Positions 1 through 64,000 of a stretch of 64,000 bases of DNA are shown one piece after another. This stretch comes from Raillietiella orientalis. Its lineage: Eukaryota. Position numbers and translations under genes: made by a program. Below the pieces are notes generated by a model. That model had not been told where the DNA came from. It did not search any database and saw only the letters and a program-made list of their open reading frames with translations. The number at the start of each line of letters is the position of its first letter. Within the stretch, counting starts at the first letter, position 1. The DNA is taken from contig JAYWIR010000035.1 of the NCBI GenBank assembly GCA_036172245.1, forward strand, positions 2,232,001 to 2,296,000, given 5' to 3'.

Positions 1-2891
1 GTAGTGGCTAGGCGTGTCCACTGGTCCTGGTCTTCCAGCACCTCCCCCACTGGACAGTATGGGGAAAGTTTCACGCAAAGGAGTTCCAAACGGGACACAT
101 CCTGTTGCGCTGCCCAGGACGATAAGGCTTCCTGCCTCCAGGCGTTGAAGTTCGTCTGCCGACAAGAGATCCACTCATGCTTTCCCAGAAGCGTGGCGAG
201 CTGCTTCAAAGGGAAGCCGAATCCTCTCTGGGCGCGCTCCGTACGCAGATGCAACGAACGTAGTCCGTCACCACCCGTGCTGCGCTGCAGCAGCAGCCGC
301 GCTGGAGCACACCAGGGAGTAGTCCAGAGCTGCGCACAAAGTGCCAGCATGCGGAACTGCACTAGCAGTCCGATCCGCTCCATCGTCAGGATGCCCAATC
401 CTGCATCCCGCCGAGGAGCCGCCAAGTCCTTCAGGCGTATACTGGACCTCGCCGGTCCCCACAGAACGTTACGCAACAGGCGTTGCGCCCGGCGCTTAGC
501 CGAGTAGGGAGGGGGACAAACAAAAAAGAGGGGACGGAGGAAGGAAGCAACGAAAATGTTCCACACGAAGGCCCGTTCCGACAGGAGAAACCTGCCGCCT
601 TGGAACGGGCCCAGAGCAGTCTCAGCCTTGTGAAGGCAGTCCGACCACGCTTCTGCTGGACAGAAGGCGCCCAAGGGAACGCCGAGGTACTTCAAGCACC
701 TGCCCGTGGGGATCCCCAGGCGGATCTAGTCGGACTGCCCCTCCCACGTAGAGCCAACCGGTACAACGGTTGATTCCGTCCTGTTCACGCTCAGGCCCGC
801 TGCCAGACGAATGAGCTCGAAGTAGTCCTCGACCCTGGACGCCTGGGTGGACATGGGTAGCAGCAGGAGAAGGTCGTCAGCATAGGCGGCCACAGCCGGT
901 GTTCCCGGGCAGGAGCTCGGCAGGTTGGCCAGCGTCAGCCTGTACGCCCTCAGCACCAACTCAAAGAAGATGCTGAAGAGCAGTGGGCTAAAGCTGTCTC
1001 CCTGCCTGATACCCCGCCGTATGAGAACACCGTACACGTGACGCCCGCTGAAAGAGATACAGCATAACGCGTGGCGCCAGCAGGAGCGCAAGTAGGCGAT
1101 GAGGTGCGTCGGGAGGCCTAGACGTCCCAGAAGCTCCAGAAGGAGGTCCTGGTTTACGCTGTCGAACGCTTTGCAGAGATCGACTGCGACCGCTAAGGCT
1201 CCCGGCGTTGCATCGTGCCTTGAACACCGCCGCTTTCCTTTGGTAGCGGCGATTTCGTCTGCCTGGCTCTGCTGCGCCACGCGCTGCTGCATCTCGAACC
1301 ATGTTCGCGCGAAGAAGAAATTCGCGTCCATGGACCGCCCCGGAACAGCATACGTCTGCTCCGGACTTACCAAGGACTCTGCGATTCTCCCCAGGCGCGC
1401 GACCCATAGCCTGAAGAGCAACTTGACGTCCGAATTCACCAATGTGAACGGACGCCAGTTGCTAAGGTGGCGCAAATCACCGCCTTTCGGCAGGAGGCGC
1501 ACCTTTGCTGAGCGGAAAGAAACGGGAACATCTCCCGTCTCACGCATCAGCGAGGAAAGGCTTAGCACCAGGGGGACGAGCTCCGCCGCGAAGCACTGAA
1601 AGAACTCCGCAGGCAGGCCATCCTCCCCAGGCGCCTCACGCCTCTTCAGGCCCGCTATGGCAGAAGATACTTCTTCCGTCGTGAAGGGCCAATCCAATCT
1701 GGCGCGTTTCTCCTCGTCGATAGCAGGGTTGCCCGTCGGAAGAAGCAGCTCGGAGAGACTGCGTTCCGTGGGCTCCTCCGCGTACAACGAGGAGTAGTAG
1801 CGCTTGACTACGCGGTGTGCTTCGGCTGCAGCCGAGCATTCGAGGCCAGCGTCATCGAGCAGACAAGCCGCTCCAGACTGCCAAACCTGGCGCTCGGCCC
1901 TGGCCTTATACTCCGCTAGACGCCGGACGTCCGGGCATCGTGAAAAGGTACGCGCCTGCAGATAAGGTCTGCTGTTCGCGACACCCTCTCCGAAGCTGCT
2001 TGGAAGCAGGTGCAAGGGGAACCGGCAGAAGAACTCGCGGACCGATCTTTTCAGATCGTCCCAGTCCTCGAGTTCAGAGATGGCGAAGCCCAGGAGGTGT
2101 TGGCGGAGATGCTCGGCCGCCTCCTAATTGCTAAGCCAGTCTGCCGGCAACCTCCAGACATTCATCGGAGGCCCTTTGCCAGGCGGGAGGAGCTCGAACT
2201 CCAGTCTAGGATGATCCGAAATCGCGGACAGCAGGCGCCCTCTCCGACCTACTCGTAAGAGCAAATGTTCATCGAGGAACGCATGGTCCGGCGATCTCTC
2301 CATCCCGGGCTCACCAGCAAGCAAGTTTTGCACGCGCACGGACGCGCATACCTCGCTCACCAGTTGCTTCTCCCTCAAGCGGCATCTCTCCTCTGTTAGC
2401 AGGTGGACGTTGAAGTCTCCTGCAAGGAGGTGCGCCACGTTAGGGCCGGAGTCAACGAGCCAGTGGCTGCGCAGGCCACCCAGGAATGCAAGTCGCTGGG
2501 CGTAATGCCGGCCGCCGCTCGGCTCGTAGATGTTCGTAACGACCAGGTCGATCGATTCGGACCACTTGAGGACAAGTTGGCCCACACGACCTTCCTCGTC
2601 GAAACAAACGTTGCGCACCACCTCCGCCACTCTGCCTCGGACGAGGAACGCGACTCCGCACGTGTGCGCGGAGCCTTGCCGCCAGTGTAGCGTCCCGCCC
2701 GCGCGCTCTTCCAGATCCGATGCCTGCCGTACGGACATGCTATGTATCTCCTGCAGCAGCACCAGATCGAACGCGCGCAAAGCGTCGGCTACCGTCCGCC
2801 TTTTGTCAGCATCACGTAGCCCGTTGACATTTCAACAGGCCACGCTGACGCGACGAGCGGACGCGAGTCCACGCTTCACTGCTGCGGACAT
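1..2891 (-). pseudogene. Family A ORF2 (APE endonuclease + reverse transcriptase), disrupted
   Basis: ORF 2124-2780 has LLQE/TNIYEP/AGDFN/SDH; ORF 726-2015 has PGEDG, VDLCKAFD, IRQGD, YADD; in-frame stops separate them. Confidence 0.9.
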
Positions 2892-2944
2892 GACGGCGTG
2901 CTCCTCGCCCCGTCCGGCGAGAAGTCAGCTGGTAGGAGAGCGGA

Positions 2945-4810
2945 TTAAGAAGCGGAATCGCTCCCGTTCGTCGCCACATCGCGCCCAGCTGAGTCCTGGG
3001 GGCCGAGGATCATCGCCTCGGTCTTCGTGCCGGAGCCGGAACCGACTCCTGCAACAGACTCGTGCTTTCGCAGTTTAGCCCGGTGCGCTACCGGCTTAAC
3101 CCATGATGCGCGCTTCATTTGTTTGCACTCGGACTCCACCTCGGAGTCCGAATGCCTAGCGCGAGACTTGGGTTTTGCCAGTCTCTTTTTGTTTCGGCAG
3201 GTGGAGGCTTGCCCTGCCCGCGCGGGGGTCGTCGCAGTCGCCAACGCAGCTTCCGGAGCTTTGGGTTCCGCAGCCGCCCTCTCGCGCGAAGCGACGGAGA
3301 CAGAGCACGCATCCGTAGTGCGTACCAGGGTACGCACCTTCTTCGGCGTGCTTCTCTTTTGCATCCCACCCACCTTAAGGATGGGGAATATTGAAGGGTC
3401 AACCTTCTTCTTCCCCTTTGTGGGCGTCCTGGAGACTCGAGTCCAGCCCGCGTCGGGGACGCCCTCTTGGGAGGCCGACGCCTCCCTCAATTGTTTGGCC
3501 GGAGATGCCGGCTCACGTTTCGCGCTCGCGGCGGGAGACGGCTCCGTCCCCGTTACGCACTGCACCTGCTCCTTAGCCGATGCGGGCGAAACGGCGGTCA
3601 TTGCCGTCGTCCCGCGAGGCGCTATTGCAGCCTTCGCTGCTCGTTTCTTCGGCGTGGAAGACGTGATCTCCACCGCCGTGGGAGGAGACTGCCGTTCAGA
3701 GGCAGCTCCGAGGGTACCGCGCACGGTTTCCCGTGTGCTCCGCTGGACGCGCAAGCGGACGCGGACGGTTCAGCAGCCTTGATTGAGTGCGTGCTCGCAC
3801 TCTTAGGCTGCTTCGAAGGGGGCAATATCCCCCCAGGGCGACGTGGCATCTTTACCGTCTGCGCATGTGTCTGGGATGGTGGCTTTCCTGAAGCAACCGC
3901 GCCCTTTTTCGCGGGATCGCCACTCGAAGATGCCCCGCCCTTCGCGCCGGATTTCTCCCGTGGCACAACGGGGGATCTTTTCGGCGCGGACGGGGTCGAT
4001 TGTTGGCGGCTTTTCGCCTCCCGCTTTCTCTTCAGCTCGGCGCCCTCTTTGATGACGTGGCCGAGCTGTTTACAATAGCGGCAGTTGCGTTAAGGGCACG
4101 TCCACGGACGGTGGCCCTCTGCACCGCAAATGCCGCAAGCCGGTCGCTGACCGTCAAATTTGAGGTGGACGATCGCATCGCCCACCTGCAAGTGCGGAGG
4201 CATTTGCCTCCTTTCCGCCATGGTGTCACGCGCCATGGCAAGTCCGCTGTGGAGAGATGCAATCCTTTTGATCGGATTGTCTGCTCTCAGCAGCGCGTGC
4301 ACCGTGGCGAATGCACTTAGTGCAGCGACGAGCACGCGATCGGGCGTGTCAACCTTGACGGCGGATAATCGGACCACGAACGACTGGTCCATGGCCGACG
4401 GGACGACCTCCTTCCCGCGGATATTTAGCGGGGTGCGGAGAAGGCGCTGGACTAGGGATGCCTCTTTGCAGTGCACCTCCCAGTGTCCGAGCGCGTTAAC
4501 CGGCCCGGAGGTCGTTTTGTCGGATTCCGACGTGCAAAAGCTCGTCCCACAAATTTTCTTCGACCCCGTCGGAAATAGAAGCACTCACCGGATAGCAGAG
4601 CGTAGGTTTGTAGCCATGGGCTGCATATGCCTGCAGCTCTGCTTCGTCGGGGGGTGCTCCGCTGGCTGCCGCCGCCTTGACGACAGCGGCGAAGCTTCTC
4701 GCCGGTGGCGAGACACAAGAATCAGAGGCGAAGCGGACATCTGGAGTAGAGTCTTCACTGCCAGTAGCAGCCTCCGCATCCATCTTTTGCTGCAGGGGCT
4801 CCGTGGACAT
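2945..4810 (-). pseudogene. Family A ORF1 (zinc-knuckle RNA-binding protein), frameshifted
   Basis: Pieces 4496-4843, 4090-4584 (CGICGAEGHRPWTCP), 3622-3966 and 2945-3754 lie in different frames. Confidence 0.8.
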
Positions 4811-4889
4811 CCCAGTGGACGCACTCGGGTGCACCACACACAAGAAGACGGAAAGGAATCACGCTGGAGGAGCAACGCAGAACACGTCC

Positions 4890-6355
4890 GTGCACCGTTG
4901 TCGTCGAGCGTATTCCCGCCATCGACGAATGCGGCGCTAAAGAACTCGCTGCTGCCCCTGCTCAACCCTCCGTTGACAAAGTCAACAAGGAGGGGAGCGA
5001 GGCGGCGGCGTCCTTCATCGTGCCCACGCTCGATGACGTCGTCTTCGAGCGCGCCGCGGAGGAGCTGGCTGCCTCGTTGCAGCCGGCCGCCCTCAAGGCT
5101 GGCAAGAAGGCCGTCAGGCGTCCGGCTCCCCCTCAGGAGTCGGCCACTTCCGACCCCGAGGTGAAGGCCGGAAACAGAGCATCCATCTCCTCGGCACCCC
5201 GCAAAAAGGCAGGACGAAAGTCCACAATGTCCCGGAAGATCGTCTCCCCCGACGAAGGGGAAGAGATAGCTTCCGGCTGCGAGGGTGCGATAAGCGTGGG
5301 AAACTCCCGGGACCCGTCGCCCGAGAGAATCCCACGCGCTGACACGGACGAGATGGAAGGGCTGGAGGCCGAGCAGGTGCCTTTGGTGCCTGAAGAGGCC
5401 TCGATCGCCATGGACATCCCGAACACCTGCCTCGCGGCAGGTGGTGTAGCGCCACCTTCCCAGCAATAAAGCCGGGAATCGCCTCCCGTCGTGGTCTGCT
5501 GATCGCCTGCTGGAACGCCAACGGCCTAAGCAACGACGGGAAGAGGCGTGACGTGGCCGCCACCCTGGCATTCTTCGACCTGGTGCTGCTGCAGGAGATC
5601 CACGTGATCTCCGTAGATCAAGCCGGGGAGATCGAACGGATCTCGGGTGGTCAGCTGCTGTGGCGCTGCGGTACCGCGAAATCTAGCGCTGTCGCATTCC
5701 TGCTCCGACCAGCCATCGAGGCCGCAATTAAGGACGTACGGTTTGATGACGCCGGTCGCGTCGGTCAGCTGACTCTCAGCTGGTTCGACTCAATCGACCC
5801 GGTCGTTACCAACCTGTACTCTCCTAGCGGTAAGGACGCGTTGAGGGCGAAAGCAAGAAGAGAATTCTACCTTGCCTTCGAACGCGATTGGCTGATCGAA
5901 GCAAGTGTTCGCAAGCGCACCTGATCGCAGGTGACTTCAACCTGCGCCTGCTTTCAGGTGCGCCGGATACACTGAACGACCGCGTCAACGAGTTGTGCGC
6001 GCAAATGCACACGTGCAACTTGCTGGCCGGAGATACGGACATGGAACGGAGCATCGATCACGTGTACCTTGACCAGCACCTATGCTCGCTCGTAAGCAGG
6101 CGCGGCAAGTTACCGTCCGAGCTGTCGGACCATGTTTGAATCGTGTTCGAAGTGCAACCGCGCGACAAGGGCCCCCCTTCGTCACTGTGGCGTCTGCCAG
6201 GGGACTGGCTGAAGTTCCCGGACCCGGTGGAACATCTCCGCGCGTTTTTACGGAACTTCAGGATGCGGACGCTTCAGGACTGGGACCGCTTCAAGCGGTC
6301 GGTCCAGGAGTTCTGCGACCGGTTCCCTTTGCATCGCCTACCTGCGGGATTTGGG
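4890..6355 (+). mobile_element. Family D element, middle part (ORF1 tail + endonuclease), interrupted by A on the left and C on the right
   Basis: ORF1 tail 5020-5469 (AAEELAASL); EN pieces 5553-5924, 5888-6139 and 6143-6355, ending at HRLPAGFG. Confidence 0.85.
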
Positions 6356-6570
6356 GTTGTCACCCGGGTACGCCCGGGGCGTTTATTGAAAGAACTCTGC
6401 ATAAAGGTGGTACGAGGCCCCACTAACGTTCCCACAACACCGGACCTGTTGGGACGCCGGGACGCAGCCCGGCGTGACGCTCCTCGGCATTGGAGGGGGA
6501 TAGGGATGAAAACAAAAAGAAAAATAAAGATAAGAAAAACAAAAAAAGAGTTTGGAGGGAGAGGAAGGGA

Positions 6571-9500
6571 TCACAATCCACTGGGAGGAGGGCCCATCCT
6601 TCGCAGGATGCCCTCCAGGTCCATCTTCATGCTTCCCAGATGGGGCCATCTCCCAGCTCTATGCATGAAGCAGACCGCATACGGGATGACATCCCTCGCG
6701 TTGGCATCCACTCCTTCGTCGCGAATGTCGCTCCAGGCCGCCACGATGCCCCGGATGCAGCAGAGGGCTGCGAGTGCTGCGGCGGGCTGCAGGGCGTCCC
6801 GCACGAAGAGGAGCCGAAGAACGACTCTGGGCGCGCTGCCCATTGGGAAACCGAGGGTCGTCCCGAACCGTTCCCACAGGGGTCGGAGGTCAGCACAGTC
6901 AACAAGTAGGTAGGGGAGCGAATCCCGCTCCCCGTACCTGGCACACTCAGGCCTTACACTTCCCCGCGTCCAGTGGAAGCGGCGCGCGTTGCAGGGTAGA
7001 CCCCAGTGCAACAGTAGCAGCGCCGAATCTTGCCACTTCAGGGGGAGAAGCCTGGATCCGATTAATATTGGCGGCCAATTCAGGTCATCCGTCGAAATGC
7101 CGAGCAGCTCACCCCAGCGACAAAGTCCACGCGGGAGGGCACTCGGGGACGTGGCATCTGCCAGTTCTCCCATGGTCCAACCGCTCATCTTCTTTTCCTT
7201 GCCTGCGATTCGGCAGGAGACCTGCCACTTTGGCTTGCGGCCACTGGTTAAAGCCCTTCGTAGGAAAGGCAGGGTCGAGGCTAGAGGGGTAGTCTCCGCC
7301 CACGTGCTCCTGGCGGGACACTCCAGAGTAGTCCGCAGTGTGCAGCAGGCGTTGGGCCCGAATAGCAGGCGGTTCCAGTCCGGGGAAGTCTGGAGGTTCC
7401 GCTTGGCCCACGTCGCAACGGATTCCTCCAGCCAGGCGGAGGAGTTGGCGGGGATGCATACCGTCCAGCCGTTGTCTCTCACCAGGGCTTCCATGCGCCC
7501 AAGGAGAAGGCCGCATCTTCTCACCTTCCTGCCGGAGCACAGAAGGTACGACGCGAGTCCATGCGTCCTGGACACACAGCTGGCGAAGATGCGGGCTGGA
7601 ACGCACCAAGGGGTGCTCCATGACTTTGCTGCGATGGCGAGGGTGCGCCAACGCAGCTGTATGTCCAGGCGCTCCAGCGTCAGGAGGCCGAGACCGCCGT
7701 CCCGACGAGGAGCACATAAGTCATCTAGAGGCACACGTGGCCTCCCGCTGCCCCAGAGGGCGATGCGCAGTAGGTCCTTGGTCCTCTTTTTAATGTCACA
7801 TGGGACGGGGCAAACAAAAAGCAGGGAGCGGAGGATGGGAGCCGCGAACGCGTTCCACACCGCGGCCCGTTCCGGCAGAAGGAACTTGCCTTCCAGGAAC
7901 GGGCCGATTGCCAATTCTACCTTTTGGAGACGACCTGACCAGGCTTCTGCGAGGCAGAAGTCCCCCAACGGGACACCCAGGTAGTTCAGGTACCTGTCCG
8001 CGGGGATCCCCAAGCGGATCCAGTCAGGCCGTCCGACCCACGTCGCACCCACCGGTACGACCGACGACTTCGCCTTGTTTACCCGAAGTCCAGTCCCACG
8101 ACTTAGCGGGTCGAAGAAATCCTCGACTGCGGCTGCCGGGGCGGACATGGGCAACATGAGCAGAAGGTCGTCGGCGTATGTTGCTACGGCGGGCGTTCCG
8201 GGGCACGAGCTGGGCAGGGCAGCCAAAGTCACCCTGTACGCTCTCAGCACCAACTCAAAGTAGGTGCTAAAGAGCAGGGGACTGAGGCTATCGCCCTGCC
8301 GTATGCACCGCTGCACCGGCACGCCGTACACCTGTTGGCTGTAAAAGCAGATGTTAAGGATGGCGTTGCGCCAGCAGGAGCGCAGGAAGGAGAGAAGGAA
8401 GGGTGGGAAGCCCATGCGACCCAGGAGATCCAACACTAGCTCCTGGTCAAAGCAGTCGAACGCCTTATGGAGATCGACCGCGATCGCTAGGGCCTCCTTC
8501 CCAGCCCGGGTGTCCATTCCCGGCCCAGCTGGCGGCCCCAAAGTGGGGTTGCCAATCTTTCCGCCAGTTTCATTTAGGCAGCGCTGCACATGGAACCATG
8601 TGCTGGCGAAGAACAGGTTGGCATCCATACTTCGCCCGGGAACAGCGTATGTCTGCTCCGGGCTAATTATGGAGTCTGCCACCTGTCCTAGACGCGAAGC
8701 CCACAGTCCAGCGACCAGCTTGGCGTCCGTATTCACAATTGTGATCGGACGCCAATTGCCTAGGGATCTGAGGTCTCCTCCCTTCGGCAGGAGCCTCACA
8801 CGGGCTGACCGAAACGAGGCGGGAACGTCGCCTTCGTCTCGGATCAGCCCGGTCAACTGGAGCACCAGGGGGGCCAGCTCTGTCGCGAAGCATTGAAAAA
8901 ATTCCTCAGGCAGGCCGTCCAACCTCTGGCGCCTTACGCCTCTTGAGCCTTTTAATACCGGTAGAAAAAGGCTCGTCGAGGCTGATCCTCACCTCCTCCC
9001 CTATTGCCTGGCCTCCATCCGGGAGCAGGAGCCGCGAGGCGTCCCGCTGTGGGGGTGCCCTAGCGTAGAGGGAGGAATAATAATGCCGCACGAGGTGCCT
9101 GATCGCGGGTGGGGCCGATCGCTCCCGGCCCAGGTCGTCCAGCAATCTGGCCGACCCGGATTGCCAGGCTTGGCGCTCGGCCCCGGCTCGATATTCGGCC
9201 AGGGGACGGACATTAGGGGTCCTCTTGTACCGGCGGGCCTGTAAATAGGCCCTATGGTTCCGAGCCCCCTCCCCAAATCCGGGGAACAGGCGGTGCAGGG
9301 GGAACTCCTCGCAGAACTCGCGGACCGACGCCTTGAAGAGGTCCCAATCTTTGAGACTGCGGAGGGTGACGCCTCTCAGGAATTCGCGAAGGTGTTCCTT
9401 CGCTCCTGAGAGCCGCATCCAGTCCCCAGGCAACCGCCACGCCCTGGCCGGGGGTCCTTTATCGCGCGGGCATACCTCGGCGATTAACCTGGAATGGTCC

Positions 9501-10156
9501 GACAGCGTCGACGCAACTTTTCCCCGTTTGCCGACCCGCGAGCACAGGTCTACATCCAGGAAGAAGTGGTCGATGCTGCGGTCCATTCCCCCCGCGTCCG
9601 CCAACAAGTTGCGCGTGCGCATGGCAGCGCACAACTCGTTGGCCGTGCGTTCTTGTGCTTCGGGCTCACCTGACAGCAGACGGAGATTTAAGTCCCTAGC
9701 TATCAAGTGTGCCTTCCGCACGTTCGTATCGGCCAGCCAGTCGCGCTTCAGGGTTTCCAGCAACCTGGTACGGTCTCTGTATCCCCCTTTCCCGCTTGGG
9801 GCGTACACGTTCGTGTCGATCAATTCGAACGAGTCGGACCAGCTGAGAATCAGCTGACCGACCCGACCGTCCTCATCGAAGCGTATGCCCTTCACGGCAG
9901 CGTCGATGGCCGGCTTTACGAAAAACGCGATCCCAAAGGTGTTGCGGGCGTTGCATCGCCAATACAGTCGACCCCCCGCGATCGTCTCGATCTCCTGGAC
10001 GTCTGCCGAGGTGATCACGTGGATCTCCTGCAGCAGGGCCAGGTCGAGCTCACGCAGGGTGTCGGCCGTATCTCGCCTGTTACCGTCGTCGCGCAGCCCG
10101 TTGACGTTCCAACAGGCGGCGCGAATCCGACGGCGACTGGCGAGCCCAGGTGTTAT
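6571..10156 (-). pseudogene. Family C ORF2 (EN-RT-zinc finger), frameshifted
   Basis: ORF 8906-10018 (NVYAP, SDH) and ORF 6571-8922 (VDLHKAFD, IRQGD, YADD, YLGVP). Confidence 0.92.
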
Positions 10157-12423
10157 TCCTGGGAAGATGGCGATGCGGCGTCCGCCACCTGTTGGGGCGG
10201 GACGCTAGGTGGAGGAGGAGGGTCAGGCGCTGCGTGCACCTGGTCCCCCTCCTCCATGGGTAACGGCGCGTCGAGGGGGTCACCCTTAAGTGGGGTCGCG
10301 CCTACCTGTTGGCCCTCCTCCATGGGGGCGGGCTGTTCAGGCTCGGCGACTGCAGGGAGGACTTCGCCCCCCTGCTCACCCTCCTCCATGGGGGTGGCCG
10401 GCTCGACGGCTTCCGAGCGTGGGAGTTCCCCCTCCGGGATTCCCACGCTACCGCTACCTTCCTGCTTCTTCTCCTCGCTGGTGGAGGGGAGGCGCCTCCT
10501 GGGTTTCTGGGACTTGCGTCCCGACTTCCTGGGGTTGCCTCCGAGGAGGAGGATCCACTTCCGGCCCCCAGGTCCGACTCACCTGTGGGGGCCTTTTTCG
10601 CGGAAGCCGGCCTTCGCACGGCCTTGCGTGAGGGGTTCTCACGCTCCGCCAGCGTGGCCGCGAGCTCCTCCGCCGCCTTTGCGAACGCGGCGTCCGCAGT
10701 GTCGACCGGCGCGTCGCGCGGCTCACCCTCTGTGTAAACAGAGGGTTCGTCGTCGCGAACCTCGGGCGCGGCGGAAACGGCAAGGGAAGGCTCGTCGCCC
10801 CGGGTGGCAATCTCGGGAACGGCTATGCGCTCCAGTGCTACCGTACATTCCTGCATGGTCTTAGAGCGCGGCCCAGGTTTTTTCGCCTTGCCGGCTGTCT
10901 TTTTTACCGCTTTCGCGGGTTCCGCGGGGTGCACCTTTTTCTCCTTCCTGGCCTTGACCAGCTGCCAGCCGTCTTGGACTCCCGCGTCTTCGGAGGGTTT
11001 TTCTTTCGACGCCTGTGTGGGAGGAACAGGGGCTAGCGGCTGCTGCCGGCTGATGCCTCCGACAAGGAGGATGCACTTCCGGCCCCCAGGTCGCACTCAC
11101 CTGCGGGGGTCTTCTTCGGCGGAGCCGGCCTTCTCACGGCCTTGCGTGAGGGGTTCTCACGCTCGGCAAGCGTGGCCGCGAGCTCCTCCGCCGCCTGCGC
11201 GAACGCGGCGTCCTTGCTTTCGGTGCGCGCATCGCGCGGCTCACCCTCTGTGCAAACAGAGGGTTCGTCGTCGCGAACCTCGGACGCGGCGCAAACGGCG
11301 AGGGGAGGCTCGTCGCCCCGGGTGGCAGCGTAGGGGACCGCAATCCGTTCGAGTGCCACCGTGCACTCGCGAAGAGTTTTCGAGCGCAGACCGGGTTTAT
11401 TCGGTTTCGCGCTCTTTCCTCTTTTCGCTCTCGCGGGTTCCACGGGGGGAACTTTTTTTTCTTTTCTGGCCTTTACCAGCTTCCATCCTTCTTCCTCTCC
11501 CGCGTCTTTAGCGGGTTTTTCCTCCGACGCCTGGGTGGAAGGAACAGGAGATGGCGGCTGGGGCCGGCCAGTTTCGCGATAAGGTCTTTCGACCTTTTTT
11601 CCTTTTTTAGCCTGCGCCTTTTTGGCAGCAGGTGGCACCGGGGTGGGGCGTTTGGGGCACACACGACGAACGTGTCCCTTAACTTCGCACAAGTGGCACT
11701 CGATATTCGGGCACCGCTTGGGCAAGTGCCCTACTGCATCGCAGTAGCCACAATAGCGGGGTTTCCCCACGTACCAGAGATCGACGAATTCCTTTGCGAC
11801 CTCCAGTTTGTGGGGCAAGCCACTGCCCTCATTAACTGTTACACGAGCTGCGGCCTGGCCTCCGAAATGGCTATTAAAGCCTTCGAAAATGGTAGGCTTT
11901 GGCCACAACGCGTGTATCTCACCGTAGTTACTTAGTGCATTACTCACCGCAGATCGCGTCATGCGGTTCGTAATGCCGGTTAGATGGACCACTACGGAGC
12001 GGTCCATGCTAACCGGCAGGATCTTCCGGCCATCCACATTCAGCGGGGTGTTAATGAGACGCTGCGCTAAGGCTACGTCTTTGCAGACGACCTCCACGCG
12101 CTGCCCTCCGCTGAGTACGACGAGGCCGTCTAGATCCTCCTCGCGTACAGGGAAATCCTGCAGTGCCCTACTAAAAGCTTGGGCGGTGCGACCATCAAAC
12201 AGGGGTCCTTCCTTATAAACGAGAGATGGTTTGTATCCAGAGCCCTGTAGGCCGCTTGCTCTGCCAAGGTTTCCGCTCTCGGCGCGGAAACCATGGCGCT
12301 CCACGTCCTCGGCGGTGCCGGGGATGATTCCGGGGCGGACGCCCCTGATTCTGCAGGCTGTGGGGGTGGGCAAGCCTCCCCGACACCTACCTCCATCGTG
12401 GTGTCCTCAGGCATTGCTGCCAT
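10153..12423 (-). pseudogene. Family C ORF1 with two CCHC knuckles; frameshifts and internal duplication
   Basis: CGYCDAVGHLPKRC and CHLCEVKGHVRRVC in ORF 11033-12373; continues in 10302-11096 and 10153-10446. Confidence 0.85.
10535..11570. repeat. Diverged ~520-bp tandem duplication inside family C ORF1
   Basis: GW(K/Q)LVKARKEKKV...ECTVALERI...AAEELAATLAERENPSRKAVRRPA occurs twice. Confidence 0.85.
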
Positions 12424-12510
12424 CGGACACCAACGATGTTCCACACGAACACACACAAAGAAAAGACCGCTTTCTGTCGACTCGCTCGGGAGCTCAGGAA
12501 AAACACGTCC

Positions 12511-15436
12511 GCTCGCCAAGGGATTTGGGAAGGGGCCGCGTAACGAAAGATGCTATCTTCAGACCCGACGTTACGCGAGAACCCCCGACATGCGCAGCTT
12601 AGCAGAGTTTCGAGCGGGAGCCGAGAGGCAAGCCTGGCAATCCGGGTCGGCCAGCTTGCTGGTCGACCAGGGCCGGGAGCACTCGGCTCCTGCTCAGAAG
12701 CGCTGGATTGTGAAGAAATTTTACTCCTCCCTTCACGTCAGGGCGCCTCCGGAGCGAGACGTCTCACGACTTCAGCTTCCGGAAGGTGCTCCAGCGATTG
12801 GGGAGGAGGAGAAAAGAAGCCTCGACGAGCCTTTTACGATGGTCGAGATCCTCTCGGCCATCGGAAAGCTCAAGAGGCGGAAGGCTCCAGGGGAGGACGG
12901 CCTGCCCGCGGAGTTTTACCAAACTTTTGCGGCAGAGCTTACCCCTCTGCTACATCAGCTCACCTTGCTGATTCGCGAGACAGGTGACGTTCCCACCTCG
13001 TTTCGTTCAGCAAAGGTGCGGCTCCTCCCGAAGGGGGGAGACCTAAGGAGCATGAACAACTGGCGTTCCATCACAATATTGAATGCGGACGCCAAGTTGA
13101 TAGCCAAGATGTAAGTAGAGCGTCTGGGACGGGTTGCCAACATCTTCTTCAGCCCGGAACAGACTTATGCTGTTCCCGGGCGGAGCATGGAGGCGAACCT
13201 GTTCCACGCTTCCACATGGTTAGAGCTCCAACAAAGAAGGGGCTTATTGAGCAGCCGGAATTCCGGTGCGTCCGTTATTGGGAGACGGAACGGTCGGGTG
13301 GGGAAGGGAGCCCTTGCGGTCGCTGTCGACTTGCGTAAAGCATTCGACAGCGTCGACCAGAATCTCCTGCTGGAGCTTCTGGAACGCTTGGGCTTCCCGG
13401 CCTCTTTGTTGGCCTACCTGCGCTCCAGCTGGCGCGACGCGCTCATTAATGTTCTTTTCAGCGGGCAAACCGTGCACGGAGTACCGTTGCGACGCAGCAT
13501 ACGGCAGGAACACAGCCTGAGCCCCCTGCTCTTTAGCGCTTTTTTCGAATTGGTGCTGAGAGCGTACAGGGAGACTCTGGCGCACGTGCCGCGCGATTGT
13601 CCCGGTACGCTTGCGGTTTCGGCATACGCGGACGATCTTCTGCTACTGCTCCCTATGTCCACCCCGGCTTCGGCGGTTTAGAAGTTCTTCGACCTGCTGC
13701 ATTGGGGAACTGGACTTATGGTGAACAGGGGGAAGTCGTCCGTAATGCCAGTCGGAGCGGCGTGGGCAAAGCAGCAGGACTGGGTCCGTTTGGGGATCCC
13801 TACGGTGAGGTACTTCAAGTACCTTGGTGTGCCGTTGGGGGACTACTCCCCTGCGGAAGCGTGGTCCGCCTGCCTTCAGAAGGTTCAGGCGGTGATAGGC
13901 CCGTTCCAGGACGGCAGGTTCTACCTGCAGGAACGGGCCGCGGCGTGGAACGCGTTTGCGGCACCCCTCCTTCGCATCTTGCTTTTTGTTTGTCCCCCTC
14001 AGCGAAGTCTAGGAAAAGGACGAAGGACCTCCTGAGGATAGCCCTTTGGTGCAGAGGGAGGCCCCGAGTCCGTCTCGCGGACTTGTGGGCTCCGCGTCGG
14101 GACGGCGATCTTGGCCTCCTGACGCTGGAGCGGCTGGAGCTTCAGCTCCAGTTCCGGAGTGTTGCCTTCATGGCAAAAAATTGGTGGACCGCCTGGTGCC
14201 TCCCTACACGTCTCCTCGTCGAACGGGCCACCGGCAATGCGATACCTTCGTCCTACTTTGCACTCCGAAGCCCCATCTGCCACTGCGGACTTCAGCTTCG
14301 AAGGGCGGCCAAGCTCGTGAATACCAACTCGGCGCGTATCCTCGTACGCCCCGCTAACGGTCCTGCCTGGTTGCAGGAAACCGTCCGCACGTGGGCGATG
14401 ACTCAGGAGCAGAGCCCGCAACACGAACGAACAGCTCTGTTCGGGCCTCACGCCCACCGCAAGCTCCGAGAAATCTTCGAGGATCCCCGAAGGAGAGCGT
14501 GGACTCAAGGAACCTCCCTTGCTGCGGTACTGCTTACCCTACGGGAACATCTGGGCAGCGACGTCGCAGCACAATGGGAGGTTGCTGTCAAGATCGCCAG
14601 CAGGGCAAAGAAGATCGGGGATTGCAGAACGGGTCAGCTCACCAACGCTGCGACCCCGAGGACCAATCCACACGGACTCTTGCGCTATGGCGAGCTACTG
14701 GATATTCCGGAGGAACATCTGGAGTGGCCCCCGGTGCTCATGGACTCGCGCACCCTCTTCATCAAGTGGCAACAGTCGGCACTCCTGGTGTTGCACTGGG
14801 GCCTCCCCTGCAACGCCCGGCGACACCACTGGACGCAAGGGGCTGTCAACTTCAATTGTCTCAGGTGCGTGGAGAGGGAATACCTCCCCCACCTGCTAGT
14901 GGAATGTGTTGCCCTCCGTCCCTTGTGGGAACGCTTTGCCGCAGCCCTGGGGATCCCCGGAAGCAACCCCAGAGATGCTTTGCGCCCCCTCTTCGTCCGT
15001 GATGCTCTGCCTCCGGCGGCCTCGCTTGCAGCCCTGTGCTGCCTACGCGGGATCGTCGTGGCCTGGAACAAAGCGACGGGAGGGTCCAGCGACAGAAACG
15101 CCACCGTGTACGCCGCCGGTTTCCTAAGGATGGAGACGCGATGGCCAAATCTGGAACCCACCATTCAGCGACAACTTGCCGGCATCCTCCAGAGGATGAC
15201 GGACCCTCCCAGCAGACAGTGATCACTTCCCGCTCCCTTCCCGGTTTTGTTTATTTTTTTGTTTTTTTTTTCTTTGATTCCCCCTTCCCTCTGCTGCCGA
15301 GGTCAACCGCGCCGGTCTGTGCACCGGTAGCCCGGCAGGCTGAATGTTTCCAGGACGTGGCTGGACTACTGGTCCAGTCGCAGTTCATATGAGTTTATTT
15401 GAAAAAATAAACGTCCTGGCGTACCGCGTTTAAAGA
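12511..15436 (+). mobile_element. Family D element, 3' part (RT to 3' end); continuation of 4890-6355
   Basis: Resumes at LAKGFGKGPRNER; RT pieces 12511-13114, 13187-13681 (YADD), 13718-14035 and to 15222 (CLRC..HLLVEC); ends AATAAACGTCCTGGCGTACCGCGTTTAAAG. Confidence 0.88.
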
Positions 15437-15777
15437 GAGACTCTAGAGCGTGACGTCTCTCAGCAATTCGCGAAGGTGTTCCTTCGAACCTGAGAGTCGC
15501 GTCCAGTCCCCCGGCATACGCCAATTCCTGGATGGCGGTCCCTTGTCGCAAGGCCGCATCTCGTAAATTAACCGGGAATGGTCCGACAACGTCGACGCAA
15601 CCCTCCCCCGTTTGCCGACCCGTGAACACAGGCAAGCGTCGAGAAGGACGTGGTAGATGCTGCGAACCATTCCCCTCTCACCCGCGAACAAGTTGCGCGC
15701 ACGCATGGCGGCGCACAACTCGTTCATCGCGTTCTCTTGTGTTTCTGGCTCACCTGTTAGCAGACGGAGATTGAAAT
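15437..15777 (-). mobile_element. Family C endonuclease fragment
   Basis: ORF 15443-15784, FNLRLL...SDHSRL...RDVTL; matches 63235-63563. Confidence 0.85.
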
Positions 15778-18511
15778 TTATCACCCGGTCACGCCGGGGC
15801 GTTTATTAATAATAATAAACTGGTCAGGGACAATGTTCCCAACCAACAGAACGACAGAGAACATAGAAAAATTACCGGCACGCAGGCCTGGTAAACAAAC
15901 CGCTCGCAGCGTGGGAGAAATGAGGGGAAACAAACAAAAATCAAAAACTGGAGGGAAGGGTAAAGGGTTTTTGGTTAGGCTCCGTACTCACGGGGATTTA
16001 AACGATGAGCACCTAAAATGTTCCGGAGCCTATGGGGACGCGGGTGTAAAAAGAAAATACAAAATTAGTTTATGGAGGGTAGGGCAATGATCACCGGGTT
16101 GGCCGCTGCTGAGCGTGTGTAAACCGGCGGTGTATTGCGGCGAGATTCCTTTTTGTCTCCTCTGTCAAATGAGGCCATCTAGCGGATCCTCCCATGTAGA
16201 AGGATTTTTTGCTGATTACCTCTTGGTGCTGTCCGTTGATTACCAACGCCTGGCGGACGGAAACTATCGCGCGTATGCAACCGATGGTTGCAATCCTTGC
16301 GCTTAGTGACAGCCCGCTCGGCGTGAAGAATCGTCGCAGCAAGTCTCTTGAGGTGTCCACGGGATGCATAAGTGCTGTTGCCAGCCTACGCCACAGTCCT
16401 TTTAGGAAACCGCAGTCCAGAAGTAGATGCGGAATCGACTCGGTCGATCCGCACCGAACGCAGTACGCAGACTAAAGTCCCCCGGAGTCACGATGCCAAC
16501 GCTCGTTGCACTGAAAACCCCAGTGAACTAAAAGCAGCACGGCTTGTTTCCAAGCAAGGGGGAGCAGCGAACTGTCAATACACTGTGGAGGGACTACAAG
16601 TTCTTCGGGGGTAACAGCAAGTTCTTCTGTTCACCGGAGGAGTCCCTTGGCAGTAACACGAGGAGTGGCGGCGTCCGCCAACTCACTCGTCTTCCAGGCG
16701 CCAAGGAGTTTAATTTTTATCGCTATCGTGCAGGAAACCTCCCACCTCGCCGGTTGGTAACTGTCGTTTCTTGCCCTGAGGACAGACAGCGATGCGGCAA
16801 GAGGCGTGGCAGCCAGGGTAGAAAACTTCACCTCGTCCTGCAGTACTTCTTCCAAGGATCGTGGAAAAAATTGACGCAGGGGGCGAACATCTTCAGGGCG
16901 TATTCCTTGGAACGCCGCCCAGGATTCAACAGACTCCTGCCGCCAAGCTTTAAAGTTCATTGGGCGGCAGGAGATCCACGAGTGAGCTTCCAGAAGTGCG
17001 GTCAACTGCCGCAATGGAAACCCGAAACCCCGCTTCCTGTATTGAGTGCCCGGCAAAAGCGAGAGAAATCCTCCGCTGCCGGCGCATCTCCGCAGGAGAA
17101 TGCGTGCTGGCACACACAGGGGGGATGTCCATAGCTGGGCACACACTGCCAGCAGTCGGAACTGCACCTGCAGTCCGATTCGCTCCATTGTCAAGATACT
17201 CAAACCAGCATCCCGACGCGGAGCTAACAAATCTTTAAGGCGGATCCTGGATCTCGCCGGATCCCAGAGAGCGTTCCTGAGCAGGCGTTTAGCCCGCTGT
17301 TTTGCCGCATAGGGTGGGTCCAAAACAAGAAACAGGGGACGGAGGAGGGGGGCCACAAAGGTGTTCCAAATAGTCGCCCGTTCCTGCAAGGTAAACTTGC
17401 CGTTAAAGAACGGGCTGATGGCCAACTCTGCTTCCTGAAGGCAGTCCGCCCACGCTTCGGCTGCGCTGAAAGCGCCCAACGGAACGTTAAGGTACTTAAA
17501 GTACCCGCCCGTGGGGATCCCCAGGCGGATCCAGTCGGACTGCCCCTCCCACGACGTACCCACAGGAACGACCACGCTCTTCTCTCTGTTCACGCTCATG
17601 CCCGCTTCCCGACGAATCGGGTCGAAGAAATCCTCGACACTGGACGCCGGGGTGGACATGGAGAGCAGAAGAAGCAGGTCATCAGCGTAGGCGGCCACGG
17701 CAGGCGTTCCCGGGCAGGAGCTTGGCAAGTGAGACAGCGTCAGCCTGTATGCTCTTAGCACCAACTCAAAGAAGATGCTGAAGAGCAACGGGCTTAAGCT
17801 GTCGCCCTGTCGGATGCCCCTACGAACGGGAATACCATACACGCGGCAGCCGCTGAAAGTAATGCAGGTTAGCGCGTGGCGCGAGCACGCGCGCAAATAC
17901 AGCAGGAGTTGCGCCGGGAACCCAAGGCGTTCCATAAGCTCCAAGAGCAGCTTCTGGTTTACGCAGTCGAACGCCTTGTGGAGATCGACCGCGACCGCCA
18001 AGGCACCTGGCGTTCCCTCCTGCCGTCGGCGCCTGTTCTTCTTGCCTGCGGCAGTGACTTCCGCAGCAGCCTGGCTTTGCTGCGCGACAACTTCCTGCAG
18101 CTGCATCCATGTACGCGCGAAAAGGATGTTCGCCTCCATGGATCGTCCCGGAACCGCGTAGGTTTGTTCCGGGCTCACCACAGATTCCGAGATACTTCCT
18201 AACCGCGCGACCCACAGCTTGGAAAACAACTTGACGTCCGAGTTCACCAAGGTGATCGGACGCCAGTTGTTAAGTTGACGCAAGTCTCCGCCTTTCGGTA
18301 GGAGACGCACCTTCGCTGAGCGGAATGAATACAAGACATTCCCGGATTCACTCATCAGCGTCGCGAGTTTCAGCATCAAGGGAATGAGCTCCATTGCAAA
18401 GCACTGATAAAACTCTGCAGGGAGCCTATCCTCGCCTAGCGCGTTTCGTCTCTTCAGCCCAGCGATTGCGTACAACGAGGAGTAGTAGCGCTTGACTGCG
18501 CGGTGCACGGC
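15778..18511 (-). mobile_element. Family E element, 3' half (RT, zinc finger, 3' UTR)
   Basis: ORF 16631-18511 with VDLHKAFD/IRQGD/YADD; 3' end AATAAACGCCCCGGCGTGACCGGGTGATAA. Confidence 0.88.
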
Positions 18512-18584
18512 GGACGCAATTGTGGATAGAAAGTTTTTCTTTTCTGGTGCTTCGTATGTGTTTCGCGGCCGTTGGCAGGCAGAA

Positions 18585-20198
18585 ATGCCTTTGAACGCTG
18601 CAGTTTCAGGTGAGGGAGGCAAGAAGACCGCGTCTCCCAAGCCAAAGGAGGTGGGATCACGCCCCACCACTTCTTCTGAACCCGCCACTACGGCGAGGGG
18701 CTGGAGCGCGGTGGCAGCGGCGGAAACGCCCGATGTCGCCGCCGAAATCCAATCCTACATCCAGGAGGGCTACAATCCGGCCCTCCTGTACAAGGTAGGC
18801 AATTTATATTCCCCGTTAAGGGCGCGAAAGTTCGGCAATGCCATCAAAAAGATGGGCATTGCCGACCATGAAATTCTTTGCCTCTCTATACGGAGCGGAG
18901 GGCAGTTGGCGGAGCTCATCTGCAAGGATGCAGCTCTTACCCACAAGATGCTCTGCACGCCCGTACAATTTGAGGGCAGGAATTTACTCCCACACACGGT
19001 GGACCACTCCATTGTGGTCCACCTAACAGGGACAACAGTACGGATGGATGAGAACGCCATCCGCGCTGAACTGGAAAAATACGCAAGCGTTTTCGCGATG
19101 TGGAGAAAGCCCAACACCTTCGGAGTGAACGTTGCATTTAGTGGGCGAGCAGGCGCGCGCGTGACGCTTCGAGAAAGCGTACAGCTTCCCCACAAGCTCC
19201 AAATTGGCGAAGAGTTCGTCGACATTTGGTTTGTGGGAAAACCTAAATTTTGTGGAAACTGTAAGTCGTTCGGGCATTTGAAAAAGCGGTGCGCGGACGC
19301 AGTTTGCCCAACGTGCGGCGCGAAGGGCCACACCAAAGTGGTGTGCCCGATGAACGTCGCTCCAACGCCGGAACTTCCGCAAAAGAAGGAAGGGAAGGCA
19401 AAAATAGTGATAAACCCCACAAAAGGGGATCAGCCGTCGGCTCCGACAAAAGTCGCGCAGCAGGAAAGGGACTCGGTACAGAAGCTCCCGGAAAAGACTG
19501 CCGACGAGGAAGGCTGGCAGCTGGTCACCCGTAAAGTAAAAATTGTTAAAAAAACCGCGCCCGCACCGGCGAAAGTGGTGAAGGGCAAGGGGAAGGTCGC
19601 GCCACGCCCAACAATCAAAGCGTGCAGCGTGGCCATCAAACGCGTGCCGGCGATCGATACTCGCTCCGCTGACGGATCGATGCGACGTGACGTCACGCCA
19701 GCTGTTCAAGCCGCCGCCGCGCGAACGCCGACGCCGCGACAAAGTCGCGAGCCCAGCGTGAGCAGCGACGACCGGGACTTCAACAAGGCGGCGGAAGAGT
19801 TGGCAGCCATGCTCCAGCAGCCTCCCAAGGCCCAGAAGAAGGCCTTGAGGCGTCCGGCTGAGGCGAAAGGACCGGAGACTTCCGAGTCCGAAGCCGAAGC
19901 CGGCAAGGCTCCGGCTGTCGCTCTCCCGAAGCGCAAAGCGGGCCGCAAGGTAGGCAACCCGCGGCGCTCCGCACCTCCACCGGCGGAGGAGGAAATGCGG
20001 TCGGACGACGACGACGGGGAGGCGATGTCCGCGAGGTCTCGCGACTCCTCGCCGGAGACGTCCCTGGCCAAGCAGGATCCTCCAACCACCACCACAACCA
20101 CTTACGGACCGCCTCCTTGCGAGCAACAGCCCGTCGCAATGGATACACAACTCCCGCCTGCTGAACAGCAGGCGGAGGACGGTAAGCAAGCACAATAA
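18585..20198 (+). CDS. Family F ORF1, intact 537-aa zinc-knuckle nucleic-acid-binding protein
   Basis: ATG at 18585, open to TAA at 20198; CGNCKSFGHLKKRC and CPTCGAKGHTKVVC; low-complexity tail. Confidence 0.88.
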   Translation: MPLNAAVSGEGGKKTASPKPKEVGSRPTTSSEPATTARGWSAVAAAETPDVAAEIQSYIQEGYNPALLYKVGNLYSPLRARKFGNAIKKMGIADHEILCLSIRSGGQLAELICKDAALTHKMLCTPVQFEGRNLLPHTVDHSIVVHLTGTTVRMDENAIRAELEKYASVFAMWRKPNTFGVNVAFSGRAGARVTLRESVQLPHKLQIGEEFVDIWFVGKPKFCGNCKSFGHLKKRCADAVCPTCGAKGHTKVVCPMNVAPTPELPQKKEGKAKIVINPTKGDQPSAPTKVAQQERDSVQKLPEKTADEEGWQLVTRKVKIVKKTAPAPAKVVKGKGKVAPRPTIKACSVAIKRVPAIDTRSADGSMRRDVTPAVQAAAARTPTPRQSREPSVSSDDRDFNKAAEELAAMLQQPPKAQKKALRRPAEAKGPETSESEAEAGKAPAVALPKRKAGRKVGNPRRSAPPPAEEEMRSDDDDGEAMSARSRDSSPETSLAKQDPPTTTTTTYGPPPCEQQPVAMDTQLPPAEQQAEDGKQAQ

Positions 20199-21088
20199 AC
20201 ACACCAACGCGTGGACTCTCCTCCTGCCGGCGACTGCGCGTAATCTGTTGGAACGTCAACGGGTTGCGCGACGACGGCAAGAGGAGAGAAGTGGCCGCCA
20301 GCATGCGGGACTTCGACCTGGCGCTTCTGCAGGAGACGCACGTGCTCCACGCAGGGGAGGCCCAGGAAATCGAACGGATCGCAGGCGGGCGGCTCGTATA
20401 CCAAAACGGGAGAGACCACACCCGCGGTGTGGCTTTCATGCTGAAGCCAGCCGTCGTTAATGCGCTGCGCGACGTGCACTTCGACGGGGAAGGTCAAATC
20501 GGGCAGCTTGTTGCCAAGTGGTCCGACGCGATCAACCTCGTCGTGACCAACGTGTACGCGCCCGGCACGAGCCACAGGCGCGGGGAACGCACTGCGTTCT
20601 TCAAAGGCCTGCGGCGAGATTGGCTGGCCGAAGCAGACATGCGAAAGGCGCACCTCATTGCCGGGGACTTTAACGTCCGCCTGCTGGCAGGTGCGCCCGA
20701 CATTCGCGCACAGCTTGTCAACGAGATGTGCGCTGCCATGCACGCGCGCAACTTGTTGGCCGGTGACGCCGGGACGGAGACGAGGATCGACCACATGTTC
20801 CTCGACAACCACCTGTGTTCGCGGGTGGGAAATCGAGGGGCAGTGCCATCCGAACTTTCCGACCATCCCCGGCTGGCGCTAGAAATACACCCGCGCGGTA
20901 GAGGTCCACCCTCCACAGCGTGGCGTTTGCCCGGGGACTGGTTGCGCCTCGAAGGAGCAGCGCAACATCTTCGCTCGTTTCTGCAAGGCTTCCATCTGCA
21001 GTCGCTCGCGGACTGGGACGACTTGAAGAGCTCACTCCGCGAGTTCTGCGACCAGTTTCCCCTGAACCGTCTCCCTCCAGATTTCGGC
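20195..21088 (+). pseudogene. Family F ORF2 endonuclease domain (open frame, truncated by insertion)
   Basis: CWNVNG, LLQET, NVYAP, AGDFN, RIDH and SDH all present. Confidence 0.9.
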
Positions 21089-24000
21089 GTTGCCACCCGG
21101 GTACGCCCGGGGCGTTTATTGATAAACTTTACATGCGTGGTAGAAGGCCCCACCACGACCGTAAACACAGGACCTGTCGGGACACCGGGACGCAGCCCGG
21201 CGTGGCACTCCCCGACAGCGAAGGGGGATGGGGATGAGACAAAAAGTAAAATAAAAAGAAACAAACAAAAAGAAGTTGGAGGGCAGGGAAGGGATCACTG
21301 GTCGCTGTGGGGAGGGCCCATCCGTCGAACGAAGCACTCGAGGTCAGCCTGCATATTCCCCAGTTAAGGCCATCCGGCAGCTCTTCGCAAGAAGCGTTTG
21401 GCATACGGGATGACATCCCTCGCCTGTGGACCCACTCCTTCGTTGTTGGCGTCGCTCGATGCCCCCACGATGCCACGGACGCAGCACAAGGCTGCGATGG
21501 CTGCGGCTGGCTGCAGTGCGTCCTTAACGAAGAGGGGCCGAAGAACGTCTCTGGGGGTGCTGCCCGTAGGGAGCCCAAGGGTCGTCCCGAACCGTTCCCA
21601 AAGGGGTCGGAGGGCAGCACAATCCACAATAAGGTGGGGAAGCGACTCCCGCTCCCCGCACCTGGCACACGCAGGATCCACAGCTCCCCTCGTCCAGTGG
21701 AAGCGGCGCGCGTTGCAGGGTAGACCCCAGTGCAACAAAAGCAACGCCGACTCTTGCCCCTTGAGGGGCAGGATCCTGGATTCCTTCATCACCGGGGGCC
21801 ACTTCAGCTCATCCCTGGGGATGGCGAGCAGCTCGCCCCATCTTAATAATCCTCGCGGCTGGACGCTCGGGGTCGAGGCGTCGGCCAGTTCTCCTGTTGT
21901 CCAGCCGCTGATCAACTTCTCGCGTCCCTCGATGCAGCAGGAGACTTGCCACCTTGGCGTCCGGGTGCTGTGAAGTGCCCTCCTTAGGAAGGGTAGCGCC
22001 GTAGCTAGGCAGGTCGTCTCTGCCCACGTGCATCTTGCTGAACTCTCCAGGAGATTCCGCAGCGTGCAGCGGGCGTAGGGGCTGCATCGGAGACGATTCC
22101 ACGTTTCGTGGCTTCTCTGGTTGACTACTGCCCACGTTCCAATATCCTCCTCCAGCCAAGCGGGGGAGTTGGCGGGGCAGCAAACCATCCAGCTGTTCTC
22201 CTTGGCCAATGTTGCCATGCGCCCGAGCAGTAGGCCGCATCTTCGCATCTTCCGGCCACGGCTCAGAAGAAAAGACGCGAGTCCATCGCACCGGGACACA
22301 CGGCTGGCCAGGAGGCGGGCCGGAGTGCACCAAGGGGTGCTCCACATCTTCGCTGCGATGGCGAGGGTTCGCCACCGCAGCTGCTGTTCCACGCGCTCCA
22401 GCGTCAGGAGGCCAAGACCGCCGTCCCGACGCGGAGCGCACAAGTCCTTCAGTGGGACTCGGGGCCTCCCTTTGCCCCAAAGGGCGATACGGAGGAGGTC
22501 CTTCGTCCTCTTCTTGGATTCCACGGTGGGGGGGCAAACAAAAAGCAAGGGGCGGAGGATGGGGGCCGCGAAGGCGTTCCAAACCGCGGCCCGTTCCGGC
22601 AAGTGAAACTTGCCTTCCAGGAACGGTCCGATCGCCGTCTCGACTTTTTGGAGGCAGCTGGACCACGCTTCCACAGGGGAGTAGTCCCCCAACGGCACAC
22701 CAAGGTACTTGAAGCACCTCGCCGTGGGGATCCCCAGACGGACCCAGTCCTGCTGCCCTCCCCACGCCGCACCTATTGGCACAACCGACGACTTCGCCCT
22801 GTTAACCTGCAGTCCGGTCCCGCGGCTGAGCAGATCGAAGAAGTCTCCGACCGCCTTCGCCGGAGTGGACATTGGCAACAAAAGCAGAAGATCGTGGGCG
22901 TACGCTGCTACGGCAGGCGTGCCGGGGCACGAGCTCGGCAATGGGGTCAAAGTCACCCTGTACGCTCTCAGCACCAACTCAAAGTAGGTGCTGAAGAGCA
23001 GGGGGCTGAGGCTATCTCCCTGCCTTATGCCCCGCCGCACCGGCACGCCATACACCTTTTGACCGCTGGAAGAGACAGTAATTATCGCATTCCGCCAGGA
23101 AGAGCGCAGGTAAAAAATCAGGGAGGGTGGAAAGCCCATGCAACCCAGGAGCTCCAAGAGGAGTTCCTGGTCTACACAGTCGAACGCCTTGTGGAGGTCG
23201 ACTGCGAGCGCTAGGGCCCCCTTCCCCGCCCGGGGGTCCCTTCCCAGCTCGGCTGGAGGCCCCAATGTGGGGTTGCCGACTTTCCCTATCCCTTTCTTTT
23301 CTCTTCTCTGCAGGTGCACCCATGTGCTTGCGAAGAAGAGGTTGGCATCCATACTTCGACCAAGAACAGCATATGTCTGCTCCGGGCTAATTATGGATTC
23401 TGCAACCAGCCCCAGACGCGAAGCCCATAGCCCGGCAACCAACTTGGCGTCCGTATCCACAATCGTGATCGGACGCCAGTTCTTTAAATCTCTGAGGTCT
23501 CCCCCTTTCGGAAGGAGCCTCACTCTGGGTGACTGAAACGAGGCAGGAACATCGCCTTCGTCTCGGATCAGTCTTGTCAGCTGGAGCAGGAGGGGTGCCA
23601 GCTCTTCCGCGAAGCTCTGGTAGAACTCCGCGGGCAAGCCGTCTTCTTCTGAAGCTTTGCGTTTCTTGAGCCTTTTGATACCGGCGAGAATTTCGCCGGT
23701 CGTAAAAGGCTCATCGAGGCTTAACGACTCCTCCTTTCCTATTGCCGCGGCACCATCCGGAAGCAAGAGCGGAGAGGCATCTTGATCCGGGGGCGCCCTG
23801 GCGTAAAAAGAGGAATAATAACTCCGCACAAGATGCCGAACCAACGCCGGGGACGAACATTGCCGGCCCTGGTCGTCCAGCATGCTGGCTGACCCGGATT
23901 GTTAGGCTTGGGGTTCGGCCCTGGCGCGGTACTCGGCCAGGCAACGGACATTAGGGGTTCTCTCGTACCTACTAGCCTGTGAATAGGCCCGATTGTTGCG

Positions 24001-24430
24001 AGGACCCTTGCCGAATCCGGGGGGCAGGCGGTCCAAGGGGAACTGCACGCAGAACTCCCGGACCGAGGCCTTACAAAGGTCCCAATCCAGAAGACTTTGG
24101 AAGGTGACGCGTCTCAGGAATTCGCGAAGGTGTTCCTTTGCACCTGAAAGTCGCGTTCAGTCCCCCGGCAGACGCCACTCCCTGGATGGCGGTCCCTTGT
24201 CGCGAGGTTGCATCTCGAAAATGAGCCGGGAATGATCCGACAGCGTCGACGCAATCTTCCCCCGTTTGCCGACTCGTGAACACAGGTCAGCGTCGACAAA
24301 GACGTCGTAGATGCTGCGGACCATTCCCCTGTCAACCGCGAACAAGTTGCGCGCACGCATGGCGGCGCACAACTCGTTCATCGCGTTCTCTTGTGTTCCA
24401 GGCTCACCTGTTAGCACGCAAAGATTGAAT
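21089..24430 (-). mobile_element. Family C element (from EN FN motif to 3' end)
   Basis: ORF 21364-23883 (839 aa; RT motif reads YAHD; CARCGERESLPHLIVDC); hairpin 3' end at 21089-21120. Confidence 0.9.
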
Positions 24431-27400
24431 TTTTTCACCCGGTCACGCCTGGGAGTTTATTGAAAATAAATCGGTCAAAGACGATGTCCTTAACCAAAGA
24501 AACGACAAGAAGCAAAGAGAAGTTACCGGCACATAGGCCTGGTTAACAAACCGCTTCCAACATCACTGAGGGCGTAGAGGGATAAGAAACAAAAATCAAA
24601 ATCTGGAGGGAGAGGAAACGGGTCTTTGGTGAAGCTCCGTACTCACGGGGATTCAAATAGAGAGCACCTAAAATGTTCCGCAGCATAATAGGGCGTAAGT
24701 GGAAAGAAAAAAAAAAAAAAAAAACATTTGAAGGGGGCGAGGAGAAAGGTTCACCGGGTGCGCTGTTGGGTAGCGTCTGTAAACCGTCGGAATATGCTAG
24801 CGAGATCCCTTTTGGTATCCTCGGTAAATTGAGGCTATCTGGCGGCTCCTTTTATACAGAAAGATGCTTTGCTGATCACCTCTTGGTACTGCTTATTGAT
24901 TATCAGCGCCTGGCGGAAGGAAACTATCGCGCGTATGCAACCGATGATTGCAATCCTTGCGCTTGTACACAGCCCGCTCGGAGTGAAGAATCGTCGCAGC
25001 AAGTCTTTTGCGGTGTCCACGAGATGCGAGAGTGCTGTTGCCAGCCTGCGCCACGGTCCTTGTAGGACACTGCAGTTTAGAAGTAGGTGCGGATTCGACT
25101 CCGTCGATCCGCACCGAACGCAGTTCGCAGACGCAAGTCCCATGGAGTCACGATGCCAACGCTCGTTGCACTGAAAACCCCAGTGAACGAAAAGCATCAA
25201 GGCTTGTTTCCAAGCAAGGGGGAGCAGCGAACTGTCGACACACTGTGGAGGGACTACAAGTTCTTCGGTGGTGACTTTAAGTTCTTCTGCCCACCGGAGG
25301 AGTCCCTTTGTAGTAGGACGAAAAGTGGGGGCCTCCGCCTACTCACTCGTCTTCTAGGCGCCAAGGTGTTCCGTTTTTCCCGCTATCGTGCAGGAAACCT
25401 CCCACCTCGCCGGTTGGCAACTGTCGTTTCTTGCCCTGAGGGCATACAGCGCTGCGAAAAGAGGTGTGGTAGCCAGGGTAGAGAACTTCACCTCGTCCTG
25501 CAGTACTTCTTCCAAGGATCGTGGAAAAAATCGGTGCAGGGTGCGAAGATCTTCAGGACGTATTCCTTGGAACGCCGCCCAGGATTCAACAGACTCCTGC
25601 CGCCAAGCTTTAAAGTTCATTGGGCGGCAGGAGATCCACGAGTGAGCTTCCAGAAGTGCGGTCAACTGCCGCAATGGAAACCCGAAACCCCGCTTCCTGT
25701 ATTGAGTGCCCGGCAAAAGCGAGAGAAATCCTCCGCTGCCGGCGCATCTCCGCAGGAGAATGCGTGCTGGCACACACAGGGGGGATGTCCATAGCTGGGC
25801 ACACACTGCCAGCAGTCGGAACTGCACCTGCAGTCCGATTCGCTCCATTGTCAAGATACTCAAACCAGCATCCCGACGCGGAGCTAACAAATCTTTAAGG
25901 CGGATCCTGGATCTCGCCGGATCCCAGAGAGCGTTCCTGAGCAGGCGTTTAGCCCGCTGTTTTGCCGCATAGGGTGGGTCCAAAACAAGAAACAGGGGAC
26001 GGAGGAGGGGGGCCACAAAGGTGTTCCAAATAGTCGCCCGTTCCTGCAAGGTAAACTTGCCGTTAAAGAACGGGCTGATGGCCAACTCTGCTTCCTGAAG
26101 GCAGTCCGCCCACGCTTCGGCTGCGCTGAAAGCGCCCAACGGAACGTTAAGGTACTTAAAGTACCCGCCCGTGGGGATCCCCAGGCGGATCCAGTCGGAC
26201 TGCGCCTCCCACGACGCACCCACAGTAAGGACCACGCTCTTCTCTCTGTTCACGCTCACTCCCGCTCCCCGACGAATCAGGTCAAAGAAATCCTCGACAC
26301 TGGACGCCGGGGTGGACATGAGGAGCAGAAGAAGCAGGTCATCAGCGTAGGCCACCACGGCAGGCGTACCCGAAGAGGAGCATGGCAAGTGAGACAGGGT
26401 CAGCCTGTACGCTCTCAGCACCAACTCAAAGAAGATGCTAAGGACCAACGGCCTTAAGCTGTCGCCCTTTCGGGTGCCCCTTCGCACGGGAATACCGTGT
26501 ACGCTGCAGCCGCTCAAAGTGATGCAGGTTAGCGCGTGGCGCCATTATGCGCGCAAATACAGCAGGAGTTGCGCCGGGAACCCATGGCGTTCCATAAGCT
26601 CCAAGAGCAGCTTCTGGTTTAGGCAGTCGAACGCCTTGTGAAGATCGACCGCGACCGCCAAGGCACCTGGCGTTCCCTCCTGCCGACGGCGCCTGCGGCT
26701 GCGACTTTCTCAGCAGCCTGGCTTTGCTGCGCTATGACTTCCTGCAGCTGCATCCATGTACGCGCGAAAAGGATGTTTGCCTCCATGGATCGTCCCGGAA
26801 CCGCATAGGTTTGTTCCGGGCTCACCACAGATTCCGCGATGCTTCCTAACCGCGCGACCCACAGCTTCGAAAACAACTTGACGTGCGAGTTCACCAAGGT
26901 GATCGGACGCCAGCTGTTTAGTTGGCGCAAGTCTCCGCCTTTTGGCAGGAGACGCACCTTCGCTGAGCGGAATGAATACAAGACATTCCCGGATTCACTC
27001 ATCAGCGTCGCGAGTTTCAGCATCAAGGGAATGAGCTTCACTGCAAAGCACTGATAAAACTCTGCAGGGAGCCCATCCTCGCAAGGCGCCTTTTGTCTCT
27101 TCAGCCCAGCGATGGCGGACGAAAATTCATCCGCCGTGAAGGGATCGTTGAGACGTTCGCGTTCCTCCTCGCCGACAACAAGAGCATCCTGAGACAGGAG
27201 TATCTCAGAAAGAATATCTTCCGTCGGGGATTCCGCGAACAGCGAGGAGTACTAGAGTCTCACAATGAGGCGTACTTCGGCTGGGGCCGAACATTCCTGA
27301 CCCTTGTCGTCCAACAGGCATGCTGCTTCGGACTGCCAGACCTGGCGCTCGGCCCTCGCCTTGTACTCCGCGAGACGCCCGACATCCGCGCATCTCGAAA

Positions 27401-27660
27401 ACGTGCGGGCCTGCAGAAAGTCTCTGCTGTTTGCCACGCCCTCTCCGAATCCGCGTGGAAGCCGTTGCAAGGGGAATTGGCAGCAGAACTCGCGGACAGA
27501 TCTTTTGAGATCGTCCCACTCCGCAAGTTCTTGAATGGCAAAGCCTCGGAGCTGTTTACGTAGATGCTTCGCAGCCTCCGGTTGGCTAAGCCAATCCGCC
27601 TGCATCCTCCACTTTTGCAACGGTGGCCCCTTGCCTGGCGGAAGGAGCTCAAACTCCAAC
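24431..27660 (-). mobile_element. Family E element (end of EN to 3' end), disrupted
   Basis: ORFs 27252-27660, 26619-27041, 25354-26517 (YADD) and 24835-25200 (CVRC..HLLLNC); paralog of 15778-18511. Confidence 0.88.
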
Positions 27661-28641
27661 CATGAGCTCGATTTCCAAACTCCGTCCATGCAGGTGGACA
27701 TCGACCAGCCGCCTCTTGAACAGGAGGCGGCTACACAATCGCCACCACCATCATTAGCATGATGCGTGTAATCGCCTCTTGCCGGCAGCTGCCTATAGCC
27801 TGTTGGAATGTCAACGGGCTGCGCAGCGAAAGCAAGAGGCGTGGCGTGGCCGACACCCTGCGACCTTCCGACCTGGTTCTTCTTCAAGAGTTCCACGCCC
27901 TGAGAGGAGAGGACGTCCAGGAGATCGAGAGGCTTGCAGGGGGAAGGCTACTTTGGCGATCCGGTGGAGACCACTCCCGCGGAGTGGCCTTCCTGCTGAA
28001 GTCAGCCATCGCCAGGGAAGTGCGCAGTATTCAGTTCGACGAGGAAGTTCGAGTTGGGCAACTTGTCCTCAAGTGGTCCGACTCGATCGACCTCGTGGTC
28101 ACGAACGTATACGCGCCCTGCAGCAGCCACAGGCGCGGAGAACGCACTGCGTTCTTTAAAGCCCTGCGGCGAGACTGGATGGCCGGAGCAGGCGTGCGGC
28201 GAACACACCTCATAGCGGGAGACTTCAACGTCCGCCTGCTGTCGGAAGCGCCCGACATAAAAGCACAACTGGTCAACGAGTTGTGTGCGTCGATGCACGC
28301 GCGCAACTTGTTGGCCGATGAAGCCGGGGCGAGAAGCAGAATCGACCACGTGTTCCTCGATAACCAGCTGTGCACGCGGGTGGGGACTCGAGGCGCACTT
28401 GCGTCGGAGCTGTCCGATCACCCTCGGGTAGTGTTCACCATCCATCCGCGCGACAGAGGTCCACCCTTCGAAGCGTGGCGCCTGCCAGAAGACTGGTTTA
28501 GACTCGCAGCAGCGCGCGAACATCTGCGTAGACCTGCGTGGTTACGAACTGCAGACTCTCGCTGACTGGGACAAAATAAAACGCTCAGTCCGAGAGTTCA
28601 GCGACCAGTTTCCCCTCCATTAACTTCCTCCAGGTTTCGGC
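27661..28641 (+). mobile_element. Family F 5'-truncated element: ORF1 end + endonuclease
   Basis: ORF 27759-28565 with CWNVNG/LQE/NVYAP/GDFN/SDH; ends at CCAGGTTTCGGC (PGFG). Confidence 0.87.
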
Positions 28642-31600
28642 GACTCCACCCGGATACGCCGGGACGTTAATTAAAAACATTTCAACAGTCAATACAGTAC
28701 GTGGTACAAGGTCTCACTGACGGCCACGCAATACCGGAACTGCCGGGACACCAAGACGCAGCTCGTTGTGGCTCTCCTCGGCAGTGGAGGAGGATGAGAG
28801 AGAAAACAATAATAAATTAAGAAAAAAAGCGAACCACAAAAAAAGTTTGGAGGGCCGGGAAGGGATCACAGAAAACTGCTGGGAGGGTACATCCTTTGCA
28901 GGATGCCTTCTAGTTCCATTTTCAGTTTTCCTGGATGGGGCCATCGGGTAGCTCTCTGCAGGAAGCCAGAAGCATACTCGATGACGTCCCTCACGATGCA
29001 GTCTTCAACTTCGGCATCACTCCAGGCCGCCACGATACCACGAATGAAGCAAAGTGCTGCCAGGTCTGCGGCTGGATTGAGGGCGTCCCGCACGAAGACA
29101 AGACTGTAGACACATCCAACGTTGCCAACATCCGGTATCCAAGTCCCGTTTTGAAACGATCCCAAAGAATCCGGACGGCCGGGCATTCAACTAAGAGGTG
29201 AGGGAGCGACTCCCGCTCCCCACACCTGGCACACGCAGGATTTACTTCTCCCCGCGTCGAGTGGAAGCGGCGCGCGTTGCAGGGTAGACCCCAATGCAGC
29301 CACAGAAGCGCCGATTCTTGCCACTTCAGGGGAAGAATCCTGGATCCAAGTAGAACCGGGGGCCACTTCAGATCGAATGCCGAGCAGCTCGCCGCATCTT
29401 TTTAATCCACGCGGCTGGAGACTTGAGGTCGTTGCATCTGTCACCTCTCCCATGGTCCAGCCGTTCATCATCTCCTCTCTGCCTGCGATACGGCAGCAGA
29501 CTTGCCATCTTGGCTTCCGGCTTTTGTGAAGCGCCCTTTGGAGGAAGGGCGTCGCCGTAACAAGGGGTGTGCCTTCCGCCCACGTTCAACTCGGTGGAAA
29601 TTCAAGAATTTCAGGAAGAGATCGGCGGGCGTAGAAGCCGACTCGCAGCCAGTTCATCCGGTCTTCGCACCTCTGGTTCTGCTTGGTCCAGGTGCCAGCA
29701 GTCTCTTCCAGCCAAGCGGAGGAGTTGGCAGGGCCACAAACCATCCAGTCGTTCTCCTTTGCCAGGGTTGCCATGCGGCCGAGCATTAGACCGCATCTTC
29801 GAATCTTCCGGCCAGGGCACAGAAGAAACGATGCGAGTCCTTCGCAGCGGGACACACGCCTGGCCAGGAGGCGGGCCGGAATGCACCAAGCGGTGCTCCA
29901 CATCTTCGCTGCGATGGCGAGGGTCCGTCATCGCAGCTGGATTTCCACGCGGTCCAGCGTCAGGATGCTGAGACCGCCGTCCCGACGCGGAGCGCACAAG
30001 TCCTTCAAAGTGACTCGGGGCCTCCCCTTGCCCCAAAGGGCTATGCGGAGGAGGTTTTTTGTGCGCTTTTTAGATTCCACGAGGGAGGGGCAAACAAAAA
30101 GCAAGGGGCGGAGGATGATGGCCGCGAAAGCGTTCCAAACCGCGGCGCGTTCTGGCAAGTGAAACTTGCCTTCCAGGAACGGGCCGATCGCCGTCTCGAC
30201 TTTTTGGAGGCATCTCGAACACGCTTCCGCAGGGAAGAAGTCCCACAACAGCCGACCCAGTTACTTGATGCACTTCACCGTGGGGATCCCCAGACGGACC
30301 CATTCCTACTGCCCTGCCCACGCCGCTCCAACTGGCACAACCGACGATTTCGCCCTGTTAACCTGTAATCCGGCCCCACGGCTAAGCAGGTAGAAGAAAT
30401 CTCCGACCGCCTTCGCCGGGGTCGACATAGGTAAGAGGAGCAGAAGATCGTCGGCATACGCCGCCTTGGCTGGCGTGCCGGGTCACGAGCTCGGCAATGG
30501 GGCCAAAGTCACCCTGTACGCTCTCAGCACGAAATCAGCGTAGGTGCTAAAGAGCAGGGGGCTGAGGCTGTCGCCCTGCATTATGCCTCGCCGCATTGGC
30601 ACGCAATACACCTTTTGACCAATGTAAGTAATCGAGATTATCGCGTTCCGCCAGCAAGAGCGCAGCTAGGTAATCAGGGAGGGTAAGAAGCCCATGCGAC
30701 CCAGGAGATCCAAGAGGAGTTCCTGGTCAACACAGTCGAATGCCTTATGAATGTTTACTGCGATCGCTAAGGCCCCTTTCCCGCATGAGTGTCCCTACCC
30801 TGTCCCACTGGCGGACCCAAAGTAGAATTGTAAATTTTCCCTTTTTCTTCTTTCTTACTCCACTGCGCGTGCATCCATGTGCTCGCGAAGAAGAGGTTGT
30901 CCTCCATAGTTCGCCCGGGAACAACGTAAGTCTGTTCTGGGCTAATTATGGAATTGGACACCTGTCCCAATCGGGATGCCCACAGTCCGGCAGTCAACTA
31001 GGCGTCTGTGTTCAAAATCGTAATCGGACGCAAGTTGTAAAGTTTCCTGAGGTCTCCTCCCTTCAAGAGGAGCCTTACCCTGGCTGACCGGAACGAGACG
31101 GGAACATCGCCTTTGTCTCGGATTCGCCTTGTCAACTCGAGCACCAGGGGGGCTAGCTCTTCCGCGAAACTCTGAAAGGAGTCCGCGGGCAAGCCTTCCT
31201 TCCCTGGCGCCTTACGCCTCTTGAGCCTTTTGATACCGGCGAGAATTTCACCGGATGTGAAAGGCTCATCGAGGCTTTCTCTCTCCTCCTCCCCTATCTC
31301 CACGGAACCACTCATGGGCAATCGCCGCGAAACGTCTTGTTCGAGTGGTGTTTTGGCGTAAAGGGAGGAATAAAAACACCGCAGGAGATTCCGTACCGCA
31401 GATGGGGACGAACGTTCCCGGCCCAGGTCATCCAGCATGCTGGCGGACACGGATTGCCAGGCTTGTCGCTCGGCTCCGGCGCGGAATTCGGCCAGGCGAC
31501 GGACATTGTGGTTCCTCTCGTGATGACGCCCGTGCAAATACGCGCGTTCGTTGCGAGCCCTTTTGCCGAATCCCCGCGGCAGAGGTTGCACAGGGAACTG

Positions 31601-32450
31601 TTCGCAGAACTCCCGGACCGAGTCCTTAAATAGGTCCCAATCCGCGAGACTCTGGAGGGTGACGCCTCGCAGGAATTCGCGAAGATGTTCTTTCGCTCCT
31701 GACAGGCGCGTCCAGTCCCCTGGCGTACGCCAATCCCTGGATGGCGGTCCCTTGTCGCGCGGGCGCATCTCGAATACTAACCGGGAATGGTCCGACAGCG
31801 TCGATCCAAGTGTCCCTCGTTTTCCGACCCGTGTGCACAGGTCTTCATCGAGGAAGACGTGGTCCACGCTGCTGACCATCCCGCTTATTTCTGTCAACAA
31901 GTTGCGCGCGCGCATGGCGGCGCACAACTGGTTGATCGCGTTCCCCTGTGCTCCGGGCTGATCTGAGAGCACACGGACGTTGAAATCCTCTGCCATCAGA
32001 TGCGCCTTTCGCACGTCCGCGTACACCAGCCATTCGCGCTTCAAGGTTTCAGTAACGCTTTGCGCTACTGATATCCCTGTTTACCGTTTAGAGCGTACAC
32101 ATCGGTGACGATGAGGTCGATCGAATCGGACAATCAGACAATCAGTTGTCCGATCCGTCCGTCGTCCCCAAAGCGCACGCCCTTTACGGCCGCGTTAATG
32201 GCTGGCTTTAGAAAGAACGCGAACCCACAAGTGTTGCGGGCGCCGCATCGCTAGTACAACCGCCCTCTCGCGATCGTTTCGATCTCGTGGGCATCTTTTG
32301 CGGTGATCACGTGGATCTCCTGCAAAAGCACCTAGTCGAAATCTCGCAAGGAGGCGGCTGTTTCTCGTCTGTTTCCGTCGTCGCACAGCCCATTGACATT
32401 CCTACTGGGCGCGCGGATCCGACGGCGACAGGCAAGTCCAGGTGTTATTC
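28642..32450 (-). mobile_element. Family C element, 5'-truncated at ORF2 start, degenerate
   Basis: ORF 30998-32044 and fragments to 28866; YADD codons near 30447-30458; hairpin 3' end at 28642-28672. Confidence 0.87.
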
Positions 32451-32454
32451 CAGA

Positions 32455-35096
32455 TGTCGGCGATGCCACCCTGATACGCCGGGACGTTTATTAAAAACAT
32501 TTCAACAGTCAATACAGAACAAGGCCCCACTGATGGCCACGCAATACCTGAACTGCCGGGACACCGGAACGCAGCTCCGTGTGGCTCCCCTCGGCAGTGG
32601 ATGGGGATGGGGGAGAGAACAAAAATAAAATAAAAGAGAAAAACAAACCACAAAAAAAAGTTTGGAGGGCCGGGAAGGGATCACAGAAAACTGCTGTGAG
32701 GGCCCCTCCTTCGCAGGATGCCTTCTAGTTGCATTTTCAGTTTTCCTCGATGGGGCCATCGGGTAGCTCTCTGCAGGAAGCGAGAAGCATACTCGATGAC
32801 CTCCCTCACGATGCAGCCTTCATCTTCGGCATCACTCCAGGATGCCACGATACCACGAATGCAGCAAAGTGCTGCCAGGGCTGCGGCTGGACTGAGGATA
32901 TCCCGCGCGAACACAAGACTGTAGACACATCCAACATTGCCAGCATCGGGTATCCCAAGGACCGTTTTAAGACGATTTCAAAGAATCCGGACGGCAGGGC
33001 ATTCAACTCAGAGGTGGGGGAGCGACTCCCGCTCCCCACACCTGGCACACACAGGATTTACTCTTCTTCGCGTCCAGTTGAGGCGGCGCGCGTTGCAGGG
33101 TAGACCCCAATGCAGCCACAGAAGCGCCGATTCTTGCCACTTCAGGGGAAGAATCCTGGATCCAAGTAGAACCGGGGGCCACTTCAGGTAATCCAATCGG
33201 ATGCCGAGCAGCTCGCCCCATTTTCTTAATCCACGCGGCTGGAGACAAGGGGTCGCTGCATCTGTCAACTCCCCCATGGTCCAGCCGATCATCATCTTCT
33301 CTCTGCCTGCGATACGGCAGCGGACTTGCCACTTTGGCTTCCGGCTTCCATGAAGCTCCCTTTGGAGGAAGGGCATCACCGTAACAAGGGGTGTGCCTTC
33401 CGCCCACGTGCAACTCGGTGGAAGTTCAATAATTTCACAAAGAGTTCGGCGGGCGTAAAAGCCGACTCGTAGGCAGTTCATCCGGTCTTCGCACCTCTGT
33501 TTCTGCTTGGTCCAGGTGCCAAAAGTCTCTTCCAGCCAAGCGGAGAAGTTGGCGGGGCCACAAACCATCCAGGCGTTCTCCTTTGCCAGGGTTGCCTGGC
33601 AAAGGAGAACGACCGTCGCCTGGCGGAAATCAAGGCTTAAGCTGAGAGGCAGGCCTGGCAATCCGGGTCTGCCTGCTTATTGGACGAAGAAGGCCAGGAG
33701 GACTCTTCTGCAGCGTAGGTTTGTTGCATTTTGCGAGATTCCTACTCCTCCCTTTACGCCAAGAGACCACCAAAGCGCCCTTTTGCGCAGAGTCTGCTGT
33801 CAGAGGGTGCTCCCGCGCTAAGGAAGGAGGAACGTCACACCTTCGAACTGGAATTTACGATGACGGAGATTGTCTCCGCCATCAGAAAACTCAAAAAAAA
33901 CAAAGCACCAGGGGAAGACGGCCTGCCAGCTGAATTCTACCAACATTCTGCGGCAGTGTTGGCTGCCCTGGTGCTCAGATTGTGTTTTCTGATCCGTGAA
34001 CGCGGGGATGTCCCCAACTCGTTCCGGTCAGCTAGAGTACGTCTCCTCTCTAAGGGAGGAGAGTTGCGCAACGTTGGCAACTGGCGTCCTATCACTGTGG
34101 AGAATGTGGACGCAAAGTTGCTCGTTAAACTCTGGGCTGAGCGTCTTGGACGGGTAGCGGAATCCGTGGTCAGTACGGAACAGACTTACGCTTTTCCCGG
34201 ACGAACCATGGAGGCCAACCTGTTCCTCGCCAGCACCTTCTGTCAGTTGCAACAGGGCTCAGCTAGGTCAGGAGAGTCCTGGACTCTTCACTGACCTTGC
34301 GGAGGGAAGCCGGGAGGAGGATGTGGCGCCCGGAGCCCTTGCGGTCGCGTTCGATTTGCGTAAAGCTTTCGATTGCGTCGACCAGGGGCTCCTCCTGGTG
34401 CTTCTGGAACGCTTGGGATTTCCGGCCGTCTTCCTGGCGTACCTGCGCTCTTGCTGTCGCTTCGCGCTAATTAACATCCATTTCAGCAGCCGCCACGTGT
34501 ACGGCGTGCCGGTTGGTCGCGGCATCCGGCAGGGTGACAGCGTGAGCCCCCTGCTCTTCAGCATCTACTTTAAGTTGGTGCTGAGAGCATACAGGGAGAC
34601 TTTAGCAACCCTGCCGAGCTGCTGTCCCTGCACGCCTGCCGTGTCGGCCCATGCCGACGACCTTGTGCTTCTGCTTTCCGGGTCCATCCCGGCATCGGCG
34701 CTCTAAGATTTCTTTGAGTTGCTGAACCGTGGGACGGGCTTCCAGGTAAACAGGGCGAAGTCGTCAATCATTTCTTCGGACTCGTCGCGGGCAGGACGGT
34801 CCGACTGGATCCGCTCGGGGATCCCCACGGGCGGGTACTTCAAGTAATTTGGAGTTCCGTTGGGGGACTTTTGCGCTGCAGAAGCCTGGTCCGACTGTCT
34901 ACAAAAGGTGGAGTTGGCGATCGGCCCGTTCCGAGACGGCAAGTTTTACTTGCAGGAACGGGCCGCGGTGTGGAACGCTTTTGCGGCCCCCCTCTTCCGC
35001 CCTCTGCTTTTTGTACGCCCAATACCTTCCAAAATTCGACAAAGGACAAGTGACTTTACTAGAAAATACCTCTGGGTCAATCGGGGGCCCCGCGTC
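32455..35096. repeat. Arm 1 of a ~2.6-kb inverted duplication (partner 49754-52400)
   Basis: Mirror ORFs sum to 84850 (33008+51842, 34028+50822). Confidence 0.93.
32462..33594 (-). mobile_element. Family C 3' fragment (5'-truncated)
   Basis: ORF 33008-33594 ending CARCGERESLPHL; 3' UTR matches 28642-28870. Confidence 0.87.
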
Positions 35097-36514
35097 TGTC
35101 TTAAAGACTTGTGCGCTTCACGCATGGACGGTGGACTTGGTCTCCTGACGCTGGAGCGCATGGAGCGACAGCTTCGAGTCCGTAAACTTGCGCTTGTGGC
35201 AAAGTAGTGGACCGCACCCTGGTGTGCACCTTCACGACTCCTGTTTCACAGGGCAACCGACTGCTATGGATTGACCTCAATCCTAGTAGCCAACTACCGC
35301 AGCCTTAACCACTGTGGTTTTCAGTTGCGGGAATTGGTTGCCCTGTTGAGAGACAATCCGTGGATCGCCTGCATCCCAGCATACTGGACTACCTGGCTCC
35401 AGGAATCCGTTTGCGCATAAGCTGAAATCAACGGCTCTAGCGATGAGGACTTCTCCTGCCTTCGTAGAGGCAGGTACGCTGGTCAGCCACTGCAAGAGAT
35501 CGTCAGCAACCCACATAAGCTTCTGTGGGCCTCCTTTACCCTTCTTGACCCAGTGCTGTTCTCTCTCAGGGAAGTTCGGGACAGCCGCCAGGAGGCATCA
35601 TGGGAAGTGTCCTGCCTCATCGGGGCAGGAAAAAATTATTGAAGGCGTGCACGTATCAAGAACTAGCGGACGCTAGTACCCCGAGTGTCCCGCCGAATGG
35701 ACTTTCACGCTGGGGTGCGCTGCTAGAAGTACCTCCGGAGGAGGTGAAGTGGCCCTTGGCGTCGTGGAATAACGGCACCCTTCCCCTGCAGTGGCAGGAG
35801 ACGGCGTTGCTTCTGCTCCATTGGACTCTGTTAAGCAGAGCGCGCTTGTCTCACTGGGCACAGGGGAGTATAGATGCTAACTGTCCAGACTGTAGGGAAA
35901 GAGAAACCTTTTCCCACTTAATCATTGAGTGCGTTGCTCTTCGCGATATGTGGGACCGACTCTCGTCGATCTTGAACATTCCGCGGGGCGACCCGAAGAA
36001 CATTTTTCGACTCGTGATGCGGGACGATTTGTCAGCTCCCGGGTGTGTTGCAGTGCACTGTTGCAGACGCGGAATACTGGACAAGTGGACCGCGTCAAGG
36101 AGAGGACATGCCAGGCGGAATGCCATCCACTGGGCAACCATCTCCTAGGTGAAGGCCTGCTGTTGGCGCCGACTTGGTAAACATTTACAGGCACTTGTTT
36201 GCATCCGAAACTGGATGCAAAGGCCTCCTCACGGCGCACCGTCATCCCCAACCTTCCTCCCCATCCCCAAAAAACCTTGCCCTCCATAAGTTATTCTTTT
36301 TTTTTGTTTTCTTTTTATTTTTCCCGCCCCTGCGCCAGTGTGAATGACCTTATCGGCCTCCGGGTCGGTAACGACAAGTGCCACTGAACTTCCATGAACG
36401 TATAGACGTCCTGAAAACAAAAAACAGTTTAAAAACAAAAACTAGAATTAATTATGAAATTTTTTTAATCGCAAAAATTTTAGTAATAAAAGCCCCGGCT
36501 CACCCGGGTGAAAA
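33612..36514 (+). mobile_element. Probable family F 3' half (RT to 3' end), degenerate
   Basis: RT pieces 33731-34294, 34323-34706 (HADD), 34860-35207 and 35600-36148 (CPDC..HLIIEC); ends AATAAAAGCCCCGGCTCACCCGGGTG; link to the F EN at 27661-28641 is inferred from position. Confidence 0.8.
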
Positions 36515-38372
36515 ACCCCGTCGAATTTCGTGAAGACTTCGTGTTGCTTCGCGGCGAGCGTTGCCTGGCTGCCTACTTTTGATCGGCGCGCACACGCTTT
36601 TGAACGAGTTGTCTTCGTCTCGGTGATCGGAACGGCATCCATTTCGGAGTCCGTCCGGCGCATGTTCGATCGGGTTTCGGCCTTCGGCGAAGTAGTGACC
36701 GGTTCTGCTGGATTGACAGCTGACCTGTTGTCATTTTCCGTCACCAGAGCACCGCTTTTGGTGACGGCTGCTTTCCCAACGCGCGCGTTTTTAGCGTGCT
36801 CACGCGCAGTTGCACGAGGGACCTTTGCTGAAGTCTTCTTTACTTCATTACGGTTTCTCACTTCGCGTGGCGCCGTTAATGGAGATTGTGCTCCATCGCC
36901 ATCTTTAAAGCCGTCCGCGTCTTTGGACGGGAGCACTTCCGATGGCTCCGACACGCTCGTCATGGGCGCTGCCTTTGGAAGGGCTTTTGATCCCTTCGTT
37001 GGCATGGCATCCGCGCCAGTCGAGAGCTTGCTCTCCGACTGCGACGGCGTGAGATTTTTTTCCGCTTTCGCGGTGTTGGACCGCGACGCGGATTTTATTT
37101 TGCCGACTTTTGAAGTCGACACGGCACAACTCTTCTTACCCGATTTGGGCTTCTCAGCCACTGCAGGAGGTGAAGAAATGGATCTCACGGTACTGAGAGT
37201 GTCCTTACTTCCGTTGTCCATTGGCGTTCCCGCCGGTTGCTCGAACTCCCAGAGAGCCGGGCGTGCTTGAGAAGGACCGCTATTGCGCCTAGGGGGACTT
37301 TTTATTGCCCCGGATTCCCCGCACATTTTCTTCTGCGGCTCCCCTGCCGCGAGAGGAAGCGCGCAAGGCTTCGCGTGCGAGGCTTCCTGCTGCTTTGCGG
37401 CGACATTCCGCCTCGCGTTTTTACGGAATTTCTGCCGTGGGGTATCCGGGTTTTTCGCGGATTTTTTCTTTTTTTCCGCGATTTGTTTTTTGAGATTGAG
37501 CTCCGCGGCTGCCTTTTTCCGCAAAAGATCCGGGCAATTTTTCAATTGGTGCCCGAAAAGTTTGCAATAACGGCATTTTCCGGAGGGGCATTTATCTAAA
37601 CAATGCCCCTCCTTCCCGCATTGCTCGCACGTTCTTACTTTGCCCACGAACCACAGGTGAACGAAAGTGTCTTTCACCTGTAGTTTGGTGAGAAGGAGAC
37701 GGCGGTCCGGCATTGTAAGCCGGTCTCCAGCGACTCCGCTGTGTATGGAGGGGAAGTACTTGAGGTTGCTACGCACCCTCCACAGCGCATGGACCGTGAC
37801 GAATTTCGCCAACACGTTCCGAATATGAATGTCGGAGATTTCATACTCGATGTCGTAAATCTCCGCCACGAATGAGTCGTCGATGGCGTCCGAGAAGAAC
37901 TTCTGGCCACGGATCGACAACGGGGTGCGCAGCAAGCGTTGCACAAGTGCAGCGTCTTTGCAACGCACCTTGTAATAGCCCATATGCTTTACGGGCATAA
38001 TGGCAGGAGGTCCTCCTCCCGCACGGCAACACGGGTCAGTTCATCTTTGAACTGATTCCCGTCGCGCGCAGAAAGAAAACCACTCACCTTATATCGGAGA
38101 GCAGGTCTATAGCCTTGGGCTACGTATGCCCGCAACTCCGACTCGTCGAGTGGTCCCCCTTTGACGGCTGCTGTGGCAGCAACGTCAGCAAAACTCCTCT
38201 CCATTGGCGAGGCAGACGGAGAAAAGGCGGCCGTCGGTTCCGCAATTGCAGATCCGGACGCTATACATCAAACTTCAGTAGCTGCGGGTTGGGTCGACAT
38301 CGTCGTCAAAATGCAGAACACAAAGATGAAGCGGATGAAAGCACGAAGACGAAAGCGAAGAAAAAAACGTTC
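36515..38372 (-). mobile_element. A-related element (probably family E), 5' end + ORF1
   Basis: 5' GAACGTTTTTTT; ORF1 38300-36515 with one frameshift; CEQCGKEGHCLDKC and CRYCKLFGHQLKNC; N-terminus resembles A ORF1. Confidence 0.8.
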
Positions 38373-38379
38373 GCACTCG

Positions 38380-40683
38380 GTTGAAATCTCCCGCTATCAG
38401 GTAAGCCTTCAGCACGTTCGTGTTCGCCAGCCAGTCGCGCTTCAGGGATTCGAGCAGCCTGGTACGGTTGCTGTATCTCTTTTGACCGGTTGGGGCGTAC
38501 ACATTCGTGACGATCAGATCGATCGAGTCGGACCAGCCGAGAATCAGCTGACCGACCCGACCGTCGTCATCGAAGCGCACGCCCTTCACGGCAGCGTCGA
38601 TGGCCGGCTTCACGAAGAAAGCGCAGCCGCAGGTGTTGCGGATGCCGCTTTGCCAGAACAGCCGACCCCCCGCGATGGTTTGGATCCCCTGGATGTCTGC
38701 CGTGGTGATCACTTTGATCTCCTGCAGCAGGGCCTGGTCGAACTCCCGCAGGGTGTCGGCTGTATCTTGTTACCGTCGTCGCGCAGCCCGTTGACATTCC
38801 AAGAGGCCGCGCGAATCCGACGGCGACTGGCGAGCCCAGATGTTACTCCTGGGAAGATGGGAGTGCGGCGTCCCCACCTGCTGGGGCGGGACGCTAGGTG
38901 GAGTGGGAGGGTTAGGTGCTGAAGGCACCTTGTCCCCCTCCTCCATAGGTAACTGCAAGTCTAGCGGGACACCCACAGGTGGGGTCGTGCCTACCTGTTC
39001 GCCCTCCTCCATGGGGGCGGGCAGTTCATTGTCGGCGCCTGCAGGGGGAATTCACCTCCCTGTTCACCCTCCTCCATGGTGGTGGCCGGATCGACGGCTC
39101 CCGAGCGTGGGAATTCCTCCTCCGAACTTTCCACGCTGGCGACGGCTTCCGTCTTCTCCTCCTCGCTGGTGGAGGGGAGGCGCCTCCTGGGCTTCTTTGA
39201 CTTGCGTCCCGACTTCCTGGGGGGTGCCTCCGAGGAGGAGGATGTACTTCCGGCCCTCAGGTCTAACTCACCTGTGGGGGCCTACTTCGTCGGTGCCGGC
39301 CTTCGCACGGCCTTGCGCGATGGGTTCTCACGCTCGGCCAGCGTGACCGCGAGCTCCTCCGCCGCCTGCGCGAACGCGGCGTCCGCGGCTTCGACCTCCG
39401 CTATGTCGCGCGGCTCACCCTCTGTGTAACCAGAGGGTTCGCCGTCGCGAACCTCGGGCGCGGCGGAAATGGCGAGGGGAGGCTCGTCGCCCCGGGTGGC
39501 AGCCTCGGGAGCGACGATTGGTTCCAGTGCCACCGTGCACTCGCGCAGAGTTTTTGAGCGCGGACCGGGTGTTTTCTATCTACTCGCCGGCTTATGCTCT
39601 TTCTTTTCCGGGGATGGTCCTTCTTTAATTTTTCTGGAGGCAACAAGCTGCCAGCCCTCTTCTTTTTCCATTACTTTGGAAGGTTTATCCTCCGGCTTAT
39701 GCGCCAGAAATTGAGGTTCTGGCAGCTTCTGCCGGACACTTTTCGCCTTAAATCATGCGACCTTCAAGGCACGTTATCCCTGCGCTTTTTTGGCGGCAGG
39801 GGGAACCGAGTGGGGAGTGGGGCGCTTGGGGCACACACGCCGAACGTGGCCCTTCTCCCCGCACAGGTGGCACTGGATGTTAGGACACCTCTTACGGAGG
39901 TGTCCCACGGCATCGCAGTATCCGCAATATCGTGGTTTCCCCACGTACCAAAGGTCCACGCTTTCTTGCGCGACCTTCAGTTTGTGGGGAAGCCCACAAT
40001 TCTCCTTTTCGGTGACCCGCGCTGCAGCCTGACAACCAAAAAGGCTATCGAAGCTGTCGAAAATGGAGGGTTTCGGCCACAGTGCGTGCACCTCTCCGTA
40101 CTTGCGCAGCTCTTCAGCAGCCGCTGATCGCGTCATGCGGCTGGTGATGCCAGTCATGTGGACCATCACGGAGCGGTCCATTGACACTGGCAGGATCTTG
40201 CGGCCGTCTACGTTCAGCGGAGCATGGATAAGGCGGTGGGCCAAGGTGACGTCTTTGCAGACCACCTCGACCCGCTGCCCGCCGCTGAGGACGGAAAGGC
40301 CGTCCAAATCCTTCTCCGTGACATTAGCGTCCTTCAACGCTTTGCTGAAGGCGCGCGCTGTTCGGCCGTCGAACAAGTTGCCTACCTGGTACACAAGCAA
40401 AGGCTTGTACCCGGAGGCCTTGTATGCGGCCATCTCCGCCATGGCTTCTGCTCTATGCGCGGCCACCATTGGGCTCCATGACCGCGGCGTGACCGGGGAT
40501 GATTCCGGTGCGGCTGCTTCTGCTCCAGTGGACTGGGGGGCCGAAGTAGCCTTCCCCGCGCCTAACTCCATCGCGGTGTCCTCAGGCATCTTGGCCATAT
40601 GACACCGACGATGTACAGAAAACACCACACACAAGTAAAACGCTTTCCTACTACTCTTTCGGAAGTGAAGGAAAAACACGTCC
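38380..40683 (-). mobile_element. Family C element, 5' half (ORF1 + EN up to GDFN)
   Basis: 5' GGACGTGTTTTT at 40683; ORF1 from 40598 with two knuckles; EN ends LIAGDFN at 38380. Confidence 0.88.
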
Positions 40684-40690
40684 TCCGACT

Positions 40691-40901
40691 AGCCTTGAGG
40701 GCGGCCGGCTGCAACGAGGCAGCCAGCTCCTCCGCGGCGCGCTCGAAGACGACGTCATCGAGCGTGGGCACGATGAAGGGCGCCGCCGCCTCGCTCCCCT
40801 CCTTGTTGACTTTGTCAACGGAGGGTTGAGCAGGGGCAGCAGCGAGTTCTTTAGCGCCGCATTCGTCGATGGCGGGAATACGCTCGACGACAACGGTGCA
40901 C
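40691..40901 (-). mobile_element. Family D ORF1 fragment (downstream flank of the A insertion)
   Basis: Reverse complement of 4890-5100 (CTVVVERIP...AAEELAASL). Confidence 0.85.
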
Positions 40902-43900
40902 GGACGTGTTCTGCGTTGCTCCTCCAGCGTGATTCCTTTCCGTCTTCTTGTGTGTGGTGTGCCCGAGTGCGTCCACTGAAATGTCCACGAAGCCCCTGCA
41001 GCAAAAGATAGATGTGGAGGCTGCTACTGGCAGTGGAGACTCTACTCCAGATGTCCGCTTCGCCTCTGATTCTTGTGTCTCGCCACCGGCGAGAAGCTTC
41101 GCCGCTGTCGTCAAGGCGGCGGCAGCCAGCGGAGAACCCCCCGACGAAGCAGAGCTGCAGGCATATGCAGCCCATGGCTACAAACCTACGCTCTGCTATC
41201 CGGTGAGTGCTTCTATTTCCAACGGGGTCGAAGAAAATTTGTGGGACGAGCTTTTGCACGTCGGAATCCGACAAAACGACCTCCGGGCCGGTTAACGCGC
41301 TCGGACACTGGGAGGTGCACTGCAAAGAGGCATCCCTAGTCCAGCGCCTTCTCCGCACCCCGCTAAATATCCGCGGGAAGGAGGTCGTCCCGTCGGCCAT
41401 GGACCAGTCGTTCGTGGTCCGATTATCCGCCGTCAAGGTTGACACGCCCGATCGCGTGCTCGTCGCTGCACTAAGTGCATTCGCCACGGTGCACGCGCTG
41501 CTGAGAGTAGACAATCCGATCAAAAGGATTGCATCTCTCCACAGCGGACTTGCCATGGCGCGTGACACCATGGCGGAAAGGAGGCAAATGCCTCCGCACT
41601 TGCAGGTGGGCGATGCGATCGTCCACCTCAAATTTGACGGTCAGCGACCGGCTTGCGGCATTTGCGGTGCAGAGGGCCACCGTCCGTGGACGTGCCCTTA
41701 ACGCAACTGCCGCTATTGTAAACAGCTCGGCCACGTCATCAAAGAGGGCGCCGAGCTGAAGAGAAAGCGGGAGGCGAAAAGCCGCCAACAATCGACCCCG
41801 TCCGCGCCGAAAAGATCCCCCGTTGTGCCACGGGAGAAATCGGGCGCGAAGGGCGGGGCATCTTCGAGTGGCGATCCCGCGAAAAAGGGCGCGGTTGCTT
41901 CAGGAAAGCCACCATCCCAGACACATGCGCAGACGGTAAAGATGCCGCGTCGCCCTGGGGGGATATTGCCCCCTTCGAAGCAGCCTAAGAGTGCGAGCAC
42001 GCACTCAATCAAGGCTGCTGAACCGTCCGCGTCCGCTTGCGCGTCCAGCGGAGCACACGGGAAACCGTGCGCGGTACCCTCGGAGCTGCCTCTGAACGGC
42101 AGTCTCCTCCCACGGCGGTGGAGATCACGTCTTCCACGCCGAAGAAACGAGCAGCGAAGGCTGCAATAGCACCTCGCGGGACGACGGCAATGACCGCCGT
42201 TTCGCCCGCATCGGCTAAGGAGCAGGTGCAGTGCGTAACGGGGACGGAGCCGTCTCCTGCCGCGAGCGCGAAACGTGAGCCGGCATCTCCGGCCAAACAA
42301 TTGAGGGAGGCGTCGGCCTCCCGAGAGGGCGTCCCCGACGCGGGCTGGACTCGAGTCTCCAGGACGCCCACAAAGGGGAAGAAGAAGGTTGACCCTTCAA
42401 TATTCCCCATCCTTAAGGTGGGTGGGATGCAAAAGAGAAGCACGCCGAAGAAGGTGCGTACCCTGGTACGCACTACGGATGCGTGCTCTGTCTCCGTCGC
42501 TTCGCGCGAGAGGGCGGCTGCGGAACCCAAAGCTCCGGAAGCTGCGTTGGCGACTGCGACGACCCCCGCGCGAACAGGGCAAGCCTCCACCTGCCGAAAC
42601 AAAAAGAGACTGGCAAAACCCAAGTCTCGCGCTAGGCATTCGGACTCCGAGGTGGAGTCCGAGTGCAAACAAATGAAGCGCGCATCCCGGGTTAAGCCGG
42701 TAGCGCGCCGGGCTAAAGTGCGAAAGCACGAGTCTGTTGCAGGAGTCGGTTCCGGCTCCAGCACGAAGACCGAGGCGATGATCCTCGGCCCCCAGGACTC
42801 AGCTGGGCGCGATGTGGCGACGAACGGGAGCGATTCCGCTTCTTAATCCGCTCTCCTACCAGCTGACTTCTCGCCGGACGGGGCGAGGAGCACGCCGTCA
42901 TGTCCGCAGCAGTGAAGCGTGGACTCGCGTTCGCTCGTCGCGTCAGCGTGGCCTGTTGGAATGTCAACGGGCTACGTGATGCTGACAAAAGGCGGACGGT
43001 AGCCGACGCTTTGCGCGCGTTCGATCTGGTGCTGCTGCAGGAGATACATAGCATGTCCGTACGGCAGGCATCGGATCTGGAAGAGCGCGCGGGCGGGACG
43101 CTACACTGGCGGCAAGGCTCCGCGCACACGTGCGGAGTCGCGTTCCTCGTCCGAGGCAGAGTGGCGGAGGTGGTGCGCAACGTTTGTTTCGACGAGGAAG
43201 GTCGTGTGGGCCAACTTGTCCTCAAGTGGTCCGAATCGATCGACCTGGTCGTTACGAACATCTACGAGCCGAGCGGCGGCCGGCATTACGCCCAGCGACT
43301 TGCATTCCTGGGTGGCCTGCGCAGCCACTGGCTCGTTGACTCCGGCCCTAACGTGGCGCACCTCCTTGCAGGAGACTTCAACGTCCACCTGCTAACAGAG
43401 GAGAGATGCCGCTTGAGGGAGAAGCAACTGGTGAGCGAGGTATGCGCATCCGTGCGCGTGCAAAACTTGCTTGCTGGTGAGCCCGGGATGGAGAGATCGC
43501 CGGACCATGCGTTCCTCGATGAACACCTGCTCTTACGAGTAGGTCGGAGAGGGCGCCTGCTGTCCGCGATTTCGGATCATCCTAGACTGGAGTTCGAGCT
43601 CCTCCCGCCTGGCAAAGGGCCTCCGATGAATGTCTGGAGGTTGCCGGCAGACTGGCTTAGCAATTCGGAGGCGGCCGAGCATCTCCGCCAACACCTCTGG
43701 GGCTTCGCCATCTCTGAACTCGAGGACTGGGACGATCTGAAAAGATCGGTCCGCGAGTTCTTCTGCCGGTTCCCCTTGCACCTGCTTCCCCGCAGCTTCG
43801 GAGAGTGTGTCGCGAACAGCAGACCCTATCTGCAGGCGCGTACCTTTTCACGATGCCCGGACGTCCGGCGTCTAGCGGAGTATAAGGCCAGGGCCGAGCG

Positions 43901-46673
43901 CCAGGTTTGGCAGTCTGGAGCGGCTTGTCTGCTCGATGACGCTGGCCTCGAATGCTCGGCTGCAGCCGAAGCACACCGCGTAGTCAAGCGCTACTACTCC
44001 TTGTTGTACGCGGAGGAGCCCACGGAACGCAGTCTCTCCGAGCTGCTTCTTCCGACGGGCAACCCTGCTATCGACGAGGAGAAACGCGCAAGATTGGATT
44101 GGCCCTTCACGACGGAAGAAGTATCTTCTGCCATAGCGGGCCTGAAGAGGCGTAAGGCGCCTGGGGAGGATGGCCTTCCTGCGGAGTTCTTTCAGTGCTT
44201 CGCGGCGGAGCTCGTCCCTTTGGTGCTAAGCCTTTCCTCGCTGATGCGTGAGACGGGAGATGTTCCCGCTTCTTTCCGCTCAGCAAAGGTGCGGCTCCTG
44301 CCGGAAGGCGGTGATTTGCGCCACCTCAGCAACTGGTGTCCGATCACCTTGGTGATTTCGGACGTCAAGTTGTTCTCCAAGCTATGGGTCGCGCGCCTGG
44401 GGAGAATCGCAGAGTCCTTGGTAAGTCCGGAGCAGACGTATGCTGTTCCGGGGCGGTCCATGGACGCGAATCTCTTTTTCTCGCGAACATGGTTTGAGTT
44501 GCAGCAGCGCGTGGCGTAGACAAGCCAGGCAGCCGGAATCGCCGCTGCCAAAGGTAAGCGGCGGTGTTCAAGGCACGATGGAACGCCGGTAGCCTTAGCG
44601 GTCGCCGTCGATCTCTGCAAAGCGTTCGACAGCGTAAACCAGGAACTTCTTCTGGAGCTTCTGGGACGCCTAGGCCTCCCGACGCACCTCATCGCCTACT
44701 TGCGCTCCTGCTGGCGCCACGCGTTATGCTGTATCTCTTTCAGCGGGCGTCACGTGTGCGGTGTTCCCATACGGCAGGGTATCAGGCAGGGAGACAGCTT
44801 AAACCCCCTGCTCTTCAGCATCTTCTTTCAGTTGGTGCTGAGGGCGTACAGGCTGATGTTGGCCAACCTGCCGAGCTCCTGCATGGGAACACCGGCCGTG
44901 GCCGCATATGCTGATGACCTTCTCCTGCTGCTGCGCATGTCCACCCCGGCGTCCAGGCTCGAGGACTTCTTCGTCGGGGTGCGGGCCTGAACGTAAACAG
45001 GACGAAATCAACCGTTGTACCGGTTGGCTCTACGTGGGAGGGGCAGTCCGACTGGATCCGCCAGGGAATCCCTACGGGCAGATGCTTGAAGTACCTCGGC
45101 GTTCCGTTGGGCGCTTTCTGTCCAGCAGAAGCGTGGTCGGACTGCCTTCACAAGGCCGAGACTGCTCTGGTCCCGTTGCAAGGCAACAGGTTTCTCCTGT
45201 AGGAACGGGCCTTCGTGTGGAACATTTTCGTTGCTTCCCTCCTCCGTCCCCTCTTTTTTGTTTGTCCCCCTCATTAGTCGGCTAAGCGCCGGGCGCAACG
45301 CCTGTTGCGTAACGCCCTGTGGGGACGGGCGAGGTCCAGGATACGCCTGAAGGACTTAACGGCTCCTCGGTGGGATGCAGGATTGGGCATCCTGACGATG
45401 GAGCGGATCGGACTGCTAGTGCAGTTCCGCATGCTGGCACTTTGTGCGCAGCTCTGAACTACTCCCTGGTGTGCTCCAGCGCGGCTGCTGCTGCGGCGCA
45501 GCACGGGTGGCGACGGACTACGTTCGTTGCATCTGCGTACGGAGCGCGCCCAGAGAGGATTCGGCTTCCCTTTGAAGCAGCTCGCCACGCTTCTGGGAAA
45601 GCATGAGTGGATCTCTTGTCGGCCGACGAACTTCAACGCCTGGAGGCAGGAAGCCTTATCGTCCTGGGCAGCGCAACAGGATGTGTCCCGTTTGGAACTC
45701 CGTTGCGTGAAACTTTCCCCATACTGTCCAGTGGGGGAGGTGCTGGAAGACTAGGACCAGTGGACACGCCTAGCCGCTACGCCACTCGCCGAAGCACTGT
45801 GTGCACTGATGGTGCGAGATGTCAGTGACCTGCCGGCGAGGTGGGAGATCACTTGCGAAATCGCAGTCGAAACCCGACTGCTGGTCGGCTGGCGGACTTG
45901 CGAAGTGGCTGACGCTTCCACACCTCGCATTCTTGCAAAGGGGCTTCTCCGGTGGAGTGAGCTCCTCGGGGTGCCCACCGATGAACTTGAGGTCCCTTCT
46001 GCGTGTTTGGACGCGACTCTCTTCCCCCTTCGGTGGAAGCAGGACGCTTTTCTGCTGGTGCATTGGGGTTTGTACAGCAACCAGCGGGCGCACCTGATTT
46101 CCGGGGGAGTTGCGTCCCCGAACTGTGCCAAATGCGGAGCGGTAGAATCGCTACCGCATTTGCTGTTTGAGTGCGGTGCCCTCCAGGAGCTGTGGCAGCG
46201 GCTGTCTTCAGCGCTCCTGCACCCTGGACACACCGCACTGGATTGGATGCGCCGCTTCTACACGCGTGGCGGTCTTACTCTTGGAGCGGTCGTCGCAATC
46301 ATCTGCTGCGTCCGCGCCATTGTCAGGGCCCGCCACGTATTGCAGATGCGAGCAGTCCCAACATCGGTCCCCGACACCGCAGCCTGCAGCCTGCAAATGG
46401 CTGCCGGGTGCCCACATCTTGGAGCAGAAGTGAGGACGGAGATCGGCGGCATTCACCGCCGGTTCTGAGAATAGGAACGGTTAGACTGTATACCCCTGTC
46501 CCCGCCCTCTCACCCAGTTTATTTATTTATTGTCCCACCCCCTCCCGTTCCGAACTCTCAGTGTGCCCGGACTGAATTCCGGGAAGTCTACTCCCCATTT
46601 TCTGTTCCCGTTGCCTGGAAACACAGTTCTCAGTTGATATTATAATAAACGTCCCAGCGGAACCGGGTAATAA
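40902..46673 (+). mobile_element. Family A full-length element (copy 2), disrupted ORFs
   Basis: 5' GGACGTGTT; ORF1 40981-42846 frameshifted; ORF2 42900-46468 (CWNVNG...YADD...CAKC..HLLFEC) with stops; 3' AATAAACGTCCCAGCGGAACCGGGTAATAA. Confidence 0.92.
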
Positions 46674-47805
46674 ACGACGACGCAGCAGCTTTTGGTTTTT
46701 TCGCGGCGCGGAGCGGTTTCGCTCCGTTTCGCAACGTTCTTTCCCTTCTTAGGGGAGTTTTTCTTGGGGTCGACCTTCTGCCACCTTGGCTCTTGACCCT
46801 CGGCCTCGACTTTTTCGGCGTTTTTTGCCAAGGTCTCGGGGCTGGCCTCCGCCTTGGTGGCGGAGGTGATCTCCTTAGCAGCAGCACGAGCTCCCAGCTT
46901 CTTTCTTTTTTTAGCCGCGCGCTTTCCCAAGTTTTTTGCGGACACGACGCGGACTGTGTTTTGGGGGCACACCAGACGGGTGTGCCCCGCTTGTTTGCAT
47001 TGCTGGCACTGCACGCTCGGACACCTCATTTTCAGGTGACCAAAGCTGCTGCAGCAGCCGCAAAACTTCTGTTTCTCAACGTACCTCACGTCAACGGATT
47101 CACCGTTGACGGTGAGTTTGTGGGCAAACTCACATCCTTCGCGAACCGTCACTCGCCCTGCATTCAGCCCGCCAAGCACCCCGTCGTAATCAACAAATGG
47201 ACTAGGCTTACCGCACAGCGTGTGGACAGTTGCAAATTTTTCTAATTCGTTCCGGACGGCCTCCTTCGTCATCCGGAACGTGATAGCGGTCAGGTGAATG
47301 ATCACCAACCGGTCTTCAGTAATTGAGAGAAGCCTCCGGCTTCCCATAATTACGGGGGTTCGCAGAAGTCTCTGCGCAAGAGTTGCCTCCTTGCAAATAA
47401 CTTCCACAAATTGACCCCCGCTTCTGACGGACATAGCCAGAAGCTCTTGTTTTTGTACGCCGAGAACGCGCATCACCTGAGGGAAGGCGCGCGCGTTCTC
47501 GGGAGAATATAAAGCGCCTTCCTTGTATAGGAGGAGTGGGTTGTACCCCTCTTCCAGGTAGGTCCTGATCTCCGCCACAGCCGCCGGCGTGGTCGCGGCA
47601 GCCACGGCGTTCCAAGCCCTGGGTAGGGCCGGGGGCGCATCAGTGGGGGCGGAAGCCCCAACTTCCATCTCCTCCGGGGGCAATGGGGTCATCGCCTCCG
47701 GATCCTCACCGGTGGTGTAATCAGGCTTTGCTGCCTAATCCTCCACCCACACCACACAAAACACCACCGGAAAGCGAAACTCAGGAGCAGCGAAAAGACA
47801 CGTTC
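46674..47805 (-). mobile_element. Family D element, 5' end + ORF1 N-half, interrupted by A
   Basis: 5' GAACGTGTCTTTT; ORF 46640-47692 with two knuckles, ending KSCCVVV. Confidence 0.87.
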
Positions 47806-47825
47806 GCTCGACGCTCCAGAGTCTC

Positions 47826-49750
47826 TCTGTAAACTTGGTACGCAGGGACGTTTATTTTTTCAAATAAACTTATATAATGTATGACTGGACCAGTAGTCCC
47901 TCCACGCCCTGGAAACATTCAGCCTGCCGGGCTACCGGTGCACAGACTGGCGCGGTCGACCTCGGAAGCAGAGGATACAAAAAATCAAAGAAAAAGAAAA
48001 TAAAGAAATAAACAAAACCAATGAGGGAGCGGGAAGAAATGATTGTCTGCTGGGAGGGTCCGTCATCCTCTGAAGGATGCCGGCAAGCTTTCGCTGAATG
48101 CTGGATTCCAGATGGGGCTATCGCTTCGGCATCCTCAGGTAAGGGACGGCGTAAACGGTTGCGTCCCTGTCGCTGGACCCTCCCGTCGCATTGCTTGATC
48201 CCACGACGAATCCGCGTGGGCAGCACAGGTCTGCAGGGTGTCACGGACAAAAAGGGGGCGCAAAGCGTCTCTGGGGTTGCCTATGGGGATCCCCAGGGCT
48301 GCAGCAAAGCGTTCCCACAAGGGACGGAGGGCAACACAATCCACTAACAGGTGAGGGAAGTATTAACTCTCCCTGCACCTGACACAATTTGGGTTGACTC
48401 CCCCCCACGTTCAGTGGTGTCGGCGGGCGTTGCAGGGGAGGCACGAATGCAACACCAGGAGTGCCGACTGTTGCCACTTCATGGGGACGATGCGCGAGTC
48501 CATGAGCACCGGGGGCCACTCGAGATGTTCCTCTGGAACATCCAGTAGCTCTTCCTAGCGCAAGAGAACATTTGGTGTGGTCCTCGGGGTCGCAGCGTTG
48601 GTGAGCTGACCCGTTCACCAATCCTCGATTTTCTTCGCCCTGCTGGAGATCTTGACAGTAACCTCTCATTGTGCCGCGACGTCGATGCCCAGATGTTCCC
48701 GTAGGGTAGGCAGTACCGCAGCAAGGGAGGTTTCTTGAGCCCACGCTCTCCTTAGGGGATATTCGATGATTTCTCGGAGCGTTCGGTGGGCGTACGGCCC
48801 AAACAGAGCTTTCGCTCGTGTTGCGGGCTCTGCTCCTGAGTCATCGCCCACGTGCGGACGGTTTCCTGCAACCAGGCAGGACCGTTGGCGGGGCGTACTA
48901 GGATCCGCTCCGAGTTGGTCTTCGCGAGCTTGGCCGCCCTTCGAAGCTGAAGTCCGCAGTGGCAGATGTTGCTTCGGAGTGCAAAGTAGGACGAGAGTCC
49001 CGCATTGCCGGTGGCCCGCTCGACGAGGAGACGTGCAGGGAGACACCAGGCGGTGCACCAATTTTATGACATAAAGGCAACACTCTGGAAATGGAGATGA
49101 AGCTCCAGCCGCTCCAGAGTCAGGAGGCCAAGAGCGCCGTACCGACGCGGACCGCGCAAGTCCGCGAGACGGACTCAAGGCCTCCCTCTGCCCCAAAGGC
49201 TATCCTCAGGAGATCCTTCGTCCCTTTCCTAGATTCCACTGAGGGGTGGCAAACAAAAAGCAAGGGGCGAAGGAGGAGTGCCGCAAAAGCGTTACACGCG
49301 GGGCCCGTTCCTGCAAGTAGAACCTGCCGCCTCGGAACGGGCCGATAGCCGTCACTTCTTTTTGGAGGCAGCCGGACCACGCTTCCGCAGGGGAGTAGTC
49401 CCCCAACGGCACACCAATGTACTTGAAGTACCTCACCGTGGGGATCCCCAAACGGACCCAGTCCTGCTGCCCTGCCCACGCCGCTCCGACTGGCATTACG
49501 CACGACTTCGCCCTGTTCACCGTCAGTCCTGTTCCACGACTCAGCAGGTCGAAGAAGTCCTCGACCGCCGAGGCCGGGGTGGACATAGGCAGCAGCAGCA
49601 GAAGATCGTCCGCGTACGCCGAAACCGCAGGCGTACCGGGGCAATCGCACGGCAGGTGCGCAAGAGTCTCCCTGTACGCTCTCAGCACCAATTCGAAAAA
49701 GGCGCTAAAGAGCAGGGAACTCAGGCTGTCTCCCTGCCGTATGCCGTATG
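47826..49750 (-). mobile_element. Family D 3' fragment (RT motif B to 3' end)
   Basis: ORF 49206-49691 (YADD); 3' UTR matches 15222-15436. Confidence 0.87.
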
Positions 49751-49753
49751 CCG

Positions 49754-51238
49754 GACGCGGGGCCTCCGATTGCCCAAGAGGTATTTTCTAATGAAGCCAC
49801 TTGTCCTTTGTCGAATTTTGGGAGGTATTGTGCGTACAAAAAGCAGGGGGCGAAAGAGGGGGGTCGCAAAAGCGTTCCACACCGCGGCCCGTTCCTGCAA
49901 GTAAAACTTGCCGTCTCGGAACGGGCCGATCGCCAACTCCACCTTTTGTAGACAGTCGGACCAGGCTTCTGCAGCGCAAAAGTCCCCCAACGGAACTCCA
50001 AATTACTTGAAGTACCCGCCCGTGGGGATCCCCGAGCGGATCCAGTCGGACCGTCCTGCCCGCGACGAGTCCGAAGAAATGATTGACGACTTCGCCCTGT
50101 TTACCTGGAAGCCCGTCCCACGGTTCAGCAACTTAAAGAAATCTTAGAGCGACGATGCCGGGATGGACCCGGAAAGCAGAAGCACAAGGTCGTCGGCATG
50201 GGCCGACACGGCAGGCGTGCAGGGACAGCAGCTCGGCAGGGTTGCTAAAGTCTCCCTGTATGCTCTCAGCACCAACTTAAAGTAGATGCTGAAGAGCAGG
50301 GGGCTCACGCTGTCACCCTGCCGGATGTCGCGACCAACCGGCACGCCGTACACGTGGCGGCTGCTGAAATGGATGTTAATTAGCGCGAAGCGACAGCAAG
50401 AGCGCAGGTACGCCAGGAAGACGGCCGGAAATCCCAAGCGTTCCAGAAGCACCAGGAGGAGCCCCTAGTCGACGCAATCGAAAGCTTTACGCAAATCGAA
50501 CGCGACCGCAAGGGCTCCGGGCGCCACATCCTCCTCCCGGCTTCCCTCCGCAAGGTCAGTGAAGAGTCCAGGACTCTCCTGACCTAGCTGAGCCCTGTTG
50601 CAACTGACAGAAGGTGCTGGCGAGGAACAGGTTGGCCTCCATGGTTCGTCCGGGAAAAGCGTAAGTCTGTTCCGTACTGACCACGGATTCCGCTACCCGT
50701 CCAAGACGCTCAGCCCAGAGTTTAACGAGCAACTTTGCGTCCACATTCTCCACAGTGATAGGACGCCAGTTGCCAACGTTGCGCAACTCTCCTCCCTTAG
50801 AGAGGAGACGTACTCTAGCTGACCGGAACGAGTTGGGGACATCCCCGCGTTCACGGATCAGAAAACACAATCTGAGCACCAGGGCAGCCAACACTGCCGC
50901 AGAATGTTGGTAGAATTCAGCTGGCAGGCCGTCTTCCCCTGGTGCTTTGTTTTTTTTGAGTTTTCTGATGGCGGAGACAATCTCCGTCATCGTAAATTCC
51001 AGTTCGAAGGTGTGACGTTCCTCCTTCCTTAGCGCGGGAGCACCCTCTGACAGCAGACTCTGCGCAAAACGGCGCTTTGGTGGTCACTTGGCGTAAAGGG
51101 AGGAGTAGAAATCCCGCAAAATGCAACAAACCTACGCTGCAGAAGAGTCCTCCTGGCCTTCTTCGTCCAATAAGCAGGCAGACCCGGATTGCCAGGCCTG
51201 CCTCTCAGCTTAAGCCTTGATTTCCGCCAGGCGACGGT
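49754..51238 (-). mobile_element. Family F RT fragment (inverted duplicate of 33612-35096)
   Basis: Translations nearly identical to ORFs at 33731-35100. Confidence 0.88.
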
Positions 51239-51255
51239 CGTTCTCCTTTGCCAGG

Positions 51256-52395
51256 CAACCCTGGCAAAGGAGAACGCCTGGATGGTTTGTGGCCCCGCCA
51301 ACTTCTCCGCTTGGCTGGAAGAGACTTTTGGCACCTGGACCAAGCAGAAACAGAGGTGCGAAGACCGGATGAACTGCCTACGAGTCGGCTTTTACGCCCG
51401 CCGAACTCTTTGTGAAATTATTGAACTTCCACCGAGTTGCACGTGGGCGGAAGGCACACCCCTTGTTACGGTGATGCCCTTCCTCCAAAGGGAGCTTCAT
51501 GGAAGCCGGAAGCCAAAGTGGCAAGTCCGCTGCCGTATCGCAGGCAGAGAGAAGATGATGATCGGCTGGACCATGGGGGAGTTGACAGATGCAGCGACCC
51601 CTTGTCTCCAGCCGCGTGGATTAAGAAAATGGGGCGAGCTGCTCGGCATCCGATTGGATTACCTGAAGTGGCCCCCGGTTCTACTTGGATCCAGGATTCT
51701 TCCCCTGAAGTGGCAAGAATCGGCGCTTCTGTGGCTGCATTGGGGTCTACCCTGCAACGCGCGCCGCCTCAACTGGACGCGAAGAAGAGTAAATCCTGTG
51801 TGTGCCAGGTGTGGGGAGCGGGAGTCGCTCCCCCACCTCTGAGTTGAATGCCCTGCCGTCCGGATTCTTTGAAATCGTCTTAAAACGGTCCTTGGGATAC
51901 CCGATGCTGGCAATGTTGGATGTGTCTACAGTCTTGTGTTCGCGCGGGATATCCTCAGTCCAGCCGCAGCCCTGGCAGCACTTTGCTGCATTCGTGGTAT
52001 CGTGGCATCCTGGAGTGATGCCGAAGATGAAGGCTGCATCGTGAGGGAGGTCATCGAGTATGCTTCTCGCTTCCTGCAGAGAGCTACCCGATGGCCCCAT
52101 CGAGGAAAACTGAAAATGCAACTAGAAGGCATCCTGCGAAGGAGGGGCCCTCACAGCAGTTTTCTGTGATCCCTTCCCGGCCCTCCAAACTTTTTTTTGT
52201 GGTTTGTTTTTCTCTTTTATTTTATTTTTGTTCTCTCCCCCATCCCCATCCACTGCCGAGGGGAGCCACACGGAGCTGCGTTCCGGTGTCCCGGCAGTTC
52301 AGGTATTGCGTGGCCATCAGTGGGGCCTTGTACCACGTTCTGTATTGACTGTTGAAATGTTTTTAATAAACGTCCCGGCGTATCCGGGTGGAATC
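51256..52395 (+). mobile_element. Family C 3' fragment (inverted duplicate of 32462-33594)
   Basis: ORF 51189-51842 has the same translation as 33008-33661; ends CCCGGCGTATCCGGGTGGAATC. Confidence 0.88.
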
Positions 52396-54615
52396 GCCGA
52401 ATCCCCGGGGCAGACGTTGCACAGCGAAAAGTTCGCAAAACTCCCGGACCGAGTCCTTAAATAGGTCCCAATCCGCGAAACTCTGGAGTGTGACGCCTCG
52501 CAGGAATTCGCGATGATGTTCTTTCGCTACTCATAGACGCGTCCAGTCTACTGGCATACGCCAATCCCTGGATGGCGGTCCCTTGTCGCGCGGGCGCATC
52601 TCCAATAATAACCGGGAATGGTCTGACAGCGTCGATCCAAGTGTCCCTATTTTTCCGACCCGTGTGCACAGATCGTCGTCGAGGAAGACGTGGTCCACGC
52701 TGCTGAAAATCCCGCTTATTTCTGTGAGCAAGTTGCGCGCGAGCATGGCGGCGCACAACTTGTTGATCGTGTTCCCCTATGTTCCCGGCTGATCTTAGAT
52801 CCGGCGGACGTTGAAATCCTTCGCTGGCATATGCGCCTTTCGCACGTCCGTTTCCACCAGACATTCGCACTTCAAGGTTTCCAATTACGCGTTGCGCTTT
52901 TGGTATCCTTGTTTACCGCTAGGTGCGTACACATTGGTGACGATGAGGTCGACCGATTCGGATTATCTGAGAGTCTGTTGGCCGATTTCTCTGTCGTCCC
53001 CAAAGCGCATGCCCTTCACGTACGCATTAATGGCTGGCTTTAGAAACAACACGACCCCGCAGGTGTTGCGGGCGCCGCATCGTGAGTACAACCGCCCCCC
53101 CGCGATCGTATCGATCTCCTGGGCGTCTTTTGCTGTGATCACGTCTATCTCTTGCAAAAGCACCAGGTCGAAATCTTGCTGGGTTGCGGCTGTGTCCCGT
53201 CTGTTTCCGTCATCGCGCAGCCCGTTGACATTCCAACTGGCCGCGCGGATCCGACGGCGACAGGCGAGTCCAGGTGTTATCCCTGGGAACCTGGCGGTGG
53301 GGCTCCCGCCACCTTTTGGGGCGAGTCGCTGGACGGGGTTGGCGTCTTGCCCACCAACTCCCCATCCTGCTTACGTGCCGACGTCTCCGGCTGCTCGTGC
53401 GAAGGGGGTGTTGCTCGTACCTGTTGGCTCACATCCATTGGTGCGGGTGGTCCAGGTTCGGCGGTTTCAGGGAGCATTGCTGCCCCTGCTTACCCTCCTG
53501 CATTAAAGTAGCCTTCTCGTCGGCTTCCGCACATATGTGATGCCCGACTTGGGCTTCCACGCTGCCACCCTCTGGTTCCTCGTCCAGTGCATCCCCCTCG
53601 CGCGGAGGCGGAAGGCACCATCGGGGTTTCTGAAATTTTCGCTCCGCTTTCCGTGGTGATGCTTCAATAGAGGATGCACTTCCGGCCTCCCTATCCGACT
53701 CACCTGCGGAAGCCACTTTAACCGATGCCGGCCTACGTAACCCCTTTCGCGAAGGGTTCTTGCGTTCGGCAAGCGTTGCCGCAAGCTCCTCGGCGGCCTT
53801 CTCGAAGGCTGCGTCCTTGGTTTCGGCGATGTTGTCGTCCGGCTGGCCCTCTCCGCAAGCAGGGGGTGGGTTTTTGCGCGCATTCGTCGCGGCGGGAAAA
53901 TCGATCGAAGCCGTATCGCCTCCGGTGGTGTCGGCTGGAACGTGACTGCGCTCCAGCGTAACCGTGCATTTTCGGAGAGTTTTTACGCGCGAAACAGGAT
54001 TGAGCTTATGTTCCGGCCGCTGCCTTTTCTTTTTTCTTCGAAACATGCTTGTCCTTTTTCTCTTTTTTGGCTTTGACTAGCTGGAGCCCTGTTCTCCCTC
54101 TGCGGTTTCGGGAAGATTTTTCTCCGATGCCGCGCTTGCAGCTTGGGTTATTGGCAGCTTTTCTCGGCCAGTTTCACGGTTTCCCAATTTCTCTTTCCCC
54201 GCGCGTTTCCCTTGCGCCTTTTTGGCGGCCGAGGAAATTGGGGTGGGGCGTTTAGGGCACACGCGACGGACGTGTCCCTTTTCCCCGCACAAGTAGCATA
54301 CGATGTTTGGGCACCTCTTTCGGATGTGTCCGACCGCATCGCAGTAGTGGCAATACCGTGGTTTGACCGCATACCAGACGTCTATTGGTTCTTCCGCGGC
54401 CTCAAGCTTGTAAGGAAGCTTCGCTTGGTCTTTTGGGGTTACACGTGCCTCGGCGAGGCCCCCGAAGTGGCGTCCGTAGCCCTCAAATATTGTGGGTTTC
54501 GGCTACAGCGGGTGTACGTCCCCGTATTTACGTAGCTCACCTTTGACGGCAGTGCGCGTCAGGCGCTTACATATTCCTGTGAAGTGGACCACTACCGAGT
54601 GGTCCATTGACACAA
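52396..54615 (-). mobile_element. Family C-type degenerate element: 5'-truncated ORF1 + EN up to GFG
   Basis: Knuckle remnants near 54256-54360; AAEELAATL; EN fragments 52963-53163 and 52531-52758; ends QRLPRGFG. Confidence 0.82.
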
Positions 54616-54639
54616 GGAAGAAACAGTCCGACATTCGTC

Positions 54640-56745
54640 GTTATCATCTGGGTACGCCCGGGGCGTTTATTTGTAAACTCTACATGCGTGGTACGAGGCT
54701 CCACCACGGCCGCAAACACAGGACCTGTCGGAACACCGAGACTCAGCCCGGCGTGACACTCTCCGACAACAAAGGCGGATAAGGATAAGACAAAAATAAT
54801 AATCAAAAATGGAAACAAACAAAAAGAAGTTGGAGGGCAGAGAAGGGATCACTCGTCGCTGTAAGGAGGGCCCATCCGTCGAACGAAGCCTTTGAGGTCT
54901 GTCTGCATATTCCCTAGTTGGCGCAATCGGACAGCTCTTTGCAAAAAGCGTTGGGCATAAGGAATGACATCCCTCGCCTGTGGACCCACTTCTTCGTTGT
55001 TGGCGTAGCTGCATGCCGCCACGATGCAACAAGCGCAGCACAAGGTTGCGATGGCTGCGGCTGGCTGCAGTACGTCCTTCACAAAGAGGGGCCGCAGAAC
55101 TTCTCTAAGGGTGCTGCCCGTAGGGAGCACGAGGGTCATTCCGAGCCGTTCCCAAAGTTGTCGGAGGGCAGCACAATCCACAATAAGGTGGGGGTGCGAC
55201 TCCCGCTCCCCACACCTGGCACACGCAGGATCAACAGCTCCTCTCGTCCAGTGGAAGCGGCGCGCGTTGCAGGGTAGACCCGAGTGCAACAGGAGACACG
55301 CCGACTCTTGGAACATGAGGGGCAGGATCTTGGATTCTTTCATCACCGGGAGCCACTTCAGCTCATCCATGGGGATGGCGAGCAGCTCGCCCCATCTTTC
55401 TAATCCTCGCGGCTGGACGCTCAGGGTCGTGGCGTCGGCCAGTTCTCCTGTTGTGCAGCCGCTGATCAACTTCTCGCGTCCCTCGATGCAGCAGGAGACT
55501 TGCCACCTTGGCGTCCGGCTGCTGTGAAGTGCCCTCCTCAGGAAGGGCAGCGCCGTAGCTAGGCAGGTCGTCTCTGCCCACTTGCATCTTGCTCGACTCA
55601 TCAGGAGATCCCGCAGCGTCTAGCAAGCGTAGGGGCTGCATCGGAGACGATTCTACGTTTCGTGGCTGCTCTGGTTAACCACTGCCCACGTTCCAATTTT
55701 CTCCTCCATGCCAGCGGGGGAGTTGGCGGGCAGCAAACAATCCAGCTGTTCTCCTTGGCCAATGTTGCCATGCGCCCGAGCAGTAGGCCGCATCTTCGCA
55801 ACTTCAGGTAACGGCTCAGAAGAAAAGACGCGAGTCCATCGCACCGGGACACACGGCTGGCCAGGAGGCGGGCTGGAGTGCACCAAGGGGTGCTCCACAT
55901 CTTCGCTGCGATGGCGAGGGTTCGCCAGTGCAGCTGCTTCTTCAAGCGCTCCAGCGTCAGGAGGCCAAGACCGCCGTCCCGACGCGATGCGCACAAGTCC
56001 TTCAGAGGGACTCGGAGCCTCCCTTTGCCCCAAAGGGCGATGCGGAGGAGTTGCTTTGTCCTCTTCTTTGATTCCACGGTGGGGGGGCAAACAACAAGCA
56101 AAAGGCGGAGGATGAAGGCCGCGGAGGCGTTTCAAACGGCGGCCCGTTCCAGCAAGTGAAACTTGCCTTCCAGGAACGGGCCGAACGCCGTCTCGACTTT
56201 TTGGAGGCAGCTGGACCACGCCTCCGCAGGGGAGAAGTCCCCTGACGGCACACCGAGGTATTTGATGCACCTCACCGTGGGATCCCCAGACGGAACCAGT
56301 CCTGCTGCCCTGCCCACGTCGCTCCTACTGGCACCAGCGACGACTTCGTCCTGTTACCCTGTAATCCGGCCCCACGACTGAGCAGGTCGAAGAGATCTCC
56401 GACCGCCTTTGCCGGGGTGGACATTGGCAACAAGAGCAGAAGATTGTCGGCGTACGCTGCTACGGCGGGCGTGCCAAAGCACGAGCTCGGCAAGGAAGCC
56501 ACAGTCATTCTGTACGCTCTCAGCATCAACACAGCGTAGGTGCTAAAAAGCAGGGGGCTGAGGGTATCTCGCTGCCTTATGCCCCGCCGCACCGGCACGC
56601 CATACACCTTGTGACCACTGAAAGAGAAGGTAATCATCCCATTCCGCCAGCAAGAGCGCCGGTAGGAAATCAGGGTGGGTGCGAAGCCCATGCGACCCAG
56701 GAGCTCCAAGAGGAGTTCCTGGTCTACACAGTCGAACGCCTTGTG
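54640..56745 (-). mobile_element. Family C element, 3' part (downstream of the B insertion)
   Basis: Starts HKAFDCVDQ; YADN; CARCGERESHPHLIVDC; 3' UTR matches 21089-21300. Confidence 0.88.
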
Positions 56746-56756
56746 CGTTCTAGGGT

Positions 56757-59700
56757 GGACGTGTTTTTTCGGTTCTCCTCGTGCCAGGAAGTCTCCCCCA
56801 GTGCAAGCGTCGTGTGGTTCGGTGGTCGATCTGGCAGCGATGCCTGACGCGACCACCAGGGATGGCCAGGGGGCAGCGGCAACGCCGCTCCCAGAGGCGC
56901 TGGAGAGCCAGGGGGCGGCGGCAACGTCGCCCCCAGAGTCGATGGAGGTGGGGGCATCCGCCCCCACAGAATCGTTCCCCGCTGCAGCGCGGGCGTGGAG
57001 CGCCGTTGTGTCGGCGCCATCGCCTGCAGCCGCGGCGGAATTGTCGGCCTATGTAGAGGAAGGGTACAACCCCTCAGTGTTCTACAAGGTAGGCAATTTA
57101 TATTCTATAGAGAGCGCGCGCGCCTTCTCGAATGGCATGCGCGATCTCGATGTGAAAGAGAAGGAGCTCAGCGCTATGACCATCCGCAGCGGGGGTCTGC
57201 ACGTTGATGTCATCTGCAAACATGCAGAGCTGTCCCAACGACTGCTTAAAACCCCCGTTGTGATGGGGACGCGCAGGCTCCTCCCCACTACGGCGGACCG
57301 CAGCATGGTGGTCCACCTGTTAGGCGTCACCGCGCGAATGCGCAAAGAACAGGTACGCGCCGCTTTGGAACAGTTCGGAACGGTCCACGCGCAGTGGACG
57401 AAAGTAAGTCCTTTCGAGGACTACACGGGGCTGCAACACGGCCTCACTGCTGCGCGCGTGACCGTTCGGGAGGGCTGCACTCTTCCCCACAAACTGGTGG
57501 TCGAAGGCGAAACCGTCGACCTCTGGTATGTGGGGAAGCCGAAATACTGTGGCTTCTGCAATGCGTCGGGCCACCTCAAAAAGAGGTGTCCCAATGTGCA
57601 GTGCCAAGTATGCGGCACAATGGGCCACACGAGGAAGGTGTGCCCAAAAGCAGCAGTGCGGGTGGTTTCCAAGAGAAGCCTTAAAAAGCACGCCCGGCTT
57701 TCTGCAGAAAACGCTGGCGGCGAAAGCTGCCGCGAAGGTTGTGCCACCCGCGCCCAAGACCCAGGCCGCACCCGAGACCCCGGCGACCAACGCCGAAAAA
57801 GTTGAGGGAGCCGGCCTGGAGACTGGGTGGCAAGTGGCAACGGCCAAAAAATCAAAGAAGGAGAGGAGGATGGAATAGAAAATCGCCTACCAACAGAAGA
57901 AGAAAGAGCAGGGTAGCGCGATAATTAAAGAGTGCAGCGTCGTTGTCGAACAAGTTCTCGATGTTGCCGAACGGTGCCGGAAAGAACTCGCCGCTACCGA
58001 CGACCTCCCCTCTGTTGACACAGTCAACAGCGAGGGGAGCGAGCCGGCGGCGGCGTCCGTCATCGACACCACCATCGATGACGTAGCCTTCGCGCGAGCC
58101 GCGGAGGAGCTGGCAGCCTCGTTGCAGCCAGAATTCTCCAAGGCTGGCAAGAAGGCCGTAAGGCGTCCGGCCTCCCCTCAGGAGTCCCCCACTTCCGACC
58201 CCGAGGTGGAGGCCGGATGCGCAGCCTCCGTTTCTACGGCACCGCGCAAGAAGGCTGGACGTAAGTCCACAAAGCCAAGGAAGCTCGTCTCCCCCGTCGA
58301 AGGGGAAGAGATGGCTTCCGCAAGCGAGGGTGCCATGAGCGTGGGAAACTCTCGGGACCCGTCGTCCGAGAGACTCCCACGCGCGGACACGGAGGGGATG
58401 GAGGGGGTGGAATCCGAACAGGTGCCTCAGGTGCCTGAGAAGGCCGAAACCCCCATGGACATCATGCCCGCCTCGCAAGGAGGGCTCCCCCACACCTTAA
58501 TCTTCCCAGCAGTAATGCCGGGAATCTCCTCCCGCCGTCGTCTGCGCATCGCCGTTTGGAACGTGAACGGCATGACAGACGCCGGCAGGAGACGAGACAT
58601 ATCCGCCCTTCTGGAGTCCTACGACCTTGCGCTGCTGCAGGAGATCCACGTGATCTCTGCAGAACAAGCGCAAGAGATCGAACGGATCTGCAGAAAGCAG
58701 CTCTGGTACAGGTGTGGGAGAGCAAAAAGTTGCGGTGTCGCCTACCTGCTTCGGCCAGCCGTCGAGGCCGCGGCTCGGGGCGTGCGGTTCGACGATCACG
58801 GTCGTGTCGGCCAGCTGACTCTCAGGTGGTCCGATTCGATCGATCTGATCGTCACGAACGTGTACGCACCGAGCGGCAAGGACCCGATCACCAGGAGGGC
58901 GAGGAAAGAGTTTTTCCTTGCCCTCCGGCGAGACTGGCTGACCAAAGCAGGCGTGCAGTATGCCCATCTGGTTGCAGGCAATTTCAACGTTCGCCTGAAA
59001 CCAGATGGGCAGAATCCTGAGCGTGACCTGGTCAACGAGGTGTGCATGGCGGTGCACACCTGTAATTTGTTGGCCAGTGCACCGGGGATGGAAGACAGCA
59101 TTGACCACGTGTTTCTTGACGAGAACCTGTGACCTCGCGTGGGCAGGCCCGGCAAGTTACCGTGCGAGCTGTCCGACCATCGCCCTCTAGTCCTCGAGAT
59201 CCATCCGCGCGACAGGGGCTCCCCCTCGTCAGCGTGGCGACTCCCAGGGGACTGGCTGAAGCTCCCGGACACGGCGGAACATCTCCGCACGTTCACACGG
59301 AGCTTTAGGCTGCGGACACTCCAGGATTGGGACCGCTTCTAGCGGTCGGTCCAGGAGTTCTGCGACCAGTTCCCTCTGCACCGCCTACCTACGGGTTTTT
59401 AGACCGGGGTCCGTAACGAACGAGCCTACCTGCAGGCCTGTCGTTACGCCACGACCCCCGACATCCGCAAGCTGGCGGAATACAAAGCGGGAGCCCAGAG
59501 GCAAGCCTGGCAGTCCGGATCGGCGAGCTTCCTGGACGATCAGGGCCAGGAGCACTCTGCACCTGCCCAAATCCGCGGCCTGCTGCGGAGTTACTACTCC
59601 TTCCTGTATGCCTTGGCACCTCCAAAGAGGAACGTCTCACGACTCCTGCTTCCGGAAGGCGCTCCAGCGATCGGGGAGGAGCAGAGAAAGACCCTCGACG

Positions 59701-62310
59701 AGCCTTTCACGATGGACGAGATCCTCTCGGCCATCGGAAAGCTCAAGAGGCGAAAGGCTCCAGAGGAGGACGGTTTGCACGCGGAGCTTTATCAAACTCT
59801 CGCGGCTGAGCTTACCCCCCTGGTACAGCAACTCAGCTTGCTGATACGCAAAACAGGTGACGTTCCCGCCTCGTTTCGTTCGGCAAAGGTGCGGCTCCTC
59901 CGGAAGGGAGGAGACCTAAGGAGCATGAACAACTGGTGTCCCATCACAATATTGAATGCGGACGCCAAGTTGATGGCTAAGGTTTGGGCAGAGCGTCTGG
60001 GACGGGTTGCCAACATCTTCATCATCCCGGAACAGACATATGCTGTTCCCGGGCGAAGCATGGAGGCGAACCTGTTCAACGCTCCCACCTGGCTAGAGCT
60101 CCAACATGAAAGGAGATTGGTGCGCAGCCGGAATTCCGGTGCGTACGCCGGCAAGGAGTTGAATGGTCGGTTGGGGGAGGGAGCCCTTGCGGTCGCAATC
60201 GACTTGCCAAAAGCATTCGATTGCGTCGACCAGAATCTCTTTCTGGAACTTCTGGAACGCTTGGGCTTCCCGGCCTCATTAGTAACCTATCTGCGCTCCT
60301 GCTGGCGCGATGCGATCATCAATGTTACTTTCAGCGGGCAGACCGTGCACGGCGTGCCGGTGCGGCGTGGGATCCGGCAGGGAGACAGCCTGATCCCCTT
60401 GCTCTTCAGTACCTACTTTGAGTTGGAGCTAAAAGCGTACAGGGGAACTCTGGCGCACCTGCCGCACGACTGTGCCGGTACGCCGGCCGTTTCAGCATAC
60501 GCGGACGACCTTCTGCTGCTGCTCCCTATGTCCACCCCGGCTGCGGCGGTCGAGGAGTTCTTCGACCTGCTGCATCGGGGAACCGGACTTACGGTGAACA
60601 GGGCGAAGCCGTCCGTGATGCCAGTTGGTGCGGCGTGGGCAGGGCAGCAGGACTGAGTCCGTTTGGGGATCCCCACGGTGAGGTACTTCAAGTACCTTGG
60701 TGTGCCGTTGGGGGACTACTCCCCTGCGGAAGCGTGGTCCGGCTGCATCCAAAAAGTAGAGACGGCTATCGGCCCGTTCCGAGGCGGCAGGTTTTTCCTG
60801 CCTGAACGGGCCGCGGTTTGGAACACGTTCGCGGCTCCTCTCCTCCGCTCCCTGCTTTTTGTTTGCCGCCACAGAGAGGATCAAAAAGCGGACGAAGGAC
60901 CTCCTCCGTATCGCCCTTTGGGGCAACGGGAGGGCCCGAGTTCGCTTTAAGGACTTGTGCGCTCCTCGTCGGGATGGTGGTCTGGGCCTCCTGACGCGGG
61001 AGCGGCTGGAGCTTCAGATCCAGTTCCGCTTTTCGGCACTCTTTCCAGAGTTGTGGTGCACCTGTTGGTGCGTCCCTACACGTCTCCTACTCCAGCAAGC
61101 CACCGGCAAGTCGGGACTGACGTCGTTTCTTGCACTACGTCGCCGCGTCAGCCGATGCGGAATGCAGCTACGGAGGGTGGCTGCGCTTTATCGGAAAAAC
61201 CCAGGATTGCTCACCTGTCGCCCGTTTGACGGTAGTGCCTGGTTGCTGGAAACCGTTCAAAGGTGGGGACAGTTCGGCATGCAACGCTCCCAACAGGAAC
61301 GAAGGTTCCTGTCTGGGGGTTACAGAAGTTGCACGCTCCGCGAGATCCTGGAGGATCCAAAGAAGAGAGCGTGGGCAGGAAGAACCCCCCTCGCTGCTGC
61401 GCTGCCCTCCCTGATGGAAGATCTGGACAGCGATGTTGCGGCGAAGTGGGTGGTTACAGAAACAATCTCCGGAAAGGAGAAGAAGATAGGAGAGTGGAAG
61501 ACGGGCCAGTTAACAGACGCTGCGACCCCGAGTACGCCTCCCAATGGACTTCTGCGCTGGGGCGCGCTGCTCGATGTTCCCATTGAACATCTGAAGTGGC
61601 CCCCGGTGCTCATGAACACTTCCGCCCTCCCCTTAAAATGGCAGGAGTCGGCTATCCTGTTGCAGCACTGGGGACTCCCCTGCAACGCCCGCCGACACCA
61701 CTGGACCTGGGGAGCGGTGGACCCAAATTGCGTTAGGTGTGGGGAACGGGAGTCCCTCCCCCAACTGCTAGTGGATTGTTTTGCCCTTCGGCCCCTTTGG
61801 TTTCGCTTTGCCGCGGCCATCGGAATCCCCTGCGGCAACCCCAGGGACGCACTGAAAGCCCTCTTCGTTGCCGACGCCCTTCGGCCAGCTGCCTCGTTAG
61901 CAGCTTGGTGCTGCCTACGCGGGATCGTCACCGCTTCGAGCAAGGCTACGGGAGGACAACGCGACCAGAGTGCCATCCAGCACGCCTCCCAGTTCCTGAG
62001 GAGGGCGTCCCGATGGCCCCACCTGGATCCAGGAATACAGAAAAAGCTTGCCGGCATCCTGCAAAGGATGCAACGGCCCCACCAGCAACTGTGATCCCCT
62101 CCCTTACCCTCCCAACTTTTCTTTTCTTTTTTGTTTTGTTTTTTGTTTTCCCCCCTTCCCCCTGCCGCCGTGGTGGACCGTACCCGTCTTCGAACCGGTG
62201 ACCCGGCAGGCTCTGTGTTTCTTCGTGCGTGGCTGGAGCAATGGTCCAGCCACCGCACGTCTTTGTAAAAGTTTATTTTACAATAAACACCCCGGCGAAA
62301 TCCGGGTGAA
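56757..62310 (+). mobile_element. Family B full-length element with target-site duplication
   Basis: 5' GGACGTGTTTTTT; ORF1 56840-58515 frameshifted; ORF2 58515-62094 with stops (WNVNG, YADD, CVRC); 3' AATAAACACCCCGGCGAAATCCGGGTGAA; flanked by AGTCG(A/G)ACGCCTTGTG. Confidence 0.93.
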
Positions 62311-63563
62311 AGTCGGACGCCTTGTGGAGATCAACTGCAAGAGCTAGGGCCCGCTTCCCCGCCCGGGGGTCCCTTTTCAGCCCGGCTGTTGGCCTTAATG
62401 TGGGGTTGCCGACATTCCCTATCCCTTTCTTGTCTTTTCTCTGCAGGTGCACCCTTGTGCTTGCGAAGAAGAGGTTGGCATCCATACTTCGCCAGGGAAC
62501 AGCACAAGTCTGCTCCGGGCTAATTTCGGATTCTGCCACCTGCCCCAGACGTGAAGCCCATAGCCCTGCTATTAACTTAGCGTCCGTATTCACGATCGTC
62601 ATCGGACGCCAGTTCTTTCAATCCCTGAGGTCTCCCCCTTTCGGAAGGAGCCTCACTCTGGCTGACCGAAACGAGGCGGGAACATCGCCTTCGTCTCGGA
62701 TCAGCCTTGTCAGCTGAAGCAACAGGGGTGCCAGCTCTTCCGCGAAGCTCTGAAAGAAGTCCGAGGGCAAGCAGTCTTCCCCTGGAGCTTTTTGCCTCTT
62801 AAGCCTTTTGATACCGGCGAGAAATTCGCCTGTGGTAAAAGGCTCGTCGAGGCTTTCCAACTACTCCTCCCCTATTGCCAAGGCGCCATCCGGAAGCAAG
62901 CGCCGAGAGGCGTCTCAATCGGGGGGCTCCCTGGCGTAAACGGAGGAATAAAAACTCCGCACAAGATGCCGTACCGACGCCGGGGACGAACATTCCGGCC
63001 CTGGTCGTCCAGCAAGCTGGCCGACCCGGATTGCCAGGCTTGGCGTTCGGCCCCGGCGCGGTACTCGGCCAGGCGACGGACATTAGGGGTTCTCTCGTAC
63101 CTACGAGCCTGTAAATAGGCCCGATGGTTGCGAGCACCCTCGCCGAATCCGGGGGGCAGTGGATCCAGGGGGAACTGCTCACAGAACTCGCGGACCGATT
63201 CCTTAAAAAGGTCCCAGTCCTGGAGTTTCCGGAGCGTGACACCTCTCAGGAATTCGCGAAGGTGTTCCTTCGCACCTCAGAGTCGCATCCAGTCCCCCGG
63301 CAAACGCCAATTCCTGGATGGCGGTCCCTTGTCGCGAGGCCGCATCTCGAAAATTAACAGGGAATGGTCCGACAACGTCGACGCAACCCTTCCCCGTTGG
63401 CCGACCCGTGAACACAGGTCAGCGTCGAGGAAGACGTAGTCGATGCAGCGAACCATTCCCCTCTCACCCGCGAACTAGTTGCGCGCACGCATGGCGGCGC
63501 ACAACTCGATCATCGCGTTCTCTTGTGTTTCTGGCTCACCTTTTAGCAGACGGAGATTGAAAT
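62311..63563 (-). mobile_element. Family C element, 5' part (EN FN motif to RT motif A); continues at 56745
   Basis: ORF 62273-62602 ends ALAVDLHKA; colinear with 23190-24430. Confidence 0.88.
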
Positions 63564-64000
63564 TTATCACGCAGTCACGCCGGGGCGTTTATTAATAATA
63601 ATAAACTGGTCAGGGACAATGTCCTTAACCAACAGAACGACAGAGAACATAGAAAAATTACCGGCACGCAGGCCTGGTAAACAAACCGCTCGCAGCGTGG
63701 AGGGAATGAGGGGACACAAACAAAAATGTAAAACAGGAGGGAAGGGTAACGGGTTCTTGGTTAGGCTCCGTACTCACGGGGATTTAAACGATGAGCACCT
63801 AAAAGGTTCCGGAGCCTATGGGGACGCGTGTGCAAAAAGAAAATACAAAATTAGTTTCTAGAGGGTAGGGCAATGATCACCGGGTTGGCCGCTGCTGAGG
63901 GTGTGTAAACCGGCGGTGTATTGCGGCGAGATTCCTTTTTGTCTCCTCTGTCAAATGAGGCCATCTAGCGGATGCTCCCATGTAGAAGGATGCTTTGCTG
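63564..64000 (-). mobile_element. Family E 3' end (runs off window)
   Basis: Near-identical to 15778-16210 (offset 47786). Confidence 0.88.

Follow-up and report, generated by a model that had tools for sequence, protein, structure and literature searches.

We confirmed that at least three of the six LINE families present in the 64-kb window (the whole stretch of DNA analysed here, at its full length), namely families C, D and E, landed repeatedly at the same short coding sequence in other copies. The window is a nest of L1/Tx1-like LINE pieces without gaps, every part of it could be assigned to a LINE, and LINE features (APE endonuclease, reverse transcriptase and CCHC-type ORF1; EN and RT below for the two enzymes) occur across it in six families of one clade. 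We consider it roughly 75% probable that this LINE-only nest arose as six related L1/Tx1-like families integrated at specific sites through target-primed reverse transcription. A preliminary description of this DNA proposed a multi-family site-specific network, which stands for C, D and E, whereas A, B and F-type elements rest on one event each. All junction evidence comes from this one window, whose pieces are as follows.

1..4889, minus strand: A-family copy 1, 5' end at 4889, 3' end beyond the window; 97.3% inverted duplicate of A'
4890..6355, plus: T0 (D family), left part that reaches from the ORF1 site to the GFG codons and ends in GGATTTGGG^
6356..12511, minus: C0, full-length C, antisense at GFG of T0; target duplication at least GGGATTTGGG
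12512..15437, plus: T0 right part (D family), to 3' end
15438..15778, minus: P5, 341-bp C-family fragment between the TLQS site (used by D) and the GDFN site (used by E)
15779..18473, minus: Ea, copy of family E whose 3' end lies at GDFN of P5
18474..21088, plus: T1, family with F-type EN, 5' part to GFG/DFG codons; ends GATTTCGGC^
21089..24431, minus: C1 3' part, from its 3' end (at DFG of T1) to GDFN
24432..27660, minus: Eb, copy of family E whose 3' end lies at GDFN of C1
27700..28641, plus: T2l, family with F-type EN, from about the ORF2 start to GFG codons; ends GGTTTCGGC^; left border approximate
28642..32451, minus: C2, 5'-truncated C copy at GFG of T2l
32452..32461, plus: 10-nt remnant of a GFG target, AGATGTCGGC, with the 5' end of C2 on one side and the 3' end of C3 on the other (tandem re-insertion)
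32462..33596, minus: C3, 1.1-kb 5'-truncated C copy
33597..36515, plus: T2r, belonging to a distinct F-type family, from the RT through the 3' end, which reads ...GGGTGAAAAA
36516..38380, minus: E2, E-family element of which the first 1.9 kb (5' side) are present; two CCHC knuckles in ORF1; joined at its 5' end to GDFN of piece F
38381..40690, minus: piece F, C-family 5' part, GDFN (GGAGATTTCAA) to 5' end; possibly the 5' half of C1
40691..40901, minus: G fragment, D-family ORF1; twin of 4890-5100
40902..46674, plus: A', full-length A, antisense in ORF1 of G
46675..47810, minus: G 5' part (D family), to 5' end
47811..47824, minus: TLQS target duplication of 14 nt that separates the 3' end of D1 from the 5' end of G
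47825..49745, minus: D1, D-family 3' 1.9 kb
49754..51253, minus: T3r, 98.9% copy of part of T2r
51254..52395, plus: C3', 98.9% copy of C3, 3' end at GFG of T3l
52396..54639, minus: T3l, C-family copy, ORF1 to GFG codons; ends GGATTCGGC^
54640..56745, minus: C4 3' part, 3' end in ORF1 of T3l after ...ACATTCGTC^, off-target
56746..62311, plus: B, full-length, antisense at HKAFD of C4; 15-bp target duplication
62312..63564, minus: C4 middle part, HKAFD to GDFN
63565..64000, minus: Ec, E-family 3' end at GDFN of C4; continues beyond the window

Another LINE copy adjoins all 14 of the element 3' ends in the window, and none of the 14 carries poly(A). The 3' termini share a conserved AATAAAC and a hairpin-like CCCGG...CCGGG end, followed by a family-specific tail of 4-13 nt, and elements start at the 5' side with G(G/A)ACGTGTTTTT. 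RNAalifold on the 3' ends did not recover the CCCGG/CCGGG stem, nor did covariation support it, with a double change in one of five pairs and 206 of 500 shuffles scoring as high. Target duplications were observed for C0 (10 bp, exact), B (14/15), D (13/14), and E and A (about 7), and insert orientation is constant inside each site class. The 5' sides are often mismatched: the 5' end of C1 abuts G, that of D1 abuts T3r, T3l and T3r belong to different families, and about 820 bp of E are absent around T2, so that deletions or rearrangements must be invoked wherever the 5' side does not continue the target seen on the 3' side. Reading T3l and T3r as one element was considered and rejected, T3l being 87% identical to C2 (in the EN) and T3r about 70% (in the RT).

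Such mismatched 5' sides, together with the two inverted segmental duplications and the unequal exchange by which Chlamydomonas ZeppL arrays are described as changing in passages on these elements, might point to assembly artefacts or to ectopic recombination between homologous copies, not insertion. However, most junctions join opposite strands at non-homologous positions and have target duplications and complete 5' and 3' termini, which neither misassembly nor recombination of copies at 65-75% identity would produce, making this explanation extremely improbable. Every junction coordinate in the preliminary description proved to be a true boundary between two LINE pieces.

Family C had been placed after GFG/DFG codons at 6355, 21088, 28641 and 52396, and in each case its 3' end directly follows the motif (GGATTTGGG, GATTTCGGC, GGTTTCGGC and GGATTCGGC, respectively, with 52396 on the other strand). 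Adding a tandem junction at 32452-32461 that was missing from the earlier list (C2-AGATGTCGGC-C3, a re-insertion), five of six C 3' ends lie at the GFG site, 74 codons beyond the SDH motif of the EN, or at the 10 nt that remain of it, all antisense to the target, and these five junctions involve four target copies from three families. The sixth, at 54640, also missing from that list, lies off-target in ORF1 of T3l. Since C enters T3l, itself a C-family copy, and has this ORF1 off-target, the claim that each family targets another family is an oversimplification. Twin priming was rejected as a source of the inverted EN piece beside C 3' ends, because the piece lies beyond the 3' end and not at the 5' end, and because the T0 target resumes after C0.

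With approximately 11,000 possible states (5.6 kb x 2 strands), four C insertions at one position and in one orientation are not coincidence, and duplication is the only serious alternative. In that scenario each family-target pair would descend from one ancestral insertion, multiplied by segmental duplication or as a retro-copied composite that later decayed, as the 98.9% identity of C3 and C3' would suggest for that pair. In contrast, target and insert identities are decoupled for C: its targets fall into three EN groups, 61-75% identical, while the adjacent inserts are 69-91% identical, and between C2 and C3' the inserts are 90.8% identical and the targets 62.7% (Fisher p = 1e-49). Both diverged under purifying selection (dN/dS 0.27-0.32 among C copies and 0.33-0.43 among targets), the 5' extents vary (full length in C0, 1.1 kb in C3, with C2 truncated where ORF2 starts), and the 3' flanks of C1 and C4 differ, starting exactly at the element end. 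A contig from an independent sequencing run joins 6352 to 12567, i.e. a D-like copy without the C insertion (an empty site). The insertions of C at GFG are confirmed as recurrent and independent events.

Both D 3' ends lie antisense to their target and, at 15437 as at 47825, border on an identical run of 14 nt, AGACTCT[A/G]GAGCGT, in which a C-family copy encodes TLQS. The earlier placement of D at TLQSL (15437, 47811) thus stands as regards the codons that both ends abut, whereas 47811 is a tandem junction and not an insertion of D into C with target on both sides, because nothing but the 14 nt stands between the D1 3' end and the 5' end of the next D. These two tandem insertions (D1-[14 nt]-G) hold the 14-nt target duplication between the copies. 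For family E, three of three 3' ends (15778/9, 24431/2 and 63564/5) enter GDFN in sense orientation with (A)ATTTCAATCTCC next, and GGAGATTTCAA precedes the 5' end at 38380/1, so that all four E junctions described at 15778, 24431, 63564 and 38380 are real. The three insertions represent at least two events. Ea and Eb differ very unevenly (6% in RT, 11.5% in the flank, 26% in the 3'UTR; heterogeneity p = 2e-20), which argues against a single ancestral insertion, whereas a single event may underlie both Ea and Ec, whose identity is 92.4% in the flank and 94.7% in the insert (difference p = 0.18). Ea/Ec, and C1/C4 with their E inserts, co-diverge, with dN/dS of about 0.6 and codon-position counts indistinguishable from neutral (p = 0.08-0.22), so some E junctions may have arisen by copying of one event.

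For family A, descent from one insertion does hold. A' (40902-46674) splits ORF1 of a D-family copy beside C-T-V-V-V codons, and the junctions proposed at ORF1 CxVVV (4890, 40901/46674) are real, but positions 1-5100 repeat 40691-45780 in inverted orientation at 97.3% identity, with 210 bp of the flank inside the repeat. The two copies are thus a 97% segmental duplication of one event and not a recurrence, which for this family is the outcome that the preliminary description had named as refuting its proposal. Likewise, B (56746-62311) interrupts a C copy within its HKAFD codons, as had been described for RT at 56745/62311, and its 15-bp target duplication matches at 14 of 15 positions, but as a single event it leaves site specificity unsupported. 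The F-type 3' end at 36515, missing from the earlier list, lies in ORF1 of E2 at a site that is not a conserved motif. With one event each, site specificity is not supported for A, B or the F-type family. C and B (and the F-type end, with a 4-nt offset) have a TTCGNC^ nick core in common, so that the targets look like context variants of one nick preference and are less partitioned than had been claimed. For the window in general, we find one ancestral insertion per family-target pair very unlikely.

One may also consider that long family-specific addresses do not exist and that a short nick preference (TTCGNC^ and similar) is common to the families, with chromatin or tethering confining integration to the LINE cluster, so that the motifs are simply the commonest good short sites. 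Primer-strand ends read TTCGGC^ for C at T1, T2l and T3l, TTCGTC^ at the C4 off-target site and, in the case of B, TTCGAC^. At the F-type end GGGG comes after TTCGAC, and this end fits TTCGNC only if four more bases are counted as tail. The single events of B and the F-type family also fit such a preference, as does the ability of ZeppL, in passages on Chlamydomonas, to land between genes. Nevertheless, the window contains 71 TTCGGC and 47 TTCGAC sites, yet C ends concentrate at one homologous GFG position, and among its 24 matches to the 9-mer G[AG][AT]TT[CT]GG[CG], four of nine GFG-homologous ones are occupied versus none of 15 others (p = 0.012). Moreover, the D and E sites lack the core and the occupied T0 site reads TTTGGG^. 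On balance this explanation is unlikely.

Another option is RNA-guided choice, where transcripts extend by a few bases into the target downstream and this read-through tail anneals at a nicked homologous site in another copy and the address is inherited from the previous insertion site; annealing of an RNA tail to the target has been proposed for some rDNA and telomere LINEs. C3 and C3' share five more target bases (TCGGC) past the element end, and D and E junction borders are ambiguous by 1-7 nt, both in favour of this option. However, no more than 5 nt of tail are common to the two, C copies differ in their last 6 nt, and pairing would be poor at both the C4 off-target and the TTTGGG site of T0, so we regard RNA guidance as improbable.

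Under the preferred reading, target-primed reverse transcription at specific sites, the elements' own machinery, most probably the APE endonuclease together with adjacent parts of ORF2, would nick one strand of a specific 10-20-bp sequence within the coding regions of other copies. For C the nick would fall after the (G/D)FG codons, for D after TLQS and for E within GDFN. The freed 3'-OH would then prime cDNA synthesis from the element 3' end, and second-strand cleavage 7-15 bp away would generate the target duplications, with 5' truncation and sloppy 5' joins being frequent. A rebuilt target could be re-entered, giving head-to-tail tandems with one target duplication between copies. The junction anatomy, the duplications, the recurrence and the independence of events are shown for the window; the role of the endonuclease in determining specificity is an inference.

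A more far-reaching version is tentative, and we hold it as rather less than an even bet: at least six sister LINE families might form a closed "ecosystem", landing only in constrained EN, linker and RT codons of each other and of themselves, so that insertions spare host genes, kill competitors and recreate targets, while a gene-free array, possibly a centromeric one, is built up and kept renewed by the families together. Addresses would diverge between close relatives; D and B are 85% identical in RT, yet their sites differ (TLQS vs HKAFD). The window is possibly a centromere-like cluster. If the pattern is genome-wide, it would offer a natural experiment on how APE-type LINE endonucleases gain new sequence specificities, with related enzymes bearing different short addresses side by side, which would be useful for both the understanding and the engineering of site-specific integration. 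It would also be a clear case of competition of transposon versus transposon, not transposon versus host, in which the target is unable to mutate away without loss of function, and would suggest a way in which arrays made of LINEs alone, algal centromeres among them, can expand and be replaced while genes stay undamaged.

The elements show an L1-clade layout in the broad sense, with an N-terminal APE-type endonuclease followed by RT in ORF2, and ORF1 upstream (in C0: ORF1 457 aa, EN 432 aa, RT 805 aa). Pfam matches comprise Exo_endo_phos (EN), RVT_1 (RT) and a weak CCHC: PF03372 and PF00078 are present in ORFs of C0, T1, A' and B, and RT additionally in A, Ea, C1 and Eb, while the ORF1 CCHC matches (E = 0.0045-0.0086) fall below the cut-off; two C-X2-C-X4-H-X4-C knuckles can be read straight from the E2 ORF1. 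In plant and algal L1s, ORF1 is likewise upstream of ORF2 and of the zinc-knuckle type. The best PDB relative is human L1 ORF2p (RT E = 1.5e-33; L1-EN about 1e-9), with R2 behind at 1e-14. In a tree of 29 rows, which included 24 of 62 protein-search matches and no labelled Tx1 reference, the window ORFs C0, C1, Ea, A and B and one metagenome protein formed one clade (SH-aLRT 100) on a long stem (1.78 changes per column), without resolution relative to fish, Chara and Phytophthora rows. The top language-model cluster (Atlas) for the C1 RT, "Transposon TX1 ... family" (score 0.97), is a lead only. Among the 62 matches one metagenome protein was 65% identical and all others at most 30%; a second search, limited to proteins of 1480-4225 aa (12 matches), gave nothing further. 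Coccomyxa and Chlamydomonas proteins were absent from both sets of matches, which is weak evidence. The common 3'-end pattern had no match in metagenome contigs or in prokaryote genome contigs, and the 51 loci from a protein-profile scan of metagenome contigs were distant throughout, with identities of 20-41% apart from a 28-residue stretch at 64%. Contigs of the independent run, which carried 0.08 of sampled words and had no RNA counterpart among the runs listed, aligned to the window in 727 pieces (30 at >=99%, 455 at <90%) and yield relatives.

The preliminary view that no such case had been described was overstated, given that insertion into own copies is known for Zepp/ZeppL as well as CNL1 and that R-elements divide rDNA among themselves. 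Tx1-group elements (Tx1L/Tx2L) are, like those in the window, APE-type L1-clade elements with sequence-specific insertion, and the precise 3' junctions typical of that group are seen here, since C, D and E each return to a single nucleotide, in a constant orientation, in targets that are independent. The known targets of the Tx1 group are small RNA genes, repeats or a DNA transposon, not the coding sequence of sister LINEs as in the window. A poly(A) or A-rich 3' tail is typical of the L1 clade, though not universal, whereas the window elements lack it. The Tx group of the L1 clade is called "target-specific" in the relevant passage of PMC3747384.

The R-elements (R1, R2 and others) form an rDNA guild in which, as here, several families occupy precise sites of their own in one multicopy constrained sequence, and tandem and truncated R-element copies occur as well (for the guild, see the abstracts of PMC1919474 and PMC4370867). 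Their haven is a host gene array, whereas in the window it is the LINEs themselves, so that each insertion disables a competitor; R2 also has a restriction-like endonuclease, unlike the APE-type window elements. CNL1 of Cryptococcus neoformans is similarly reported to prefer its own copies, in arrays, for insertion, but it is a single R2/MoTeR-like, subtelomeric family, with sequence specificity given as undefined in the relevant part of PMC12810828.

Zepp of Coccomyxa ("Chlorella" C-169) and ZeppL-1_cRei of Chlamydomonas, both centromeric L1 LINEs, resemble the window in organisation: passages of PMC8226300 and PMC3446292 describe nested LINE-dominated clusters that grow by insertion into existing copies, with frequent 5' truncation, and give Zepp as GC-rich (61%). 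Zepp and L1-1_CR have (A)n tails (Table 3 of PMC3747384), in contrast to the window elements; ZeppL is given as 8.3 kb versus 5.6-6.2 kb here, and Zepp/ZeppL hosts have one or two families per species versus six. Codon-level target sites, as found in the window, do not figure in those passages of PMC8226300 and PMC3446292. By analogy, the pattern in the window may be seen as extending to several families the self-targeting for which the algal Zepp elements are known.

The window contains 14 3' ends of elements (six of family C, three of E, two of D, and one each of B, the F-type elements and A', a full-length A copy at 40902-46674). At all of them the neighbouring sequence is another LINE copy, and the junctions reported in the preliminary description are confirmed. 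Self-comparison, together with tblastx against full-length B and A', assigned the whole window to LINE pieces, and GC content is 0.53-0.64 across it. Long stop-free frames on both strands match PF03372 (Exo_endo_phos), PF00078 (RVT_1) and, weakly, CCHC knuckles in Pfam. The solved structure nearest to the reverse transcriptase (RT) is human L1 ORF2p (E = 1.5e-33, versus 1e-14 for R2) and that nearest to the endonuclease (EN) is L1-EN (E ~1e-9), while a language-model look-up, to be taken as a lead only, placed the RT of C1 nearest to a cluster automatically named "Transposon TX1". Among 5.8 billion protein clusters the sole close match was a metagenome protein, P0001, with 65% identity to C1; all other matches in a large protein collection are at most 30% identical. 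In a tree of 29 rows (five ORFs of the window together with 24 of the 62 protein hits) the window ORFs and P0001 form one clade on a long stem (SH-aLRT 100), within which P0001 is nested beside B, so that this radiation is present in at least one environmental sample. The tree gave this clade no firm place among other L1-like groups.

Identity matrices, calculated domain by domain across the copies, yield the RT groups A, Ea, Eb; C0, C1, C2, C4; T0r, D1, B; and T2r, T3r, and the EN groups A, Eb; C0, C1, C2, F, T3l, C4, P5 (a 341-bp fragment); T0l, B; and T1, T2l. These match the families A/E, C, D/B and F proposed earlier. The ORF1 of the E copy E2 (36448-38040, minus strand, a frame of 530 aa) shows a pair of clear CCHC knuckles as well as a long tail rich in Lys, Ser and Ala, with no Pfam family at E <= 0.01. 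C0 (6,156 bp) exceeds B, A' or C1 plus F in length by about 500 bp because of an internal 515-bp tandem duplication (82% identity, 10536-11050 and 11054-11568), which falls between its ORF1 and EN region.

The ends themselves have much in common. Poly(A) was found at none of the 14 3' ends, all of which have AATAAA(C), with which an upstream GTTTAT could pair; 12 also have a potential hairpin, CCCGG...CCGGG, followed by a family-specific tail of 4-13 nt. The hairpin is conserved, with 83% of cells paired, and pair counting over the 3' ends gave no covariation support for it. The 3'UTR end of the F-type copy T2r (36400-36480) is an unusually A/T-rich low-complexity stretch in a window otherwise of 55-63% GC. 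At six 5' ends (12511, 40690, 40902, 56746, 47810 and 38380) we observed the motif G(G/A)ACGT(G/T)T(T/C)TTT, preceded at the junction by 0-11 extra bases; this conserved terminal motif is common to five families and is absent from T1 (18474).

Family C provides the most junctions. In four target copies its 3' end comes after the (G/D)FG codons:

C 3' ends at (G/D)FG codons, all antisense to the target
6355: in T0, a D-family copy
21088: in T1, with an F-type EN
28641: in T2l, with an F-type EN
52396: in T3l, a C-family copy

C0 is a clean full-length insertion, in which T0 picks up again at 12512 and GGGATTTGGG is duplicated. Between the C2 5' end and the C3 3' end stand 10 nt, AGATGTCGGC, which are not C2 sequence, since T3l, C0 and F (a C-family 5' part at 38381-40690, possibly the 5' half of C1) read TGGGAAG... 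there. They agree with the GFG site, with T1 as reference, at nine of 10 positions, and mark a rebuilt target that was hit again. A sixth C end (C4, 54640) lies at an off-target site in the ORF1 of T3l, after ...ACATTCGTC. Counted by element, GFG is occupied in four of the 12 copies that retain the region, and the empty sites, those of C1, C2 and C4 included, carry an identical GGATTCGGC; thus there is no self-immunity. In B, an unoccupied copy, the region reads GF-stop, a decayed target site.

Family D ends at TLQS codons. At the T0 3' end (15437) the next bases are AGACTCTAGAGCGT, with more C-family sequence after them; at the D1 3' end (47825) they are AGACTCTGGAGCGT, which abuts the 5' end of G, a D-family copy that is a 97% twin of the 5' part of T0. 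We read this order as D1 followed by a full-length D element that used this site again, leaving a 14-nt duplication. This 14-mer at the D site is specific to family C, being present in C2 and different in D, B, A/E and F-type copies. Family E ends at GDFN, in sense orientation at all junctions and with a duplication of ~7 bp; three E 3' ends are followed by (A)ATTTCAATCT, and an E 5' end (38380) is preceded by GGAGATTTCAA. The GDFN codons of C0 itself (9690-9700) read RDLN (GGGACTTAAAT), again a decayed site in an unoccupied copy. B is flanked by duplicated HKAFD codons (15 bp, 14 of 15 positions matching), and GCGTTCGAC is uninterrupted in seven further copies; A' lies beside the CTVVV codons of a D-family ORF1, with a clear 7-bp duplication. 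The F-type 3' end (36515) falls near the end of the E2 ORF1, after AAATTCGAC(GGGG), in a region that hardly aligns with A' (32% across 43 residues) and is therefore not a conserved motif.

One may also consider that such junctions were multiplied by duplication of a single insertion. We compared 850 bp of target by each C junction with the adjacent 1,050 bp of insert.

Pairwise identity of targets and inserts at C junctions
C0/C1: target 65.2%, insert 76.5%
C0/C2: target 63.1%, insert 71.4%
C0/C3': target 61.6%, insert 69.3%
C1/C2: target 74.6%, insert 70.1%
C1/C3': target 62.9%, insert 69.2%
C2/C3': target 62.7%, insert 90.8% (p = 1e-49)

The C2/C3' pair is decisive: almost identical C copies lie within unrelated targets. 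Collapse of a family-target pair to one event, which would undo the network claimed at first, is thus not what is seen for C; it is seen for A, whose two junctions are one event, lying in an inverted duplication (1-5100 versus 40691-45780, 97.3%). C1 and C4 have differing 3' flanks that begin exactly at the element end. Since dN/dS is 0.27-0.32 among C copies (codon-position counts 147/116/271 for C0-C1) and 0.33-0.43 among their targets, both diverged under purifying selection, as active lineages and not as dead duplicated DNA. The close pairs C1-C4, Ea-Eb and T0r-D1 give a less clear picture, with dN/dS of ~0.6 and codon-position counts indistinguishable from uniform (p = 0.08-0.22). In family E, a single event that was then copied may account for both Ea and Ec (flanks 92.4%, inserts 94.7% identical, p = 0.18). 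Between Ea and Eb the divergence is 6% for the RT, 11.5% for the flank and 26% for the 3'UTR (heterogeneity p = 2e-20), which does not fit uniform decay of a single duplicated insertion. There is good support for site-specific, orientation-fixed target-primed reverse transcription of family C into coding regions of other copies, and there is support for it in D, from two tandem events at a single locus, and in E, from no fewer than two events; A, B and F contribute one event each.

The strand priming cDNA synthesis for C ends in TTCGGC^ at T1, T2l and T3l, TTTGGG^ at T0, GTCGGC^ at the C3 remnant and TTCGTC^ at the C4 off-target site, where ^ marks the predicted nick. The "partitioned" targets of the preliminary description were partly an over-reading: C hits three families, its own included, and shares its nick core with B (TTCGAC^), while the F-type end (TTCGAC, then GGGG) fits that core only with a 4-nt offset. 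The core is absent at D (...CAGAGTCT^), E (...TTGAAATT^, on the antisense strand of the target) and A (...GTCGTCG^). TTCGGC occurs 71 times in the window and TTCGAC 47 times. The 9-mer G[AG][AT]TT[CT]GG[CG] has 24 sites there, occupied at four of nine GFG-homologous positions versus none of 15 others (p = 0.012), so that C needs context beyond the core.

Several 5' sides do not carry on the target that was entered at the 3' side. The C1 5' end (40690) adjoins G at an ORF1 position where the 97% inverted duplication also has its border; the D1 5' end adjoins T3r; around the T2 insertion, from Eb (27660) to E2 (36516), ~820 bp of E sequence is absent; and C3' is flanked by T3l (C family) and T3r (F-type), which are not one element. 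The borders of both inverted duplications fall at element termini, the second (32457-35096 versus 49754-52400, 98.9%) stopping exactly at the C3 3' end plus 5 nt (TCGGC), with its other end cut relative to T2r. The copy at 49754-52400 may have arisen by retro-copying of a read-in transcript whose end is the C3 3' end, with delivery to the T3l GFG site, or by conversion between a pair of C copies. The remaining mismatches could be explained by target deletions at 5' joins and the two inverted duplications. Relatives of the window occur in a public run, X1, in which 30 of 727 aligned pieces are at least 99% identical to it. One X1 contig joins 6352 to 12567, a D-like copy with its GFG region uninterrupted. 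Another carries a copy of E, with 14 differences over 511 nt, that ends at 18470, the same point as Ea (18470-18473), and continues into different sequence, similar to what comes just past GDFN on the other strand. Breaks may recur at this point, or the strain may lack T1.

In the literature on ZeppL/Zepp, sequence-specific Tx1 non-LTR elements and nested self-insertion we found no account of several LINE families that use codon-level sites in each other; the original Zepp papers lay outside this search and may describe Zepp's own site preference. ZeppL, reported at 8.3 kb, was inserted between genes in one strain (10.1101/2025.03.28.645958), its arrays are reportedly also altered by unequal exchange (PMC9977147), and several TE families are described as mixed in Chlorella centromeres (PMC11005252). 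(A)n tails are given for Zepp and L1-1_CR, and the Tx group is given as target-specific (PMC3747384). We class the window as a cluster that targets itself as Zepp does, with a sequence specificity like that of Tx1, and that extends this pattern to six sister families.

Follow-up and report, generated by a model that had tools for sequence, protein, structure and literature searches.

The targets known for site-specific LINEs are rRNA, snRNA and tRNA genes, microsatellites, telomeres and one DNA transposon. Tx1L inserts into the Tx1D element. In R1, a read-through RNA tail complementary to the target site may assist insertion. Nested LINE arrays have been proposed as centromeres in several green algae, and one preprint (10.1101/158386) reportedly concerns double insertions. 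Like the LINE family described here (family C), the Tx1 clade (Tx1L, Keno, Mutsu) and the R1 clade (R1, TRAS, SART) combine an APE EN with an RT and insert base-precisely, in one orientation, into a repeated conserved target; however, the target of family C appears to be a coding motif of LINE ORF2 rather than an RNA gene, microsatellite, telomere or DNA transposon. R1 and R2 also show repeated hits and tandem dimers, resembling what we read as a head-to-tail stack of two family-C copies with a target copy between them, but their stacks lie in rDNA or snRNA genes while those of family C lie inside other LINEs. The targets listed for target-specific APE LINEs include transposons, and tandem insertion has been described for Utopia in U2 genes (PMC4640811).

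The nested Zepp/ZeppL L1 clusters of green algae, which occur once per chromosome or in the centromere, offer a second comparison. Zepp is GC-rich (61%; PMC3446292), and Zepp and L1-1_CR are listed with an (A)n 3' end (PMC3472496). The window (the whole 64-kb stretch of DNA that was analysed) is likewise GC-rich, at 53-64% G+C and about 60% overall, and contains nested LINEs throughout. However, Zepp and L1-1_CR end in poly(A), whereas an A-run is absent from all six family-C 3' ends in the window (...GGGTGACAAC, ...GGTGGAGTC and similar). The available passages on Zepp/ZeppL clusters give no nucleotide- or codon-level target and no antisense rule. A full-text literature search, with the original Zepp papers and the junction data they may hold outside its scope, returned no LINE with a fixed target in a codon triplet of another LINE's ORF2.

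The LINE array and family C

The window is a nest made solely of APE-type, L1/Tx1-like LINEs. Pieces of LINE ORF1, EN or RT span it entirely, on both strands (tblastn with the proteins of the best-preserved element as query), and Pfam searches of 12 long ORFs identified RVT_1 in five and Exo_endo_phos in one. Because the array contains recent inverted duplications (97.3% and 98.9% identity by blastn) and probable gene conversion, some junctions can have been inherited. The evidence is drawn from this single 64-kb window of one array, and family-C copies elsewhere could occupy other sites. Elements of other families have likewise entered LINEs of the window, at a number of differing sites; a 15-bp TSD surrounds the D' element.

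Family C appears to be a ~6.2-kb APE-type non-LTR retrotransposon of the L1/Tx1 group, with an EN-linker-RT ORF2 and a possible CCHC knuckle in ORF1. Its copies are numbered C1 to C6 here, and the first is as follows:

6356..12519, minus strand: C1, full-length family-C LINE of 6,164 bp with ORF1, EN, RT and a 3' hairpin, without poly(A)

One frameshift separates EN and RT in this copy. Its EN matched PF03372 (E = 1.6e-6, 28.5 bits with a cut-off of 24.5, residues 32-237) and the human L1-EN chains 2v0s and 1vyb (E = 2e-4 to 5e-4), and PF00078 RT matches were obtained for both C1 (E = 6e-18) and C2 (E = 1e-17). The ORF1 translation of C1 contains a C-x2-C-x4-H-x4-C pattern, and its match to zf-CCHC_2 was weak (E = 0.0086, 16.3 bits, under the cut-off of 27). 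Truncation at the 5' end was observed in C3 (at EN aa 15) and in C4 and C5 (at RT aa ~490).

Six family-C 3' ends were identified in the window by blastn, using the last 345 nt of C1 as query. A 17-nt terminal pattern, with up to two mismatches allowed, occurred eight times versus 0.07 expected, the eight occurrences being the six family-C ends and the 3' ends of one B-type and one F-type element; a family-C 3' terminus can be written as CACCCGGRTACGCCSGG plus 5 nt beyond. On the sense strand of the terminus, AAUAAAC is followed by a CCCGG(G)/(C)CCGGG hairpin, then by UG and finally by 4-5 variable nt. The hairpin sequence also terminates B-type elements, D' and the F-type element, and a degenerate form is found in D and G. 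A hairpin was predicted in all seven ends that were folded, at stabilities not significantly different from those of shuffled sequences (z from -0.5 to -1.4), and no covariation was seen in it. This structure may serve as the RT entry site.

Junctions in the EN-RT linker

Four of the six family-C 3' ends lie in the same register after the Gly-Phe-Gly codons (GGWTTYGGS) of a host LINE, and the four hosts belong to three families (D, F/F' and C). The junctions, each given as the host end and then the 3' end of the element, are:

6355/6356: C1 in host D, GGATTTGGG followed by GTTGTCACCCGGG
21088/21089: C2 in host F, GATTTCGGC followed by GTTGCCACCCGGG
28641/28642: C3 in host F', GGTTTCGGC followed by GACTCCACCCGGA
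52396/52395, reverse strand: C4 in a C-family host, GGATTCGGC followed by GATTCCACCCGGA

The earlier note had quoted these four junctions, and all were found letter for letter where it placed them. Its claim that the codon position is the same in differing hosts also holds in 4/4 cases: the host frame ...FPL.RLP.GFG runs up to the junction, family C lies on the opposite strand, and the register is base-exact, the first base past the host being the 3' terminal base of the element. The count of four hosts stands for the linker junctions, but two more family-C 3' ends, at 32462 and 54640, had been overlooked.

Alignment of all EN-RT linkers in the window yielded 12, of which four are interrupted and eight uninterrupted. 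The four uninterrupted linkers that the earlier note had named for comparison were located at 9272-9280, 24010-24018, 59394-59402 and 63142-63150. The unoccupied sites are:

9272..9280, minus strand: target in C1's own linker, GGATTTGGG
24010-24018, 31565-31573 and 63142-63150: linker sites, all GGATTCGGC
27444-27452: linker site, GGATTCGGA
1989-1997 and 43794-43802: linker sites of two A copies, AGCTTCGGA
59394-59402: linker site of D', GGTTTTTAG

Five of these eight linkers carry GGATTYGGS or GGATTCGGA, the others being the two A copies (AGCTTCGGA) and D' (GGTTTTTAG). With 12 linker sites among 128,000 strand-positions, the probability that three further hits coincide is ~1e-12 (hand arithmetic). 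Chance is excluded as the source of the shared junction, and the real alternative is shared descent. The motif GRWTTYGGS occurs 24 times in the window, compared to 13.1 times expected, and is occupied at 4/8 occurrences in linkers versus 0/15 elsewhere (hypergeometric P = 0.008; 23 sites, the TSD copy excluded; hand arithmetic). This difference in occupancy suggests that recognition probably extends over more than 9 nt or depends on context. Half of the matching linker 9-mers (4/8) are empty, and occupancy is not saturating.

The insertion of C1 into host D has the following parts:

4939..6355, plus strand: left part of host D (end of ORF1 to EN aa 315), collinear with uninterrupted D' at 57981-59399
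6346..6355, plus strand: left TSD copy, 10 bp, GGGATTTGGG, its last 9 nt being the G-F-G codons of host D
12520..12529, plus strand: right TSD copy, GGGATTTGGG, after which host D goes on with ...KGPRNER
12520..15433, plus strand: right part of host D (linker, RT, 3' end), collinear with D' at 59406-62249

C1 is a true insertion with a 10-bp TSD, because GGGATTTGGG flanks the element at 6346-6355 and 12520-12529, as the earlier note had observed in proposing a TSD, host D resumes beyond it, and the alignment with the D' homologue runs unbroken through 59394-59402, where the site is present once and empty. A TSD was demonstrated for this copy only (1/6). The one related public read run, X1 (word share 0.10), was mapped on 5000-24900 at 80% likeness, and 453 of the 721 contigs were <90% alike. 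One X1 contig, among the joints listed, contains the family-C 5' end (12514), nine other letters, and GGGATTTGGG with the family-C 3' end (6346), which is a head-to-tail stack, and another, among those listed, contains a D-like linker without an insert; both joints were seen in one low-depth contig each.

Independence of the insertions

The remaining insertions involve split hosts, split or truncated copies of family C, and a duplicated region:

18700 (approximate)..21088, plus strand: left part of host F (ORF1 and EN aa 6-315), ending in GATTTCGGC
21089..24438, minus strand: 3' part of C2, running from the 3' end to EN aa 169, with the RT frame open over 839 aa
38380..40687, minus strand: 5' part of C2 (EN aa 173 to the true 5' end), ending in the family 5' terminal motif
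27702..28641, plus strand: left part of host F' (EN aa 1-318), ending in GGTTTCGGC
28642..32451, minus strand: C3, with its 5' truncation at EN aa 15, interpreted as the later of two hits on F'
32450..32461, plus strand: target-like 12-mer CCAGATGTCGGC between the C3 5' end and the C5 3' end
32462..33596, minus strand: C5, with its 5' truncation at RT aa ~490 and, after it, a 17-nt snap-back inverted copy (~33595-33611); interpreted as the earlier of the two F' hits
33614 (approximate)..36515, plus strand: 'X-right', a right host part, probably that of F', beginning ~25 codons past G-F-G
51254..52395, plus strand: C4, with 0 differences from C5 over 1,124 nt and 2 in the last 20 nt
52396..54639, minus strand: 'hostC-left', C-family host (ORF1 aa 129 to EN aa 318), cut exactly after GGATTCGGC
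54640..56745, minus strand: 3' part of C6, with an in-register target-like flank CCGACATTCGTC; the element resumes at 62312-63564 beyond nested D'

The right part of host F is missing, that of F' begins ~70 nt downstream, and at 52396 the right part belongs to another family than the left. C2 is split at EN aa ~171 by a nested B2 insertion (TSD GRTTGAAAT), and a recent duplication adjoins its 5' end in place of the right part of host F, which was not found in the window.

The earlier note had argued for four independent events. For the copies at 6356, 21089 and 28642, divergence, open frames, differing 5' ends and incongruent trees all agree with that claim. Divergence among the RT regions of C1, C2 and C3 amounts to 21-24%, and mismatches are about twice as frequent at third codon positions as at the first two. 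C1 and C2 share 78.3% identity in this region; their mismatch fractions for the first, second and third codon position are 0.178, 0.143 and 0.330 (0.193, 0.153 and 0.379 for C1 versus C3). Hosts diverge by 26-35%, mainly at third codon positions (host EN, F versus D: 0.325, 0.258 and 0.480; F versus F': 0.207, 0.199 and 0.375). This pattern in both inserts and hosts is that of purifying selection, which places the divergence in active lineages and before insertion. Selection of this kind could not act on a host ORF2 interrupted by 6 kb. The RT frames are open over 805 aa in C1 and 839 aa in C2; under simulated neutral change, 0/2000 frames stayed open at 11% divergence and 0.7-1.6% (1-2% rounded) at 5%. 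The 5' ends also differ, with C1 being full length with a TSD, C2 full length and B-split, and C3 truncated at EN aa 15.

The comparison of host and insert phylogenies that the earlier note had proposed gave incongruent trees. In the host ML tree, the left part of D and D' are paired at 100/100, F and F' at 86/91, and the C-family host and C3 at 100/99. The insert ML tree contains the clades (C2,C6) and (C3,(C4,C5)), each at 100/100, and places C1 outside both. Although F and F' are sisters (86/91), their inserts come from separate subclades with 100% support, and the sister copy of C3 adjoins the C-family host.

The fourth copy did not hold up as an independent element, since the insert at the 52396 junction shares its body, 5' truncation, snap-back and right flank with the 32462 copy (C5). 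C4 and C5 form an inverted pair with 98.9% identity across 2.65 kb, the right flank included, and they have in common the truncation at RT aa ~490, the 17-nt snap-back and a right host part beginning ~25 codons past G-F-G; they are one insertion event that was copied later. Their 21 differences comprise 2 in the last 20 nt of family C, 0 in the next 1,124 nt and 11 in the final 100 nt before similarity stops in the conserved RT core. The neighbours of C4 are a C3-like host on the left (the EN of hostC-left has 87% identity to that of C3) and an element of another family on the right. A conversion tract over an earlier, separate family-C insertion in the C-family host would fit this arrangement, in which case only the junction may be separate. 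Origin from a read-in transcript (5' transduction) is not favoured for the 52395 copy, and conversion is preferred, because the two copies differ mostly toward either end of the tract they share. In total, the comparisons indicate at least three events, with the three canonical ones firmly independent, C5 in F' a fourth and 52396 a possible fifth.

At the F' site, the order of F'-left, C3, 12-mer, C5 and an F'-type right part is what would result if a site that already held a copy had been hit again, in its left TSD copy. The 12-mer CCAGATGTCGGC, which matches the F' site CCAGGTTTCGGC at 10/12 positions, would be the retained TSD copy, and a target deletion of ~70 nt seems to be implied because X-right begins ~25 codons after G-F-G. 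The family-C ends at 32462 and 54640 both adjoin same-strand, 5'-truncated ends of C-family elements (C3 at EN aa 15 and the C-family host at ORF1 aa 129, respectively). When the flanking 12-mers were scored against a matrix from the four canonical sites and ranked among all 12-mers of the window, CCAGATGTCGGC and CCGACATTCGTC fell in the top 1.8e-4 and 2.8e-3, and shifts of 1-5 nt reached only the top 12% or worse. Each 12-mer overlaps, in part, coding sequence that belongs to the adjacent element, and because of this overlap a retained TSD, an off-target hit and microhomology at the 5' junction cannot be told apart; the two ends fit repeated hits on one site or off-target hits.

Proposed targeting mechanism and alternative explanations

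The explanation that best fits these observations, to which we assign a probability of roughly 0.7 as a whole, is that family C is a tail-less LINE with a specific target site: in other LINEs, and also in members of its own family, it would nick the sense strand after GGWTTYGGS. The family-C endonuclease would nick the host-LINE sense strand directly past the third codon of G-F-G (on the linker target CTACCTGCGGGATTTGGGAAGGGGCC, after ...TTTGGG). Given the orientation of family C, the primer would be the host sense strand ending in ...GGWTTYGGS-3', and its 3'-OH would prime cDNA synthesis from the very end of the family-C RNA (AAUAAAC-hairpin CCCGG/CCGGG-UGNNNNC); copies antisense to the host with a base-precise 3' junction would be expected because priming starts at the RNA terminus. 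A second nick ~10 bp upstream on the other strand would then produce the 10-bp TSD. The TSD would restore a site beside the resident copy's 3' end, and any incoming family-C element would add another in its own linker, so that further hits on such sites would stack copies head to tail or nest them and the LINE-only array would grow. Site specificity presumably lies in the EN domain, perhaps with help from base pairing between the target and a read-through RNA tail, and both the position of the second-strand nick and the genome-wide extent of the targeting rule are extrapolated from this window. Twin priming was rejected as an account of these structures, since it places the element 3' end at the outer TSD rather than at the inversion joint, as was 3' transduction of host sequence, since the hosts are of different families and D continues beyond the insert.

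There are several potential alternative explanations for the shared junction. The junction could have been inherited from one old family-C insertion in an ancestral LINE that was copied together with its host, by segmental duplication or composite retrotransposition. Alignments that cross the junctions are of the kind such copying would leave (blastn, 5883-9672 with 20615-24410 and 20209-24417 with 27764-31972, both ~77.5%), as are the 97.3% and 98.9% inverted duplications and the 52395 and 32462 copies with their one body, one 5' truncation and one right flank. However, the divergence of inserts (21-24%) and hosts (26-35%) mainly at third codon positions, the open RT frames of C1 and C2 that never survive 11% neutral change (0/2000), the inability of a host ORF2 split by 6 kb to evolve under selection, and the differing 5' ends and incongruent trees already refute inheritance for the copies at 6356, 21089 and 28642, and as a general explanation it is very unlikely. 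It is slightly less probable still that family C moves between homologous linkers by recombination, whether by gene conversion or by break repair off an occupied LINE in the style of intron homing. The 32462/52395 pair does resemble a conversion tract (0 differences in 1,124 nt, 2 in 20 nt and 11 in 100 nt), but C1 has a 10-bp TSD, the inserts are 21-24% apart with a selection signature, their 5' truncations differ, and hosts only 63-74% identical beside the site would be a poor substrate.

Among the alternatives to site-specific targeting, a looser preference is unlikely rather than negligible: family C may recognise a short nick motif such as TTCGGC and land preferentially in the LINE array through chromatin or proximity, with the linker simply holding the best-conserved copy of the motif. 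Two of the six family-C 3' ends do lie outside linkers, at ACATTCGTC and GATGTCGGC, and the entry of other families into LINEs at several different sites would also be expected from such a bias; the absence of any hit among 15 non-linker GRWTTYGGS motifs, compared to 4/8 in linkers, and the base-exact register in 4/4 junctions speak against it. Assembly artefacts in a collapsed repeat region are hardly credible as the source of the junctions. The region is highly repetitive and two duplication boundaries coincide with element ends, but the junction flanks are diverged paralogues rather than identical repeats, the TSD fits together with the collinear empty site, and contigs from the independent run show both the empty D-like site and the stack of two family-C copies.

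If family C does target LINE linkers, it would be parasitic on other parasites: a LINE homing to a conserved coding motif within LINE ORF2, with an APE endonuclease recognising a site of ~10 nt. It would provide a sequence-level rule by which LINE-only nested arrays grow while sparing genes, it predicts an arms race among LINE families at the linker motif, and it would allow a direct test, on any complete assembly from the source organism, of how such clusters form. A broader possibility, which we hold tentatively and at somewhat below even odds, is that a guild of related LINE families builds the array, each of them homing to particular codons in the ORF2 of the other families and in its own. 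Family C would go antisense after G-F-G, D-type elements antisense after T-L-Q-S-L, ~30 codons upstream of G-F-G, and B-type elements in sense orientation into the EN 'DLNL' codons. In such a guild, a motif essential to the victim would keep the site from mutating away, as with homing endonucleases, competitors would be disabled, and a self-expanding, gene-free LINE island would arise automatically, providing a base-level mechanism for Zepp-like, possibly centromeric, LINE clusters.

Relatives were sought in several collections. A scan of genome contigs for the family-C RT pattern gave 48 pattern matches with no relative among them. In a metagenome scan for the 3' end pattern CACCCGGN{4,9}GGGRCGTTWATT, 41 loci were found, and these were rejected as chance matches because 0/41 showed tblastn or blastn similarity to the LINEs of the window. 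The nearest protein-atlas cluster was 'Transposon TX1' (0.97), which is a lead only. The protein search returned one match at 64% identity, on a 2.9-kb contig, and the remainder at ≤29%, with Xenopus, plant and Mucorales proteins among the distant matches at 24-29% identity.

Insertions of B-type and D-type elements in C-like ORF2

Three B-type elements have their 3' ends, on the same strand, at a single position: the 'DLNL' codons (aa ~171) of a C-like EN. For B2, the B-type element that splits the family C copy C#2, both parts of the interrupted copy were found, with a TSD (~GRTTGAAAT) at 24427-24435 and 38380-38388. The three B/C composites are 75-95% alike on either side of the joint, and they may therefore have been copied, either from a single insertion event or from a C element that bore B.

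Two D-type 3' ends in the window, those of the elements D and G, are preceded by ACGCTCYAGAGTCTC. This sequence encodes T-L-Q-S-L in a C-like linker, ~30 codons before G-F-G on the upstream side, and the D-type elements lie antisense to it. At 47811 this 15-mer is all that is left, and next to it comes another D-like element, Y, with a full-length 5' end (47809); this stacking of D-type G on D-like Y, with the 15-mer between them, is the same arrangement as in the C stacks. D', the uninterrupted homologue of D, is inserted at full length and antisense to its C host, at the RT 'VDLHKA' codons. It is flanked by a 15-bp TSD, GTCGRACGCCTTGTG (14/15 identical; 56731-56745 and 62312-62326), and 54640-56745 and 62312-63564 are therefore one C copy (C6).

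Insertions in C-like elements
15778/15779, 24438/24439 and 63564/63565, same strand: B-type 3' ends in EN
15433/15437, + strand: D-type 3' end of D
47811, - strand: D-type 3' end of G (flank 47796-47810)
56753-62311, antisense to its C host: D'

Two further 3' ends are antisense in ORF1 regions, that of an F-type element in B2 (36515; joint 36516) and that of A' in Y (about 46609; joint about 46610); no common insertion site was seen at these two junctions.

Terminal motifs

A 5' start motif, GAGCGGACGTGTTTTTCC, is common, with at most four mismatches, to the C copies of full length and to those of B, D' and Y type. The 3' terminus of C-, B- and F-type copies and of D' is a hairpin (CCCGG-loop-CCGGG) ~25 nt past an AATAAA; D and G have this hairpin in degenerate form only.

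Copies of the 5' motif
12497-12514, 38359-38376, 40670-40687 and 47792-47809, - strand: GAGCGGACGTGTTTTTCC
56753-56770, + strand: GAGCGGACGTGTTTTTCC

Duplications and truncated junctions

Two recent inverted segmental duplications were identified, each with one boundary at an element end or no more than 10 nt away.

Inverted duplications
1-5100 and 40691-45780, 97.3%: one boundary at or near the 5' end of C#2 (40687)
32453-35096 and 49754-52403, 98.9%: one boundary at or near the C 3' end (32462/52395)

At the truncated 5' junctions of the near-identical C copies C#5 (33595-33611) and C#4 (51239-51255) lies a 17-nt snap-back, CCTGGCAAAGGAGAACG, in which adjoining C sequence is copied in inverted orientation, accompanied by a host deletion of ~70 nt. 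Separately, the full-length copy C#1 has an internal 515-bp tandem duplication (10536-11050 and 11054-11568; 82% identity) within the basic C-terminal part of ORF1 and the spacer.

Follow-up and report, generated by a model that had tools for sequence, protein, structure and literature searches.

Element B of the 64-kb window (the whole stretch of DNA that was analysed) is a full-length, now coding-dead LINE that very probably entered the older LINE C54k in antisense orientation by TPRT, with a short nick motif most likely guiding the choice of site. The element is 5,565 bp long and occupies positions 56746–62310 on the + strand. It is flanked by a left target-site duplication at 56730–56745 (AGTCGAACGCCTTGTG), which shows no differences from the empty site at 23178–23193, and a right one at 62311–62326 (AGTCGGACGCCTTGTG), which has one A>G change; no strand is assigned to either. 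Compared directly, the two copies are identical at 15 of 16 positions, and the same pair was found in the repeat search of the window (pair D9, 94% identical, spacing 5581), so that coordinates and count agree with the original prediction of a 16-bp duplication. The duplication ends sharply, with outside bases C vs A on the left and C vs G on the right. Its reverse complement reads H-K-A-F-D, as had been claimed for the minus strand. The insert boundaries were set by paralog alignment independently of the 16-mer match, and by our own arithmetic two fixed places would agree at 15/16 positions by chance with a probability of about 1e-8. The first four bases of the duplication, AGTC, are similar to the GAGTC tail of the copy C28k, and the duplication could instead consist of 12 bp plus four bases of microhomology between tail and target.

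The insertion reading is supported by paralogs with an empty site and by the gap-free excision. The uninterrupted paralog C21k (21089–24429, − strand, defined by paralog alignments) has an 845-aa open frame at 21364–23901, and the paralogous sequence 21083–24429 crosses the insertion point with one copy of the 16-mer. Positions 54634–56745 are 89.8% identical to 21083–23193 and positions 62311–64000 are 84.4% identical to 23178–24874, and these two matches overlap in the paralog by exactly 16 bp. A second paralog (6356–8466 and 8454–9688) also has the empty site, with matches overlapping by 13 bp. When 56746–62326 was excised in silico, the host halves aligned to C21k over 3347 vs 3347 bp with 89.1% identity and six gap columns, none of them at the joint. 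The restored joint reads ...VDLHKAFDCVDQ..., the DLHKAFD of the host RT motif A region aligns there to IDAEKAFD of human L1 ORF2p, and the host frame runs uninterrupted across the joint (...GKRALALAVDLHKAFDCVDQELLLELLGRMGFA). Excision thus rejoins an ORF2 of the C type colinear with 21089–24430, as predicted, and the empty-site paralogs and gap-free excision likewise bear out a target-primed insertion into the codons of RT motif A. One public sequencing run (X1, share 0.21) contains part of the stretch, and among the six of its 118 loose ends that were listed, at least three contigs diverge from the window at 56745 and read on into GAGATCGACTGCG, as uninterrupted copies do; since the window itself may derive from this run, the empty site gains no independent support from it. 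Within the same six of 118 listed ends, short contigs of X1 also contain another antisense LINE 3' end within a B-like copy at 58678.

The 5' end of B (56746–56768, + strand) consists of an 11-nt variable leader, CGTTCTAGGGT, at 56746–56756, followed by the start motif GGACGTGTTTTT at 56757–56768. ORF1 (56840–57805, +) runs from ATG to TGA and codes for 321 aa. Two CCHC knuckles lie close to its C-terminus (zf-CCHC, E 0.0045, under the cutoff of Pfam), and the frame also contains a 42-bp tandem duplication (56860–56943). The N-terminal part of ORF2 (57879–59132, +, frame 3, ending at the stop at 59130) carries an AP-endonuclease domain (Pfam Exo_endo_phos, E 4.1e-9), for which exonuclease III and L1 endonuclease were the best PDB matches. 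The reverse-transcriptase domain is at 59403–60656 (+, frame 3; Pfam RVT_1, E 3.2e-14), and the C-terminal part at 60760–62094 (+, frame 1) has a weak zf-RVT-like cysteine motif (E 0.0082, below cutoff). The 3' end (62282–62310, +) is formed by AATAAAC, the hairpin CCCGG-CGAAAT-CCGGG and TGAA without poly(A), and its terminus reads ...CGAAATCCGGGTGAA. Four in-frame stops (59130, 59340, 59400, and 60654) and at least one frameshift near 60856–60890, located by tblastn with intact paralog ORFs, make the element coding-dead. The original description as full-length is accordingly right for the structure, which is complete from the 5' start to the 3' end, but not for the coding capacity. No LTR or TIR was found at the ends of B in the repeat search. 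As in APE-type LINEs, an AP-like endonuclease is followed by a reverse transcriptase in order on the + strand, terminal repeats are lacking, and the target duplication varies in length (16 bp for B, 10 bp for C6k). By its Pfam domains and ends, B is an APE-type LINE, and it is probably of L1-superfamily-like character.

The termini of B are those of its relatives. Each of the five element 5' ends detected in the window (12510 −, 38372 −, 40683 −, 47805 −, and 56757 +) has a conserved start motif (GRACGT), which a leader of 5–11 variable nt separates from the duplication. The eleven bases previously reported as extra do precede GGACGTGTTTTT, but with such leaders at all five 5' ends they are probably not extra; the CTAGGGT in the leader of B resembles CTAGTCGGA of the copy at 40683. 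There are 13 3' ends in the window against five full 5' ends. B and the 12 others have a common architecture of AATAAAC and hairpin, and all 13 close with AATAAAC-hairpin-TG plus 2–6 nt and no A run. The terminal hairpin was predicted in four of the five 3' ends that were folded, and a 3' poly(A) tail, a feature of the L1 superfamily, was absent from all 13 ends examined.

The host C54k lies on the − strand on both sides of B. Its 3' half at 54640–56745 contains the RT from motif A on, the C-terminal domain and the 3' UTR, with the tail GTTAT at 54640–54644 (given on the + strand), and its 5' part at 62311–63561 is bordered at 63562 by an A-type element, which adjoins it with its 3' end. Junctions between A-type and C-type elements are located at 15776, 24430, and 63562. 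LINE-derived sequence makes up 94.4% of the window, which also has two inverted duplications of nearly identical sequence (97.3% and 98.9%); the 98.9% duplicate is 49754–52403. Several copies are 5'-truncated with a common 3' end, C28k, C32k, B-like5k, and B-like47k among others, as is typical of LINEs. B proper is represented by one copy, and its two nearest relatives, B-like5k and B-like47k, are 77–78% identical to it. A second clean nested insertion is C6k, full length at 6356–12519, with a perfect 10-bp duplication at 6346–6355 and 12520–12529 and an empty site in B at about 59399.

From the exact boundaries, the 15–16-bp duplication and the gap-free restoration of the host frame, the following steps are proposed. 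The endonuclease of B would nick the host sense strand just past ...GCGTTCGAC(T), within the RT motif A codons for A-F-D. Primed by the 3' OH set free there, reverse transcription of the B RNA would then start at its 3' end (...CCGGGUGAA), and a cut of the second strand 15–16 nt off, followed by repair, would yield the duplication. Since C6k is a second clean nested insertion, the same mechanism works elsewhere in the region.

An assembly chimera, or recombination or gene conversion between repeats, is a highly improbable source of this arrangement. The region is very repetitive and its inverted duplications are able to mislead assemblers, but such events would leave no complete element bounded exactly by a 16-bp direct repeat of host sequence, nor would they allow the host to be restored in frame and without gaps, and the ends of B match the conserved 5' and 3' termini of its family. 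As for the site, one reading is that B is strictly site-specific, with the sequence coding for DLxKAFD (RT motif A) of other LINEs as its dedicated target; the original suggestion of such a target had itself pointed out that n=1. This stretch is the most conserved of the RT and nearly unchanged in at least three families of the window, site selectivity is seen in the related elements of the C type, and the nearest automatic Atlas cluster bears the name of Tx1, a group known for target-specific LINEs. Strict specificity is nevertheless very unlikely, as B is a single observation and the 16-mer is unoccupied at five other places of the window (17965, 23178, and 26625 exact, 8454 with one mismatch, and 30734 with two). 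About 14 other RT copies in the window are uninterrupted at motif A, and both B-like5k and B-like47k are inserted at a different site, AGAGACTCTRGAGCGT. Specificity for the KAFD codons is thus not supported, and more probably these codons as such are not recognised by B.

Most likely, the site of B contains a short nick motif, GNCGA in the insertion orientation and TCGNC^ on the nicked strand, and B landed there because of this motif and because nearly all of the local DNA is LINE. GNCGA was found at target position 0 or +1 in seven of the 13 3' junctions (B, C21k, C28k, C32k, C52k, C54k, and A41k), which represent four distinct target loci, against a background of 0.0064 per position (816 occurrences in the window); the core was picked post hoc, has low information, and the finding depends on the terminal bases assigned to each tail. 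It is absent at the other six junctions, those of C6k, both B-like copies, and three copies of the A type. A real insertion with a random target, where the LINE neighbourhood alone explains the landing and neither motif A nor a nick core matters, is possible with a lesser degree of probability. The LINE content of the window, the single copy of B, and the shortness and after-the-fact choice of GNCGA speak for it. Against it, sister families reuse sites with nucleotide precision, including the stubs at 32449–32461 and 47811–47826, and all three elements that end in GGGT[GA] and lie away from the main hot site, B, C54k, and A41k, have GNCGA at the junction.

This reuse is seen in the C-type elements, five of whose six 3' ends coincide in one column when the host ORF2 linkers are aligned, that is, at the same target base. 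Judged by these alignments, C-type elements are demonstrably site-selective for a position of ORF2 other than that of B. Their hot site 1 is ...GGATTCGGC^, site 2, that of the B-like elements, is ^AGAGACTCTRGAGCGT, and the B target and C-type sites have the GNCGA core in common. The relatedness of hosts does not track that of inserts (inserts 90.8% and hosts 65.1% identical in one case, inserts 72.7% and hosts 78.5% in another), so the C-type insertions at the shared site are independent hits; copying of a ready-made composite of host and insert was rejected on these incongruent identities. Tandem re-insertion at one site was recognised for C32k followed by C28k and for B-like47k followed by E47k, and the two short stubs of target sequence lie between successively inserted elements. 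An origin of the stubs by 3' transduction is less likely, because the 5' end of the following element begins exactly where the stub stops, and in one case this is a complete 5' terminus. The flank GACGAATGTCGGA of H52k was considered as a further hot-site stub and rejected, as it aligns with ORF1 sequence of paralogs. At least three LINE families that are 65–78% identical insert into each other's copies at fixed bases, in most cases antisense, and the clusters in the window are built by nested insertion into existing copies, as in Zepp-type clustering.

The RT of B has human L1 ORF2p as its best solved-structure match (E 1.5e-33, vs 1e-14 for R2), and the closest automatic Atlas cluster was auto-named 'Transposon TX1' (score 0.97). 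Protein hits were at most about 36% identical, with the exception of one metagenomic protein; named hits came from Phytophthora, Chara, Rhizopus, fishes, and a sponge, and none from Chlorella, Coccomyxa, or Chlamydomonas. A metagenome scan with a degenerate 3'-end pattern gave eight loci, all unrelated, with bacterial-looking flanks and without tblastn match to the element proteins. A search with an RT alignment (four sequences) gave two distant hits of 25–33% identity on short MAG contigs among prokaryote-genome contigs and no hit among viral contigs. Relatives with flanks were thus not found in these scans of metagenome, prokaryote-genome, and viral collections.

B in C54k is an ordinary nested LINE insertion, of textbook quality in its clean duplication, empty-site paralog and complete element, and it validates an interpretation of the other junctions of the window as true retrotransposition events. 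The surroundings, in which related LINEs repeatedly hit the same bases, are more notable than the insertion itself: in the window, reuse of the same bases in each other's ORF2 by related LINE families is documented by evidence that is dated and resolved to the nucleotide. Tentatively, the region may be a LINE-only island, possibly centromere-like as in ZeppL, built from at least three diverged L1-like families that each home to their own ORF2 codons in siblings. Such homing would be precise to a single base and mostly antisense, in a lineage that public protein data barely cover. C-type elements would home to the linker (...LPPGFG) that joins endonuclease and RT, members of the B-like subfamily to a site that lies 80 nt upstream of the ...LPPGFG site, and B to the codons for AFD in RT motif A. 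TTCGRC-type sites would all be cut by related endonucleases. Read-through 3' tails may help by annealing to the nicked target; in work on R1, read-through 3' sequence reportedly anneals to the target. If this is true, such 'parasite-in-parasite' targeting, mutual and aimed at the best conserved coding motifs, would amount to a safe-haven strategy, of which no example was found in the literature searched. If genome-wide, the pattern would provide a tractable case for APE endonucleases gaining target specificity and an account of the growth of LINE-only islands like those forming algal centromeres, and it would add a poorly sampled L1-like lineage to the LINE phylogeny.

Several known systems can be compared. 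Human LINE-1 (ORF2p) provides the best solved-structure match for the RT and a weak one for the endonuclease, both at low identity, and is alike in TPRT, a duplication of 10–16 bp, and 5' truncation. Its nick sequence is TTTT/A, whereas the window elements have another nick sequence, CCHC knuckles in ORF1, and no poly(A). Sequence-specific APE-type LINEs (R1, TRAS/SART, and the Tx1 group; compare PMC1919474, PMC4640811, PMC7265360) resemble the window elements in that their APE endonuclease selects its target, their junctions are precise, and their duplications are short. Their targets are host multicopy genes, telomeres, and microsatellites, while those in the window are coding sequence of sibling LINEs. 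The closest known behaviour is that of the self-targeting arrays of Zepp and Cnl1, likened to the window by behaviour and not by sequence. Cnl1 of Cryptococcus resembles it in tandem re-insertion at the same site (C32k/C28k and B-like47k/E47k), but is subtelomeric, 3.4 kb long, and a single family, whereas the window elements are 5.6–6.2 kb long, belong to several families, and are mostly inserted antisense within ORF2 codons. Zepp has a poly(A) tail, whereas the window elements end in a hairpin without one and belong to at least three families, 65–78% identical, with mutual hits mostly antisense at fixed bases. Zepp and ZeppL, L1 LINEs of green algae, are described as forming LINE-only islands by nested self-insertion with frequent 5' truncation (PMC8226300; bioRxiv 10.1101/2025.03.28.645958), and in these elements of Chlorella, Coccomyxa, and Chlamydomonas centromeres, the window, 94% LINE with elements inside elements, has a close parallel.

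Element B (56746-62310, forward strand) is a LINE lying antisense inside C54k, a C-type ORF2 copy on the minus strand (54640-56745 and 62311-63561). As in the original prediction, it is flanked by 16-mers at 56730-56745 and 62311-62326 that differ in one base. The repeat search of the window returned the pair as a direct repeat with 94% identity and 5581 bp spacing, and no long terminal repeats, direct or inverted, in 56650-62420. Self-comparison of the window, a test independent of reading the 16-mers themselves, matched 54634-56745 (89.8% identity) and 62311-64000 (84.4%) to the uninterrupted paralog at 21083-24874, where the two matches overlap by exactly 16 bases (23178-23193); a more distant second paralog, 6356-9688, is broken at the same place, with 13 bases of overlap. 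Excision of 56746-62326 in silico and alignment to the paralog, the check proposed earlier, left 3347 bp against 3347 bp of 21083-24429, 89.1% identical, with six gap columns, all away from the joint. On the minus strand the frame is restored and runs uninterrupted across the joint (...LAVDLHKAFDCVDQELL...), and in a profile alignment this stretch pairs with ...ISIDAEKAFDKIQQ... of human L1 ORF2p, which is RT motif A with the first catalytic aspartate. The uninterrupted form is also present in three contigs, departing from the window at 56745 and continuing with GAGATCGACTGCG, of the only public run sharing words with the window and possibly its own source. Given the overlaps of 16 and 13 bases and the gap-free excision, the reading of B as a target-primed nested insertion was correct, and as such the insertion is ordinary. 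Because the duplication opens with AGTC, which resembles the GAGTC tail of the C-type copy C28k, a 12-bp duplication plus four bases of RNA/target microhomology is an equally good reading as the 16-bp duplication.

B has complete APE-type LINE anatomy. Its 5' end carries the motif GGACGTGTTTTT, common to all five element 5' ends found in the window, and is followed on the forward strand by ORF1 (56840-57805, 321 codons, two CCHC knuckles), an ORF2 with Exo_endo_phos and RVT_1 domains and a C-terminal part that is rich in cysteine and matches zf-RVT weakly, and a 3' end that lacks poly(A) and consists of AATAAAC, a CCCGG/CCGGG hairpin, and TGAA. Set against the frames of intact paralogs, ORF2 has in-frame stops at 59130, 59340, 59400, and 60654 and a frame change near 60856-60890; judged from its sequence, this copy cannot be coding. 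Its ORF1 and ORF2 are in different frames, while the copy at 18489-20195 has a single continuous one. At 18489-20195 (+) and 11036-12406 (-), one open frame covers ORF1 together with the beginning of the endonuclease part, so a single ORF1-ORF2 polyprotein may be the product of intact members. The eleven bases described as extra do separate the duplication from the conserved start of B; that they are extra is doubtful, since the other four element 5' ends carry 5-10 variable bases at the equivalent place. CTAGGGT of B is similar to CTAGTCGGA of the copy at 40683, and the eleven bases can be read, short of proof, as a variable 5' leader.

The solved structure closest to the RT of B is L1 ORF2p (E 1.5e-33; R2 proteins 1e-14 or weaker), and the B endonuclease has weak matches to exonuclease III and L1 endonuclease. 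The nearest ESM Atlas cluster is auto-named after Tx1 (score 0.97), which is no more than a lead. One metagenomic protein among 5.8 billion clustered proteins was 65-70% identical, and the rest were at most 30%. HMMER, run exhaustively on 1.84 billion representatives, gave 133 proteins at E<=1e-30, of which only three stand out: this metagenomic protein, a fragment of 132 residues (70%), and a protein with 35% identity (E 1e-98). Judged by these matches, the lineage of B is L1-like and poorly sampled.

The three reference elements or the proteins of B match 94.4% of the window. The map from reference elements contains at least three families (A; B and B-like; C) with 65-78% mutual identity, nested in both orientations, and the AATAAAC-hairpin design is common to 13 element 3' ends, each with a short family-typical tail. 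The full-length C-type copy C6k (6356-12519, minus strand) interrupts a B-like copy (4890-6355 and 12520-15435) and is flanked by GGGATTTGGG, duplicated perfectly over 10 bp; the empty site is found in B, near 59399. By these features C6k is a second textbook insertion in the window. Its ORF1 region contains a 515-bp tandem duplication, 82% identical (10536-11050 and 11054-11568). A 97.3% inverted duplication, 1-5100 versus 40691-45780, comprises an A-type element and 210 bp of B-like endonuclease fragment, and its boundary at 40691 coincides with the 5' terminus of a further C-type copy. A 98.9% inverted duplicate, 32453-35096 versus 49754-52403, stops precisely where a C-type element has its 3' terminus; the two copies differ in their 5-nt tails (GCATC versus GAATC) and in their flanks. 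It looks like a retro-copy of a chimeric transcript of antisense host RT and truncated C element, although the two flanks of 49754-52403 come from different families. At 33575-33610, where the truncated C32k has its 5' junction, a perfect inverted repeat of 16 nt (GTTCTCCTTTGCCAGG / CCTGGCAAAGGAGAAC) could represent a twin-priming-type 5' inversion. A 530-aa open frame at 36451-38040 (-) begins with a divergent ORF1, 32-35% identical to that of B; its C-terminal part of about 360 residues had no match in Pfam or among the B proteins.

Five of the six C-type 3' ends, antisense to their hosts, adjoin one alignment column of the host endonuclease-RT linker (6355/6356, 21088/21089, 28641/28642, 32461/32462, and 52395/52396). 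This hot site reads ...CCNGGATTCGGC^ in host sense, also given as ...GGATTCGGC^, and codes for ...LPPGFG. The five events represent four different hosts and one 13-nt stub, and in the alignment the site is unoccupied in five other copies. A single composite copied around was ruled out as their source, because host and insert identities are incongruent: the inserts C28k and C52k are 90.8% identical and their hosts 65.1%, C6k and C21k 77.9% and their hosts 68.1%, and C21k and C28k 72.7% and their hosts 78.5%. The events are thus independent hits. The stub, TCCAGATGTCGGC at 32449-32461, lies between the C32k 3' end and the 5'-truncated end of C28k and matches the host copy at 28629-28641 in 11 of 13 bases; the closest relative of C28k (87.5% identical) departs exactly there. 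Such a stub is what would be left by a second hit at the same nick. The sole C-type 3' end off the hot site, that of C54k (54634-54660), is followed by GACGAATGTCGGA in the next element's ORF1, which matches the hot-site target GCCGAAATCTGGA in 9 of 13 bases.

The closest relatives of B, B-like5k and B-like47k (87% identical to each other), are both followed by AGAGACTCTRGAGCGT, a C-type ORF2 site about 80 nt from the hot site (15435/15436 and 47811-47834). After B-like47k a 16-nt stub at 47811 leads directly to the complete 5' end of another element (at 47810), which suggests serial insertion at one nick. From these junctions, the B-like subfamily is reusing its target site as C-type does. 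Three A-type 3' ends, with ATAAAT or AAAAAA tails, meet C-type sequence in sense orientation at one C position (15776, 24430, and 63562). These may be repeated hits; they may also be copies of one chimeric A+C unit retrotransposing from the C 3' end, because the A and C parts of one pair diverge about in parallel (94.9/93.1%). Near this C position, the upstream half of a C-type copy adjoins the 5' terminus of another element (38372-38385). At 58678 a public-run contig departs from a B-like copy and runs on into an A-type 3' end in reverse complement, with a flank, ATCTCTTGCG, similar to AATCTTTGCG of the A-type copy A24k.

The proposed DLxKAFD specificity of B was not supported. B proper is a single case in the window, where its 16-mer has seven matches versus 0.66 expected by chance; exact copies at 17965, 23178, and 26625 are unoccupied, near-copies occur at 8454 (one mismatch) and 30734 (two mismatches), no other RT copy of the window is interrupted in motif A, and the nearest relatives of B are inserted at another site. 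On these grounds a dedicated KAFD target has no support. Read in the orientation of the insertion, the target starts with (A)GTCGA in B, GCCGA in four events at the hot site, and GACGA in C54k and the A-type copy A41k; a short core is shared by 7 of the 13 junctions, which fall at four different loci (background 0.0064 per position). The nicked strand reads TTCGAC(T)^, ATTCGGC^, or ATTCGTC^. Related endonucleases would nick after TCGNC, and B would have hit the A-F-D codons because GCG-TTC-GAC contains this core. The chances of this mechanism are about even, the core being recognised post hoc, low in information, and missing from 6 of the 13 junctions.

The reused target bases around B are a more interesting lead than its insertion. 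A text search, largely outside the subscription journals, found no account of several LINE families that home in antisense to fixed codons in each other's ORF2. Self-targeting LINE arrays are already known: Zepp, which "targets existing copies", is described as forming nested clusters that serve as centromere markers in Coccomyxa, with ZeppL in the same role in Chlamydomonas (PMC8226300; 2025 CENH3 preprint). Sequence-specific APE LINEs are likewise well described in the R1, SART, and Tx1 groups.
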